From positions 4,898,001 to 4,962,000 of the forward strand of contig OZ176058.1 in the NCBI GenBank assembly GCA_964247055.1: a stretch of 64,000 nucleotides of DNA, written 5' to 3'. Positions 1 through 64,000 of the stretch are shown here, piece after piece (the first letter of the stretch is position 1; each line of letters starts with the position of its first letter). The translations under genes were made by a program, and so were the position numbers. The notes under the pieces are model-generated. The model did no database searches. It was not told the DNA's origin and worked only from the letters and a program-made list of their open reading frames with translations. Source of the DNA: Paragordius varius. Taxonomy: Eukaryota > Animalia > Nematomorpha.

Positions 1-39
1 GTAAATATTTATCAACATGACATTTAAATATTACAAATT

Positions 40-1030
40 AAACCACTTTTTCTATTTATATTAATGTTTGATGTGATTTAACACTTGAATATAACACATT
101 ATTTCAGTCGTTTGATTCAAATTGGTATAGTTGGATACCCCAGGCCTGTTTAAATTTAAATATTACAAAAAATATGAAATTAATTAAACCTATGGCAAAC
201 ATAAGCAATTTTATAACATTAAACCAAAATATATGAAAAAAGTTATTAAAAACTTTGTTTTTACTTTATTTTAGATAAAACCTCAAGAAGAAGATTTAGC
301 CAAAGTGACATATTTCCATTGACTAAATTTATAAATACAAAAACCATCTTTTCTGTTTCTATCAATGTTATATGTAATTTAAATTGAGAAATAGCTTTCA
401 TATAAGGTTATTATCAAATAAACACGATATATTTTGCAAAAATATTGTAAAAAAATGGCAAATTAGTTCAATATAAAACTTTTTTTCAAAACCAAATCTT
501 ATTTAGATATTTCGGCTTATTTATATAAATTATTTAAAAAAAACATAAATTTTAATTAAGACCGTTTCTTTCATTTATTTTTATAAAAAAATCAATTTAA
601 TTGTCTGATACCCCAATTTGAATTAAAGTGTTAACAACACAAAGTTGAATGATTTTAAGGATAGTAACTTAAACAAATTTTAAATAGATAATTTTTTTGT
701 CATTAGGATAAATACAACGTGTTTTGACTTTACTTAGCGTTAATTTTTATTTTTCATATTTTATAGATTCACATCCAATATTTGAAAAATCAGCTAAAAT
801 TTAGCTTAAAAATTAAATAAAAATTTATTGCAAAATGAAATAAAAATGGCGTCGTTGATATTTTTTTCAAAATTAAATTTATTAGCAATTTTGGATTATT
901 CACATAATTTTTATTGTAATAAAAGCAAATATTTAAATTAGGATCGTTTTTTTAGTGGTTTTTCAAAAAACTTGAATATAGCCCCAAAATTTAGATACCA
1001 CAATTGGAAACGAACTATTTAACAACTTTT
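40..1030 (+). repeat. Partial copies of a ~300-400 bp dispersed repeat (family C)
   Basis: The motifs 'cttttctgtttctatcaatgtt...gatattttgcaaaaat...gataccccaatt' are shared with 24670-24980 (+) and 59320-59620 (-). Confidence 0.55.
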
Positions 1031-1469
1031 TGATGTCATTTCGGCAACTTAAAAACACTTTCGAAGCTATATTATATTTAATTAATGTTTGATACTATAT
1101 AATATTACAGTCATTTAATGGCAACCCATTCAAATGAATGATGATGATATATTTATTGATAATTTTTAAATTAATTATAATTATACTATAAGATGTAAAA
1201 TTTTACAATATTTTTATGGAGATAAACTTATGTTTTCATTATTATCCTTGTAGTTATAAGTATTCATAAAGTATTTGATTTCTGCATTTTTCGATGAAAA
1301 ATATTCATTCAATAGCGACATGGGCGCTTTGCAATAAATCATTTAACTTATATATTTGAAGTAAATTTATTTACAAAATATATATAATAATATATATAGG
1401 TAAAATTAAAAAGTTTTATAATTTTTATAACCAATTAATTAATTTCTTTGTAACGCATTTTCTTTATGC

Positions 1470-3062
1470 ATGAATGATGATTCGGACACCAGTGATGAGG
1501 ACTATGTTCCCAAAATCAAAACGGTTGAAAAGTATTGTTTTGTTTTATAATGATAGGAAAAATTCTGAAACCAAAATATTGCCTGATAAAAATATAAAAT
1601 CTGATGTTTGGAAAAAATTTACCGAATTAAATGGGTAAGTAAATTATGGATTCTAAATTTTTCAAATTTTATTTATCTCCAGTTTTTAAAAGAAATATTA
1701 AGTTTAAGACCAAAACTCTATAAAATACGTTTCTTAATACCCTAATTTTATCTTACTTATAGAATGCTAAATTTTTTACCAATTTGCATTTCAAATACTT
1801 ATTTCCCCTCCAAATTATAAATAAAATAAATAACTGTCATTGTCTATGTAATTTTATAGATTCCTGTGCATATCCTTTTTTTTACCTCAAACGATAAGTT
1901 TTAATTTAAAAATTCAAGTTTTTCCAAATATACAATTATTTCACTTTGTTGATCTTTTCTCTCATTTATTCCTTTATGTTTTATAATTAAAATAATTCAG
2001 ACAACACGTAATAACTTTATGACAAATAAATTATAAATACAACCATACCTTACCATACTTTACGAATCTTATTTTTTTAATCGTTTTGGCTTGCTGAACG
2101 GAAAATAGAAATGTAAATTGGTAATGCACTCAATAGATAACTCAAAATGGTATTTAATACTTTATAGGAGGGAATAAATTTTTAAAAGTATGGTTTTCTT
2201 TTGAAATAATATATAACTAGTTTTTATTTGTCTTTTAATTTAGTAACCCAGAACGATTAAAATACTTATAAATAAATGTTTTTAGTATTCTTTATACATT
2301 TTTTACAGTAAACATCAAAATTATACAGGCTAAAAATGTTTAATTTTAAAAGACAACCATACTTTTATAAGATTGTTTTAAATTGCAAAGTATGAAATTG
2401 ATATGTATATTTACGCAATCAATTATAATTTTATTATTGTAATTAAAAATTACGGTTTATAAAAGTATGGTTGCCTTTTAGAAAAAAATATTTGATTTAT
2501 ATTTTTATGTTTTGTCCGTATAATATCAGTGCTTACTGTACTTTTATTTTTTAGCAACCTCAAAAATTTTAATATAAAGTTTTTGTCTTTTAGTTTTTAA
2601 ATATTACTTCTACATAATTTCAATTTTTTGCTTTTTATTAGACAAGACCTAAAAAATCCGGAAGACAACGAAAAAGTTCTTAGGGATCAACAACCTAAAC
2701 CCAATTCTAGTAAAAGGAAAAAATGTGATGATGGTAATACTTTATTTGCCAATAATAATCAGCATAAAAATAGCTGCCTTTCTTCATCAAAATCATCAAG
2801 CAATATTTTATTACAGAATTTTGGCAACTCCTGCTGTACGACAAAGAAAAAAACGTCAACAGTGCTAAGTATGACACAATCGAGTTGGTCTCACCTACAA
2901 AATAATATTGAGTCAATTGAGGGCATAAATAAGCAAGAGTTTTCGAATGATCTGGAAAGATTTATTAAAAGTAAGGGCAGTGCCGTTGGTCAACTTGAAT
3001 TTTTAGCCAAGGTTGATAGACTTAGTCATCAAGCTGACCTTAGAGCAAAACGAAAATTGTGA
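1470..3062 (+). CDS. CFDP1: Craniofacial development protein 1 / Swc5-like, BCNT-C domain, left-arm copy, ~186 aa
   Basis: Exons 1470-1531, 1557-1634 and 2642-3062 join in frame with GT-AG introns (intron 1 is 25 nt). The N-terminus MNDDSDTSDEDYVP matches the acidic DEDYVP motif. The C-terminus KKTSTVLSMTQSSW...GQLEFLAKVDRLSHQADLR resembles BCNT-C (KxSTLEKSxLDW...FLDRVD). Family assigned from recalled motifs. Confidence 0.85.
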
Positions 3063-4760
3063 TTGATAAATAAATTATATTAAGTTTTTTAAAAGAAAAA
3101 AATTGTTATATAACAGTAAAAATGTATAGAAAGACAAAACAGAAAAAGTAAGTTTGAAACGATATTGAGTCAATTGAATGGGTTAACAAACAAAAGTTAT
3201 CATATGGTTAAAATTAGCAAAAAGTTATCGAATGATCTCGAAAGATTTACTAAAATAAACGCAGTGCGGTTGGCTAACTTCAATTTTTAGCCAGAGTTGA
3301 TACACTATGTCATCAAGCCGACCTTAGAGCAAAACGAAAATTGTGATAAATAAATTTACTATATTAAGTTTTAAAAGAAAGTTTATGAAGCCCAGTAAAA
3401 ATTATAAAAAGACAAAACAGAAAAAATAAGTATAAAACATATTGAGTCAATGGTGAAGGGGTTAACACATAAAAGTTATCATATGATTAAAAGCAAAGAA
3501 TTATCTAATGATCTGGAATGATTTACTAAAATAAATGAAAATTGGTCAATTTCAATTTTTAGCCAAGGTTGATACACTTAGCCATCAAGCCGACCTTAGA
3601 ACAAAACGAAAATTGTGACAAATAAATATATGAATTATATATATCTTAAAAGTAAAAATATAGTTAAATAACTTAGTAAAACTTTATTTAAAGACAAAAC
3701 AGAAAAAATTTTATACAGCACAATTTTGAGGGTTTTAACAAACAAAAGTTATCATATGATTATAAGTAGCAAAGAGTTTTTGAATGATCTGAAAAGATTT
3801 AATAAAAGTAAGGGCAGTACGGTTGGTCATCTTCAATTTTAAGCCAAGGTTGATAGACTTAGTCATCAAGCACTTAGAACAAAACGAAAATTGTGACAGA
3901 TAAATAAATTAAAATCATAATGCGTTTTAAATGAGAAAAATTTAGGTTTTTGAAATGTATTAAATATTATATTATAATACAAAACAGAAAAAGTAAAGTT
4001 TTGTTAACACTTATCGATTGGAGGGTTTAATACACAAGATTTATCATGATTATAAGTAGCAAGCTATCGAAAGATCTGAAAAGATTTACGAAAAGTAAGG
4101 GGAGTGCCGTCGGTCAAATTTTATTTTTGGCAAGAGTGGATGCGCTATATAACATAAGGCACTTGGAGCAAAACGAAAATTGTGACAAATACATGAATTA
4201 TAATGAGTCTTAAAAGATATAGGTTAAGGCGTTTAAAATGCAGTAAAAATATTACATGACAAAACAGAAATTGACTAAAACTTAGGATGCGGTTATTTTT
4301 TAGCCAAAGTTACTGGTTATCAAGCCGACCTTAGAACAAAACGAAAATTGTGATTATAAATAAATTGTAATCGGTAAAAGTAAAAGTGTTTATAAAGACA
4401 AAACAGAAAAAGTATTTTTAAAACAACACATTTTCATTTGGCATTAACAAACAAAAGTTATCATATGACTAAAAGCGAAGAGTTATCGAATGATCTGAAA
4501 TTATTAAAATAAACACAGTGCAGTTGGTCAAATTTTATTTTTGGCAAGAGTTAATGCGCTTAAAACATAAGGCTGATCTTAGAACAAAACGAAAATTGTA
4601 ATATAATTAAATTCTATATATTTTTTAAAGATGCTATATAACCCAGTAAAAGTTTATAAAAAGACAAAGCAGAAAAAGGAACCTTATGTTTTTTGAATAA
4701 AAGAAAGGATTAATAAACACGAGATATCCTATGATTGAAGGGATTAACCATTAGAGTTAT
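3063..4760 (+). repeat. Tandem array of ~170-290 bp units, each an echo of the CFDP1 last-exon 3' end and stop
   Basis: The motif 'cttagarcaaaacgaaaattgtga' recurs ending near 3346, 3618, 3896, 4185, 4353 and ~4600, becoming more degenerate with distance. Confidence 0.9.
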
Positions 4761-5088
4761 CGAATGTTTGGGATACAACCTCTTTATTTGTTCAAAAAAA
4801 TCATCGTTTGGCATTATCGAGAATTAAATTAGCAAAGGTTCTAATGATTAAAATTGTAATTAAAACATTTTTCTGAGATATATCGAGTTAATAAATTATA
4901 TTGTTGTCTTGAAAAACATTCTTTAATTTACACTTTGTCCCTATAATTTCAAATTTTATAAAAAATAAAAACTCTAGAAATAAAATAATTTCAAATACCA
5001 TTTATTACATTAATATAAATCATAGAAATCTATTACATATAATTTTAACATAACATAAAAACTCTATATCATTTCATAAAGTAAAATC

Positions 5089-8000
5089 TTAATTCAATTT
5101 TGTGTTTGAATTCGGATTTTTTTTCCTCCTAAAAACTTTTTGATTCATTCTTCTTCGCCCATTTTTGTGGGCAAGTTTGCCTTTTTTTATATTGTTTCTT
5201 CTTTTAGGTTTATTTGGTTTAAAATGTCCTTGATTTAGCATTTTATTTTTATGGCGTTGACGATTGTATGGATTAACCACTATAAAATGTCGATGTTTTT
5301 TACCTTTCCCTGATGTTTTATGCTTGGGATAAATTACTGGTACAAAATCACTGTAATGAAAATATTCAAAGGGATATTCCTCGTACGAAGCAAAGTTGTT
5401 GCCAGACCTCTGAAATAACTCCTATTTTGTAAGTAAAAACTGAAATTATACGGACAAAACGTTAAAATAAAACGAAAATACTATTAAGATAAAAGGTAAA
5501 AAAGTAAGCTTATAATCATTTTACGAAGCAAAGTTGGGGCCAGGCCTCTGAAATAACTTCTATTATTATATTACAGTAAAAATATAAATTATACGGACAA
5601 AACGAAAAATATAAAAACACATGTTTTTTTTCTAAAAGACAAACATAGTTTTTAAAACATTAATTTCAAAATATTGTTTTAAGTCCACGAGCTCACAAAA
5701 AATACAGGCAGGGGAGTATGAAATATCATAATAGTTTATTAAAAACACAATGAATTCTTAATTCAATTGTAACTAAATAGCTTATGTGAGAAAAATTATT
5801 TGTCAGTAAAAATATATATTAAGTCAAAATTGGATTTAGTATAAAGATAAAGTAAATATTTAATTATATAAAAATAAAACCTAATCGAAATTACACGGAC
5901 AATACTTAAAATAAAACGAATATACTCTAAAGATAAAAGGTAAAAAAGCAAGTAAAATAACTCCTGTTTTGTACATTATATATTACAGTAAAAATTAAAA
6001 TTAGCATAAAGGTATAGTATAAAATGTATAAAGATACTGTAAACTGAAATTATACGGACAAAAAGTTAAAATATACGAACAAATTTTTTTTTCAAGACAT
6101 CCATACTTTTATAAACCTTAATTTTTCTATAATATAATTACAATTATAAAATATATAATTGATTGTGTCACCAATATACATATCAAATTTTCTTTACAAT
6201 TTAAAACAATGAGTTAATTTTTAAAATGAAGTTTAAAAAAGTAGGGATGTCTTTATAGTTTTAGGTTTTGTCTGTATAATTCCAATTTTTACTGTAAAAC
6301 ATAAAAATTAAGTCAACCATACTTTTTGAAAACATATGTTTTAAATTCGTGTTGAAAACAAGTGTATAAGGATGATGATTTTACACCCTTCATATATACA
6401 GTAAAAATTGAAACTTTACGGACAAAACGTAAAAATATAAAGACAAATATTTTTCCAAAAAGACAACCTACTTTTTAAAATTAATTTTTTAAATATAACT
6501 CATTGTTTTAAACTACAAAATATAATATAAAAATGTAAATTGTTAACACATTCAATTATGTATTATACGATTGTAATATAAGGTTTAAAAAATGGTTGTC
6601 CTTTTCTTTTGTAAAAAAATATTGTCTAGTTTATTTTTACATTTTGTCTGTATAATTTCAATTTTTACTGTATATTTGAAAATTGTAATTTTAAAGTTTA
6701 TCTAGGCATCATAAATCCTAAACATTTTCCCCAAAAGCGAATACAACTCATTGGTGAGTGCGAGATGAGTTATAGACGGATAGGTTAGTAAAAAAGTTAA
6801 TATATAATAAAACATTGCGACATATCTTATGTAAGAAATAGCAATTTTTATGGATGTCTTTTGAAAAAAAATTGTGTTAATTTTAAAATTATGTCTGTAT
6901 AATTTTATTTTTCACGGTTAAAAAAATGTCATGCATCCTTTATTTTATCAAAAATTTATTTTCTTTCGTTAAATGGGTAGGTATAAATATTTGGTAAAGA
7001 ATGGAAAACAAGAGCTATACTTATAGTATTAACAATCATATTCATTAAATAAGTTTAAGTATTACGATAGGGCTCTTGTATTTTCCATTTTTTACCAAAT
7101 AAATATTTATACCCTTTAATGAAAAAAAACAATTTTTTAGATAAACGGATACATGACTGTAATTCAATACGCAACTATATAAATTTATATTTTTCTTTCA
7201 TAAACTATATAATAAGATTTAAAAACTGAATTATATTTAAAATAGAGGGGTTAAAGATATGGTTGACATCTTTCCAAAAAATTTGCCTATAAGTTTTAAA
7301 TTATTTTGACTTTTAAAACGTAAAAATTCCATATAATTTTTAATAAAACAGTTAAGCTTGCTTGATTTATATATAACCGAACGGATTACATTTATAAAAT
7401 ATATATTTGAAAGTAAATTACGCCCTCTTGAATCATAAAAGGCTATGTTTCAAAAAGTATGGTTGTTTTTTTAAAAAAAATTTTGTCCGTTGGTTTTATT
7501 TGTATGTATAATTTTAATTTGTACTGTACTGATATTTTTTAATAAGACTACTTATTTCTTTATATAACCCAAAATATTGCTATCATGAATATATGATTGA
7601 AAGCTTAATTAAAATCTATTTTGCGACAAGGTAGCCAGGTTACATAAAGAGATTAGGATATTAGAAAGTATGATAATTGATATTATACAAACAAAACATA
7701 AAAATAAAAAGACAAATTTTTAAAAGACAACCATACTTTTTAAATCTTGATTTTTTTAAATATGGCTCATTATTAATCTGTAATGTATCAAAAACATATG
7801 GAAATAGGAAACTTCATCAATTTTATATTTTACAGTAGTAGGTACATATTATTAGTATTAAAGTTTTAAAAAAATATGGTTGTCTTTTTAAAAAAAATAT
7901 TTGTCCATGTTTTACGCTTTGTCCGTAAATTTTTATGTTTACTGTATGTCTGTCCTTTTAGTAAAAAGAAATTCGTCCGTTTGTTATTTTGACTATACTA

Positions 8001-8673
8001 TATAAATTTGATTTTTTTTGTAAAAACAGTCATATTTTTCAGTTTTATATACCTAGGTGATCTCTATTTTATATCTCAAATATAAATTAAGGTTTTTAAA
8101 AATATATGTTGCAAAAAAAATTTTATTAGTAAAACTTTAATTTTTACTGTATAAATATTTTACTGTCATGTATCCTTTATTTTATTTGAAATATATTTTT
8201 TTTCGTTAAATTTGTATAAATACTTGGTAAAGAATGTAAAAAAAACAAGAGCTTTATGGTAATTTTTTCTACTTTTTTGATGAATATGATATATTGTTGT
8301 TACCAGAAAGCTTTTGTTTTTTCCATTCTTTACCAAAAATTTGAACCCACCCATTTAACGAAAAAAAATAAATTTTTGATAAAATACAAAGGATACATGA
8401 CTGTATTCATTTTACTGTATTTTCGGCATTTATCGGTCGTCCCCCTTGTTCAGGGTAAAAAGAATTATCATTATAAACATCAAATTGGTCAAATGTTTGA
8501 GGATTTCGTGCTGAATTTCTCCATTTTTTTCGTCGCAATAAATTTGAATTAATTTTCTTTTTTCCCAAAGCTGATGATTGGCTTTTCACAATTCCATGAT
8601 TTTTAATCGAAATTGTAAAAGTAATATGCAGAATGATAAATATAGATTTACATGTCTTTAATACAGTAGTCAT
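5089..8673 (-). CDS. Orphan two-exon gene, putative secreted basic protein, left-arm copy, ~196 aa
   Basis: Exon 1 (8673-8416, MTTVLKTCKSIFIILHITFTISIK...INAENT) and exon 2 (5421-5089, ELFQRSGNNFASYEEYPF...) join in phase 0 via GT-AG. The reading frame is conserved in the right-arm copy. No family recognised. Confidence 0.6.
5422..6000 (-). repeat. Echoes of the orphan gene exon-2 acceptor and first codons (left arm)
   Basis: Copies of 'tag|gagttatttcagagg...ttgcttcgta' near 5520-5560 and 5955-5975, each preceded by a MITE-A terminus. Confidence 0.7.
6399..6670. mobile_element. MITE family A (representative copy), Tc1/mariner-type, TA-flanked
   Basis: Structure TA|CAGTAAAAATTGAAA...GGACAAAACG ... 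TTTTGTCTGTATAATTTCAATTTTTACTG|TA with ~80 bp TIRs. Dozens of whole or partial copies occur across the window. Confidence 0.85.
6927..7159. mobile_element. MITE family B, near-palindromic
   Basis: The end GGATACATGACTG|TA and the internal fold-back match 8163-8403. The left end is degenerate. Confidence 0.7.
8163..8403. mobile_element. MITE family B (TIR CAGTCATGTATCC, TA-flanked)
   Basis: TA|CTGTCATGTATCC ... GGATACATGACTG|TA, almost fully self-complementary. Confidence 0.8.
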
Positions 8674-10237
8674 GGTTGATTTTATAACATATATTTAAAT
8701 AGTTATTAAATATAACCAACAATCATTTTTATTTAAATTATTAACATAATATCTAAAAATTTTCAATTCGATAAAAAATGCCGTCAATTTATGTAAAGTA
8801 TAAACTCTAAAATATAATACAGTAAAATTTGAAATTATACGGACAAAACTCAAAAATATAAAGACAAATATTTTTTTCTAAAAGACAACATTCATACTTT
8901 TTTAAACTTCATTTATAAAAAAAATTGATATCTATATTGGTGACACAACCAATTATATAGATTATAATTATATAATTTATCTAAGGTTCATAAAAGTATG
9001 GTTGTCTTTTAGGAAAAAATATTCTTTATATACGTTTTGTCTGTATAATTTCAGTTTTTACTGTATTTACTCACTGGTAAAAAATGCCGTAAATTTATGT
9101 AAAGTATAAAAACTAAAATATAATACAGTAAAATTTGAAATTATACTATGGACAAAACCTAAAATTATAAAGACAAATATTTTTTCTAAAAGACAATATT
9201 CATACTTTTTTTAACATTCTTTTTAAAAATATATATCATTGTTTTAAATTTTAAATTATAAAATATATATATGTATATTGGTGACACAATCAATTATATA
9301 TTTTTTAATTAAAATAAAATTTGAAAACTAATGTTTATAAAAGTATGGTTGGTTCTGTTTTAGAAAATAATTTGTCCGTATAATTTCAGTTTTTACTGTA
9401 TATTTCTCCTATAAAATTTTGATATTTTTAACGCAAACCCATCGTTTTAAGTCACGAAATTAAAATAAAATATACCCTTAAAATTTCAAAACTAATATTT
9501 TTTTAAGAAAACCATAATATGGTTGCCCGTTTTAGATTTTGTCTTACTTGCTGTTTTTTATATTTTTAAAGCAGTATCAATTTGGTTTAAAAATTGAAAT
9601 TTACAGACAAAACTTAAATCATTAAGTAAAAGGAAAAAAATTTAGAGTAAAAATTGAAATTTTACGGACTAAATCTAAAATATAAAGACAAATATTGTTT
9701 TCGAAAAGACAACCATAATTTTAAAATCTTAATTATTTTAATAATACTCATTGTTTTGAACTGATTATGAAATAAAGATGTTAATTTGTAAAACAATCAA
9801 TTATTAAAGTTGAAATTAAACAATTATTATAGGATAAATCAAGGTTTTATAAAGTATGGCTGTCTTTTGAAAAAATTGTTTTTATATTTTTACGTTTTGT
9901 CCGTATATTTCAATTTTTATTGTATGTTTCAAGAGACAACCATACTTTTTTGCGCCTTAATTATATTAATTAGTAATATTTGTATATAATTGTTTGCATT
10001 TAAAACAATGAGTTATACTTGAAAAAAAAATCAAAAGTACGGGAGTCTTTCAAAAAATATTATCGTATAGTTTTGCGTTTTGAGTGTATAATTTAAATTT
10101 CAAACTATTTTAAGTAAAATAGTTATATTTTATTAAACTTTGATATTTATTAAGTGAGGACATATCGTTTTAGGTCAAGAATTATAGTGAATATTAAATT
10201 ATTCAAGTAATAAAAACTCAAAAACAAAAAGAACATA

Positions 10238-10505
10238 CAGTAAAAACTGAAATTATACGGACAAATATTTTTTTCTAAAAGACAATCATACTTTTATGAT
10301 CTTTAATTTTTCTCATATAAATTATATAATTACAATTATAAAATATATAATTGATTGTGTTACCAATATACATATCAATTTTATACTTACAATATAAAAC
10401 AATGATTTATATTTTTAAAAATAAAGTTTAAAAAAGTTGGTTGTCTTTTCATAAAAAATATTTGTCTTAATCTAGGTTTTGTCCGCATAATTTCAAATTT
10501 TACTG
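10238..10505. mobile_element. MITE family A copy
   Basis: TA|CAGTAAAAACTGAAATTATACGG ... ATAATTTCAAATTTTACTG|TA. Confidence 0.8.
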
Positions 10506-11869
10506 TACTTATGTTATTGTGCCCGAAAATTTAATCTTTTACTTATTAATATTTTGTTTTTATAATATATTGTCCATCATTTTGTTCGTTGTATGGGAAT
10601 TGGTTATAATCGCCAGTTACCGCTTTATCGATTGTGTGGGTATTTTACAGTAAAAATTATAATTAAAATTATAATATGGACAAAACGTAAAAATATACAG
10701 ACAAATATTTTTTTCTAAAAGATAACCATATTTTTTAATTCGTGTTTTTTCTTTAAATATAACAAATTGTTTTAAACTGCAAACTATAATATAGAGTAAT
10801 TAATAAAAAATTATGTATTTTACGATTGTAATTAAATAATTTTTTTATAAGATAAATTAAGATTTAAAAAAGTATGGTGGTTGTCTTTTGAAAAAATTGT
10901 CTTTATATTTTTACTTTTGTCCATAGTATAATTTCAATTTTTACTGTAATAAAGCATAAGAAGTGTTTGTAAAAGTCGGACTTTACACCTTAAATCTCAG
11001 AAAATTATATGAAAATATAATATAAATTTCCAAAGACAACCTTATGTAATTTTTCCAAATATCAATTAATTAATTTACAATATATATAATTGATTGTTCA
11101 ATTTACATTTCAATTTAATACCAATTAAAACGATTGATTATAATTAAAAAACAAGTGATATTTTTCATAATCACAAAAAATTATTAATTAGTAAGAAAAT
11201 TTATAATTTTATAATACAGTAGCGTATGGCTATAAAACAAATTAGTCCATAAAAGAATAAAAAAAAACATGGGGTTATTATGGATATGTGTATATAAAAC
11301 TAGGCTTGTTTTGAAAAAATTTTATTTATATAATTATGGACTAATAATGTTTTATGCTATATAGATAAACCAAATTAGTTTCAACTTTTTATGTTCTGTC
11401 TTTATAATTTTAAATATTACTGTAAAAAATAAAAGTGTACGGACAAAACGTTAATAAAGGCAAATATTTTTTCTAAAAGACAACCATATTTTTGAATTCT
11501 CGATTTTCGATATAACTCTTTCTTTTAAACAACAAAATGTGTAATAGAGATATATAAATATATATTAAAAAAATTACAATTGTAACTAATTAGCTTATAT
11601 GGGAAACATTTAAGTTTAAAAAAGTATGGTTGTCTTTTAGATAAAAATATTTGTCTTTTATATAAAATTTCACGTTTTCTCCATATAATTTTAATTTTTA
11701 CTGTATTATTGTAAAAAATGAAATGTATTTCCAATATCATAATGAATACAAAAAATGAAATGTAGTTTTCAATATACGATACAGGAATAAACTAGATATT
11801 AACATTTAAAGTTTTGTATTTATTTCTTCTTTACTGTATAACAACATCAATCAAATAAATAAGAATATA

Positions 11870-14800
11870 TTATAATTTCAAAATAATTAATGCCACGCAC
11901 AAGAGTAAAACTAAAAAAGCCAACGAGAAAATGCATAAAAGTTTGCCATAAGACGCTCTGCTATGCAAAGTGGCCGCTTTAGTTAATTCGGTTAATCCTG
12001 TGCTTATGGTTTGCGTGGAATGTTCAATACTGTAATCGATACGATCTAACGTTGTACCCTATATATGTATACAGTAAAAATTGAAATTATATTAAATTGC
12101 CGAGTTTTTATACAATAAAAATGGTAATTTTACAAAATGTAAAAGAATTTTTTTTAGATAAACCGTTAAATAAACTTGTTTTTTAAACTAGATTTTTTTA
12201 AAAATAACTCATTGTTATGAGTTGCGAAACTAGAATACATTATATATAAAGTAAAAATACGGACAAAACATAAAAATATAAGGACAAATATTTTTTAAAA
12301 AAAGACAACCATACTTTAATCTCATTTTTAGAAATATAACTCATTGTTTTAAACTGTTAAGTATAAAATAGATATTATATTGGAGACACAATCAATTATT
12401 TATGATAATTTATCTAAAAAAGATTATTTATAAAAGTATCGTTGTCGTTAAAAAAATTGTCCGTATAATTTCAGTTTATACTGTATGTAAAATAAACCCC
12501 TAAAAAATAAAATTGTGACAAAAATCTTTATTTTTATGTTTCCTATGTATAATTTAAATTTTGTGTAATTAATATTTACAAGTTAGTTTATATTTTAATT
12601 TTATTTTTTACGTTTGACAAATAGTACTGTAGTAATTTAACATTCACCCCAATAAATTCATTTAATTTTAACTGTATAATAATTGCATAAATAATATAAA
12701 TTAGCCTTAGGTATTTTTTAAGCTATATAAAGGTAAAAATATGTGCAATACGAGATGAATCTTAAATTATATTAGAGTTTTATGAAACAAAAAAATTATA
12801 TTTTAAATTTAAAATAAATTTTAAAAATAAAATTTTTACCTGATCGTGGACCAAGGTGCCTATATCCTGGAAAAGAGCATTTAAATCCTGAATAGATTGC
12901 ACAAGACTATTAATTTCATTTTCCTTGTGCCTGTAATAACTCAATTCCCCATCAATGTCAGAAAACAGTTTCTCCCTTTTTTGTAAAGATGTCTATATTA
13001 AAATAAATAATTATATTAATAAATTTTTTTTTTCAAACATAATAATAATGTTTTAATTTGGAAATTTTATAAACTATCAAAAATTGTATAAATTATATAA
13101 ATAATAAAGCTAAAAGTTAAATAATAATATTTAATTTGAAAATAATACAAGACTTTTTAATAATTGTATAAATATTAAGAATATAAAAAATTTCATAAAT
13201 AATAATGTTTTCCAAATACTACACAAATGCTCCACATAATTATATAACATCGATTGTTTAAATAATTTATATATATACTAATAATTTAAATTAATAATGT
13301 TTTAATTTAATGATCGTAATTACATTAAAAATTGAAATATACGAATAAAATGTTAAAATATAAAGACAATTTTTTTTCTAAAGACAACCAAATTTTTTAA
13401 ACCTTGATTTATTGTAGTTTAAATCAATAAATTATATTTTAAGAAAATCAAGATAAAAAGCTGGTTGTATTTTTAAAAATTATTGGTCTTTATTCACGTT
13501 TCCGTAGTTAATTTTTACTGTAATAAAAAAAAGCTTATAATTTGTTTAAATTTATATATTATATTATATTCACTAAATAATACTGTTTTAATTCAAAATT
13601 TTTAGATAAAAATTATCAAAAATTGTAAAAATTTATAAACTTATATAAAAAATGTTTAATTTAGAAATTAAAAATATTATTTTTTTAAAATTAATTACAA
13701 TAATAAAAAAAAGTTTATAACTTTTTTAATCCAAAAACTATTATATTATATTTCTTAAATATAATGTTTCAATTTGAAATTTTTTAAAATTTTAGTTAAA
13801 ATAAAAAAATATTAACAAAAATTTAGATAAGAAAAAGTTAATTTTTTTAAAATTATTCAAATATTTTCCATATAATTATAAATAAAAAAAAAGTTTATGA
13901 AATCAATTATATACTAAAAAAGTTTCAAAATAAAATGTTTTAATTTGAAACTCGTAATTATAATTTTTAAAAAAGAATCCAATATTTCGATATAAACTAT
14001 TTAAAACTAACTTTTTGAAGGTGTTCAAAATTTAAGTTTAAGGAGTTTTCATTTGATTGTTGATGGTTCATTATATCAATTTCAGACATTTTAACATTAT
14101 TATCGGTGGTGAGGTTTTGAGAATGCGACGAAGTCAATTTATTTTCCCACAAAATTTTTGTATTGATAGTTTCATCGTGTTCCTGAATAGTTTTTTATTA
14201 TTATTACAAGTAAAAATTAAAAGACAAAATAGGTAAAAATATAAAGAATATTTTTATTTCTAAAAGACAACCAACTCCATACTTTTTAATTAATATACCA
14301 TTTGCAGTTTAAATTCACCCTTGTGAACAATTCGAATTCACCCTTGAACGAACAATCAAATTCACCTTTGAACTAATTAAACTCACCCTTGAACTATTCA
14401 AACTCACTTTTAAACAATCAAATTTACCCTTGTGAACAATTTGAATTCATTTGAACTATTTAAATTCACCTTTGAACTATTAAACATCACCCTTGAACAA
14501 TTCAAATTAACCCTTGAACAATCATATTCACCCTTAACAATTCAAAATGACCCTCGAAACAATTTAAATTCACCCACGAACAAATCGAATTCTGATTAAA
14601 ATTCAAAATCACCCTTGACAATACAAAACCCTCGAACATTTCGAATTCCCCCTAAATGTGTTTTGGTGATTAAAATTAACTATATTATTGTTTAATATTT
14701 TTTAAAATATGAAATTCTGTTTAAAATTCATATAATGCTGAAAAAATATGAAACTATGTCCAAAAAAAATATTTCATATTAATGATGAGTTATAATAGAT

Positions 14801-17800
14801 TGAAAGAAAACACATAATATATTGTTCGAAGGTGAATTTGGATTGTTTGAGCGTGGAAATTGTAAATGGTATATCTTAATATATTCAAAATATTACTTAA
14901 TGTTAAATAAAAATTAGTTATGTAAATTGTATCCACTCAATTATATATCATTTTAAAATGAAAATTCAATTAGATTATATGGGAAAATTTTCAAAGTTTG
15001 TAAAAGTATGGGGCTTGGTTGTCTTTTGAAGAAAAAATTATTTGTGTCTTTATATTTTTACGTTTTATATTTTATGTTAATACAATTTTTACTGTAATAT
15101 TTTCATGATTAACATTTGCTTTTGTTTTGGCTGTGGTTGGTTTATAATCCATGGTAGGGGTCGTATTGTATTGTTCATACAGTGTTTTAAATCTTTCAAT
15201 TTCTAAGTAAAATAAATTACAGTAAAATTATTTAACATTAAACTACAAATGGTTTTAAAACGCCACACAATTATTTTAAATTTTTTTAGACCATTTGCAT
15301 TTAAAGTTCTTAAACACTTCAAATTTGTCTTTAAACATTTCAGTTGAATATATTTATTAAATACATTATGAGTAAGTAAATATACAGTGCTAGAAAGTTA
15401 TTAATTATTGCCCCAAATAGTAAATACAACAAAGGGGCACTATTATTGGCTAATAATATTAAAAAGTGAAAAAAATAACTATAAGCCCCCTTTTTTGTAT
15501 TTACTATTTGGCAATATCTAATAACTTTCTAGCAATGTATATATATACTTACTCATACTGTATATTATATTTTAAAGGCAAAAAATGTAAAAATTAATAT
15601 ATATTTCTTCTAATAGTGTAATAGACTTTATATTGAAGTTTTTTTAAGTAAAAAATTACAGTTCTAATTATTGAATAAATAATGATTAAAATTACAAATA
15701 TTTCTAAGAAACTATGCATTTTTTTGGTTAAAAAATTTAAATAAATAAATTGTAAGTTAAAATTCCAAAAATCAAATAAAATACTTTCGCCTTTAAGAAA
15801 CCATAATTTTCAATATTTAAAACATAGAGATACTAAAAATGAAATGATAAAGACAAATGAAAAAAGGACAACAATTTTTTTTCCTTGAAGCGTTTTTTCA
15901 AAAGAATTTGTTTTAAAAAAAAATTTAGTTACTTATTCACTTTAATATTTCATAATTTTAATTTTAATCAATAAACTTGAAGGCACAGGCTATAAGATAA
16001 TTGGATTGACTTCGTCGAAAAGACAGGTCAAATCACACAATTGTTTAGTTGAAAAAGTTGTTTTATTACGTTTAAGTTGCATTTCTTGGAGCATTTTTCA
16101 AAAAAAATTGTTTTAAACCTCAAAAAATTAGTTATTTTAGAAACATTTTAAAAATTAATTTGAAAAAATTCTAAAATTTAAAGCAAAACCTTTAAGATAA
16201 ATGGGTTGACTTCGTCGAAAATACAAGGTAAGGTCACACAATTGTTTAGCTAGGAAAGCTGTTATATTACGTTAAAATGCATTTCTTGAGGCGTTTTTTC
16301 AACAGAATTTGTTTTAAAACTCAAAAAAAATTATTCTTTTAATGTTTCTAAATTTAAATTTCCAAACAGAAAACTTAAAAGCAAAACCTCTAAGATAAGT
16401 TAAACGAGAAAATTTAAGTGGATGGACTACGGCAAAAAGTCAGAATTAAGTCACACAATTGTTTGCATTTCTTGAAACTATTTTAGTTAAAATCAAAAAA
16501 ATTATTCTTTTAATGTTTCTAAATTTAAATTTTCAATTTCCAGAAAACTTTAAAGCAAAACCTTTAAGATAAGTGGATTGACTTCGTTGAAAAGATAAGG
16601 TTAAGTCACACAATTGTTTGACTAAAAAATGTTTTTTCTGCGTTTAAGTTGCATTTCTTAAGCGTTTTTTAACAGAATTTGTTTTAAAACTCAAAGAGTT
16701 GTAAAAAGATCCTGAATTTAATAAAGTTTTATTCACTTTGAAACATTTTCAAATTTTCAAAACCTTTAAGATAAGTGGATTGACTTTGTCGAAAAAACAA
16801 GGTTACATCACACAATTGTTTAGCTAGGAAAGTTGTTATATTGCGTTTGAGTTGCATTTCTTGAAGCGTTTTTTAACAGAATTTGTTGTAAAACTCAAAA
16901 AATTCAAAATTTCAATGCAAAACCTTAAAGGTAAGTGGATTGACGACGAAAAGACAAGGTTAAGTCACACAATTTTTTAACTGAAAAAGTTGATTTTGCG
17001 TTTAATTTTTACTTTTTTATACAGATTTTAATACTCAAAATATGAATCTTTTTCGCAATTTAATTTTTCAAAAACTCAAAAAATTCGAATTTCAAGGCAT
17101 TACCTTTAAGATAAGTGGATTGACTACGGCGAAAAGACAAGGTTAGGTCACACAATTGTTTAGCTAGAAACGTTGTAATATTGCGTTTAAGTTGAATTTC
17201 TTTAGGACTGTTTTTTTCTTCTGTATTCGTGTTATGTTTTTGATTATTTATGCGTTTGACTAGTGATTGACAATGTTGTAACATCTATACATATATTTAT
17301 ACCATTTATAATTCAAAACCCTTAAACAATGTAAATTCACCTTTGAAAATACTTTTAAAAACGTTTTTACCTGTAATTTTCAATAATTTACCTGAGTAAT
17401 TTGTTCACTCTTCTTTAGAATATCAAAATTATTGGGCACATTTGTTAATAAATCAAAAGGAATTATATGAAAAAAATTCAAAAAAGTTGTCTTAAGAGCT
17501 ATTTGATTATCTTTTTTATATATTTTTAACACATTAACATTTTTATTTTTAATTAACTTTGTAGTTTTTGAAAAAAACAATATATTTGACAATTTTCCCA
17601 AACAAAAAATTTCCGTTTTTTTATATATTTTTCAAATTTTTTCATAATACTTTTTAAAACCTTTTTATAATATCCTAAATTGAGTAATTTTATAAAAAAA
17701 AACTTTTTTTAGATATAAAGATGACCCATACAATATGCGTAACAATTCTCACAAAAATCTTAATAAATAGTCATTTTTTTATATTTTTTGATAATACTTA

Positions 17801-20776
17801 AACATTTTACCAATAAAATCTCAAATCGTGTAGTTTTTTAAAAAAAGTTTTTTCAAACATAACAACTCATACAAAATATGTTACATTTCTGACAAAAAAA
17901 CAATAAATATCCATTTTTTTTATATTTGTTCAAATTTTTGATTTTTTAAACATATTTACCATATCCTTAATGTTTAATTGTGTAGTTTTTTAAAAAATAA
18001 TTTTTTAAATATAAAGAAACCCATACAATATATATATCAATTCTGACAAAAAATTTAATATCATTTTTTTAGATTTTTCCAAATTTTTTGATTTTAAAAC
18101 AAATTTTTTGATTTTAGATTTTTACCTGTAATTTTCAATTTACCTGAGTAATTTGTTCACTCTTCTTTTGAATGTCGAAATTATTATTATTGGTGACATT
18201 TACCTGATTATTATTATTGTTGTAAGTGGAATCATCTAATGTTGGCATACTAACTTTTTTAATATGCAGACCATCTAATTCAATAATTTTTTGACCAATT
18301 TTTTCAATTCCATAGTTTACCTGAAATAGAAAATATTTAAATTTTATTTAAATAGATATATTAATATGATATAAAAAGAAAAAAATTAAAAATTCTAAAA
18401 AGACAATTCAAAGTTTAATTAGCTTTGAGATCGGTTTCGAAAAAAAACACGTCTTTTTAAGGGCAATTTTTTGTGTAAATAGTTTATCCATGTAAAAAAT
18501 GTTAAAACTATGAATATAATATACCATTTATATTTCAAATTTATCTCCTTAAACGATTCAAATTCACCCTTAAACAATTCAAATTCACCCTTGAACAATT
18601 CAAATTCACCCTTAAACAATTTAAATATTCACCCTTGAACAATTCAAATTTACCCTTGAACAATTCAAATTTATGAACAATTTAAATTCACCCTTAAACA
18701 GTTCAAATTCACCCTTAAAAAATTCAAATTCACCCTTGAACAATTCAAATTCACCCTAAAAAATTACGTGTGTTTTAGGATTAAAAATTAGCTATATTTT
18801 TTTATATTTTAAAAAAACAAATTTCGTTTCAAATTAAAATACTGAAAAATTAATAAACTATGCTATAAAAATATATTTAATTTTAAGATGAGTTATATTA
18901 GACCGAAATTTAATAATTTATTTTTAGGGTAAATTTGAAGTATAAGGTATATCAACATACTAAGGGTAAATCTCTATAATTTATTTTACGAGTTAACATA
19001 ATAAATGATTTACATACAAAATAAAAGAAATTAGGCCTTTTCATTGCAAAAAACATATAACATTTACTAAAATAGTAAAGACTAAATGCGATTAACTTAA
19101 TAATAATTAAATTTATTAATTTTCGAGTGATATAATTCACTCTTTTTCAAATCAAATAAAAATTTTATAAAATGGCCAATGCTTATTATATAGGTGCGGT
19201 GAAAGGTAATTGATGAAAAAAACCAAAATAAATTTATCATGAACACAGACAGACCAATATATCAATAAAATGGACGACTTATTGTTAAAACTGATGAAAA
19301 GACCCAACAAATAGAATAACAACACTTATTAAAAAGGCCATAAAAAATTCCTCTTTTACCCCGCCCCCACCCCCCCGGGTCTATGGACTACCCAAGGTAT
19401 ACATAAAAATCTGTGATACCCTTACGACCTATAGTAAGCAACATCAATTCTCCAACAGATAAACTTTCCAAACAACTTTGCCTAAAACAGAATCATACGT
19501 TAAAAATAGTGTTGATTTAATCACTTTTCCCAAGAATACCCAGATTCCAAGTATCAAAACTTTTAAATGATTTAACAGGGCTTACATCCGGATATCACCG
19601 AAAACTAACCTGCATCTGTCTTTATAATACCTTTTTTATGTCTTTCTTTAACAACCAATTTTACCTACAAAACAACGGCACTCCTATGGGCTCAAACATT
19701 TCTCCAATCCTCGCAGATACATTTACATGGAAAGTTTTGAAGAAAAACTTGTATATAAGAAGTCCGAATTCCTCCCTTACGTGGATTATGTCTTTGTCAC
19801 ATGTGGCCACACACACACACACATGGAGAAGAAAGGTTATGCAATTTTTACATTTTTACGATCATATAAATAGTTTAGTTTATATAAAAACATTATATTT
19901 ACAATGGAATATAATAGCTATTTAAAAAGTTTCCTAGATGATACCATGCTGACAAAATGTAACCACAAAAATTGGAATTTTTTTTTGTAATAAATTTAAT
20001 ATTCGTACAGTATACAAACCACCAATGTCTAAATTAATCAATGTAAAAAGATCCAATCTCACGTGACCGATTACCAGGAATATATCAAGCCACGTGTTCC
20101 TGTGAAATTTATATTGGAGAAACTGGAAAAGCATTAGCACAAGAAGACTGTAAAATACAGTAAAAATGGAAATTATACGGACAAAAAATTATAAAGACAA
20201 ATATTTTTTTTCAAAAAAAGGACAACCCCATACTTTTTAAAACCACCTTAATTTTTGATATACCCTTAAACAATTTAAATCACCCTTAAACAATTCTAAT
20301 TCACCCTTAAACAATTCAAATTCACCCTAAAATAAATAAATTATGTGTTTTTTAAGTAAAAAATTACGTATATTTTTATATATTTTTAAAAAATTGAAAT
20401 TACGTTAAAATTTATATAATACTGAAAAAATAATAAATTATGCCATAAGAATATATTTTTTATAAGTGATGAGTTAATTAGCTGTCCAAAAACACATAAT
20501 TTATTTTTAGGGTAAATTTGATTCAAGAGTGAATTTGAATTGTTCAAGAGTGAATTTGAATTGTTCAAGGGTAAATTTGAATTGTTCAAGGGTGAAAATG
20601 AATTGTTCAAGAGTGAATCGAATTGAGGGTGAATTCGAATTATCGCAGGGTGATATAAAATAGTTCAAGGGTGAAAATGAATTGTTCGAAGGGTTGAGGT
20701 ATAAATCTTATATATATAAATAAATAATAAATCTTTCAAAAAAACACAAGTTAATTCTTTTTAAGGCAAAAAAATA

Positions 20777-20817
<41 letters not shown>

Positions 20818-23686
20818 GTTTTAATTTTTAACCCCCCAAAATTTTTTGTAAAATTGTAATATAAACTGCAAACAAGCAAACCTCATTAACAATTTCAAGC
20901 CATCTAGGTTCCTTTTGATTTTCTATTAAAGAATTTCCATTTTGTTGATTGCCAGGATTTTTCTTTACCAGCCCATTTTGATGAGATTCATAAGTAGTTG
21001 AAAAATTCTTAATATTAAAATTGAAATTATTTTTTATATTTTAAGATACTATAATAGAGATGTAAATTGTGTTAATATGTTCAAATATATTTAAATTGAA
21101 TAAAAAATTGAAATTTTACTGATTAAACACTTAAAAATAAAATGAAATAGTTTTTTAAAGATACTATATAGTTTTTTTAAATAGAGATGTAAATTGTGTT
21201 AATATGTTCAAATATATTTATATTATATTAAATTGAAATTATATGGATAAAACACGTGAAAATAAAATGAAATAGTTTTGTTATATAAAAAAAATAACCA
21301 TACTTAGGAATTTTTTACAAAATATAGTTGTAAATTGAAACATATATTTAAATTGAATATATTAAAATCGAAATTATAAGGACAAAACGTAATAATAAAA
21401 AGACAAATTATTTTTTATATAAAAAAATAACCATACATACTTAATAAATTTTTTAAAAATAGATATGTAAATTGTGTTAATATATTTAAACATATATATA
21501 TACATTACAGTAAAAAAATATAACGACAAATTATTTTTTTTATTAAAAGAAACCACCATACTTTTCAAAGCTTAATTTTTTCTCTATAAGCTATTTAATT
21601 ACGAATGTTAGATATAGAAATGATTGTGTTAGTTATATATATCTCTATTTCACACTTTGCCATATATAACAATAAGTAATATTGATATAAATCTATATTT
21701 AAAAAGTATGGTTGTCTTTTAGAAAAAAAATATTTGTCTTTATATTTTTACGTTTTATCCGTATAATTTTGACTTTTACTTTAAATTTTGTTCAAATAAA
21801 CAATGAATGTAAGTTTTGTTTGAAAAAAGGGTAGGGGGCTGGTTATCTTTAAGTTAAAAGAAAATATTTGTCTTCATATATTAAAAATTGAAATTATACG
21901 GACAAAATGTATAAATATAAAAACAAATATTTTTTTCAAAAACAACCCCATACTTTTCAAACCTTAATTTTCCCTTTATAAGCTATTTCAGACTTTTCAA
22001 TATAAAATAATAAGTTATAATGAAAAATTAAGATCTAAAAAATATGGTTATCTTTAAGTTAAAAGAAAATATTTGTCATAATATTTTTGCGTTTTGTCCG
22101 TATTAATTAAATTTTTGTAAAATTTAACTCAAATAAAGTATGTATGTAAGTTATAATCAAAAAAAATCTAGATGTAAAAAATATTGTTGTCTTTTAGAAA
22201 AAAATATTTAACCTTATATTTTTACGTTTTGTCTGTATAATTTTGACTTTTAATGTAAAATTTGGCTTAAATAATGTATATATGTAAGTTTTGTTTCAAA
22301 AAACCTCAAAATTTAATGGTTAACTTAAAATTAGTTTAAAGAAAATATTTGTCTTTATATTTTTCCGTTTTGTCCGTATACATTAAATTTTTACTGTAAA
22401 ATTTTGCTCAAATAAACTATGTATGTAAGTTTTTTTAAAAAACTCAAGATTTAAAAAATATAATTATCTTTAATTAAAAGAAATTATTTGTCTTTATATT
22501 TTTATGTTTTGTCCGTATAAATTAAATTTTTGTAAAATTTTTGGCTTAAATAAACTATGTATGTAAGTTTTGTTTCAAAAAACCTCAAAATTTAATGGTT
22601 AACTTAAAGTAAGTTAAAAGAAAATATGATTGTCTTTATATTTTACGTTTTGTCCGTATAAATTAAATTTTGTAAAATTTTTGGCTTAAATAAACTATGT
22701 ATGTAAGTTTTGTTTCAAAAAACCTCAAGATTTAAAAAATATGGTTAATTTTAAGTAAGTTTAAAGAAAATATTTGTCTTTATATTTTCAATCTTTTTAT
22801 TTTTTTATTTTAAATTTTTACTGTAAGTTTTTCATTTCTTTTTAGGCGATTTTTGGTTGTTTGATTGAAAGGTAAAAGGCCCATTTCTATATCTTGGTTT
22901 GAAATTAAAGCACATTTTTCATCCACATCATACTAAAATGAATAAAAAATAAAAGTTAAAAAAATTATAAAATAAAGCTTTAAAATTTTATAGTAAAAAA
23001 TGATTTTTTTTAATTAGTATAAAATGATACTATATATTTTTTCGTTATAAAAATATTCTAAAATTAATTAAAATAATGTAAAAAAAATGTTTTAACCGTA
23101 TTAAACTAATCTTTTTTGTTATAAAAAAATTAAAATTCAAAAGAAAATAAAAAACTAAAATTTAACTAATACAGAAGACGAATATTTAAATCAAGAGTTT
23201 ATAAAAGTTAAGGTTTAATGTAAAAACTTCTTAAAATGTAATCGTCTGAAATAATAATTTAAAAATTTACTTATCGTTTGTGCGTTATTTTTAACATTTT
23301 AGGTTTTGTCTTTATAAATAAATTTACTGAATATTTCAATGAGAAAATTAAAAAGGATGGGCATAGTTTTGATTATAAAAAAAATAATATATTTTTTCTA
23401 AATTATTTAATGAGAGTAATTTTATAGAGACAAATTTTACAAATAACAAATCATAACTTTTTTATGCTTATTGAGTATTCATCCTTTAGAAACTTAACAA
23501 TTTAAATAGTGTAATTATTTACAATATAATAATTAATATAAAAGTTGCTTAAAAAAATAGTTTTATTAAATATATATTTACTCAAATAGGTAAGCTTACT
23601 GCGTCGTAAGATGATGGAAAAAACTTGGATTGGTGGGAATTGTTGCGCAACAAAATGAAAATATCAAATAACCCGCGTGTAGCCAT
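11870..23686 (-). CDS. STX16: Syntaxin-16 (Qa-SNARE, Tlg2 family), left-arm copy, 9 exons, ~434 aa
   Basis: Exons 23686-23600, 22932-22822, 21007-20882, 18320-18144, 17284-17104, 15202-15093, 14182-14012, 12992-12840 and 12058-11870 total 1305 nt, are in frame and use GT-AG. Motifs: MATRGLFDIFILLRNN N-peptide, PRWLEIVNE, MPTLDD, FRRSQSTYLK, SNARE segment EINSLVQSIQDLN..FQDIGTLVHDQGTTLDRIDYSIE, and a C-terminal TM anchor. Confidence 0.92.
14298..14869. mobile_element. TIR element family D with expanded subterminal 21-bp minisatellite
   Basis: TA|CCATTTGCA ... TGTAAATGG|TA with tandem AACAATTCAAATTCACCCTTG-like units. Mirrored at 40424-40927. Confidence 0.7.
15880..17103 (-). repeat. STX16 exon-5 3'-end plus donor echo array, left arm (~6 units)
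   Basis: The motif 'ctttaagataagtggattgact...gtcacacaattgtttagc' recurs near 16005, 16200, 16415, 16570, 16775 and 16935. Confidence 0.88.
18520..18950. mobile_element. Family D element with 21-bp minisatellite; empty-site counterpart of the LINE insertion
   Basis: Tandem TCAAATTCACCCTTRAACAAT units. The reverse complement matches the flanks of the LINE at ~31270 and ~34960-35220. Confidence 0.65.
19180..20150 (+). pseudogene. Degenerate Penelope-like retroelement reverse transcriptase fragment, left arm only
   Basis: Frameshifted motifs YINKMDDLL, YGLPKV, LRPIVSNINSPTDKLSK, SYVKNSVDL and FNNQFYLQNNGTPMGSNISPILAD, typical of PLE RTs. Confidence 0.75.
20260..20700. repeat. Family D element with 21-bp minisatellites in inverted orientation at both ends
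   Basis: AATTCACCCTTAAAC units at 20260-20330 and GGGTGAATTTGAATTG units at 20510-20690. Mirrored at ~29980-30410. Confidence 0.65.
21780..22821 (-). repeat. Tandem ~140-180 bp units built from the MITE-A terminus and STX16 exon-2 donor (left arm)
   Basis: Repeated 'atatttttacgttttgtccgtataaattaaatttttgtaaaattttggcttaaataaactatgtatgtaagtt'. Confidence 0.8.
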
Positions 23687-24669
23687 TTTCTTTTAGATCA
23701 TATTTCTAAGAGTTAATAAAATATTTACCCTTATTTCAAAGCCTACGCAATCGATAAAATGTTTAATGGCATGTGTATATGTGCATGTAAATTAATTTTA
23801 CTGAAATATATTTGACATCTGTACATTTTAAAATCAAGATACCCTAATATAAAAATATTTTTAAATTTTATTAATCTATTGTACAAAAATTTATTACTTT
23901 TTATTTGATATTTAATATTATCATTGAGTGTTCTGTACCAGTATATTTCTAATATAAATTTGTTAAATTAGACCTTAATGAATAATTAAAAAATAAAATA
24001 TTATAATGTTATTTGGTTGTTGTGCAGTTCAAACTTATTGCAAATCAATTTTGAAGTAGTTTTGCATCCAATAGGGATAACATTTAAAATTCATTGGAAC
24101 TTGCGGACATCAAAGTCAGCAATAACTGAAAATTAAAAAAAAGTTAATAATTGATAATGAGTTGAAATTGATACTATATATATATATACAATGTACACAA
24201 AAAATGTCAAAATAAAATTATTTTCATAGAAAAATATATTAGGAATTACATGGATATATTTAGCAGCATTTATATATTCCATGTTCTTAAATATTAGCAT
24301 TTCCATATAATTATCCCATTTGTATCCACCCAACGAATAGGTTAATTAGCTAAAATTTATCAAATTAACTATTTATAGCATTAAGAAAGGTTTGAATTAT
24401 ATAAACCTAAATTTGTTACATAATAGTTTCCTAAATAATTTTATCTATATTTTTAAATCTATCAAGTGTGCCCTACACCACACTTGCAAAATCTTTAAGT
24501 TTTACTTGCATATATGATTTTTTATCACCTCCTTATCAAGTTTTCTTGCTTGACTTAAGTCGTGTAATGTTAATTTTTTTATCACATGAAAGCAAGCCAT
24601 GACTCGAAAAACTTGCAAGTCAAGTCAAAAAAATTTTTTCTCACCCAACCCAAAATTAAAAAATATTAT

Positions 24670-24980
24670 GAAATAAACCGCTTTTTCTGTTTCTATCAAT
24701 GTTAGATGTGATTTAAATAAAAAATTAGCGTTAATTTTACCCTTAAAATTAAACGAAGACGATATTTTGCAAAAATTTTATAAAATAAAAATGACGTCGA
24801 AGTAGTTTGACATGGAATTTTTTTATTTATTGATATTTTGGCATATTTATATAATTTATATTAGGATAGAAGCATAAATTTTAATTGGGATCTTTTCCTT
24901 TAGTAGTTTTTTAAAAATCCTAACTAAAGTTTAGTCAGGGTATTTAGATATCCCAATCGAATCGAAGTGTTGAACAAAAC
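24670..24980 (+). repeat. Family C dispersed repeat in the palindrome spacer
   Basis: Colinear with the reverse complement of 59320-59620 and with the 340-640 region. Confidence 0.6.
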
Positions 24981-25103
24981 AACGCCGGGATTCCGCAATA
25001 GAATTTTTATATGCTAAATTTTGACATCAAATAAATATTTTTTTAATAAATGCATAATTTCAGAAATTCAATTTTAAGCAAAATTTTGTTTTTCCTATTT
25101 TTA

Positions 25104-25341
25104 GGCATGATGGAAACGGCCTTTCAGATATTGTAATATTTTTGCATATAATAATGTTGAACTTCTCTATCGATTTGGAATTTTAATTTAAAGGTTCGTT
25201 ACATTATGGATTTTTATATACAAAAACACAAATATTAATTAATATTCTGAGGTTATTGAAACGCAAAACATCATTGAATTATGTAGAATAAGTGTTTTTT
25301 GTAATAATCTAAAGGCCTTTTTATGCCGTTTCCATCATGCT
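25104..25341. mobile_element. Small TIR element with 3-bp TTA target duplication (PIF/Harbinger-like MITE)
   Basis: TTA|GGCATGATGGAAACGGC ... GCCGTTTCCATCATGCT|TTA. Confidence 0.65.
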
Positions 25342-26238
25342 TTATTATAATATAAAATATGCTCTAAAAAATTTGAAAAATTATATTTTTGTTACTATGC
25401 ATTTATTTAAATTATTGTATGATGGCATCTAGCTTATGGCTAAATTTTTATCGGGCCATCCGGGCATTCTTGTGTTTATTTTTGAAAACTAGCTAGAAAA
25501 ATAAATTAATGCTTTCGAGGCCCACATTTTATATTTGAAATTTTTAAAAATTTTGTTTTTTTTTTAATGTATGATATTGGAATAAAGCATTCTTTCATAA
25601 AAAAATTTTATTACGAAATCTGAAGTTACTTTTTAGTGTGTTATTTTTCTTATATAACTGTAAAGCCCCAAACTAAATGCCATGTGATTCCTAATATATT
25701 TTTCTATAAAAATAATTTTATTATGTGATTTTTTGTATACACTGTATATATAATCAATTTCAACTCATTATCAATAATTAACTTTTGTTTTTAATTTTTA
25801 GTTATTGTTGACTTTGATGTCCGCAAGTTCCAGGGTTTTAAATGTTATCCCTTTTGGATATAAAACTACTTCAAAATTGATTTGCAATAAGTTTGAACTG
25901 CACAACAACCAAATAACAATATAATATTCTATTTTTTATTTATTTATTAAGGTCTAATTTAACAAATTTATATTAGAAATATACTGGTACAGAACACTCA
26001 ATGATAATATTAAATATCAAATAAAAAGTAATAAATTTTTGTATAATAGATTAATAAAATTTAAAAATATTTTTACATTAAAATATCTCAATTTTAAAAT
26101 GCACAGATGTAAAATATATTTCAGTAAAATTAATTTACATGCACGTTTACACATGCCATTAAACACTTTATCGATTGCGTAGGCTTTGAAATAAGGGTAA
26201 AAATTTTATTAACTCTTAGAAATATGATCTAAAAGAAA

Positions 26239-28799
26239 ATGGCTACACGCGGTTTATTTGATATTTTTATTTTGTTGCGCAACAATTCCCTCCAATCCAA
26301 GTTTTTTCCATCATCTTACGACGCAGTAAGTTTACTTATTTGAGTAAATATTTATTTAAAAACTATTCTTTCAGGCAAAATCTTATCTTATTTATTATAT
26401 TGTTAATAATTACACCGTTTAAATTGTTAATATTAATTTTCTTAAAAGGATGAATACTCAATAAGCATAAAAAAGTTATGATTTGTAAAAATTGTGTCTA
26501 TAATTTGTATTCTATAATTTAAAAAAATATTATTTTTTTATTTTAAAATAAAATTTTAATCGATACTATGCCCACCCTCTTAAATTTGCCCTTTGAAATA
26601 TTCAGTAAATTTTGATTTATCAAGACAAAACCTAAAAAGTTAAAAATAACGCAACACCAAACGATACGTCAAATTTTAAAAATTATTTTTTCAGACAATT
26701 ACATTTTACGAAGTTTTTATATTAAAGCTTAAATTATATAAACTCATTGAATAATCCTCTTCTGTATAATTTTAGTTTTTTATTTTCTTTTGAATTTTAA
26801 TTTTTTTATAACAACTAAAAAGATTAGTTTAATACGGTTAAAACATTTTATTTAAATTATTTTAATTAATTTCAGAATTTTTAAACCAAAAAAATATATA
26901 ATATTATTTTATTCTACTGATTAAAAAAAATCATTTTTTACTATAATATTTTAAAGCTTTATTTTATGAATTTTTTATGTATTTATTTATTTGACATATA
27001 GTATGATGTAGATGAAAAATGTGCTTTAATTTCAAACCAAGATATAGAAATGGGCCTTTTACCTTTCAATCAAACAACCAAAAATCGCGTAAAAAGAAAT
27101 GAAAAGCTTACAGTAAAAATTAAAATTTAAACACGTTTAAAAATATAAGGACAAATATTTTCTTTTAACTTACTTAAAGTTTAATCATTAAATTTTGAGG
27201 TTTTTTGAAACAAAACTTAATTCATACTTTATTTAAGCAAAATTTTACAGTAAAAGTCAAAATTATACAGACAAAACGTAAAAATATAAGGTCAAATATT
27301 TTTTTCTAAAAGACAACAATATTTTTTACATCTAGATTTTTTTTGATTATAACTTACATTCATAGTTTATTTGAGCAAAATTTTACAGTAAAAGTTAAAA
27401 TTTAAACACGATTAAAAATATAAAGACAAATCATTTTTTTTAACATACTTAAAGACAACAAACCATACTTTTTAAATCTTGATTTTTTTTGATTAAAACT
27501 TACATTCATAGTTTATTTGAGCATAATTTTACAGTAAAAGTAAAAATTATACGGACAAAACGGAAAAATATAAAGACAAATCGTTTTCTTTTAACTTACT
27601 TAAAGTTAACCATATTTTTTAAATCTTGAGGTTTTTTGAAACAAAACTTACATTCATAGTTTATTTGAGCAAAATTTTACAGAAAAAATTGAAATTTATT
27701 ATGGACAAAAGGTAAAAATATAAGGACAAATATTTTCTTTTAACTTAAAGACAATAAACCATACCTTTTAACTCTTGATTTTTTTTGATTAAAACTTACA
27801 TTCATAGTTTATTTAAGCCAAATTATACAGTAAAAGTCAAAATTATACGGAAGGACAAAAGGTAAAAATATAAAGACAAATATTTTTTAATAACTTATTT
27901 TAAGTTAATCATATTTTGTAAATCTTGTGTTTTTAAAAACTTACATACATAGTTTATTTGAGCAAAATTTTACAGTAAAAGTCAAAATTATACGGACAAA
28001 ACGGAAAAATATAAAGACAAATATTTTCTACTAACTTAAAGATAACCATACTTTTTTAAATCTTGATTTTTTTTGATTAGAACTTATTATATGATATTGA
28101 AAATTTTGAAATACATATACATATTACTAACACAATCAATTTTATATCTAACATTCGTAATTAAATAGCTTATAGAGGAAAATTAAGGTTTAAAAAGTAT
28201 ATTTTTCTTTTCAAAAGTATGGCTGTCTTTATATTTTTACGTTTTGTCCGTATAATTTCAATTTTTACTGTATAAAGACTAATTTTTTCTTTTAACTTAC
28301 TTTAAATTAACCACCTTTTCAAACACTTACATTCATTGTGTTAAGGAAAAATTTAATATACCATTTGCACTTCAAGTTGGTCCTTTGACATTTTGTTTTG
28401 TTTTAAATTTTTATCATTAATTCGTATATCATCTATTGTATTTTATTGTTTTTAACCTAATTTCTATTTAACATACATTTTAACTAATATCAACTTTTAA
28501 ATATTGAAAAACCGTATATATTTATTAATTTCTTAAGATTATTTTGGATATTTATGAGATTTTATCTTGTAATTAAAAATATATAAGTTTTTGGGGTTAT
28601 TATTTACATTTTTTCATTGAAATCATTCTAAAATCATTAACTTTGCAAAATAATTAGTTGGAAACAAAAAAGTGGTTTTTAAATAAAAATTATTTTTAAA
28701 TAAATAAATATATAATAAATAAAGAAAATTATGGTTAAATCAAAATTTAAAAATTTTAAAGACCAACTTGAAGTGTTCAAGGACCTTCTTGAAGTGCAA

Positions 28800-28843
<44 letters not shown>

Positions 28844-29521
28844 TTTACAATTCAATTTCACCCTTGAACAATTCAAATTCCCTCTCAAATAAAATATATG
28901 TTTTTTAAGATTAAAAAGTATTTATATTTATATATTTTTTAAAAATAAAAATTTTGTTTTGAATTAAATACTAAAAAAAAATGATAAACTATACCATAAA
29001 CATATATTTCATATTAATAATGAATTATATTAGTTTGAAAACACATAATTTATTTTTAGGGTGAATTTGAATTGTTTAAGGGTGAATATGAATTGATCAA
29101 GGGTGAATTTGAACTGTAAATGGTATATATATGTATATATAGTAAAAATTGAAATGCTATGGACAAAACGTGAAAATATAAAAACAAAATTTTTTTCTAG
29201 AACTATACTAAAAGAATTGTTTTAATGCAAAGTGTGAAATAGGTGTATATAATAGTAACACAATTTACAATTGTGTAACAAAATAGCTTATATGTTAAAA
29301 ATTAAGGTTTTGAAAAGTATGGTAAAATATTTTTATCTTTATATTTTCACGTTTTGTCCCTATAATTTTTTTTACTGTAATATATATTATATACATATGT
29401 TTAAATATTTTGACACAATTTACATATTTTTGAAAAATTTTTTATTTACTATAGTTATCTTTTGCATATAAAAACTAAATTTTTTATTTTGTACGTGTTT
29501 TATCCGTATAATTTTATTTTT

Positions 29522-29585
<64 letters not shown>

Positions 29586-32500
29586 TCAATGTTTTAACAC
29601 AATTTACATATCTATTTTTAAAAAATTAATTAAGTATGGTTATCTTTAAAATATAAAAAAACTATTTCATTTAATTTTTACGTGTTTTATCAGTAAAATT
29701 TCAATTTTAATATCAAGAATTTTTCAACTACTTATGAATCTCATCAAAAGGGGCTGGTAAAGCAAAATCATGGCAATCAACAAAATGGAAATTCAATAAT
29801 AGAAAATCAACAGAATAAAGAACCTAGATGGCTTGAAATTGTTAATGAGGTTTGTTTGTTGATATTATAATAATTTTACAGGTAAAAATTTGTAAATAAA
29901 GTAAAAAGATATTTATATTTTTGGTTATAACGACAAAATTAACTTGATTTTTTAAATGATTTATTATTTGTTTTATAAATCTATAACATTTATACCTCGA
30001 ATTTATTCTTGAACAATTTAAGTTCGCCCTTGAATTATTTTAATTCACCCCCTAATTCAAATTCACCCTTGAACAATTATTATTCACCCTTGAACAATTC
30101 AAATTCACCCTTTAACAATGTAAATTTACCTTTGAACTGTTAATATTCACCCTTTAACAATTCAAATCATACCCTAAAATTATTTATATTCTCCCTTTAA
30201 CAATTTAAATCTCACCCTAAAATTAATCAATTTTTAAATGAATATTAAAAATTATGTATAATTTTTATATTTTTTTTATTATTAGTTTGAAATACTAAAA
30301 TTTCGTTTAAAATTAGTAATATCATAATACTGAAAAAAATAATAAACTGATGGCTATAAAGAAATCCTAAAAACATATAGCTTATTTTTAGGAGGGGGAA
30401 TTTACAGTAAAAATTGAAGTTATACTATGGAAAAAAACGTGTAAAAATAAAAAGACAAATATTTTTTTCTAAAAAACAACCCCATACTTTTTAAAACTTA
30501 ATTAATTAAATGAAACACATTCTTTAAACCTGTAAAGTAAAATATAAAGAGATAAATATAAGGTAACACAATTAATTATATATATTTTACAATCGTAATT
30601 GAATGATTTTTATATAGAACTTAAGATTTGAAAAGTTTTTTTTGAAAAAAAATCTTGTCTTTATGTTTTTACGCTTTGTCCGTATAATTTCAATTATTAG
30701 GGTGAATTGTTTCAACAAAATATAAGATCTAAAAAATCTTTTGTCAAAATGTTTTAACATATTAACTTACAGTAAAAATTGAAATTATACGGACAAAATG
30801 TAAAAATATAAAGACATTTTTTTAAGACAACCATACTTTTTTAAACCTTAATTTATCCTATAAAAAAACATTTTAATTACAATCGTAAAATACATTTTTG
30901 ATTGTGTTACCAATTTACATTTCTATATTATATTTTGGAGTTTATAACAATAAGTTATATAAAAATCAAGAATAAAAAAGTATGGTTGTCTTTTAAGTTT
31001 TTTGTCTGTATATTTTCACGTTTTGTCCATAGTATAATTTCAATTTTTACTGTATCTTTTCTGGGGGCTGGAAATCCTAAATAAGGTTTGTTTGCCTTTT
31101 ATATTAGTTTTTCAGTAAAAATTTTAAAAAAAGTAAACTAAAAAGAGTTTAATAATCTTTTTTGGTAATAACGACAAAATTAATCAAAATTGCTACTAGT
31201 TTTTAATTTATTTATTAAAAGGCATGATTATGTTATAAAGCCATATATTTCGGATTACAGGTATTAATGATAATTCACCCTATACAATTTAAATTCTCCC
31301 TAACAAATAATTATGGGATGCAAAGACCGACTCCCACCTCCTCGCGGGGCATCCCGGGTAACGCTAACGGGAGCGGCACTGTTTGTAAAGAACAGTCAAT
31401 GAACATCAATCCACAAGGAGAAAAACTAGTGTGTGGGGCGTGGCGGAATTGAGATTGGCTGTCTCATTTTCTTACAAAATACCACAATGCCTGTATTCAC
31501 ACACATGGTTTTAAAGCGGGTTTATCTGGGCGCTATAACCAGCAGCCAGATGATAATAACGATAATATAAGTACTTAAAACGAAAGATGGAGTGGGAGCT
31601 TCCAAAGCCCAGAAAGGCACCTCCCTCGGCCGTAGACTTAAATCTACAAACGGATTGAGAGATTCGAAGTCTTTTCAGACACTCTCTAGCCTGGTACAGC
31701 GAATAAGGTACTCTCTCCTCCGAGTTAAGAGGTTGGCTATAAGGGCATATAGTCTATAAAAATCAAGCCTCATTACTTTTACCATGTTCAACAGCGAAAT
31801 AATAATGAATAAATACTACTTATAAAAGCGTCTTTGAAACTTTATATTATATATTTTTATACTGCATAATAATAATAATTATATTTATAATACATCTACG
31901 GAAAAGTGAAATGTTACCTGAGAAAAAATCATTTAATATTAAAAATAATAACTTTAAATTTGGCACATGGAATGTCGGAACTCTTGTTGGAAAAGCTTGG
32001 ATGATAATAAATGCGATTAAAGAACAAAAGCTTGACATATGTTGTTTACAAGAAACTCGTTTTAAAAACGGAGGTAATTATCAACATGAGGGTTTTACAC
32101 TGTATTATGAAGGAGGAAAATCAGGGAAATCAGGGGTAGCAATAGCCATAAACGATCAGATAAAAGATAATATAATTGACATTACACGTCACAGCGACAG
32201 AATTATTCAAATGCGAGTGGCTCTCAATAATACCACCCTTAACATACTATCCATCTATACCCCTCAACAGGGTCAAAATGAAACTACCAAACAGGAATTT
32301 TGGAATCAGCTTTATCAGATCGCACAAAATGTTCCCACAACTGACATACTTCTGATCGGCGGAGATTTTAATGGACACATTGGAATGCACGCTGATGGTT
32401 ATGAAGGTATACACGGTGGAGTAGGTATTGGCTCTCGCAACAAAGAGGGCGAAACCCTCTTGGAATTCTGCAGAGCCGCAAACTTATTGATTTGCAACAC

Positions 32501-35050
32501 ACACTTCTGTAAAAAACCTAGCCAAATCCACACATATAAAAGCGGAAATCACACATCGCAAATAGATTTTGTGTTGCTGAACCAACAACTTAGAAAAATT
32601 ATAACCAACTTTAAAACTTATGAATATGATACACAACATAAACTAATAGTTGCTTTTTTAATAATAAATAAGAACCGACCTAGCCCTAAAAAATTGCCAC
32701 AACTTAACGTTGCAAAACTTAATGATCCTAAAACAAAGCATCAATACATCAACCAAATTACACCTGAACTAAAACATTCCCCTAACAACGTTCATGACGG
32801 CTGGGAGCATCTCAAAAACACCCTTCTCTCAAACGTTTCCAAAATCTGCGGAAGAAAACGTACCAAAACAAAATCTCAATGGTGGTGGCAAAGCGATATT
32901 AAACCCTTATTGAATGAGAAAAGAGATGCCTTTAAGAAATGGAAAGCTTCTAAACATGATGATGACAAACATTTTTACATAATGGTTAAAAAAAGAGTAA
33001 AGAAAATAATAGCTGACAAAATGAATGAAAGATGTTTGGAAATGGCCAAAAAACTTGAGGGAGAAATTAAAAACTTAAAAGTTTTTAAAACACTAAAAAA
33101 TATTAATAATAATAAAAAAGATATTCGGGTAGTGAAGGCCATAAAAGATAAAAATAACAACACAGTTACTGACACTCTTAGCATTCAAAATGTATGGACA
33201 CAATACATGCAAAATACACTGAATTTCCAGCATTCAAATGTCGAGATCCCAAACTTACCTCCAGTTATTGGGCCACCCCCAATTATTACTCCAGAAGATG
33301 TGAGCTTAGCCATGCAAAAATGTAAAATCAATAAGGCATCTGGTCCAACGGAAATTAAAACTGAAATGTACAAAAATATTCCTGAAGCAATTACCTATTT
33401 CACAGAGCTATTTAATCTGATTATAATGGAGGAAAAAATCCCGAACGACTGGAACCAAAGTGTCATAATTCCAATATATAAAAACAAAGGCGACATGCTC
33501 AACTGCGCCTCCTACAGACCATTAAAATTACTTGAACACGCAACCAAATTATTCGAAATAATTATAGAAAAGAAAATACGTCAGCTTTGCTCGATTGACG
33601 AAAACCAATTCGGTTTCCAACAGGGGATCAGCACCTCTGACGCCATATTCATTCTTAGAAGGCTACAAGAGAACTACAGATGCAAAAACAAAACCCTATA
33701 TCACATCTTTATTGATTTAAGCCGTGCATTCGACTGCATCCCGCGGTCCATGATCACATTTGCGTTACGAAAAAAAGAAATCCCGGAATGGATAATAAGA
33801 ATAATAAACTTACTATATGAGAACACCACTAGTTGCGTGAGAACTCCCGTGGGTGATACCAACCAATTTCCAGTAACTGTCGGACTACACCAGGGCTCCA
33901 TCCTCAGTCCATTACTATTTATCATCATTATGGATGTAATAACTGATAATATAAAAACAGGTTTACCTTTTGAGATGATGTACGCTGACGACATAATACT
34001 AACAGCCACCAGCGAAACAGACATTATCAATAAATATAACCTCTGGAAATCTACTTTAGAAAAATTTGGCCTCAAAATTAACACAGATAAAACAAAGGCT
34101 TTAATAACAGGCTCACCGGTACCTGTAATAAAATTCCCTTGCTCCATTTGTCACTCTGAAGTGAAACTTAATTCCATCAAATGCACTAAATGCCAGCTGT
34201 GGGTCCATAAAAAGTGCTCACAAATTAAAGGAAGTTTATTGGGAATTGAAAATTTTATATGTAAAGCTTGTGCAACACCAGATATAAACCCAAATAATCC
34301 CACACAAACCACCTACCTTCCAACTACAAACATCGAAATAGTAAACAAGTACAATTACCTGGGTGACACAATAGCAGCTGATATGAATATTAAAAACGCC
34401 ATAACAACACGGACACATCAGGCTTGGGCCAAATTTCATCAACTCAAGTATATAATGAAACACAAACACATTTCAAACCCAAACAAGGGCAAAATCTACA
34501 CGATTGCCATTCGCCCTGCCCTCACCTATGCTAGCGAATGTTGGCCCTTAAACCAAACTAATGAAAATAAATTATGTGACATAGAAAGAAAAATCCTCAA
34601 CTCATGCCTCACCAATCAGTATCACAATGATAAAACAAATAATAATAAAAGCATACATAATCTGTTTCATATCGCACCTATGTCTTCTTTTCTCAGAGCA
34701 AATCGTCTCAGATACTGGGGTCACATTGAACGCTCAAATAGTTGGATTAACAAAATTAGATCCTTTCATCCGAACGGCAATTTAAAACGAGGCAGACCAT
34801 ACCATGATTGGGAAAAAACACTCAGCAATGACTTACACTTAACTCAATTGAACAAAGACGATTGTCTCGATCGCAAGCTATTTCGCTCAAGAATTTGGAA
34901 GCTGGCACATGCTGGACAAACAACGACTTGATGATGATGATAACAAATAATTATGTGTTTTCGGGCAGCTAATATAACTCATCATTAATAAGAATTATAT
35001 TATGTGGCTTTTTACAGTAATATCTTTATTTCAAACGAAGTTTCATTTTT

Positions 35051-35088
<38 letters not shown>

Positions 35089-35329
35089 TAATCTATAATC
35101 TTAAAAACACGTAATTTATATTGGGGTGAATTCGAATTGTTTAAGGGTAATTTTGAATTGTTTAGTAAATTTAAATCGTTTAAGGAGATAAATTCGAAAT
35201 ATAAATGGTATATTATATTCATAGTGTTAACATTTTTTACATGGATAAACTTTTTACACAATTTTTTTCGAAACCGATCTCAACACTAATTGAGCTTTGA
35301 TTTCTCTTTTTAGAATTTTTAATTCAAAT

Positions 35330-35372
<43 letters not shown>

Positions 35373-38300
35373 TTTTCTCTATTAACTCAGGTAAACTATG
35401 GAATTGAAAAAATTGGTCAAAAAATTATTGAATTAGATGCGTTACATGTTAAGAAAGTTTGTATGCCTACTTTGGATGATACCACTTATAATACCAATAA
35501 TAATAATCAGGTAAATGTCACCAATAATCCTAATCTTGACATTCAAAAGAAAAGTGAACAAATAACTCAGGTAAATTTTTGAAAATTACAGGTAAAAATC
35601 TTTTAAGAATTTTTTAAAATCAAAAAATATGAAAAATTACAAAAAAAGTTGAAAAAAATTGATAAATATTTAGATTTTTTTTTATATTTCTTACATATAT
35701 TGTATTGGTTATCTTTATATCTAAAAAATTTTAAAAAATTTCATAGTTAAAAATTAAAATGATAAATCTGTTCTTAAGGACAAATATTTTTTTGATTTTT
35801 TTTCATTGTTTTATTTTCCACTAAAATAAATGTCACCAATAATAATTTCGACATTGAAGAAGAGTAAACAAATAATTCAGGTAAATACAAGATTACAGGT
35901 AAAAATGTTTTAAAGAGTGATCAAAGGTGAATTATTGTTTAGGGTAAATTTAAACTGTAAATGGTATATATATATGTATAGATGTTACAACATTGTCAAT
36001 CACTAGTCAAATGCATAAATAATCAAAAACAACTTCAACTCAACAATAACACGAATACAGAAGAAAAAAACAGCCCTAGGGAAATTCAACTTAAACGTAA
36101 TATTACAACTTTTCTAGCTCGACAATTGTGTGACCTTACCTTGTCTTTTCGTCGAAGTCAATCCACTTACCTTAAAGGTTTTGCTTTGAAATTTTCGCGT
36201 TAAAATTTTTTTTAAACATTAAAAAAATAATTTTTTGATTTTAACTAAAATAGCTTTCAAGAAACATTTAAACGCAATAAAACAACCTTATTAGCTAAGT
36301 TGTGTGATTTACCCTTGAGCTTTCGACAAAGTTAATCCACTCAAATTTTCTCGTTTAACTTATCTTAAAGGTTTTGCTTTAAAGTTTTCTGGAAATTGAA
36401 ATTTTGAAAATGTTTTAAAGTGTTAAAATAGAGTTTTAAAACTAAGTCTGTTGAAAAAACCCTTTAAGAAACGCAACTTAAACATTATATGACTTAATTT
36501 ATCTTTTCGACGAAGTCAATCCACTTATCTTAAAGGTTTTGCTTTTGGAGTTTTTAAATTTTCAAAGTTTGAGTTTTACCTTGAGTTTTTGGCGAAGTCA
36601 ATCCACTTATCTTAAAAGTTTTGCCTTCAAATTTTGAAATTTTTTGAGTTTTAAAACAAATTCTGTTGAAAAACGCTTAAAAATTGCAACTTAAACGCAA
36701 TATAACAACTTTCCTAGCTAAACAATTGTGTGACCTAATCTTGTCTTTTCGCCGAAGTCAATCCACTTACCTTAAAGGTTTTGCTTTATAATTTTTTATT
36801 TTTTCAAAGTTTGAGTTTTTAAACAATTCTGTTAAAAATCGCTTCAAGAAATGCAACTTAAACGTAATATAACAACTTTTTTAGCTAAACAATTGTGTGA
36901 CTTAACCTTGTCTTTTCGACGTAGTCAATCCACTTATCTTAAAGGTTTTGCTTTGAAATTTTAAATGTTTTTGAGTTTTAAAACAAAATCTGTTGAAAAA
37001 ACGCTTTAAGAAATACAACTCAAACGCAATATAACAACGTTTCTAGCTAAACAATTGTGTGACTTAACCTTGTCTTTTCGTCGAAGTCAATCCACTTACC
37101 TTAAAGGTTTTGCTTTTAAGTTTTCGCGTTTAAATTTTTTTGAGTTTTGAAACTGTTGAAAAAACGCTTTAAGAATTTCAACTTAAACGCAATATAACAA
37201 CTTTCCTAGCTAAACAATTGTGTGACTTAACCTTGTCTTTTCGACGAAGTCAATCCACTTACCTTAAAGGTTTTTTGAAATTTTGAATTTTCAAAGTTTG
37301 AAAGCGTTTCAAAGTGAATAATTAACTAATTTTTGGGTTTTAAAACAAATTCTTAATAAAAACGCTTAAGAAATGCCATTTAAACGCAAAAAAAACAATT
37401 TTTTTGTTAAACAATTGTGTGACCAAATCTTGTCTTTTCGTCGAATCCACTTATCTTAAAGGTTTTGCTTTGAATTTTTAATTTTTTAATGCGAAAAAGA
37501 TTCATGTTTGTATTAAAATTTGTATAAAAAAGTGAAACTTAAACGCAATATTACAACGTTTCTAGCTCGACAATTGTGTGACTTAACCTTGTCCTTTCGC
37601 CGTAGTCAATCCACTTATCTTAAAGGTTTTGCTTTAAAGTTTTCTGGAAATTGATTTTTTGAAAATGTTTTAAAGTGTTAAAATAGAGTTTTAAAACTAA
37701 GTCTGTTGAAAAAACGCGCCAAGAAATGCAACTTAAACGCAATATAACATTCCTAACTAAACAATTTTGTGAATTAACCTTGACTTTTCATCTAAGTCAA
37801 TCCATTACCTTAAAGGTTTTGCTTTCAAGTTTTCTGGTTTTAAATTGAAATTTTGAAGTATTAAAATAATTGATAAAACAAAATTCTTTATAAAAACGCT
37901 TGAAGAAAACCAACTTAAACGTAATATAACTTTTTAAGTTAAACAATTTCGTCGAAGTTAATCCACTTATCTTAAAGGTTTTGCTATTAAGTTTCTGGAA
38001 AAATTTAAATTTAGAAACATAAAAAAATAATTTTTTTAAGTTTTAAAACAAATCTGTTAACAAACGCTTCAAGAAATGCGATTTAACATTATATGACTTG
38101 ATTTTGTCTTTTCGCCGAAGTTAATCCATTCACCTTAAGGTTTTGCTTTAAAGTTATGAAATGTTTTAAAGTGAATAAAAAAAATAATTTTTTGTCTTTA
38201 AAACAAATTTTGCCTAAAAACCTTTTAAGAAATGCAACTTAAACGTAATATAACAACTTTCCTAGCTAAACAATTGTGTGACCTAACCTTGTCTTTTCGA

Positions 38301-41300
38301 CGAAGTCAATCCACTTATCAATGCCTTGAAATTTTAAATTTTTTGAGTTTTAAAAATTCTGTTGAAAAACGCTTCAAGATATGCATCTTAAACGTAATAA
38401 AACAAATTTTTTTAGTTAAAAATTGTGTGATCTAATTTTGAGTTTTCGACAAAGTCAATCCACTTACCTTAAATTTTCTGGAAATCGAAATTTTGAATTT
38501 CTTTGAGTTTACTAATTTTTTGAGTTTTAAAACAAAATCTGTTGAAAAACGCTTTAAAATTGCAACTCAAACGTAACATTACAACTTTCCTAGCTCGACA
38601 ATTGTGTGATTTAACCTTGTCTTTTCGCCAAGTCAATCCACTTATCTTAAATGTTTTAAATTGAAATTTTGAATTTTTTGAGAAATTCTTCATAAAAACG
38701 CTTCAAGAAATGCAACTTAAACGTAATATATCAAATTTTGCAGTTAAACAATTGTGTGATTTAATCTTGAGTTTTCGACGAAGTCAATCATCTTATCTTA
38801 AAGTTTTGCCTAGTTTTCTGAAAATTAAAATGTTGATATATTTCAAAGTGTTTAAAATAGAGTTTTAAAACATCTGTTGAAAAACGCTTCAAAAAATGCA
38901 ACTTAACGCAAAATGCAACTTTTTCAGCCAAAAAATTATGTAATTTACCCTTGAGTTTTCGCCGAATTCAATCCACTTACCTTAGAAATTCTGCTTTGAA
39001 ATTTTGAATTTTCAAAGATTGAAAGCGTTTCAAAGTGAATAATTAACTAATTTTTGGGTTTTAAAACAAATTCTTAATAAAAACGCTTGAAGAAATGCCA
39101 CTTAAACGTAATAAAACAAATTTCCTAGCGAAACAATTATGTGACTTAATTCTGTCTTTTCTCCGAGTAAATCCACTTATAAAGGTTTTGCTTTAAAGTT
39201 TTTGAATGTTACAAAGTTTGAGTTATAAAACAAATTCTGTTGAAAAATGCTTCAAGAAATGCTATTTAAACGTAAAAAAACATTTTTTTAGTCAAACAAT
39301 TGTGTGATATATCTTTGAGTTTTCGGCAGAGTCAATCCACTTATCTTAAAGGTTATTTTTGAAGTTTGAAATGTTTCAGAGCGAATAAAATAACTATTTT
39401 TTTTAAAACAAAATCTGTTGAAAAATGCTTTAAGAAAAAAAAATATATGTCCTCTTTTCATGTGTCATTTTAAGTTTTAAAAATCAAAAATTATGGTTTC
39501 TTATGGGCAAAAAATATTTTATTATATAATTTGCATTTGGTTTCTAAAATTTTAACATAAAATATATTTAATATTAAATTATCATCAAAAAAATGTATGG
39601 CGTATTAGAAATATTTGTTAATCATTATATTCAATAATTGTTAAATTTTTTCTTTATCTTTTTAATTTTTAACTAAAATTTTTTACTTAAAAAAACTTCA
39701 ATATAAAGTGTAAAAAATTACATTTGTAAAAGAATTTATATTAATTTTTACATTTTTTTCTTTATAAAATATAATAATATACATTGCTAGAAAGTTATTA
39801 ATTATTGCCAAATAGTAAATACAAAAAAGGGGGCTTATAGTTAATTTTTTCACTTACTAATAGTCAATAATAGTGCCCCCTTTGTTGTATTTACAATTTG
39901 GTAATATTTAATAACTTTCTAACAATATATATACTTACTTACTCATGTATTTATTAAATATATCAAACTTGAAATGTTCAAAGGACCAAATTTGAAGTGT
40001 TTAAGGACACTCTTTAAGTACAAATGGTATAATTTGAATAAAAAAATAAATCTTAAAAACATTTGTAGTTTAATGTTAAAATAATTTTAATTGTAATTTA
40101 TTTTATAACTTAGAAATTGAAAGATTTAAAACACTGTATGAGCAATACAATACGACCCCCACCATGGATTATAAAACATCCACAGCCAAAGCATATGTTA
40201 ATGAAAATATCACAGTAAAAATTGTATTAATTAAAAAGATAAAGACAATAAATAATTTTTCTTCAAAAGACAACCAACCATACTTTTACAAACTTTAAAA
40301 TCTTTCACATATAATCTACATGAAATTTTATTTAAAAATGATATATAATTGAGTGGATTAACACAATTTACATAACTAATCTTTATTTAACAATAAGTAA
40401 TATTTTGAATATATTAAGGTATACCATTTACAATTTCCACGCTCAAACAATCCAAATTCACCCTCGAACAATATATTATGTGTTTTCTTTCAAGCTAACA
40501 TAACTCATCATTTATATGATATATATTTTTTGGACATAGTTTCATATTAATTTTAAACAGAATTTCATGTTTTGAAAAATATTAAATAATATAGGTAATT
40601 TTTAATCTTAAACCAAAACACATACTTTGTTTTAAGGTGAATTCGAAATGATAACAAGGAATTCGAATTGTTCGAGGCTTTTGTATTGCTAACAAGGGTG
40701 ATTTTGAATTGTTCAAGGGTGATTTTGAATTTTTCACAAGGGTGAATTTGATTTGTTCGTTCAAGGGTGAATTTAAATAGTTCAAGACTGAATTTGATTG
40801 TTCAAGGGTGATTTTGAATTGTTTGAGGGTGATATTTAATAGTTCAAATGTGAATTCGAACAAGGGTGAATTCGAATAGTTCAAATGAATTTGAATTGTT
40901 CACAGGGTGAATTTGATTTGTAAATGGTATATTAATTAAAAAGTATGGAGTTGGTTGTCTTTTAGAAATAAAAATATTCTTTATATTTTTACCTATTTTA
41001 TACTTTTAATTTTTACTGAATATTAATAAAAAAACTCTTTTCAGGAACACGATGAAACTACCAATACAAAAATTTTGTGGGAAAATAAATTGACTTTGCA
41101 TTCTGAACAACACCCCACCGATAATGTTATAATGTCTGAAATTGATATAATAAACCATCAACAATCAAATGATAATTCCTTAAACTCCAATTTTGAACGT
41201 ATTCAAAAAGTTAGTTTATATTATATAAATATTGAATACTTTTTTTAATTTATAATTGCGAGTATCAAATTAAAACATTTTATTTTGTAAATTTTTTAGT

Positions 41301-43938
41301 ATATAATTGATTTCATAACCTTTTTTTTCTTTATAATTATATGGATTTCAAAATATTTGTAATATTAATAATTTTTTAAAAAAATAACATTTTTTTAGTT
41401 ATATTTTAACTATAATATTAAAAAATTTTTAAATTTAAACAATATTATTAGGAACTATCATATAATATAGTAGTTTTTTAATAAAATTATAAGCTTTTTT
41501 TAATTTATACAGTAAAACTTGAAATTATACGGACAAAACTTAAAAAGATAAAGACAAATATTATTTTCTAAAAGACAACCATACTTTTTACAAGCTTTAT
41601 TCCTTTAAATATAAGCTATTTAGTAGTATAATTGTAAAATATAGAATTGATTGTATAAGTATTATATATTTCTATTTAACATTTGCCCTATAAAAGATTA
41701 AATAATTTAAAAAAGTATGCTTGTTTTTAACAAAAAATATATGTCTAGATTAAGTTATATTAAAAAGGAATTTGTATTATAAAAAGTATGGGGTTTTCTT
41801 TGGAAAAATATATTTGTCTTTATATTTTTACGTTTTATCCGTATAATTCCAGTTTACTGTAATTATGATTATAAAATTAAAACATTATTATTTTAAAAAT
41901 TTTATTAGGATATATATTTAAACTATTTAAACATTTGATTTTATAAACTTTTTTTTTATGGTTTTCAAAATATTTAAATAATTTTAAAAAAATTAACATT
42001 TTTTTAGCTAAATTTTTGTTAATATTTTTTTATTTTAACTAAAATTTTAAAAAATTTCAAATTGAAACATTATTATCTAAAAAATATAATAGTTTTTAAA
42101 TTTAAAAAGTTATAAGCTTTTTTTTGTAATTAATTTTAAAAAATTAATATTTTTAATTTCTAAATTAAACATTTTTTTATATAAGTATTTATACAATTTT
42201 TGATAGTTTTTATCTAAAATTTATTAAAAATTTCAAATTAAATCAATATTATTTAAGAAATATAATATTGATAATTGTATAAATTTAAATAAGTTATAAG
42301 GTTTTTATTTTTTATAGTTAAATTTTTCCAAAAATTTTCATATTTTTTATTTTCAAATCAAACATTTCATTTTTTTAAATTAAAGCTTTTTTATTTATAT
42401 ATTTTTACAATTTTTGATAGTATTTAAAATTTCCAAATTAAAACATTATTATTTTTGAAATTTTTGATTTTTCAAATATTTTTATATTTTAATTTTTTAT
42501 AATTAAATATTTTTCTAAAAAGTTTTGAAATTTTTTTAGTAATTTAATATTTCATTATTTAACTTTTAGCTTTATTTATAATTTTTACAATTTTTGATAG
42601 TTTTTAAAATTCCAAATTAAAACATTATTATGTTTAAAAAAAATTATTAATAAATTTATAATTTTTTATATTTTACCAAATATAGACATCCTTACAAAAA
42701 AGGGAGAAACTCTTTTCAGACATTGATGGCGAATTGAATTATTACAGGCACAAGGAAAAAGAAATTAACAGCCTTGTGCAATCTATTCAAGATTTAAATA
42801 CGCTTTTCCAAGATATAGGCACCTTGGTTCACGATCAGGTAAAATTTTATTTTATAATTTATTTTAACTTTTTTATTCTATAATTGTTAAATATATTATT
42901 TGCACTTCAAGAATGTCTTTGAACACTTCGTGTTGCTTAAAATTTAAATTAACCATAATTTTTACATGCATTTTTTTATTTTATTATATTTTAACCCAAT
43001 TTTCTTTATTTATTTTATATTTATTCATTTAAAAATAAATTTAATTATTCAAAGACCAATTTTTTGTTTCAAACTAATTATTTCCAATTTCTCAAAATTA
43101 TTAATTAATTAATAACCGAGAAAATCTATATTTTTTTAAATATTTGTTATAATCATATTGATATATAAAACATCTTTTGAGCCTGTTTTTAAATGATCAA
43201 GAGTTTATATAGATTTAAACTTTATGCTAAGTAAAGAATATAGGTAAGAATGATTAAATATATGAATAATACATGATTTGATTAATAAACTTTAAAAACA
43301 GAACAGTCAAAGGACCACCTTGAACTGTTCAAAGACACTCTTGTGCAAATAGTATTAAAATATGATATATAAATTTAAATGTTTAAATATTACCATTTTA
43401 ATTTACTTTCAAATTTAAATACTTTAGAATGTAAAATCCAATTTAAAGTTTTAAATTTAACGATTTATCGTTATTTATACGAGAAAACTTAGAAATTCAA
43501 AGGTTTATTTCATTTAATTGTAATACAGAAATGTTCCGTAAAAATTGAAGTTATATTTTGGACAAAACGTAAAATAATAAAAGCAAATATTTTTTTCTAA
43601 AAGACAATCATGCTTTTAAAAACTCTAGATTTTTTTAATATAACTCATAGTATATACTGTATGAAATAGAGATGTATTACACAATAAATTTGAAAAAACT
43701 TATATTTTTGTATCTCTTTATGTTGGTATAATATCAATTTTTTACATAGGGGACAACGTTAGATCGTATAGATTACAGTATTGAACATTCCACGCAAACC
43801 ATAAGCACAGGTTTAACCGAATTAACTAAAGCGGCCACTTTGCATAGCAGAGCATCTTATGGCAAACTTTTATGCATTTTCTCGTTGGCTTTTTTAGTTT
43901 TACTCTTGTGCGTGGCATTAATTATTTTGAAATTATAA
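26239..43938 (+). CDS. STX16: Syntaxin-16, right-arm copy, 9 exons, ~437 aa
   Basis: Exons 26239-26325, 27002-27112, 29718-29849, 35391-35570, 35982-36177, 40114-40214, 41045-41209, 42686-42838 and 43750-43938 total 1314 nt, are in frame and use GT-AG. The last exon differs from the left copy only by 4 synonymous changes. Confidence 0.92.
27113..28080 (+). repeat. Tandem MITE-A-terminus/donor array in STX16 intron 2 (right arm)
   Basis: Units of about 140 bp start 'ttttacagtaaaagtcaaaattatacggacaaaacg'. Confidence 0.8.
28841..29123. mobile_element. Family D TIR element next to a (TA)n tract
   Basis: (TA)n|TCATTTACAATTC ... GAACTGTAAATGG|TATATA with subterminal CACCCTTGAAC motifs. Confidence 0.7.
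30770..31052. mobile_element. MITE family A copy
   Basis: TA|CAGTAAAAATTGAAATTATACGGACAAAATG ... ATAATTTCAATTTTTACTG|TA. Confidence 0.8.
31315..31373 (+). ncRNA. HDV-like self-cleaving ribozyme at the retrotransposon 5' end
   Basis: P1 GGGATGC/GCATCCC, P2 CTCCC/GGGAG, P3-L3 ACC-TCCTCGC-GGG, GG for P1.1, a minimal P4 and J4/2 GCTAA. This matches the HDV/R2 ribozyme layout and starts exactly at the TSD boundary. Confidence 0.8.
31911..34931 (+). CDS. APE endonuclease-reverse transcriptase polyprotein (1006 aa) with a PHD-like Cys/His finger after the RT
   Basis: APE motifs GTWNV, LQETR, GGDFNGH and SQIDFVL. RT motifs YRPLKLL, FIDLSRAFD, LHQGSILSP and YADD. The segment CSIC...CTKC..WVHKKC...CKAC lies at ~34140-34275. 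Confidence 0.93.
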   Translation: MLPEKKSFNIKNNNFKFGTWNVGTLVGKAWMIINAIKEQKLDICCLQETRFKNGGNYQHEGFTLYYEGGKSGKSGVAIAINDQIKDNIIDITRHSDRIIQMRVALNNTTLNILSIYTPQQGQNETTKQEFWNQLYQIAQNVPTTDILLIGGDFNGHIGMHADGYEGIHGGVGIGSRNKEGETLLEFCRAANLLICNTHFCKKPSQIHTYKSGNHTSQIDFVLLNQQLRKIITNFKTYEYDTQHKLIVAFLIINKNRPSPKKLPQLNVAKLNDPKTKHQYINQITPELKHSPNNVHDGWEHLKNTLLSNVSKICGRKRTKTKSQWWWQSDIKPLLNEKRDAFKKWKASKHDDDKHFYIMVKKRVKKIIADKMNERCLEMAKKLEGEIKNLKVFKTLKNINNNKKDIRVVKAIKDKNNNTVTDTLSIQNVWTQYMQNTLNFQHSNVEIPNLPPVIGPPPIITPEDVSLAMQKCKINKASGPTEIKTEMYKNIPEAITYFTELFNLIIMEEKIPNDWNQSVIIPIYKNKGDMLNCASYRPLKLLEHATKLFEIIIEKKIRQLCSIDENQFGFQQGISTSDAIFILRRLQENYRCKNKTLYHIFIDLSRAFDCIPRSMITFALRKKEIPEWIIRIINLLYENTTSCVRTPVGDTNQFPVTVGLHQGSILSPLLFIIIMDVITDNIKTGLPFEMMYADDIILTATSETDIINKYNLWKSTLEKFGLKINTDKTKALITGSPVPVIKFPCSICHSEVKLNSIKCTKCQLWVHKKCSQIKGSLLGIENFICKACATPDINPNNPTQTTYLPTTNIEIVNKYNYLGDTIAADMNIKNAITTRTHQAWAKFHQLKYIMKHKHISNPNKGKIYTIAIRPALTYASECWPLNQTNENKLCDIERKILNSCLTNQYHNDKTNNNKSIHNLFHIAPMSSFLRANRLRYWGHIERSNSWINKIRSFHPNGNLKRGRPYHDWEKTLSNDLHLTQLNKDDCLDRKLFRSRIWKLAHAGQTTT
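36178..39420 (+). repeat. STX16 exon-5 3'-end plus donor echo array, right arm (~19 units of ~160-190 bp)
   Basis: Repeated 'caacttaaacgyaatatwacaac...gtcaatccacttaycttaaag|gttttg'. Several units translate to QLKRNITTFLAKQLCDLTLSFRRSQSTYLK. Confidence 0.93.
40424..40927. mobile_element. Family D element with 21-bp minisatellite (mirror of 14298-14869)
   Basis: TA|CCATTTAC ... GTAAATGG|TA. Confidence 0.7.
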
Positions 43939-44344
43939 TATATTATTCCTATTTATTTATTTCTTTATTTGATTCATATATGTTGTTATATACTACAAAT
44001 GAAATAAATACAAAACTTTAAATGTTTTTATCTCGAATATTTTTGTTTTGTATATCTAAAACTACATTTCATTTTTTGAATTCATTATGATATTGAAATA
44101 CTTTAATTTTACAGTAATATTTAAAATTATAAAGACAGAACATAATAAGTTAAAACTAATTTGGTTTATCTTATATTAAATAAAGGCAGACGATTTTGTT
44201 TTTGTAGTTTTCTATTCTACATAAACTTTTAAATTATATGATCTATTAAATTACCATAAACGAAATTATAAAGTAAACACATCAAAACAGTTGGATTTTA
44301 CTTGGTTGAACAGTAAAAATTAATATAAATTAAAACGGTCATTT

Positions 44345-45155
44345 ACACAGCAGAGCGTCTTATGGCAAACTTTTATGCATTTTCTCGTTGGCTTTTTTAG
44401 TTTTACTCCTGTGCGTGGCATTAATTATTTTGAAATTATAATATATTCTTATTTATTTATTTGATGTTGTTATACAGTAAAAATGAAATAAATACAAAAA
44501 ACTTGAAATGTAAATATCTTGAATATTTCTGTTTTGTATATCAAAATCTACATCATTTTTGAAATTATTATATTCAAATAATTGAATGTTGTGTTGTATT
44601 ATGGTAAAATTTGAAATTTTATGGACAAAACGTGAAAATATAAATACAAATATTTTCTAAATGACAACCATACTTTTTAAAACTTAAATGTTTCCCATAT
44701 GAGCTACTTAGTTACAATTGTAAAATATAGAATAGATTGTGTTAGAATTATATATCTCTATTTCACATTTTGTCGTTTAAAACAATAAATTATATCGATA
44801 TAAATCTAGATTTCAAAAGTATGGTTGTCTTTTAGAAAAAATAGTCTTTATATTTTTACGTTTTGTCCATAGTTATAATTTCAGTTTTTACTGTATTTAA
44901 AATTATAAAGACAGGACATAAAAAGTTTAAACTAATTTATTTATCTTTTGCTCAAGTAAGCAGACGACATTTTTGTATATGTTTTCGATTCTACTTATAT
45001 ATTTAAATTATAACAAAATTAAAAACCAAATATTACTTGAAATCGAAATTGCAAACTGGCCAATTGCACAACATAGCTTTTATACATTTATTCATTTTCT
45101 TGCTAGCTTTTTTAATGTTACTTTTCTGGTCATGGCATTAATTATTTGAAAACTA
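44345..45155 (+). repeat. Echoes of the STX16 last-exon 3' end and stop
   Basis: 44348-44441 is a near-exact copy of 43848-43938. A degenerate copy lies at ~45070-45155. Confidence 0.8.
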
Positions 45156-46902
45156 TAAATTTTCTCATTTATTTATAATTTTTTGTGATGGTATTAACAT
45201 TTAAATACTGAAAAATAACATTTGTTTCCTAATTATAATCAATCTTTTTAATTGGTATTAAATTGCGCTGTAAATTGAACCAATATATCTAGTAAATTAA
45301 ATAATTGATATTTGGAAAAAATTACATAAAATTGTCTTTTAAAAGAAAATAGATTTTAAAATGCTTTATATGTAGATTATTATAATTTTCTGATTTTTTT
45401 AGGTGTAAAGTCCGACTTTCACAAGGGCTTCTCATGCTCTATTACATTAAAAATTGAAATTATACTACGGACAAAACGTAAAAAGACAAAGACAATTTTT
45501 TTTTCAAAGACAGCCACCATACTTTTTTAACCTGCCTTAATTTATCCTATAAAAATAATTATTTAATTGCAATCATTAAATACATTCCTAATTGATTCTG
45601 TATTATCAATTAATAGGTCTATATTATACTTTGCAGTTTAAAACAATGAGTTATATTTAAATTAATCAAGAGACAAAAAGAATGGTTGTGTTTTATAAAA
45701 AAAATTTGTCTTTATATTTTTACGTTTTGTCCATCCGTATAATTTCAATTATTACTGTAAATATTACAATGCCTGCAGTCCACACAATCGAGAAAGCGGT
45801 AACTGGCGATTATAACCAGAGCTCATAAAACGACTCAGAAATAATGGACAGTAAATTATGAAAACAAATTATTAAAAATTAAAGATTATTGAACATAATA
45901 ACATATTAAGAGTACAGTAAAATTTGAAATTATACGGACAAAACCTATAAATAAAAAGACAAATATTTTTTTTCTAAAAGACAACCAACTTTTTTAAACT
46001 ATTGTAAAGTATAAATGATATATATATTTATTGGTGACACAATCAATTATATATTTTATAGTTGTAATTATAACATATGAAAAAAATTAAAGTTTATTAA
46101 AGTATGGTTGTCTTAATATTTGTCCGTATATTTTTGCTTTTTGTCCGTAAAATTTCAGTTTTTACTGTATGTTTTTTTAAACTTTTATCTCTCTATAAAA
46201 ATTTATTCACTATATTCCTTGCACAATTAAATAATATCAAAGTTTAATAAAATATAAATAGTATAAAATTTAAATTATGCACTCAAAATGTAAAAACATA
46301 CGATAATTTTTTCAAGAGTGCCGTTTTTAAAAACATTTTTCCAAATATATCTTATTGTTTAAAATTTCAAACAATTAAATATACAATTTTTATTTAATAT
46401 TATATAAAAATTAAGGGGCAAAAAGTACATATGTCTCTTGAAACATAAAATTTCGTTTTTATGATTTAGAGTAAAAAGTGAAACTATACGGACAAAAAGT
46501 AAAAATATATGGACAAATATTTTTTTCTAAAAGATAACCATACTTTTATAAACCGTATTTTTCCCATATAAATTATATAATTCCAATTATAAAATATATA
46601 ATTTATTGTGTCACCAATATACATATCAATTTTATATCAATTTAAAACAATGATTTATATTTTTAAAAGGAAGTTTAAAAAAGTATGGATGTTGTCTTTT
46701 AGAAAAAAATCATTATCTTTATATTTTTAAGTTTCCACAGTATAATTTCAATTTTTACTGTATTATTTTTTAGTTATTCTACATAAATTACACTACACGT
46801 AATTTTTAATTGAGAATTTTTAGATACTATGTTAATCATTTAAATAATATTTATTGTTGGTTATATTTAATAACTACTTAAATATATGTTATAAAATCAA
46901 CC

Positions 46903-49900
46903 ATGACTACTGTATTAAAGACATGTAAATCTATATTTATAATTTTGCACATTACAACAATGATTTCGATTAAAAATCATGGAATTGTGAAAAGTCAATC
47001 ATCAGCTTTGGGAAAGAAAATTAATTCAAATTTATTGCGACGAAAAAAATGGAGAAATTCAGCCCGAAATCCTCAAACATTTGACCAATTTGATGTTTAT
47101 GATAACTCTTTTTACCCAGAACAAGGGGGACGACCTATAAACGCCGAAAATACAGTAAAACAAATACAGTCATGTATTTTTTTTATTTTATCAAAAATTT
47201 ATTTTTTTTCCGTTAAATGGGTGGGTATAAACATTTGGTAATGAATGGCAAAAAACAAGAGCTTTATGGTATTAACAATATATCATATTCATCAAAAAAG
47301 TATAAGAATTACCATAGAGCTCTTGTTTTTTACATTCTTTACCAAAAATGTATACCCCCATTTAACGAAAAAAAATAAATTTTTGATAAAATCAAGGATA
47401 CATGACTGTAAAATATTTATATTGTAAAAATAATTGAAATTATACGGACAAAAAAGTTTTTTTGCCACCATATACAGCAAAAATTGAAATCATACGGACA
47501 AAACGTAAAAATATATAGGCAAATAATTGTAATTGTATCCACAAGAAACAATCATACTTTTTAAAACCTTAATTTTTCTCATATAAGCTATTTAGTTACC
47601 GTAAAATACAGAATTGATTGTGTTAGTAATATATAAATCTCTATGTTGACTTAAAACAATAAGTTATATTGATATAAATCAAAAAAATATTTGTCTTTAT
47701 ATTTTCACGTTTTGTCCATATAATTTCAGTTTTTACTGAATTATTTAAACTTTAATTAATAATACACGAGATATAGAATAGAGATGACCTAGGTATAAAA
47801 AACTGAATAATATGACTGATTTTACAAGAAAAATCAAATGCATATAGTATAGTCAAAATAACTAACGGACGAATTTCTTTTTACTAAATGGACAGACATA
47901 GAGTAAACATGAAAATTTACAGACAAAGCGTATTATATGGACAATTTTTTTAAAAAAAACCTTAATACTTATATAAAATATGTACCTACCACTGTAAAAT
48001 ATAAAATTGATGGGGTTTTATATTTCCATATGTTTTTGATACAATACAAATTAAAATAATGAGCCATATTTAAAAAAATCAGGATTTAAAATGTATGGTT
48101 GTCTTTTAAAAAAATATCTGTCTTTATATTTTTACATTTTGTCCGTATTTCAATTTTTACTGTATTTTTTTTCCTTTTTCTTTATGATTTAAGTTTTGTC
48201 TGTAAATTTCAATTTTTAATCTAAATTGGTACGCACCTCCTTCAAATCAACATGCTTTAAAATATTAGTGCAGATAAGATAAGACTATATATAAAAATGA
48301 CAACCATATTAATGGTTTTCTTATAAAAATATTAGTTTTAAATATTAAGTTTATATATTATTTTAATTTCGTGACTCACAACGATGGTTTGCGTTTATAA
48401 TATCAAAATTCAATATGGAGAAATATAAAGTAAAAACTGAAATTTACGGACAAATATTTTTTTCTAAAAGACAACCATACTTTTATAAACTTTAATTTTT
48501 CTCATATATATTGCAATTTTAAAATATAAAATTAATTATGTCACCAATATAAATATAAATTTTATACTTTAAAATTTAAAACAAAGATTTATATTTTAAA
48601 ATGAAGTTTAAAAGGATGTTGTCTTTTAAAAAAAAATATTTATATTTTTAGGTTAATTTCAAAATTTAGTGTATTAATGTTTAGCTTTTATTCTTTACAT
48701 AAATTATACTACATATTTTTTTACCAAATAGAGAATTTTAAGATAATATGTTAATCATTCAAATAAAAATGATTGTTGGCTATATTTAATAACTACTTAA
48801 ATATGTTATAAAATCAACCATGACTACTGTATTAAAGACATGTAAATCTATATTTATAATTTTGCACATTACTATTACAGCAATAATTTCGATTAAAAAT
48901 CATGGAATTGTGAAAAGCCAATCATCTTTGGGAAAAAAGAAAATTAATTCAAATTTATTGAGGAAAAAATGGAGAAATTCAGCGCGAAATGCTCAAACAT
49001 TTGATTCTTTTGATGTTTATGATAATTCTTTTTACCCTGAACAAGGGCGACGACCAATAAACGCCGAAAATACAGTAAAATGAATACAGTCATGTATCCT
49101 TTTTATTTTAGTAAAAATTAATTTTTTTTGTTAAATGGGTGGGTATAAATATTTGGTAAAGAATGGAAAAATACAAGAGCTTCTTGGTATTAACAATATC
49201 ATATTCATCAATAAAGTATAAGAATTACCATAGAGCTGTTGGTTTTCCGTTCTTTACCAAGTATTTATAACCCATTTAACGAAAAAAATAGATTTTTGAT
49301 AAAATCAAGGATACATGACTGTAAAATATTTATACTGTAAAAATAATTGTAATTATACGGACAAAAGTTTTTTTGCGACCATATATTTTTTTAACATTAA
49401 TTTATATTACTCAAGATATAGAATAAAGCTTACCTAGGTACAGTAAAAATTGATGATATACGGACAGAAGTAAAAATATAAAGACAAATATTTTTTAAAA
49501 GACAATTATATATTTTTTAAACTTGATATTTTATATTCATTGTTTTAAATGGCAAAGTGTGAAATAGAAATATTTGTCCGCATAATTTCCATTTTTACTG
49601 TATATATTGAGGGTGTTACTAAAATCATCATCCCTTTTACTTGTTTTCTAACACGGATAAAAAACATATATTTTCAAAAAGTATGGTTAACTTAATTTTT
49701 TGTTCTATCTTTATACTAAGTTTAATTTATACCAGTGGTACTCACCAAAAAAATTTGACGGGCCAAATAAAATATATTTTTTTTTCGAGGGTCATGAACC
49801 TTATAATGGCAAATATTCCATAGCTATTTGACACATATGCACATATTATACACTAAATCAGTACAATAGATTTTTTGCGGTTCGCATGCAAATCCAGCTA

Positions 49901-52505
49901 AAAACTTGTTTTGCACCACTTAGTTTATAAAATTAATATACATAGATAACAACATTATTTTGATATTAACCAATAATTTTTGACAAATCTGGTTTCCTCA
50001 TGACAGGCCGATCTTAGTCGTCCATATGATTATCGGTTAAGCGATTTCTGTATGTATTCTTGAAATACTATATTTTTATATATGCCTCTCACACGTGTAG
50101 GTTGAGGGAAAAACAGTTAGAATAACTTGAGCACATTTTTTATATTTTCATATTTATTTGGTGATCTTGCCAAAACTCTACCTATCTTTCTTATGTACAA
50201 TTCTCCTTGAAAGCCTACAAATTGGAATCATTTTTAATATCTATGAATTCTTTCATGGTATGCGCCTGATATCCGAAATGCTCATGTTGCTTAATAATGG
50301 GTATATCCATATGCCATGGATTTTCAAAATTTACGTTTTTTAGCATTAGATGCTTTGAAACTATGAAATATTATGTAATTTTTTTCAAAAAAGGAATATA
50401 ATTTGAATTATGCTATAAAAAACAGGACGAAATATAATGCTGTTGATTTGAAAAATATTTTATGGGAATGAGTTATAAATAAATGATGCAGGATAGCAAT
50501 GAAAAGAATTAGTATATGCAAGTTTAGGTGAAAGGCGTGCTTAAAGAAAAAAAAAGGAATACAAAAATTTTAAAATAGAAAAGATAGAATACAAAAAAAG
50601 AAACATTATGTGCCAAAATTTTAAAATCATTTTAATGTGGGAAATTTTTCTAAATTTCAAATTGGTTAAAAAATAAAAATTACCAAAATTAAATCTAAAG
50701 AAAATAAATTAATAATAAAATAAGAGAAAATTCGTTTATGTGTATTTTAAAAATTCATTAAAAAAATAATTTAAGTAATATGTCATAGGGCAAATTTAAA
50801 ACAATCTTTGGGCCGCGGTTTGAGTATCACTGATTTATACTGTCCTTATATCCCACTTTGCAACTCAAAAAATTCAAATATGGTTTGAAAAAAGTATAGT
50901 TGACTTTCAAAAATGTTTGACTTTTATGTTTTACGCTTAATTTTAATTTTTACTGTATCGTTTTTAATAAATCCAAATTGGTCTTAATATAATTTAAATT
51001 TTTATTGTAATATATAATGTACAAAACGGGAGTTATTTCAGAGGCCTGGCAACAATATTGCTTCGTACGATAATTTTAAGCTTAATTATCTTTATAATAT
51101 TTTCGTTTTATTTTACGTATTGTCCGTGTAATTTCGATTAGGTTCTATTTTTATATAATTTAAATATTTACTTTATCTTTATACTAAATCCAATTTTGTT
51201 TTTATATAAATTTTTACTTACAAATATTTTTCTCACATAATTTATTTATTTACAATTATAAAATATATAATTAATTGTGTTAATAATATACTATTTTAGA
51301 CTTAAAATAATGAGTTATTTTGAAATAAATTAAGCTTTTAAATAGTATTTTTGTCTTTTAGAAAAAACATGTGTCTTTATATTTTACTTATCGTCCGTAT
51401 AATTTCAATTGTTATTGACAAAATAGGAGTCATTTCAGAGGTCTAGCAACAACTTTGCTTCGTATGATGATTTTAAGCCTACTTTTTTGCCTATTATCTT
51501 TATAGTATTTTCGTTTTATTTTACGTATTGTCCGTATAATTTTAATTAGGTTTTATCTTATAATATTTTTTTCTTTATATACAGTAGTATATAATGTTCA
51601 AAAGAGGAGTTATTTCACTTGCCTTTTTAGCTTTTGTCTTATATTTTCGTTTTTCAGTAAAAATTGAAATTATATGGACAAAACGTAAAAATATATAGAC
51701 AAATATTTTTTTCTATAGATACTTTTTAAATTTAGATTTATTTCATTATAACTCATTTTTTTAAATGGCAAAATGTGAAATAGAGATATTAATACTAATA
51801 CAATCAATTCTATATTTAATGATTGTAACTAAATAGCTTATATGTGAAAATTAAGGTTTTAAATAGTATGTTTGTCTTTTAAAAAAACATCTGTCTTTTT
51901 ATTTTTACGTTTTGTCCGTATAATTTCAGTTTTTACTAACAAAATAGGAGTTATTTCAGAGGCCTGGCCCCAACATTGCTTCGTAAAATGATTATAAGCT
52001 TACTTTTTTATTTTTTACTTTAATAGTATTTTCGTTTTATTTTCACGAATTGTCCGTATAATTACAGTTTTACTGACAAAATAGGATTTTTTTCAAAATC
52101 CTAACAACTTTGCTTCGTGCGATGATTATAAACTTACTTTATTACCTTTTTTTATAGTTTTTGCCTTTTATTTTACGTTTTGTCAATATAATAAATTTTT
52201 CTGTACTGACAAACTAGGAGTTATTTCAGAGGCCTGGCCCCAACTTTGCTTCGTACGAGGAATATCCCTTCCAATATTTTCATTACAGTGATTTTGTACC
52301 AATTATTTATCCCAAGCATAAAACATCACTCAAAGGCAAAAAACATCGACATTTCATAGTGGTTAATCCATACAATCGTCAACGCCATAAAAATAAGATG
52401 CTTAATCAAGGACATTTTAAACCAAATAAACCTAAAAGAAGAAACAACAGAAATAAAGGCATACCTGCCCGCAAAAATAATCCAAGAAGAATAAATCAGA
52501 AATAA
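46903..52505 (+). CDS. Orphan putative secreted protein, right-arm copy, with two tandem first exons
   Basis: Exon 1a (46903-47154) and exon 1b (48820-49074) both end INAENT|GTAAAA in phase 0. Exon 2 (52218-52505, ELFQRPGPNFASYEEYPF...) has a shorter C-terminus than the left copy. Confidence 0.6.
47167..47408. mobile_element. MITE family B
   Basis: TA|CAGTCATGTAT ... GGATACATGACTG|TA. Confidence 0.8.
49087..49321. mobile_element. MITE family B
   Basis: TA|CAGTCATGTATCC ... GGATACATGACTG|TA. Confidence 0.8.
49733..50832 (-). mobile_element. Non-autonomous hAT (Buster-type) element, 1100 bp, right arm only
   Basis: TIR CAGTGGTACTCA / TGAGTATCACTG, perfect 8-bp TSD ATTTATAC, and a transposase C-terminal remnant on the minus strand (KCAQVILTVFPSTYTCE). 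Confidence 0.9.
51000..52217 (+). repeat. Echoes of the orphan exon-2 acceptor and first ~14 codons (right arm, ~5 units)
   Basis: 'aaaatag|gagttatttcagaggcctgg...ttgcttcgta'-like copies near 51025, 51425, 51605, 51945 and 52082, each behind a MITE-A end. Confidence 0.8.
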
Positions 52506-52879
52506 GAGCAAAAAAAGTCCGAATTTAAACACAAATTTAAACTAAGATTTTACTTTATGAAATGATGTATAGTTTTTGTGTTATGTTAAAATTATATGTA
52601 ATAGTTTACTATGATTTATTTTAATATAATATATGGTATTTGAAATAAATGTATTTTTAGAGTAATTTTTTTTGTAAAAATTGAATTATACGGATAAAGT
52701 GTAAAAAAAAAGACTATTCAAGACAATATAATTTACCTCGATATTTCTCATAAAAACTATTCAATTGCAATTTTATTCATTAGAACTTTACTAATTTAAT
52801 TCTCGATAATGCCCAAACGATGATTTTTTGAACATATAAAGATTCAAAAGTATGGTTGTATCCCGATCCGATAACTCTA

Positions 52880-55800
52880 ATGGTTAATCCCTTCAATCAT
52901 AAGATAACTCGTGTTTATTAATCCTTTCTTTTATTCAAAAAACATAAGGTTCCTTTTTCTGCTTTGTCTTTATATAAACTTTTACTGGGTTATATAACAT
53001 CTTTAAAAATATATAGAAATTAATAATATCACAATTTTCGTTTTGTTTTAAGGTCTGCTTGATGACTAAGTGTATTATATTTAGCTAAAAAATTAACCGC
53101 ATCCTTACTTTTTGTGAATCTTTCCAGATCATTCGATAAATCTTTGCTACTTATAATCATATGATAACTTTTGTTTGTTAATACCCTCAATTAAAAATTG
53201 TGTTGTACAATATTACTTTTTCTGTTTTGTCTCTTTAAATAATATTTTTACTCTGCATTTTAAACGCCTAAACCTTTTTATTTTAAGACTATATATATAA
53301 TTCATTTATTTATTCATCACAATTTTCGTTTTGTTCTCAGGTCTGCTTGATGGCTAAGTATATCAACCTTGGCTAAAAATTGGAGTTGACCAATTGCACT
53401 TCGTTTATTTTAGTAAATCATTCCAGATCATTCGATAATTTTTTGCTTTTAATCATATAGTAACTTTTATGTGTCAACCCCTTCACGATTGACTCAATAT
53501 GTTTTATACTTACTTTTTCTGCTTTGTCTATATAAACTTTTACTGCAGTTTAAGCGCCTAAACTTCTCTTGCAAGACTGTATATAATTCATTTATTTATC
53601 AATCACAATTTTCGTTTTGTCCTAAGATCTGCTTGATGACTAAGTGTATTATACAACTTACTTTTTGTGAATCTTTCGAGATCATTCGATAAATCTTTGC
53701 TACTTTTATTCATATGATAACTTTTGTTTGTTAATACCCTCAATTGAAAATTGTGTTGTACAAAATTACTTTTTCTGTTTTGTCTTTATATAATTTTTCT
53801 CTTTTAAAACTTATATTAATTTATTTGTCACAATTTTCGTTTTATCCTAAGGTCAGCTTGATGACTAAGTGTATCAACCTTGGCTAAAAATTGAAGTTGA
53901 CCGACGGCACTCTCCTTACTTTTAGTAAATCTTTCCAGATCATTCGATACCTCTTTGCTACTTTTAATCATATGACAACTTTTGTTTATTAAAACCCTCA
54001 AAATTGCGTTGCACAAAATTACTTTTTCTGTTTTGTCTTTATCTAAAGCAGTGGTACTCACGAAAAAAATTTGACGGGCCAAATAAAATATATATTTTTT
54101 TCGAGGGCCAGAATCTTATAATGGCAAATATTCCATAGCTATTTGACACATATGCACATATTTATACGCTAAATCAGCACAATTAATTTTTTGCGGATCG
54201 CATGTAAATCCAACTAAAAACTCGTTTTGCACCATTTAGTTTAAAAAATTAAAATATTAACATTTATTTTGATATTAACCAATAATTTTTGACAAATTTA
54301 GCTTCGCCTCATGGTAGACCAATCTTAATACGTCGTCCATATGATTATCTAAGCGATTTCTGTATCTATTCTTGAGATACCCTATTTTTGAATATGCTGT
54401 CCACGGGTAACTTGAGAAAAAACAGTTAGGATAACTTGAGCACATTTTTTATTTTCATTATTTGGCACATCTTGCCAAAACCATACATATCTTTCTTCTC
54501 TTCGATTCTCCTTATATATAGCCTCCGAATCGGAATCATTTATAAAATCTACGAATTCTTCAATGATATGCGCCTGATCAAAACCGAGATGCTCAAGTTG
54601 CTTAATATTGGATATATCCATACCATGGATTTTTTACGTAAGCAATTTTTAATATTTCTTAGTTCTTCAAATCTGAATTTCAATTCATTAAAAAATGCTA
54701 AATAATTGTCTATTTTAAATGTTGAAAAATATAGGAGTGTTTTATTTATAAATTCTTGTTTATATATTATTTATTTTTCTTGAAAAGCAAATATTTGATT
54801 ACCAAATTGGGTTATTATTTTGCTCCCTTGAAAACTTGTATTAAGATTAAGTCTATAAGTAAATGTCACAAAGGTAGGCAATAAAACCCACCATTGGTCA
54901 CTATTAATTTCGTCAAACTTTCTGTTATCTAAATAATACAATCTCATGTCTTAAAACAAAAAATGTATTTTATACTTTGCTAAGGCTTAGCCATCTAGCG
55001 GTGTATAAAATAATAACATCAAACTCACTGTGAATATCTTTCAAAAGGTTTAGAATTTACGGCTGTTAAGTTCGATGTGGTTAACTATATCCACAACCGT
55101 TTTAATTACTGAATTGAGTGATTCATCTTTTACACGCGAAACCATGTTTTGCTGTTGAGTAAATATTTTTCAAATTATATTTGTTTTTCAAAAGAGGGAT
55201 AAATCCTTCGTTTCATAGAGGGACAGCCATCTGTGCAGATCGAAACCAATTTTTTTCATATATATATCATTATTATCGAAAAAAGTGCTACCACTTTCTT
55301 TTATTAGTTGGGAATCAGTAAATGGTTTCATATTTGTTCCTAAAATACAAATTTCATACGAAGCTAATGTTACAGCATTTCCTGGGAGAAAGCTATAAAA
55401 ATAATAGATTTTCTTTCTGGTATAATTCCTTAATTTTTTATTTTTTTCGTTTCTTTCCTTATGATTTTCTGGTAATTTATGAGAATGATGGATTGTAAAA
55501 TGTCTTTCAACATTGTATTTTTTTATAATTATGTTGTCCTTGCATATAAGGCAGGTATCAAAATTTTTAAAAACGACAAAGAATTTTTCTTCCCATTCCT
55601 TTTTAAAGAGCGATTTTTATCGGATAATTTACGTTTTTTAGCAAATTTTTGCAAAAAATAGGAATATAATTTGAATTATGCTATAAAAAATAGGTAAAAA
55701 TTTAATGATGTTGATTTGAAAATAATTTTATGGGAGTTATAAAAAATGATGCAGGATAGCAATGAAAAGAATGTGTATATGCAAGTTTGGGTAAAAAGCT

Positions 55801-57823
55801 TGCTTAAATACAAAAAAGGAATCCAATAAAAATTTCAAAATAGAAAAAAAATAGAATACAGAAACAGAGACAACGTGTGTCAAAATTTAATCATTTTATG
55901 TAGGGAAATTTTTCATTTCAAATTTGATAAAAAAAAATTACGAAATAGATACAAAGAAAATAAATTAATATTAAAATAAGCGAAAATTCGTTAATGTGTA
56001 TTTTAAAAATTCATCAATAAAAATATGGTCATAGGGCAATTTTAAAGCACTCTTAGGGCCGCATGCGGCCCACGGGCCGCGGTTTGAGTATCACTGATCT
56101 AAAGTTTTACTAAGTTATATAACAATTTTTTCGCTTTTAATACTCAATAAAATTCACTTATTTATTTATCACAATTTTCGTTTTGTCCTAAGGTCAGCTT
56201 GATGACTGAGTCTATCAAACTTGGCTAAAAATTGAAGTTGACCGACGGCACTGCCCTTACTCTTGGTAAATCTTTCGAGATCATTCGAAAACTCTTGCTT
56301 ATTTTAATCATATGATAAAACTTTTGCTTGTTAACCCATTCAATAGACTCATGTTTTATTCTTACTTTTTCTGTTTTGTCTTTATATAAAATATTTACTA
56401 CAATTTAAACGCCTAAACTTTTCTCTTTAAAACTTTATATATTATTCATTTATTTATCAATCATAATTTTCGTTTTGTTCTAAGATCTGCTTGATGGCTA
56501 AATGTATCAACTTTAGCTATTGTTAGCCATATTTATGATAAATCTTTCTGAATCATTTGATAACCTCTTACTTTTTACTACCTTTAATTAATAACTCTCA
56601 ACAAAATTACTTTTTCTGTTTTGTCTTTATATAAATTTTTACTTTAAAGACTCAATATAATTCATTTATTTATCAATTACAATTTTCGTTTTGTTCTAAG
56701 ATCTGCTTGATGACAAAGTCTATCAACCCTGGCTAAAAATTGAAGTTGACCAACGGCACTGCCCTTACTTTTAGTAAATCTTTCGAGATCATTCGAAAGC
56801 TCTTTACTACTTAGAATCATATGATAGATAAATTTTGATTGTCAATACCCTCAATTGAAAATTGTGTTGTACAAAATTGCTTTTTCTGCTATTTCTTTAA
56901 ATAATATTTAATGGGCTTCATAAACTTTCTTTTAAAATTTAATATAATAAATTTATTTATCACAATTTTCGTTTTGCTCTAAGATCTGCTTGATGACTAA
57001 GTGTATCAACCCTGGCTAAAAATTGAAGTTGACCGACGGCACTGCCCTTACTCTTGGTAAATCTTTCGAGATCATTCGAAAACTCTTGCTTATTTTAATC
57101 ATATGATAAAACTTTTGCTTGTTAACCCATTCAATAGACTCATGTTTTATTCTTACTTTTTCTGTTTTGTCTTTATATAAAATATTTACTACAATTTAAA
57201 CGCTTAAACTTTTCTCTTTTAAGATTGATTATAATTCATTTAATTTATTTATCACAATTTTCGTTTTGTTCTAAGGTCAGCTTGATGACTAAGTCTATCC
57301 ACCTTGGCTAAAAATTGAAGTTAACCGACGGCACTACCCTTACTTTTAGTAAATCTTTCGAGATCATTCGATAACCATTTGCTACTTTTATTCATATGAT
57401 AACTTTTGTGTGTTAATACCCTCAATTGAAAATTGTGTTGCACAAAATTACTTTTTCTGTTTTGTCTTTATATAAAGTTTTACTGGGCTTCATAAACTTT
57501 TTTTTAAAACTTAATATAATTTATTTATCAATCACAATTTTCGTTTTGCTCTAAGATCTGCTTGATGACTAAGTGTATCAACCCTGGCTAAAAATTGAAG
57601 TTGACCGACGGCACTGCCCTTACTCTTGGTAAATCTTTCGAGATCATTCGAAAACTCTTGCTTATTTTAATCATATGATAAAACTTTTGCTTGTTAACCC
57701 ATTCAATAGACTCATGTTTTATTCTTACTTTTTCTGTTTTGTCTTTATATAAAATATTTACTACAATTTAAACGCTTAAACTTTTCTCTTTTAAGATTGA
57801 TTATAATTCATTTAATTTATTTA
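52880..57823 (-). repeat. CFDP1 last-exon echo array, right arm (~10 units of ~220-290 bp), interrupted by a hAT element
   Basis: 'tcacaattttcgttttg' near 53030, 53318, 53605, 53828, 56170, 56462, 56678, 56960, 57253 and 57533. The stretches ~56960-57250 and ~57535-57820 are near-identical. Confidence 0.92.
54049..56096 (-). mobile_element. Internally deleted hAT (Buster-type) element, 2048 bp, right arm only
   Basis: Same TIRs as 49733-50832, perfect 8-bp TSD ATCTAAAG, a subterminal GGGCCGCATGCGGCCC motif, and degenerate minus-strand transposase motifs KLVSICTDGCPSM and KNRYRNRLDNHMDDVLRL. Confidence 0.9.
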
Positions 57824-59145
57824 TCACAATTTTCGTTTTGTTCTAAGGTCAGCTTGATGACTAAGTCTATCCACCTTGGCTAAAAATTGAAGTTGACCAA
57901 CCGCACTGCCCTTACTTTTAGTAAATCTTTCTAGATCATTCGATAACTCTTGCTTGTTAATGCCCTCAATTGATTCAATATTATTTTGTAGGTGAGACCA
58001 ACTTGATTGTGTCATACTTAGCACGGTTGACGTTTTTTTCTTTGTCGCACAGCAGTTGCCAAAATGTTGTAATAAACTATTGCTTGATGATTTTAATGAA
58101 GAAAGACAGCTATTTTTATGCTGATTATTATTGGCAAATAAGGTATTAATATCATCACATTTTTTCCTTTTACAGGAAACGACATATGAATTGGGTTTAG
58201 GTTGATCTTTAATAAGTTCGTTGTTTTTGGGATTTGTTAGGTCTTGGCTAATGAAATTTCATTTAAAAGCAAGCAATATCTGAATACTAAAAGACAAATA
58301 TTTATAAAACTTGATTTTCTCAAAAACATTTATTAAAAATTTGAGTTTTAAGAATTAACTAATCGTTCGGAGTTACCAAAATAAGAAGGCATACAAATTG
58401 AAATTATACATTAAAACAAAATAATATTAAAACAAAATTTTTAAAAATTAATTATTTCCATATAAATTTACCATTTTGATCTATCAATTATGAGTGCTTT
58501 ACCAATTTATGTCGCTTTTACGCGTTCGACAACCCAAAACGATTAAAGAAAGAATTGAAAAGTATGGTATGGTTGTATTTTAAAATAATTTGTATAATTT
58601 TAATTTTGATTATAAAACTAAAGGAATAAATGAAATAAAAGGTAAACAAAGGGAAATTTGTATAATTGTTGAAAGATTGATTTTTTAAATTCAAACCTAT
58701 CGTTTGAGGTGGCAAAATATATAAGCAAGAAATTAAAAAGCAAATATATTAAAAATGGATATTTAATCTATTTTATTTATAATTTTGGGGCAAAATAGTT
58801 GAGATGCAAATTGGAACAATTTAGTATTATGGGTAAAATAAAATTAGATATTAATTGCTGTCATAAAAAATATATTTTATAAATTTGTAGCCTTCTTTAT
58901 AAATATCAATTTTTTCATTTCTTTCAAAAACAACTATTAAAAAAATCGTAATAAAAATTTAAAACTCTATAATTACTTACCCATTTAATTCGGTAAATTT
59001 TTTCCAAACATCAGATTTTATATTTTTATCAGGCAATATTTTGGTTTCAGAATTTTTCCTAATATTATAAAACAAAACAATACTTTTTTACCGTTTTGAT
59101 TTTGGGAACATAGTCCTCATCACTGGTGTCCGAATCATCATTCAT
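57824..59145 (-). CDS. CFDP1: CFDP1 / BCNT-C domain protein, right-arm copy, ~187 aa
   Basis: Exons 59145-59084, 59058-58981 and 58247-57824 are in frame. The 25-nt intron 1 is conserved, and exons 1-2 differ from the left copy at only two codons. Confidence 0.85.
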
Positions 59146-60542
59146 GCATAAAACAAATGCGTTAAAATTAAAAAATTAACTTTTTTTTAAATGGTTGTAA
59201 TAAAAATAAGTAAAATCAATTTAATATAAATATCTATATAAATATATATATATATATTTTAAATAAACTTAGTTGATATATATTAATTATAACTTCTAGT
59301 ATTAACCTCATCAACTGGTTAACACTTTGATTAATTGGGGTATCTCAATACCCAAGACTTAAGAATTTTTAAAAAACTACTGAAGAATAAGTCAAAAATT
59401 TAAAGTTGTGGATCTATCCTAATAAAAATTATATAAATATGTAAAAATAACCAAATAAAATTTTGTTTTGGAAAAAAAGTTCCATGTAAACTACTACGAC
59501 GCGACTTTTATTTTACAAAATCTTCCAGAATATCATCTTTTTATATTTAAGGGTAAAATTAAAGCTGTTTTTATTTAAATTATATATTGATGGAAATAGA
59601 AAAAGCGGTTAATTTTGTATTATTTTTCAATTTTTTCATTGCTACAATACCTTAACTAAATTCTTCCCTTTCGGTTTTAAAACGAGTAATTTTAAGTATT
59701 TTTGAATAAAAATTTTTTATATTTTGGTTTATTAATGTTATATAAGTGCAAAATTTTGCCATGGTTTCGATTCCTTCCATACTTTTTAAATTAGCTGATT
59801 TTAAACAGGCATGGGGTTTACAAGTGCGTTGTATCCAAATGTTAATCATATTCCATAATCATGACATTATAATGTATATTTTTGATAGAATGCATCAGAT
59901 ATTATTGAGCAGTTCAAAAATATTAAATTTGTGGTAGTTTCACTACAGAGTTTTTAAAAAATTTACTCTGTTGCAATAAATGTTTTATTGATAAATGACT
60001 TAGTATTAAAATGTACCAATAAAAATTTACAAAAGGTCTAAAAATAATCCTTTTGCCTAAATTTATTAATGAGTTCATATTTTTGCTAGAATATGACATA
60101 AAATTAATAGAAATTTTATAAAAAATTAGATTTTTATCAAAACTTAATAAAAAGCTATAAATTTATTTTATACGTTTACTTAAAACGATAATTTAGTGTT
60201 GAGGTATTTTTTCGAGAACCCTATAAAGGCAAAGAATATAACTCTGCACATTTTTCATATAGGTATATGGGTAGGGGTATTACTGTTACAAATTTACTAT
60301 AAATCAGAAGATATTATATAAATTTGTAAAAAAATGTAAATTTATTTTTGTCAATTTCCTAAAGCCGAAATAATCGTGATAAATATTATCAAAAAAATTC
60401 TAGTTTTTTGAATTTTTTGGTTACTTAAGAAACTTGCTTTCATAAATGGGGTCGGGAATTACAAAAGTTTAAAAAGCCCTATTATATATGCCATTAAAAA
60501 GTATTAATACAACTGTATCACATTTATTAACCACTAAAACAC

Positions 60543-62099
60543 ATGGCCTTTTCTCATCTAAATTTATCCAATTCGCCTTCAACGGAATCTACGTAAGATT
60601 AAACTCTACTAAAGTAAAAATAAAAATAATAAAGACAAAACTCTATAAATTCAAATTTTTATATCGAAATACCGCTATACTTTTCTAAACCTTATTTTTT
60701 TATTTCAACTATTTGATTGTATTTGTTAATTTCTGTAATCATTTTTTCATATTTTGCGGTTTAAATTTATACATCATATATGTAAAATATAAATATAACA
60801 GTTTTTGCAAAAAAACGTCTTTTGTTAAAATAATTTCAATTTTTTCTGTATATCTTCACTAAAAAAAAATTATTCTAAACTTTTAAACTTAAATTAATCT
60901 TTAGGACTTTTAAATTTTAGGAATTCTTAGGAGAAATGGGATATAGAACAATTATAATTATAAATACAGCAGTTTTTTGCAAAAAATGTTTTTATTTTAG
61001 CGTTTTGTTAAAATATTTTAATGTTTTCTTTACAAAAAAATTATTCTAAACTTTTAAACTTAAATCTTAGAAATTCTCAGGAGAATTGGCATATTGAACA
61101 TGCCGGACATGAAAGAATGCATTATTCTCAAATGATGGCCATTATTGTGCTTGTCATGGTTACGGCTCAAATATTCTTATTTCTTTGGAGACGAACCGCT
61201 ATTAAATCATATCAGGTGAGAATTTTTGTTAAAATCTAATTTTGATATTAGAAATTAACAAAAAATATTTAATTCTTGTTAAAAGTTTTTTATAAATTTA
61301 AATTATATCAGGTGAGAGAATAATTTAATTTTAAAATTTAAATATTAAAATTTTTTATAATTAAAAAATAATTTAAAATTTTTGTTAAAATTCTAATATT
61401 GATCTTAATTTTTAAATTATGTTTAAAATTATATTTTTTTTATAATTCTATTTAACATTTTATCGCTAAATTAATTTATATCTTTTATTAATTTAATTAT
61501 TAATACCTAATTCTCTTATTTTCCAAAATAAATTTTTAAAAATTCTTTTTATTAAATATTTTAAACATTTTTTTAACATCTAATTAATTATATTTAATAT
61601 TTTTATTAATTTTAAGATATATTTAACATTATTTTAATAATAATTTTCGATTACTGAAATTTAATTTATTTTTAATAATATTTTTTAATTTTAAATATTT
61701 TTAACATTTTTTTTATATTTTCTTTCTAATTTTTTAATAAAATTCTTAAAAAATATCAATTTTTAACATTTTTTCTTAACATGTTTTCCCTAAAATTTTC
61801 TTAATTTCCAATAATTTTTAAATCATTTTTAACCTTTTTTTTTAGATTTTAAATTTTTTTTAATAATTTTTTTTTAAAAATTTAATTTTTTTAAAAATTT
61901 ATTTTTTTTAATTTAACATTTTTAATTTAATATTCCCCCCTTAGCTATGTACAACTGTAGCCATGTGGATTTTACCATTCTGTATTTCTCTCTATAGAAA
62001 TCACCTGAGATTTGCCATTATACACGCCATCTATTCAATCATTACTCTTTATATGTTGGGGTTAACTATTCAAAAACCTCTGAAACCAAATACACCCAG
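60543..62099 (+). CDS. RNF121: RING finger protein 121-like membrane E3 ligase, 5' part (continues beyond the window)
   Basis: Exons 60543-60592 (less certain), 61071-61215 and 61945-62099 join in frame. WHIEHAGHERMH...AQIFLFLWRR...KSYQ|LCTTVAMWILP...TIQKPLKPNTPR resembles the RNF121 N-terminal TM region (GHEAMH, AQLLLVQW, KPLVQTTPR). The RING domain is not in the window. Confidence 0.8.
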
Positions 62100-64000
62100 G
62101 TGTTTTTAAAAAAAATAATTTTTTGAACTTTTCAAAATTTTTAAATTTTTTTAAACTTTTTTTTGAAAAATTAAATAAATTTGAAAAAATTGAATAAATT
62201 TGAAAAAATTGTTTAAAATCCAAAAAATGATAATATTATAATTTTGAAAAAATGTGTGTTAATACTGTTAAAATTGAAAAATTTACTTTAAAATATAGTA
62301 AAATTTAAAAAAATCTAAAATTTGTGTTTAATTACTGTTAAAAATTGAATAAATAATATATTTTTTATTGAAATTTGAAAAATAATTTGCTTAAAATACT
62401 GTAAAAATTGTAAAATATGAAAAAAATCTTTGTTTATATGTTGTGGGTAAGTGTTCAAAAACCCCTGAAACCTAATAAACCCAGGTTTTTAATTTAATTT
62501 TGGGTTTTGAATTTTTTTTAATTTTTTTTAAAAAAAATGTAAAAAATAATAACAAATTTGTTTAAAATACGGTAAAAATTGAAAAAACTTGAAATACTGT
62601 TAAAATTTAAAAAATTAGGTTTTTTATATTAAAATTAAACAAAATATGTTTAAATACAGTAAAATTTTTAAAATTTATATTAAAATTCTAAAAAAATGTG
62701 TTTAAATACAGTAAAAATTGAAAAAATATAAAATAATATGTTTAAATACTGTTAAAATTAAAAAAATTTCAAAAATCTATTTTAAAATACAGTAAAAATT
62801 GTAAGGTATGAAAAAATAAAAAATTATTCAATCATTACACTTTACATGTTGTGGGCAAGTCTTTAAAAACCCCTGAAACATAATACACCCAGGTTTTTAA
62901 TTAAATTAATTTTTTGGTTTTTTTAACTTTTTTGAAACTTTTTGAATTTTTTTTTTGAAAAAAATAGTTTAAAATACTGTTAAAAATTGAACAAACTAAC
63001 AACAATAGTTTAAAATATAGTAAAATTAATAATATTTTAAGCTAGATTTTTAAAATGTAAAAAAATTCAAAAAACTGTTATAGTGTTAAAATTTATAAAT
63101 TATGTTTTTTATATTGAAATTAAACAAAATGTGTTAAAATAGTGTTTAAAAAACTAATTTTTTATATTATAATTTGAAAAAATTGGAAAAATTAACTTTA
63201 AAATACAGTAAAAATTATAAGATATAAAAAAATAAAAATTATTCAATTATTACACTTTACATGTTGGGGTTAACTATTCAGAAACCTCTTAAACCTAATA
63301 CACCCAGGTTTTTAATTAATTTTTTATTTTTTTTTAAACTTTTTGAAACTTTTTTCCAAAAAAATGCAAAAAAATGAAAAAAATAGAGTTATAACCGAAA
63401 AAATTATGTTTTTTATATTAAAATTTCAAAAATATTGAAAAAATTCCTTTATACAGTAAAATTTTTAAAATTTATATTAAAATTTCAAAAAAATATGTTT
63501 AAATGCTGTTAAAATTGAATTTTCTTTAAAATACAGTAAAAATTGAAAAAATTAAACAATAAAATATGTTTAAATACTGTTAAAACTGATAAAATTAATA
63601 TTTTTTAAATTAAAATTCAAAAAAAAAATGAAAAAATTTACTTTAAAATACAGTAAAAATTGAAAAAATATAATTATTATATTTTATATTAAAAAAAAAT
63701 TTACTTTAAAATACAGTAAAAATTCTAAGATATGAAAAAATAAAAATTTATTCAATCATTACACTTTACATGTTGGGGTTAACTATTCAAAAACCTCTGA
63801 AACCTAATATACCTAGGTTTTTTTCTAAGTTTTATAAATTTTTAGTTTTTTTAAAACTTTTTTGAACTTTTTTTAAAAAATGAAAAAAAAATGAAATCTA
63901 AAAAAATAGCTTGAACTGTTAAAATTTAAAAATTATGTATTTTATATTTAAATTCAAAAAAATGAAAAAATTTACTTTAAAATACAGTAAAAATTTTAAG
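62100..64000 (+). repeat. RNF121 exon-3 3'-end plus donor echo array (~385-510 bp period)
   Basis: Copies ending 'aaacctaatacacccag|gt' at 62484, 62892, 63307 and 63816, separated by AT-rich spacers rich in 'tacagtaaaaatt'. Confidence 0.88.

Follow-up and report, generated by a model that had tools for sequence, protein, structure and literature searches.

A gene-bearing palindrome in the assembled Paragordius varius genome as part of a probable old four-copy cluster of housekeeping genes

The 64,000-nucleotide stretch of DNA that was analyzed (the window) contains a large mirror-image duplication, which is real as assembled. Judging from the sequence, this palindrome belongs to an old cluster in which ordinary housekeeping genes are present in four copies. 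It makes up half of the cluster; the other half is a second head-to-head palindrome with the same three genes, located 115 kb upstream and directly colinear with the first. We attribute the cluster to an ancient burst of inverted and direct segmental duplication, after which the paralogs were retained, and we give this explanation a probability of about 0.75. The contig carrying the window is referred to as C9, and window position 25074 corresponds to C9:4923074. The left and right arms of the window palindrome are designated BL and BR, and those of the upstream palindrome AL and AR. The sequence examined around the window was C9:4778001-5022000 (244 kb). The genome is very AT-rich (23% GC). 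A search with the telomere pattern (TTAGGC)5 gave no match.

When the window was compared by BLAST with its own reverse complement and the matches were chained, 26 colinear inverted blocks were obtained, which run from 131/1344-24253 to 59823/59289-25680. The blocks place the left arm at 1344-24253 and the right arm at 25680-59289. In total, 17,013 bases of BL and BR can be aligned, with a mean identity of 77.8% and a range among blocks of 67-92%; the likeness of the arms is 78% by BLAST identity and 85% in aligned columns. Their non-coding sequence has 14.8% mismatch in aligned columns and 37 gap events per kb. The blocks bear out the original prediction of colinear inverted arms around a 1.4-kb spacer, and this divergence, along with a dS of about 0.2, agrees with its view that the inverted duplication is old. 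The predicted extent of ~58 kb at 1300-59330 was right as to the inverted arms but not as to their ends, because the arms go on outward past the window. A comparison of the flanks indicates that BR continues at 59290-64000 into a RING membrane gene, and this segment pairs with positions 1-1343 plus the sequence immediately to the left of the window. Since the arms run on into this gene, the palindrome spans at least C9:4888080-4979932, that is, at least 92 kb once the outer flanks are included. The RING membrane gene has conserved hydrophobic exons, and one exon contains half a RING motif (zf-C3HC4, a weak match with E 0.049). Consequently, the palindrome is not the self-contained three-gene unit that had been proposed: a fourth gene is joined on each side, and the core is present again 115 kb upstream. 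A far-flank symmetry between C9:4846354-4857263 and C9:4995913-5017175 was discarded, since the largest block behind it proved to be high-copy repeat sequence.

The chained blocks leave an unpaired spacer of 1426 bp (24254-25679), about half of which is repeat-derived; transposon sequence appears to be its main component. Its first ~400 bp (24254-24653) are a high-copy repeat, for which the genome yielded 3937 first-look candidates; of the 72 matches listed, most are 85-90% identical to bases 1-398. The first base of the spacer is the exact start of this repeat, and BL ends there. A second repeat is located at 24652-24974. A further segment, 25074-25679, is old arm sequence that is present on BR and AL and lost from BL: AL 4818665-4820148 matches C9:4924473-4923074 in inverted orientation, and these two arms thereby extend about 600 bp further inward than BL.

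One of the three genes is predicted to be the orthologue of the Qa-SNARE syntaxin-16 / Tlg2 (STX16), including its N-terminal peptide. The left copy (11870-23686, minus strand) has nine exons and an ORF of 1305 nt according to exon mapping and the Pfam SNARE match; the right copy (26239-43938, plus strand) also has nine exons and encodes 437 aa according to exon mapping and comparison with Gordionus. The last exon encodes a C-terminal SNARE motif (35.5 bits to the Pfam SNARE profile, whose cut-off is 26.8) followed by a hydrophobic tail as membrane anchor, and the SNARE exon has a single variable residue across the four copies. The closest full-length library protein, and the second-best match overall, is a Gordionus protein named 'syntaxin-16-like'; in a local pairwise comparison the full-length model is 32% identical to it (E 2e-68), and the exons map over its whole length. 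The N-terminus, MATRGLFDIFILLRNN, resembles the N-peptide of STX16. A search of solved structures with the SNARE exon returned only syntaxin-1A (E 0.001), and the same search with exon 4 found nothing. The only STX16-like matches in the 110-Mb genome are the four copies described here, all within 180 kb. In Gordionus, the 10 kb to each side of the STX16 locus contain no second copy.

The BCNT/CFDP1-like gene was assigned by exon models to 1470-1531, 1557-1634 and 2642-3062 on the left (plus strand, 186 aa) and to 57824-59145 on the right (minus strand). Four of the five last-exon copies match the 75-position Pfam BCNT profile, the longest match covering positions 12-74, and these matches are weak (E 0.04-0.075, 13.6-14.4 bits, below the Pfam cut-off of 22.2). 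A genome-wide Pfam search for BCNT and a solved-structure search with the last exon found nothing, and a word search revealed no homologue of the gene. Between this gene and STX16, on both arms, sits a gene for an unnamed basic protein, referred to here as the orphan, for which a word search with either exon gave no homologue and the last exon had no usable Atlas match. Its left copy (5092-8694, minus strand) has a first exon within the ORF 8410-8694 and a last exon at 5129-5409, with the ORF reaching 5092. In the right copy (46882-52505, plus strand) the first exon is present twice, within the ORFs 46882-47238 and 48793-49080, and the last exon is at 52230-52505; a 5-bp deletion has removed the last 17 codons and left a shorter C-terminus. 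In AL, the second copy of the orphan first exon carries a stop.

The two arms also differ in what has been inserted and amplified. As predicted, a LINE is arm-specific: an ORF of 1040 aa with RVT_1 and endonuclease matches (31809-34928, plus strand) lies in STX16 intron 3 of BR only. The labels 'two hATs' and 'Penelope relic' were not confirmed: what was found for them is limited to weak similarity to an RT (E 0.0036) and to a zinc finger (E 0.005). The unequal arrays that had been noted were recovered. Copies of the STX16 exon-5 end form about 18-19 units at 36178-39420 on BR (plus strand) and about 5-6 units in the BL counterpart at 15973-17202, which agrees with the 6 and ~19 units noted earlier. 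The end of the CFDP1 last exon is likewise repeated, at 2927-4270 on BL (plus strand) and at 52950-54050 and 56100-57960 on the right arm, with about 6-7 versus about 11 units.

All six gene copies on the two arms of the window palindrome are open, as originally predicted; the AG/GT splice sites are kept, and differences in exon length are multiples of three. The splice sites are kept in all four copies, including AR STX16. With one exception, the 5-bp deletion, the coding indels are multiples of three, versus only 22% of the non-coding gap events, and few coding gaps are seen where the non-coding rate predicts several tens in the ~2 kb of coding sequence per arm pair. Substitutions likewise point to purifying selection on every copy. 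The STX16 copies differ at about 9% of residues; their dS is 0.20-0.27 and dN/dS is 0.15-0.22 in every pair of copies. The non-synonymous share of changes on the STX16 branches ranges from 3/10 to 12/24, whereas ~0.8 would be expected under neutrality (each p < 0.003). The codon counts reported earlier were reproduced exactly (nine synonymous and three non-synonymous in exon 8, four and zero in exon 9). The AR copy of STX16 is without exons 1-2 and most of exon 3, and 7/18 changes on this shortened branch are non-synonymous (p = 0.0002). For the CFDP1-like gene, dN/dS is 0.26-0.44, and 6/9 changes on the BL branch and 7/9 on the AL branch are non-synonymous, both being weak tests.

The open ORFs and the dN/dS values support the earlier claim that both arms are apparently functional: the normally single-copy genes are intact and under selection on each of them, and nearly all copies appear to have been preserved by selection as functional protein-coding genes. 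These genes are single-copy in most animals, and to retain three or four apparently working copies of STX16, the CFDP1-like gene and their neighbors at a dS of about 0.2 is unusual. The locus would offer a clean case for asking why duplicates of dosage-sensitive housekeeping genes survive. It is also a warning for annotation, since gene finders face four near-equal paralogs, one of them shortened, among arrays of exon ends.

The center of the upstream palindrome is at C9:4820148-4821942. The pairwise identities among BL, BR, AL and AR are 75.8-79.0% in all six comparisons. Among 7004 sites aligned in all four copies, the three possible splits receive 116, 90 and 90 sites, and 1317 sites are singletons; the four copies are about equally diverged, and their tree is star-like. 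The leading split, with 116 sites, pairs BL with BR and AL with AR. Its excess over 90 is not significant (estimated p about 0.1) and, if anything, would favor arms being sisters within each palindrome. The centers of the two palindromes differ, and AR begins inside STX16 exon 3. With R denoting the RING-gene segment, of which there are four copies, and a slash denoting a center, the block layout is R0-AL/AR ... R2-BL/BR-R3.

Conversion between the arms had been suggested as well, and part of this suggestion stands. In an inner zone made up of the spacer and the adjoining ~1.1 kb on both sides (23130-26800, the left limit being mirrored by eye from the right one), counts of unique differences make the two arms sister: at 1059 inner sites BR has 23, BL 37 and AL 125, against 551/897/776 at 11,494 outer sites (chi-square 77.9, p = 1e-17). 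For both STX16 copies, the upstream region, exon 1 and the beginning of intron 1 lie in this zone. The counts are consistent with BL-BR conversion in the innermost 1.1 kb only, and the exchange seen there would have preserved the likeness of the two STX16 genes in their first exons and upstream regions. At the other end of the arms, the close similarity of CFDP1 exons 1-2 does not serve as a sign of conversion: these exons are 95-100% identical among all four copies, which indicates coding constraint and hence provides no evidence for exchange between arms. Outside the inner zone, a longest-identical-run test, which is unreliable, gave no significant tract (p = 0.065); it was set aside because the best-scoring runs fall where variable sites are densely clustered, a pattern that resembles local misalignment. 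The locus is a natural experiment on palindrome conversion: with four equally old copies, the direction of exchange between the inner arms can be polarized.

We propose that the ancestral block consisted, in this order, of the RING membrane gene, the BCNT/CFDP1-like gene, the orphan and STX16. An inverted copy of this block, likely made by a fold-back or template-switch type event, would have placed two STX16 genes head to head. Soon after, the palindrome core would have been copied in direct orientation about 115 kb away, and the RING-gene segment would then have been duplicated in tandem. Since then, the copies have drifted apart to the present dS of about 0.2 as nucleotides were substituted, transposons inserted and arrays resized. 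The order of these three duplication steps is weakly supported. Another order is possible, if not the one we favor, in which the locus was first duplicated directly and both copies later acquired inverted partners independently, or in which early conversion in both palindromes erased the tree. The leading split (116 versus 90 and 90), the different centers with AR starting inside STX16 exon 3, and the roughly 600 bp of inner sequence that AL and BR share to the exclusion of BL would all fit such a history. However, the excess of sites is slight and lacks significance, inverted duplication would have to have occurred twice independently with nearly equal outer content, and a single copying of a palindrome core that already existed is a simpler route to the layout of the blocks.

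The remaining explanations are more difficult to accept. If one copy of each gene works and the rest are slowly dying pseudogenes that are still open by chance, then the missing exons of AR STX16, the deletion in the right-arm orphan and the stop in the AL first-exon copy would be early signs of decay. We consider this quite improbable, since every terminal STX16 branch, including AR, is far below the neutral non-synonymous share, pairwise STX16 dN/dS is uniformly about 0.2, and coding gaps are few and in-frame apart from the 5-bp deletion. An assembly artefact, either divergent haplotypes or separate loci misjoined in inverted orientation at the spacer repeat, or a fold-back chimera, is less probable still. 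BL does end exactly at a high-copy repeat of a kind that also hosts misjoins, and the best-matching sequencing runs carry only 0.72-0.74 of the 31-mers from the central 6 kb. Among the sequencing runs, none that is registered as RNA contained the stretch. However, with 15% mismatch in their aligned non-coding columns, 37 gap events per kb and kilobase insertions, the arms are too different for a fold-back chimera, whose arms would be near-identical. The 31-mer shares imply between-sample divergences of about 1% and about 5.5%, far below that of the arms, and four copies cannot be explained as two haplotypes. Moreover, a second palindrome has the same head-to-head layout around a different center, the outer flanks are mirror-symmetric too, and there are 0 Ns in the 244 kb. 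If the assembly were nevertheless wrong, the locus would mark a misjoin. Finally, two inverted-arm structures on one contig might bring to mind a giant mobile element, bounded by long inverted ends and loaded with host genes, that transposed once. This we find hardly credible: no transposase or integrase ORF is common to the four copies, the sole large ORF being the LINE on one arm; the two palindromes have different outer limits and lie inside a wider tract of local duplication; and the four copies are within 180 kb, with none elsewhere in 110 Mb.

A broader version of the duplication-and-retention explanation can be imagined, and we regard it as unlikely. In this version, gene-bearing inverted duplications with conversion near the center, and several working copies of single-copy trafficking and chromatin genes, would be a habit of the whole genome. 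It would include the AR copy of STX16 as a possible new regulatory SNARE, since that copy is without the N-peptide and part of Habc and is still under purifying selection. If true, the genome would hold an autosomal, housekeeping-gene counterpart of the sex-chromosome palindromes.

These mammalian sex-chromosome palindromes (human Y P1-P8 and X-linked ones) have arms that are >99.9% alike throughout because of continuing conversion, and they contain mostly testis-expressed gene families. The locus described here resembles them in its large inverted arms, intact genes, short spacer and probable exchange between the arms. However, its arms are 78% alike, far under >99% along their length, conversion is detectable in the inner 1.1 kb only, the genes are housekeeping genes and nothing indicates that the contig is a sex chromosome. 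Another comparison is with gene-bearing palindromes in the first assembly of the bdelloid rotifer Adineta vaga, whose arms reportedly had allelic similarity and which are said to have been put down later to assembly error. Both cases involve ordinary genes on palindromes in an invertebrate assembly and raise the same question of artefact, but the arms here are too diverged and differ in their insertions, and there are two such structures, each with its own center. Further parallels are fold-back and template-switch duplications, such as breakage-fusion-bridge cycles and DUP-TRP/INV-DUP rearrangements, which are usually recent, somatic or pathogenic. The head-to-head copies, the asymmetric single-copy center, the alternating orientation and the clustering of several events, apparently near in time, in one region are all alike. 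Unlike those, the present locus is fixed and old (dS about 0.2), with copies kept by selection; simple breakage-fusion-bridge cycles do not account for its block order, and any microhomology at the junctions is long eroded. In conclusion, the rearrangement is a tidy case of an already known type and not a new type.

The window has a G+C content of 23%, and about 108 kb separate it from the end of its 5.07-Mb contig (the assembly is 110.6 Mb in 44 contigs). The inverted duplication of the original prediction, a three-gene palindrome of about 58 kb with both arms apparently functional, was borne out as an assembled structure: BLAST against the reverse complement, followed by chaining, gave 26 colinear blocks that pair the left side (131/1344-24253) with the right side (59823/59289-25680), with 17,013 aligned bases and a mean identity of 77.8%. 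The right arm (BR) exceeds the left arm (BL) by 10 kb because it has a LINE with a 1040-codon ORF (31809-34928), a 3.3-kb block (53380-56641) and larger tandem arrays. The palindrome is real as assembled, but its limits were drawn too narrowly. The arms run outward past the window, and 4891488-4897743 of the contig (C9) pairs with 4974759-4958497. Among the ORFs conserved between both outer flanks are hydrophobic exons and one half of a RING finger; because this RING gene is present on both flanks, with transcription directed outward from the centre on each, the palindrome spans at least C9:4888080-4979932.

When 244 kb around the window was compared with itself, a second head-to-head palindrome with the same three genes was found upstream at C9:4780822-4846242 (pieces L010-L014 of the flanking DNA). 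Its arms, AL and AR, are colinear with the window's palindrome in direct orientation. Likewise, a whole-genome search for SNARE exons turned up four copies of the STX16 last exon on C9; their strand order is -, +, -, +. The RING-gene segment also has four copies (R0-R3), one right before AL, a tandem pair before BL and an inverted one after BR. As a separate observation, a direct duplication, C9:4987004-4993435 / 5002165-5008961 (L022-L024), lies 25 kb past the palindrome and is younger, given its identity of 83-88%. This end of the contig looks like a duplication hotspot.

The inner gene of each arm is STX16, which was modeled with a Gordionus protein as guide and with alignments among the copies. 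The right copy (26239-43938, + strand) has nine exons and 437 codons; the left copy (23686-11870, - strand) mirrors it. All of the introns are GT..AG, and the SNARE exon in the window scores above the Pfam cut-off. Of the full-length library proteins, 'syntaxin-16-like' from the horsehair worm Gordionus lies nearest to STX16 and is the only one with a name; the two syntaxins share only 32% identity, and so the relationship is distant. Only one residue varies among the copies in the SNARE motif and membrane anchor, and the N-peptide is retained in the three full copies. In the fourth, that of AR, repeat-rich sequence has replaced exons 1-2 and the greater part of exon 3: AR begins inside exon 3, directly behind a MITE-like end, which provides a TTTCAG acceptor. 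Exons 4-9 of this copy are intact, and with 7 of 18 changed codons non-synonymous they still show purifying selection despite the truncation.

The outer gene has three exons (1470-1531, 1557-1634 and 2642-3062). The N-terminus of its product is acidic, and the C-terminal region matches Pfam BCNT in four of five last-exon copies at E values of only 0.04-0.075; as these are under the cut-off, the name CFDP1-like is likely, not proven. Intron 1 (1532-1556; mirror ~59059-59083) is just 25 nt long, 26 nt in one copy, and is required for the reading frame; it evolves as introns do, with a 1-nt indel and a higher number of substitutions than in the adjoining exons. In AL, two full-length last exons of this gene lie 2 kb apart (L008:5627-6040 and L008:7649-8083). 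The middle gene, an orphan with at least two exons, encodes a basic protein for which a search detected no relatives. Its last exon has 16 synonymous and 8 non-synonymous singleton codons and every indel of its first exon is in-frame, and so it is a real coding gene. The first exon is doubled on the right arm (46882-47238 and 48793-49080) and also in AL, where one of the two contains a stop.

All exons present in any copy keep AG and GT, differ in length by multiples of three and have no internal stops in their ORFs. In their non-coding sequence the two arms mismatch at 14.8% of positions and show 37 gap events in each kb, of which only 22% have a length divisible by three. The STX16 pairs have dS of 0.20-0.27, dN of 0.03-0.05 and dN/dS of 0.15-0.22, and the CFDP1-like pairs have dN/dS of 0.26-0.44. 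The codon counts first given for STX16 exons 8 and 9 were exactly reproduced. On the STX16 terminal branches the non-synonymous share is 3/10 to 12/24 versus about 0.8 without selection (each p < 0.003). The cluster is probably an old, selected, four-copy duplication arranged as two palindromes. The original prediction is right in part: an old inverted duplication with open copies stands, but within a larger four-copy structure. The copies look like working genes with three exceptions: the AR STX16 loss, a 5-bp deletion in the BR orphan that costs 17 codons, and the first-exon stop in the AL orphan.

Each of the four block copies has tandem arrays whose units consist of an exon end and the non-coding sequence next to it (in the window at 2927-4270, 15973-17202, 36178-39420, 51897-52236, 52950-54050 and 56100-57960). 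Their unit numbers differ strongly between copies, and AR has no CFDP1 array. Three introns, STX16 introns 2 and 6 and orphan intron 1, open with ACA|GTAAAA (27110-27125, 40212-40227 and ~47160), and at least STX16 intron 2 runs on into a dispersed MITE-like repeat. The unpaired spacer (24254-25679) begins exactly at the left arm boundary with a repeat of about 400 bp (24254-24653). The first 398 bases of the spacer match this repeat, for which there are thousands of candidate copies in the genome, 85-90% identical; a second repeat follows, and the final 600 bases are old arm sequence.

That the palindrome is an assembly artefact is very improbable: the arms differ far too much for a fold-back chimera or alleles, two haplotypes cannot give four copies, the head-to-head layout recurs with another centre, and the flanks are symmetric. 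The share of the 31-mers of 22000-28000 is 0.72-0.74 in one sample's runs and 0.17-0.18 in those of another sample with the same species label; these values imply divergences of about 1% and about 5.5%, so that diversity within the species seems very high here. Exchange between arms has a limited place. Since dS is about the same as the non-coding distance, exon similarity needs no conversion, and the near identity of CFDP1 exons 1-2, once tentatively ascribed to conversion, reflects constraint instead, because all four copies are 95-100% alike there. The inner 1.1 kb adjoining the spacer, which takes in the sequences upstream of STX16, its first exons and the beginning of intron 1, has 23 and 37 unique differences in the window's two arms and 125 in AL (1059 sites), versus 551, 897 and 776 at the other 11,494 sites (chi-square 77.9, p = 1e-17). 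This fits a later BL-BR exchange with the rate unchanged.

All six arm pairs have identities of 75.8-79.0%, and 7004 four-way aligned sites give 116, 90 and 90 for the three splits and 1317 singletons. The four-copy tree is a star, and so the duplications came in quick succession relative to their age. The simplest route to the present order, R0-AL|AR ... R1-R2-BL|BR-R3, would be that the block was duplicated once in inverted orientation, that the palindrome core was then duplicated directly, and that the RING-gene segment was finally copied in tandem. A small excess of sites for (BL,BR | AL,AR), and about 600 bp of inner sequence common to AL and BR but missing from BL, would suit another history, in which direct duplication came first and the inverted partners later, or early arm-to-arm conversion erased the tree; we consider this possible, though rather unlikely. 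The duplication cluster is a good specimen of an already known kind.

Follow-up and report, generated by a model that had tools for sequence, protein, structure and literature searches.

Both ends of a syntaxin-16 intron in Paragordius varius are ends of one MITE: a candidate intron gain

Introduction

Was the second intron of a syntaxin-16 gene in the nematomorph Paragordius varius made by a MITE, or did the MITE enter an intron that was already present? The question is raised by a window of 64,000 nucleotides (assembly GCA_964247055.1, contig OZ176058.1, positions 4,898,001 to 4,962,000; all coordinates below are those of the window), for which a preliminary description had proposed that the element supplied the 5' splice site and thereby created the intron. 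Datable and mechanistically transparent intron gains are rare in animals, and a large survey (Gozashti et al. 2022, PMC9860276) detected introners in no more than two animal groups.

Results

Intron 2 splits every gene copy that retains exons 2 and 3

The gene studied here, copy G, lies on the plus strand. Its exon 2 (27002..27112) reads YDVDEK...NEKLT if the GT within the MITE is taken as the donor, as delimited by its open frame and a 3' splice site. At the protein level, this exon is 97% conserved in two paralogs, with in-frame indels only. The proposed intron 2 (27113..29717, plus strand) comprises 2605 nt in phase 0 and is followed by exon 3 (29718..29852, plus strand), which reads NFSTT...KEPRWLEIVNE. 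Exon 3 is present in three genomic copies that are 91% identical and have open frames, and conservation falls at both of its borders. Exon 2 ends with ...GAAAAGCTTACA at 27112 and the intron starts with GTAAAAATT from 27113; the intron ends with ...AATTTCAATTTTAATATCAAG at 29717 and exon 3 starts with AATTTTTCA at 29718. The junction 27112|29718 is a prediction drawn only from open frames and paralog conservation.

In the very AT-rich genome, four copies of the gene were found. Paralog A is arranged head-to-head with copy G, and its intron 2 (21008..22821, minus strand) is flanked by exon 2' (22822-22932, minus strand) and exon 3' (20879-21007, minus strand). This intron begins ACA|GTAAAAATT and ends AATATTAAG|, the latter exactly as had been claimed for the copy on the minus strand. 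Intron 2 splits the coding sequence at the same place in all three copies that retain exons 2 and 3 (G, A and B), and no copy with exons 2 and 3 joined was found in the same genome. The fourth copy, C, is truncated and has no exons 1-3. Wherever exons 2 and 3 are retained, they are open, and their indels are multiples of three.

The intron position was compared with the syntaxin-16 genes of the hairworm Gordionus, the sea urchin S. purpuratus, the wasp Polistes, the coral Porites and the sponge Oscarella, a set in which there is no close relative. Between the N-peptide intron and the PPx|W intron, all five metazoan genes are free of introns. Thus, the position of intron 2 is lineage-specific. 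The coding sequence on either side is itself a linker specific to the lineage, and it defies residue-by-residue alignment to other species. When the last exon served as a phmmer query, matches were weak, the best full-length one being Gordionus with 42%. No protein from a closer relative was found, and exon-wise identity did not place the gene clearly closer to Gordionus than to other animals.

The MITE family is abundant and of the Tc1/mariner type

The 17-mer terminus CAGTAAAAATTGAAATT occurs 87 times in the window with up to three mismatches, versus 6.5 occurrences expected, which corresponds to about one terminus per 1.5 kb per strand. Genome-wide, the exact 18-mer MITE end was found 1350 times and not once in the control. 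The window contains twelve full copies, 244-313 bp in size and with long inverted arms; TA is present on both sides in nine of them, on the left in 11 and on the right in ten. The elements are small, numerous and without coding capacity, and they carry terminal inverted repeats CAGT...ACTG. With its TA duplication and these repeats, the family is a Tc1/mariner-type (Stowaway-like) MITE.

Both ends of intron 2 are ends of one MITE

As previously noted, exon 2 ends with a TA and the first two bases of the MITE terminus, the proposed GT being inside the element; the sequence at 27109-27114 reads accordingly. The 5' end of intron 2 lies at TA plus CAGTAAAAATT, and the element begins there at position 1 of the MITE consensus, with the TA in front. 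The left TA (27109..27110, plus strand), which occupies the slot of the target site duplication (TSD), stands directly before the terminus. Left arm L (27111..27168, plus strand) covers consensus positions 1-64, and its third and fourth bases (27113-27114) form the proposed 5' splice site GT. The first 60 nt of the intron align to consensus 1-64 with 80% identity (E 2e-11).

At the other end, the last 100 nt of intron 2 align to positions 193-284 of the 291-bp consensus. Right arm R (29613..29713, plus strand) spans consensus 193-291, its last five nucleotides being AATAT and not TACTG. It is followed by the TSD slot and the host AG (29714..29717, plus strand), the proposed 3' splice site; the slot reads CA in copy G, TA in A and AA in B. 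At the acceptor, position -3 is A throughout, and copy A has T at position -4, in accordance with a TA duplication. The end of the intron had been described as equal in length to the inverted terminus plus TA and AG. The register is indeed kept, with no indels, but at the price of 4-5 substitutions in the final seven positions, which read AATAT plus CA and not the expected TACTG plus TA. A MITE subfamily ending in ...TTTTAATAT was considered and rejected, with 11 genomic matches versus four in the control.

The two arms share a rare variant. AACACGT stands in arm L (27130-27136) and its reverse complement ACGTGTT in arm R (29680-29686), whereas it is missing from all of the roughly 90 further arms in the window; genome-wide, the variant word occurs five times, in about 0.3% of arms, and the consensus word 1838 times. 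Since arms L and R have this variant in common, both belong to a single element. The ends of intron 2 are thus the two ends of one MITE in TSD register, with the last five nucleotides of the right arm substituted. The empty site that remains without this element is too small to hold an ordinary intron.

The interior of intron 2 is complex

Between the arms lie half-element arrays and nested elements that differ between the gene copies. In copy G, left halves of the MITE form a tandem array (27138..28086, plus strand) with a period of about 150, 6.6 copies and a higher-order period of 441. A full-length MITE (27971..28273, plus strand) has 79% identity to the consensus and a perfect right terminus, and an older one (29138..29379, plus strand) has 67-68% identity. 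A duplicated right half (29425..29528, plus strand) carries the AACACGT-type variant of arm R. The half-element arrays may have arisen by nested insertion or as an echo of the exon junction. Positions 28676-28729 were masked in local BLAST comparisons.

The empty site leaves 24 nucleotides downstream of a second possible donor

Removal of the element and one TA restores contiguous coding sequence, as had been claimed, and the empty site is read through in frame. In copy G, the same empty site also offers a plausible GT-AG intron of 24 nt. An alternative in-frame donor (CGC|GTAAAAAG; 27089..27090, plus strand) lies 24 nt upstream of the MITE GT; once the MITE and one TA are taken out, the stretch from this upstream GT through the AG at 29717 measures exactly 24 nt, in phase 0. 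This donor is confined to copy G, since copies A and B read CT at the corresponding positions. In two of three paralogs the MITE GT is the only usable nearby donor, and the other nearby AGs of copy G are also missing from A and B. Thus, only ACA|GT...AAG|AAT works in every copy. In length, the 24-mer is a multiple of three; it contains no stop codon and is free of indels between G, A and B. Its divergence is below that of the 24 nt after the MITE GT in copy A, but not in copy B (3 versus 2 differences).

The same MITE family occurs at other possible splice sites

In intron 6 of the same gene (40215..41044, plus strand), the left terminus of the MITE coincides with a possible donor, CA|GT (40213-40216). 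All four copies retain an older donor, GTTAAT at 40197. On the right, the MITE ends at 41018; beyond it, the TSD slot and 24 bases foreign to the element, 26 in total, lead up to the AG. TA is found on both sides of this element in paralog B, and the left TA in A, B and C. By sequence comparison, intron 6 is a clear case of this MITE family inside an older intron of 40 nt. Hence, a MITE end at a possible donor is not diagnostic by itself.

Elsewhere in the genome, three secure 23-nt introns were identified in one IMPase-like gene; a scan of open frames for tiny introns carried too much noise for a profile of length or composition. The one further candidate for a MITE-derived donor lies in an IMPAD1-like gene, where no donor other than the terminus of this MITE is consistent with the frame. 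A candidate MITE donor 1.46 Mb upstream was discarded; it involves a different MITE family, and its donor is not at the terminus.

The suggestion that the family generates introns as a general process found no support. TAAG flanks were found at 43 of at least 1350 exact MITE ends (3.2%), versus 3.7% expected, and convincing coding flanks were found in none of the approximately 30 TAAG-flanked copies inspected. With TAAG flanks not enriched and coding flanks absent from these copies, nothing points to an introner burst under way at present.

Discussion

Origin of intron 2

Whether the MITE created intron 2 appears evenly balanced on the present sequence comparison. In favor of this origin are the ends of a single element at both boundaries, the lineage-specific position and the MITE GT as sole usable donor nearby in two of three paralogs; the 24-nt remainder of copy G, however, also fits a tiny intron. 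Under an origin from the MITE, a single element of about 290 bp (TA duplication, CAGT...ACTG) would have entered the TA of ...AAR CTT AAG AAT... in one continuous exon equal to today's exons 2 and 3. The CA|GTAAAA of the element would have become the 5' splice site, while the host AG next to the duplicated TA would have served as the 3' splice site. What is spliced out would be exactly as long as the element plus one TA, so that the frame would be kept and only AAG (K) be changed to ACA (T). The insertion would precede the duplication of the gene into copies G, A and B. Later, the interior would have grown to 1.2-2.6 kb by tandem duplication of half-elements and nested insertions, and the last five bases of the right arm would have been replaced, which may have freed the donor from pairing in a hairpin. 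We infer the order of these events and the use of the donor in RNA. Counting against this origin are the 4-5 of seven terminal right-arm and TSD positions that are off consensus, with no such subfamily in the genome, the lack of an excess of TAAG flanks and of coding flanks in the copies inspected, and the linker that resists alignment with other species.

Somewhat less probable, but a serious competitor, is an insertion into an older, ultra-short intron of 24 nt (GTAAAAAG...GCTTAAG, phase 0, after ...AAT CGC). The MITE would then have inserted at the second TA of this intron, which lies two bases ahead of the AG. Copy G may still splice from the old donor at 27089. In A and B this donor would have mutated to CT, and the in-frame GT of the MITE, 24 nt downstream, would have taken over there and lengthened exon 2 by eight codons. 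Thus, the element would have enlarged an intron and later supplied or doubled its donor, without creating one. The residual length in copy G, exactly 24 nt and in phase, agrees with such a history, as do the 23-nt introns of the IMPase-like gene, the older 40-nt intron 6 holding the same MITE family, and the fit of the 24-mer to GTa...AG with A residues before the AG, the only signals that such introns carry (PMC13644364). On that account, the A-richness of the 24-mer does not speak against its being an intron. However, the upstream GT exists in one of three copies, while the old donor of intron 6 is retained in four of four, and the 24-mer is a stop-free multiple of three that is free of indels among three copies. 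Moreover, no other animal tested, hairworm included, has an intron there, tiny introns are estimated to be a far smaller insertion target than exons, and more independent steps are required.

It is improbable that the gene model or the coincidence is wrong, i.e., that unrelated arms inserted into an ordinary older intron or that the exon borders differ (through other splice sites, additional small exons or gene copies in decay), so that the MITE ends would match splice sites in appearance only. The junction derives from open frames and paralog conservation only, the mix of half-element arrays and nested elements varies between copies and one of the four gene copies is truncated. However, with only about one terminus per 1.5 kb per strand, the number of introns per genome expected by chance to have two termini in register at their ends is far below one. 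A rare variant is common to both arms, and exons 2 and 3 are open with indels of multiples of three only in all copies that have them.

Comparison with known systems

The locus resembles the introners of Micromonas, Aureococcus and the wider class (PMC9860276, PMC11282704) in that a short non-autonomous DNA transposon with terminal inverted repeats and TSD is involved, in that the intron ends are the element ends at a lineage-specific position, and in that the element is proposed to carry one splice site and the target, duplicated or flanking, to provide the other. It differs in that one or a few candidate events are seen, as opposed to hundreds of near-identical introns. Furthermore, the TSD is TA, as in the Tc1/mariner type, and the host base pair that follows it supplies the AG. 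The great majority of more than 1000 copies are not introns, TAAG flanks show no excess, and splicing is predicted only. In the MITE introns of Fritillaria borealis (Henriet et al. 2019, summarised in PMC11282704), animal MITEs with terminal inverted repeats and TSDs likewise occupy species-specific intron positions. Those introns are numerous and mostly non-canonical (AG-AC, AG-AT), whereas a canonical GT-AG intron at a single locus is considered here.

The ultra-short introns of myxobolid myxozoans and Dicyema (PMC13644364) match the 24-nt remainder of copy G in length, GTA start and A-rich tail before the AG. The remainder differs from them: it is a stop-free multiple of three, only one of three copies has it intact, and the Gordionus gene lacks a counterpart.

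Exon insertions of TA-duplicating or other cut-and-paste elements, such as Tc1 in C. elegans and Ds/dSpm in maize, are removed from RNA via cryptic splice sites at or near the inverted ends. These are recent mutant alleles, and the removal is imprecise. The element of intron 2, by contrast, is old, fixed and common to three paralogs, and its removal is predicted to be in frame.

Significance

If the MITE made intron 2, a simple rule would apply: a TA-duplicating MITE would give a frame-neutral intron by means of its own GT and a host AG after the duplication. This rule would operate in a genome with some of the shortest animal introns known. A wider role for the family appears rather unlikely, though it is conceivable: it would be an animal Tc1/mariner-type introner whose exonic TA|AG insertions are spliced out in frame, which would have made several lineage-specific introns (syntaxin-16 intron 2 and the IMPAD1-like case), and which would be the main force turning introns of 20-30 nt into kilobase introns.

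If the element instead entered a 24-nt intron, the lesson would be a different one. With introns of 20-30 nt, any intronic transposon ends within a few bases of both splice sites; a transposon in a tiny intron therefore mimics a transposon-made intron and can shift donors. Annotation and counts of intron gain in this genome must accordingly separate introns made by MITEs from tiny introns that a MITE has entered.

Syntaxin-16 Gene Model and the Ends of Intron 2

The window (4898001–4962000 of contig G000:C9; whole assembly 110.6 Mb) is very AT-rich, with a GC content of about 22%. The exons of syntaxin-16 (STX16) copy G were called from open frames and ortholog similarity, and were searched singly by reference rather than as a joined protein. 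On the plus strand, this yielded exons 1 (26239–26325), 2 (27002–27112), 3 (29718–29852), 4 (about 35400–35567), 5 (35982 to about 36190), 6 (40114–40214) and 7 (41045 to about 41208), the SNARE exon ending at about 42850 and the last exon (43750–43935). Intron 3 harbors an intact 1006-aa non-LTR retrotransposon ORF in sense orientation (31911–34931 (+)), with endonuclease/exonuclease/phosphatase, reverse transcriptase and PHD-like finger domains.

According to the preliminary description, intron 2 (27113–29717) looks to have been created by insertion of a Tc1/mariner-type MITE that supplied the GT donor. Its junction letters were confirmed by direct reading of copy G: exon 2 ends with ...CTTACA, the intron starts with GTAAAAATT and ends with ...AATTTCAATTTTAATATCAAG, and exon 3 starts with AATTTT. 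The 17-mer end of the MITE matched the window 87 times (6.5 expected), and exact 18-mer ends were found 1350 times genome-wide. The 12 full copies in the window (244–313 bp, ends CAGT...ACTG) were flanked by TA on both sides in 9 cases, on the left in 11 and on the right in 10, and a 291-nt consensus was built from them. Intron 2 starts at consensus position 1, directly preceded by TA, and ends with positions 193–284. Over the final 7 positions the register is kept, although the letters are substituted; with this reservation, the described coincidence of both intron ends with MITE ends was confirmed.

Read inward, the left (L) and right (R) arms in intron 2 carry AACACGT in place of the family AAAACGT. 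Within the window, the variant is confined to arm L, arm R and R's own duplicates, and about 90 other arms lack it; genome-wide, the variant word had 5 matches versus 1838 for the consensus word. Arms L and R are the two ends of one element. The interior of the intron includes a 150-bp tandem array of MITE left halves, two full MITE copies, duplicated right halves and other elements. A left-half run lies near the 5′ end of intron 2 (27138–28086) and a right-half run near the 3′ end (21000–21420 (−), in the head-to-head copy A). In each array unit, TA+CAGT follows a few bases similar to those that close exon 2. These arrays may reflect nested insertion into the center of the element or tandem duplication of the exon–intron junction.

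Intron 2 in the Syntaxin-16 Paralogs

Syntaxin-16 is present four times in the genome, arranged as two head-to-head pairs: G (+) and A (−) within the window (G000:C9 4909873–4941935, i.e., window 11873–43935), and B (−) and C (+) about 100 kb upstream (4804307–4836564). Their last exons share 98–100% protein identity, and their introns are just 76–86% identical. Copy C lacks exons 1–3 (deletion equivalent to window 24975–30599), and exons 2 and 3 were found in exactly three copies, split at the identical place in all of them. The 5′ junction (slash) reads ACA/GTAAAAATT in G and A and TCA/GTAAAAATT in B, while the intron ends with AATATCAAG in G, AATATTAAG in A and AATATAAAG in B. Conservation of both exons is far above that of the flanks, and they differ only by indels of multiples of three. 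Since conserved exons are split at the same place in all three copies, intron 2 would predate the duplications. The altered right MITE end would likewise have been present in the ancestor of G, A and B; a MITE subfamily with this end was not found genome-wide. Where copy G has its upstream GT, A and B read CT, and the other nearby AGs of G are absent from both. Thus, the junction originally proposed is the only candidate that the three copies share.

Intron Positions in Other Animals

Five syntaxin-16 proteins were mapped exactly onto their own genes (sponge Oscarella, coral Porites, hairworm Gordionus, urchin S. purpuratus and wasp Polistes). Six introns are common to sponge, coral and hairworm: one after the N-peptide, one at PPx/W (phase 2), one after W..EE, and those at IKQK/ (phase 1), ITQ/ and YLK/. 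The urchin has all six except the one after W..EE, and the wasp retains only the N-peptide and YLK-type introns. P. varius has kept the first and third of the set (N-peptide and W..EE) and lost those at PPx/W and IKQK/ on either side of the latter (29839–29852 and 35412–35470, compared with the animal genes L005, L049, L051 and L052). In none of the five genes was an intron found between the N-peptide and PPx/W introns, so the ortholog comparison suggested for intron 2 revealed no counterpart. Intron 2 precedes PRW by 43 codons, which puts it within a linker of some 42 residues missing from other species; its position is therefore lineage-specific.

MITE Ends and Ultra-Short Introns Elsewhere in the Genome

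In intron 6 (window 40114–41045; paralogs L054, L055 and L056), the same MITE terminus lies at a possible donor. The TA duplication is present on both sides in copy B and on the left side in A, B and C. Without the element, what remains is a 40-nt GT...AG segment through which exon read-through is impossible. All four copies retain an older donor, GTTAAT; the MITE GT lies 18–21 nt downstream, in frame, and the frame is open with either donor. By its sequence, intron 6 is a former 40-nt intron in which a MITE now sits. Any transposon that enters an intron of a tiny-intron genome comes to lie beside both splice sites, so finding a MITE terminus at a potential donor does not by itself identify a MITE-made intron.

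An inositol-monophosphatase-like gene of this genome (L059) contains three consecutive 23-nt GT-AG introns (1925–1947, 2088–2110 and about 2210–2232), and the frame is restored, and with it the conserved ...GEES...WIVDPIDGTTNF motif, only once they are taken out. In myxobolids and Dicyema, ultra-short introns retain no signal beyond GTa...AG and a few As ahead of the AG (PMC13644364).

An IMPAD1-like gene (L061, minus strand, about 7290–6540) has an exon ending with ...GGAAT TA CA/GTAAAAATT at the same MITE terminus, and no other donor is in phase with the acceptor TTTTTAG/T. A second MITE is nested inside, and the outer right end can be aligned in three ways, which leaves its position ambiguous.

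Of at least 1350 exact right MITE ends, 43 (3.2%) are followed by TA+AG, versus 3.7% TAAG among the TA sites of the window, and none of about 30 TAAG-flanked copies examined for an open frame across the predicted junction looks coding. Thus, the genome-wide count did not bear out the idea of a MITE generating introns here, and no sign of an ongoing introner burst is seen.

A second MITE family (L004 3500–3910; ends TACCATTTACAG..., internal GGGTGAATT repeats) closely follows a GC-richer coding exon ending with ...ACATGCAG, with the donor away from the element's terminus. At 20123–20159 (+), a MITE terminus breaks an open frame. This frame carries a GIY-YIG-like motif (GIYQATCSCEIYIGETGK) and probably encoded a Penelope-like element's nuclease.

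Origin of Intron 2

Alternatively, the MITE may have landed in a pre-existing tiny intron, which is plausible but somewhat less likely. Copy G has an in-frame GTAAAAAG at 27089, and from this GT to the intron 2 AG, minus the element and one TA, exactly 24 nt remain, which fits the ultra-short class, with intron 6 as precedent. However, just one copy of the three has the upstream GT, in contrast to intron 6, where the old donor is conserved; the 24-mer contains no stop, shows no indels and has a length divisible by three; and exons offer an inserting element far more target than tiny introns do. A mistaken gene model or chance coincidence is very improbable, and everything outside the two main readings, this included, is unlikely.

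The chances that the MITE itself made intron 2 appear evenly balanced. This origin is suggested by the IMPAD1-like gene, which has an ambiguous 3′ side but the same terminus as its sole frame-consistent donor, and by the exact register at both ends of intron 2, the A found at −3 in every copy, the T that copy A has at −4, and the unique position.

Follow-up and report, generated by a model that had tools for sequence, protein, structure and literature searches.

Intronic copies of a syntaxin 16 exon end fall into two classes, one of which carries a codon-level signature of purifying selection

Copies of an exon end that lie within an intron are usually dismissed as decaying junk, yet a subset of such copies in the syntaxin 16 (STX16) locus described here shows a clear and long-lasting signature of selection at the protein level. 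The question raised by this locus is how intronic copies could come to vary mainly at synonymous sites. The locus lies in a window of 64,000 nucleotides (the whole stretch of DNA that was analyzed) from the very AT-rich genome of an animal, and carries two STX16 paralogs, the left one inverted. Intron 5 of the right paralog, for which about 19 tandem copies of the end of exon 5 had been claimed in an earlier note, was found to contain 19 on the + strand (36268-39351, based on blastn of the exon tail and TRF), with a period of 162-182 bp. Each unit combines, in register, the last ~31 codons of exon 5, the donor and a few dozen bases from the start of the intron, such that the duplication spans the junction. 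The head of exon 5 (35982-36083), which lacks an internal donor, is not repeated in the array: the units copy only codons ~34-65, and at their 5' part homology to the exon extends upstream into a low-complexity loop. A second array, of 6 copies on the - strand (17008-15990), lies behind exon 5 of the left paralog. The peptide (..IQLKRNITTFLARQLCDLTLSFRRSQSTYLK) and frame of the right exon (exon R) match the Hc helix of syntaxin-16, and exon 5 is conserved between exon R and its left counterpart (exon L), the differences being mostly at third positions. No match to the 65-residue exon-5 peptide was found among 1.84 billion protein representatives. The last STX16 exon also has an echo (from 44325), which is too young to inform. 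The array may have originated by tandem duplication across the exon 5/intron 5 border, and would predate the inverted duplication that gave the two paralogs. The features are listed in Table 1.

Table 1. Exons and array units of the two STX16 paralogs (window positions; a slash within a motif marks the splice junction)
Feature	Position	Strand	Characteristics and basis
Live exon 5, right paralog	35982-36177	+	ORF, peptide, splice sites, frame
Copied exon tail, right paralog	36084-36177	+	31 codons + G, ends AAAG/GT; ORF, splice sites
Three decayed or partial units adjoining the exon	36268-36341, 36484-36535, 36576-36616 (span 36268-36616)	+	Stops, indels or truncation; donors retained
Clean unit	36687-36777	+	Intact peptide, one T>I; no AG acceptor; in-frame TAA three codons upstream
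Three consecutive clean units	36849-37269 (cores 36851-36944, 37013-37106, 37177-37269)	+	Each an intact 96-nt AG...GT phase-1/phase-1 frame; spacers ~66 nt
Decayed unit, positional ortholog of left live exon tail	37373-37461	+	5-nt deletion, ~21% diverged; collinear alignment, unique spacer
Clean unit	37533-37625	+	93 nt in frame behind a different AG; mostly left-exon states plus CGA from right exon
Decayed units	37726-37815, 37911-37977 (24-nt deletion), 38088-38138 (partial)	+	Alignment
Clean unit	38232-38317	+	Donor gone via 8-nt deletion; followed by motif otherwise found only at left paralog's intron start
Decayed units	38381-38473, 38710-38803, 38896-38984, 39095-39184, 39259-39351	+	Many in a sub-family sharing TCT>AGT (Ser to Ser), GAT, TTA, ATC
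Near-clean unit	38563-38651	+	1-nt deletion in codon 23/24; no AG
Exon 6	40114-40214	+	Phase-1 acceptor TTAG/AA; would receive the exon-5 donor or any unit donor
Left paralog exon 5 (live) and 6-unit array	15990-17284 (exon 17284-17104, array 17008-15990)	-	Every unit with non-synonymous changes, a stop or indels

Among the 19 units of the right array, six that are gap-free and one with a 1-nt deletion form a clean class, in which the same peptide is encoded throughout except for K/R and one T/I. The five units previously named as intact all belong here, being gap-free and encoding the exon peptide, and the same is true of 38232-38317. With respect to the unit consensus, the six gap-free units show 12 synonymous and 3 non-synonymous single-site variants (P = 2.5e-5), and the seven clean units show 14 and 4, respectively (P = 8.8e-6), both P values being based on an expected synonymous share of 0.27. 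In the two other reading frames, which served as controls, only ~20% of variants are synonymous. Two of the three non-synonymous variants among the gap-free units fall in the K/R codon, a difference described earlier as that between the paralogs. Protein-level signatures among the units include a Leu (CTA/TTA), a Lys/Arg (AAA/CGA) and a Ser (TCT/AGT) switch. In contrast, the other 12 right units and the left units have 27 synonymous versus 55 non-synonymous variants and decay almost uniformly, with non-consensus fractions of 0.14, 0.16 and 0.19 by codon position. The statement that the units vary almost only synonymously is therefore correct for the six or seven clean units and incorrect for the remainder. 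pN/pS is 0.05 among clean units (pS 0.28) versus 0.67 in gap-free decayed units (pS 0.27). From this ratio and the synonymous excess, the clean units show purifying selection on the encoded peptide, while the decayed right units and all left units evolve neutrally.

The clean units are old rather than young because their silent divergence (0.27-0.28) equals that of the decayed units and exceeds that of the paralog exons outside the copied tail (pS 0.17). A young age is contradicted also by the flanks: the clean cores are gap-free, whereas the sequences on either side are full of indels and substitutions. An apparently greater divergence of silent sites than of spacers proved to be an artefact of gap-rich alignment. 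Base-composition bias was rejected as a cause of the synonymous excess because G and C are spread over the three codon positions and the control frames lack the excess. Ascertainment was likewise rejected, as units were chosen by identity and absence of gaps without regard to codons, and simulation with the same choice gives a synonymous share of ~0.3. An unselected copy decays at all sites, and therefore its synonymous share should be at most ~2S/(2S+N), roughly 0.4. Changes in the true exons alone do not explain the excess either: when every variant equal to the state of either live exon is dropped, 9 synonymous versus 2 non-synonymous variants remain (P = 2e-4), compared to 2:9 and 1:10 in the control frames.

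Most units are dead and decay neutrally. In a plausible history, purifying selection would have acted on the Hc-helix peptide of six or seven right units since before the paralogs split. Such selection would be explained most directly if the clean units are, or until recently were, translated, and this is the explanation that we tentatively prefer. The filter would then be translation of the units and its route, we infer, cassette splicing. In the simplest case, in-frame cassette exons of 93-96 nt would lie between exon 5 and exon 6, and each included cassette would add another copy of the 32-residue helix segment. The 96-nt in-frame geometry YAAG/AA...AAAG/GT, noted previously for 36849-36944, is indeed present there and also at 37011-37106 and 37174-37269, with a 93-nt version at 37533-37625. 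These lengths, phase 1 to phase 1, preserve the frame between the flanking exons, fitting the end of exon 5 (AAA G/) and the start of exon 6. At the acceptor the units are similar to exon 3, and their donor is identical to the live one. As far as can be judged from the sequence, the proposal that units are spliced as cassettes is compatible with the four of seven clean units that have AG, GT and an intact frame.

Several observations count against translation. First, the other three clean units are not in-frame cassettes: 36687 has no AG and an upstream stop, 38232 has lost its donor and 38563 has no AG and a frameshift. Second, AG is present in ~20 of 25 units and GT in ~19 of 25, clean and dead alike. 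Because they are retained in dead units too, splice signals are unrelated to whether the coding sequence is intact, and inclusion would be as frequent for frame-broken units adjoining the exon as for clean units. Third, the left paralog lacks any clean unit. Fourth, an RNF121-like echo has all six of its differences at third positions, yet a stop precedes it by four codons, without an intervening AG. Finally, added helix copies have no obvious reason to match the original sequence. An internal start codon (ATG in most units, ATT in the exon) is not supported as a translation route, as it is retained by only two of six clean units. In the RNA-labelled runs carrying this species label (X3-X6), no STX16 exons were detected, even at 80% likeness. 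Runs X1 and X2, whose library kind is not on record, cover the intron array at an even, genomic-looking depth.

Units and live exon tails have also exchanged places. A spacer motif at 37491-37505 and 17042-17056 occurs a single time in each arm, identifying the decayed unit 37373-37461 and the left live exon tail as positional orthologs. The motif that starts the left intron has one further occurrence, following unit 38232. From codon 19 on, exon R does not differ from unit 37013, and their homology runs into the intron as far as a shared CGCG spacer, with 3-4 differences there. Of the 15 clean-unit variants, 11 match states of exon L or exon R. A mixture of right-exon and left-exon states had been reported for one unit and was confirmed at 37536-37625, with CGA from the right exon and CGC, ACG, CGC, CGT and TAT from the left; this unit (37533-37625) is separated from exon L by a pS of only 0.13 (dS 0.14). 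We conclude that exchange with the coding position is real, and that unit and live tail have traded places. Unequal crossover together with short gene-conversion tracts would shuffle cores among the units and the live tails of both paralogs, and live tails and units would occasionally swap places.

The unique spacer, the intron-start motif, the tract shared with exon R and the live-exon states of the variants favor an alternative in which the units are untranslated partners of the live tail: exchange occasionally lets damaged units damage the gene, chromosomes carrying them are weakly selected against, and units that have diverged too far drop out and decay. A homology threshold for such exchange would account for the two classes, and the pattern's indifference to splice sites is as expected; the same process could extend to the echoes of other genes. 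It is nevertheless unlikely. The indirect selection coefficient would be about equal to the exchange rate, and a clean-unit pS of 0.28 would imply an exchange rate near the mutation rate, at which the coefficient would be far too low for selection to act except in an enormous population. Moreover, no such protection is seen in the left array, and in 520 simulations of exchange with protected live exons and no selection on units, the synonymous share was 0.27-0.41, with a maximum of 0.6. Thus, of the proposal that units cycle into the coding position, the cycling is borne out by the unique-spacer orthology, the intron-start motif and the common tract, but cycling without selection on units does not produce the observed bias. 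A stronger version, that the clean units were never translated and are codon-clean only through recombination with the live exon, appears a little more doubtful still. In this version, intronic copies that stay silent would be selected for their role as recombination partners, or as a reserve, for a housekeeping exon, and this would hold generally for the exon-echo arrays of this genome.

It is also improbable, and slightly more so, that the clean cores were copied lately from several functional, silently differing tails (further STX16 paralogs or deeply diverged alleles), with no selection in place. The cores combine states of the left exon and of the right exon with others that form a third set, the history of the cores is decoupled from that of the flanks, and silent divergence between exons L and R is 0.33 in the tail versus 0.17 in the rest of the gene (P ~0.04-0.10), all of which agree with recent import. 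However, the window has only two live exons, and at least 4 further selected lineages would be needed to supply the third set and the silent changes that are private. In addition, contigs of X1 and X2, the runs without a recorded library kind, show zero base differences and two indel variants over 3.8 kb; being nearly variant-free, they indicate that the sampled individual is not hyperdiverse. Serial snapshots as the sole cause, each unit being exon sequence frozen at birth and the silent differences later changes in the live exon, would fit part of the difference between consensus and live exons (ATA/ATT, TTC/TTT and CGA/CGY set most units apart from both exons) and make the clean consensus only mildly surprising (P ~0.03-0.09, our own estimate), but are very improbable because the variation among the units themselves is silent, clean and decayed units are of equal age at silent sites, and ~2600 simulations with a codon-blind pick of the 7 best units gave median synonymous shares of 0.29-0.32 and never reached 0.78.

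If clean units are spliced in, as in the translation reading that we prefer, the count of Hc-helix repeats in the syntaxin 16 of this animal would vary, and gene models that leave out the array would be wrong. If they are not, selection would reach DNA that is not made into protein via recombination with the gene, and the interpretation of pseudo-exons and repeat-filled introns would have to be revised. Either way, the array records live tails and intronic copies trading places and thus a concrete route of exon turnover.

A literature search returned general work on tandem exon duplication, and no description of junction-spanning arrays under selection was found. Exons that are used alternatively, and often exclude one another, arise by tandem exon duplication, and some of the copies are unannotated (see the review PMC9013439). 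The STX16 array resembles such duplication in having head-to-tail coding copies in one gene, same-phase acceptors and donors, and conserved coding sequence. It differs in that the duplicated piece comprises the second half of an exon, together with the intron start, rather than a whole exon. As each unit is a partial exon, a copy can only be added and not swapped in; the units are not complete replaceable exons of the kind that form a mutually exclusive cluster. Furthermore, the clean copies all specify one peptide instead of a set of variants, the majority of copies are dead despite having splice signals, and inclusion is putative.

Silent donor cassettes for gene conversion into an expressed site are found in chicken pseudo-V arrays, trypanosome VSG pseudogenes and Neisseria pilS. 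Like these, the STX16 array has non-expressed partial coding copies beside an expressed copy, mosaic tracts common to donors and expressed copy, and open donor frames. Those systems diversify a protein, whereas the clean STX16 copies encode the same peptide, with no diversification of the expressed protein and no apparent benefit from it; we know of no dedicated conversion machinery at this locus. Concerted evolution of tandem repeats by unequal crossover and gene conversion is similar in that the STX16 cores are shuffled and partly homogenized while their flanks diverge, but it is blind to codon position, and simulations with protected live exons lack the observed bias. Lastly, in the AGGT duplication model, introns are gained or grow when a tandem duplication spans a splice junction. 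The STX16 unit, made up of exon end, donor and intron start, is of this type, and such duplication has added ~3.2 kb to the intron. The model predicts neutral decay of the extra copies, however, and a subset of those in STX16 stands instead at a pN/pS of 0.05.

The window is AT-rich (23% G+C) and consists mostly of a large inverted duplication, with arms at 131-23925 (-) and 26000-59800 (+), a centre near 24960 and non-coding identity of ~83% between the arms. Each arm carries one intact syntaxin-16-like (STX16) gene, and further genes are common to both. Nine exons were reconstructed for the right-hand STX16, and all nine have left-arm counterparts. The exons differ at 18, 13 and 48 first, second and third codon positions, respectively, with a pS of 0.17 and a pN of 0.035 outside the exon 5 tail; based on this pattern, both paralogs look functional. 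The right paralog, unlike the left, has in its intron 3 an intact RTE-type non-LTR retrotransposon ORF of 1006 residues (31911-34931, +) encoding an endonuclease, a reverse transcriptase and a PHD finger (best database relatives: 35% identity). Intronic tandem arrays of 21-23-bp repeats (GGGTGAATTTGAATTGTTCAA-like) flank the exon 5 region on either side (35124-35198 and 40693-40921). As similar copies are found in the left arm and depth is very high in the genomic runs, this is probably a dispersed repeat.

The earlier note reported ~19 tandem copies of the end of exon 5 in STX16 intron 5, and 19 were indeed counted in the 3.9 kb intron of the right-hand gene. Each unit comprises the last ~31 codons, the donor and the intron start, with a period of 162-182 bp; the left STX16 has 6 such copies after exon 5. 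Homology with the exon extends 5' of the conserved core into a low-complexity loop, where units carry indels. The last STX16 exon also has two echoes downstream of the gene (44325-44460 and 45041-45190, +), which span the transmembrane end, the stop codon and the first part of the 3' region. The first is young, with 1 change in its last ~100 nt and one state in common with the left paralog's exon.

Exon 5 and cassette-like units of the right-hand STX16 gene
Feature	Position	Strand	Description
Exon 5, right STX16	35982-36177	+	ends AAA G|GT; encodes Hc helix
Cassette-like unit	36849-36944	+	intact AG...GT frame, 96 nt
Cassette-like unit	37011-37106	+	intact AG...GT frame, 96 nt
Cassette-like unit	37174-37269	+	intact AG...GT frame, 96 nt
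Cassette-like unit	37533-37625	+	intact AG...GT frame, 93 nt

Six right-hand units are gap-free, with at least 89% identity to a live exon, and a seventh has a lone 1-nt deletion; we call these clean and the remainder decayed. The clean units encode exactly the exon's peptide, save for K/R at codon 13 and one T>I, and clean cores contain zero indels while their flanks are full of indels and substitutions. Compared with the unit consensus, the six have 12 synonymous and 3 non-synonymous single-site variants (P = 2.5e-5) and the seven have 14 and 4 (P = 8.8e-6), where the chance of a random mutation being synonymous is 0.27 (decayed-unit spectrum) or 0.23 (uniform). In the two other frames, ~20% of clean-unit variants are "synonymous". 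In the decayed units (12 right-hand and all left-hand), non-consensus fractions are near-even by codon position (0.14/0.16/0.19), with 27 synonymous and 55 non-synonymous variants. Variation limited almost to synonymous sites, as proposed from the sequence alone, is thus confirmed as a statistically strong bias, far above simulated neutral decay, for 6-7 right-hand units, but does not extend to the others. A decayed sub-family (units 36268, 36576, 38381, 38709, 38895 and 39258) shares GAT, TTA, ATC and a change from TCT to AGT/AGC, a Ser-to-Ser switch in two steps, so its founder too passed a coding filter before decay.

Clean units are not young copies. Pairwise Nei-Gojobori estimates are pS 0.28 and pN 0.014 (ratio 0.05) for clean units, and pS 0.27 and pN 0.18 (ratio 0.67) for gap-free decayed units. 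The two classes are therefore of the same silent-site age, only non-synonymous changes being missing from the former, and both predate the paralog split (pS 0.17).

The best-supported explanation, which we put forward tentatively from these sequence patterns, is a protein-level filter on the units themselves, in its simplest form translation as cassette exons. The four cassette-like units run from phase 1 to phase 1 and would fit between exons 5 and 6, with an acceptor similar to that of exon 3 and the live exon's donor. Spliced cassettes had been suggested previously, but three clean units do not fit. First, unit 36687 lacks the AG and is preceded, three codons upstream, by a stop. Second, unit 38232 has lost its donor through an 8-nt deletion. 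Third, unit 38563 is frameshifted. Moreover, AG is kept in ~20 and GT in ~19 of 25 units, clean and dead alike, so frame-broken units near the exon would be expected in mRNA as often as clean ones. No STX16 exons were found, even at 80% likeness, in five RNA-labelled runs with the same species label (X3-X7), which may come from another strain or organism than the assembly.

Alternatively, selection may act on the units as silent recombination partners of the exon. Exchange between units and the coding position is real. One spacer motif is present as a single copy in each arm, after the live exon in the left gene and after decayed unit 37373-37461, 1.3 kb into the intron, in the right gene. As the spacer regions are collinear, either a unit became the left live tail or a formerly live tail became a right-hand intronic unit. 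The left gene's intron-start motif has only one other occurrence, behind unit 38232. Exon R (the right-hand live exon) is identical to unit 37013 from codon 19 on, with homology running into the intron as far as a shared CGCG spacer, and the distance from unit 37536 to the left exon (pS 0.13, dS 0.14) is smaller than that between the two live exons. These findings indicate that cores and flanks differ in history. Silent divergence between the live tails (36084-36177 and 17197-17104) is 6.5/19.8 sites, about double the value elsewhere in the gene (P about 0.04-0.10), as expected if live tails were replaced from an old unit pool. Cycling into the coding position, also proposed earlier, is thus supported as a process but not as the sole cause of the filter. 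Selection on silent partners is nevertheless unlikely: acting indirectly, via defects passed to the exon, it would be about as weak as exchange is slow, and the clean units' high silent diversity suggests slow exchange.

Of the 15 variants in the six gap-free units, 11 can be accounted for by import from the two live exons. Variants matching neither live exon (all seven clean units) are 9 synonymous and 2 non-synonymous (P = 2e-4), compared with 2:9 and 1:10 in control frames. Import of the clean cores from unseen functional copies seems rather improbable.

Simple neutral explanations are rejected. An unselected copy decays at every site, whereas the live exon accepts only silent change; under any snapshot or overwrite model, per-site non-synonymous differences should therefore amount to at least ~half of the synonymous ones. 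In the clean units, the ratio is ~one twentieth. Serial snapshots, another earlier suggestion, were simulated with neutral decay and a codon-blind pick of the seven units closest to the exon; the median synonymous share was 0.29-0.32 and 0 of ~2600 runs reached 0.78. Conversion was simulated with 19 free units and two exons accepting silent change only, using homology-dependent 30-nt tracts (one tract length, one homology threshold) at 0 to 4000 events per sequence per substitution per site. Without selection on units, the mean share was 0.27-0.41, with a maximum of 0.6 at 12 or more variants.

Elsewhere in the window, an RNF121-like exon tail (exon end near 62100) has four echoes (62433-63824, +). 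The cleanest has a stop four codons upstream with no AG between, which rules it out as an in-frame cassette. Counts of differences at the three codon positions are [3,2,2], [4,4,4], [0,0,6] and [0,2,5]; two echoes are evenly decayed, while the others, in small numbers, have 6 of 6 and 5 of 7 differences at third positions.
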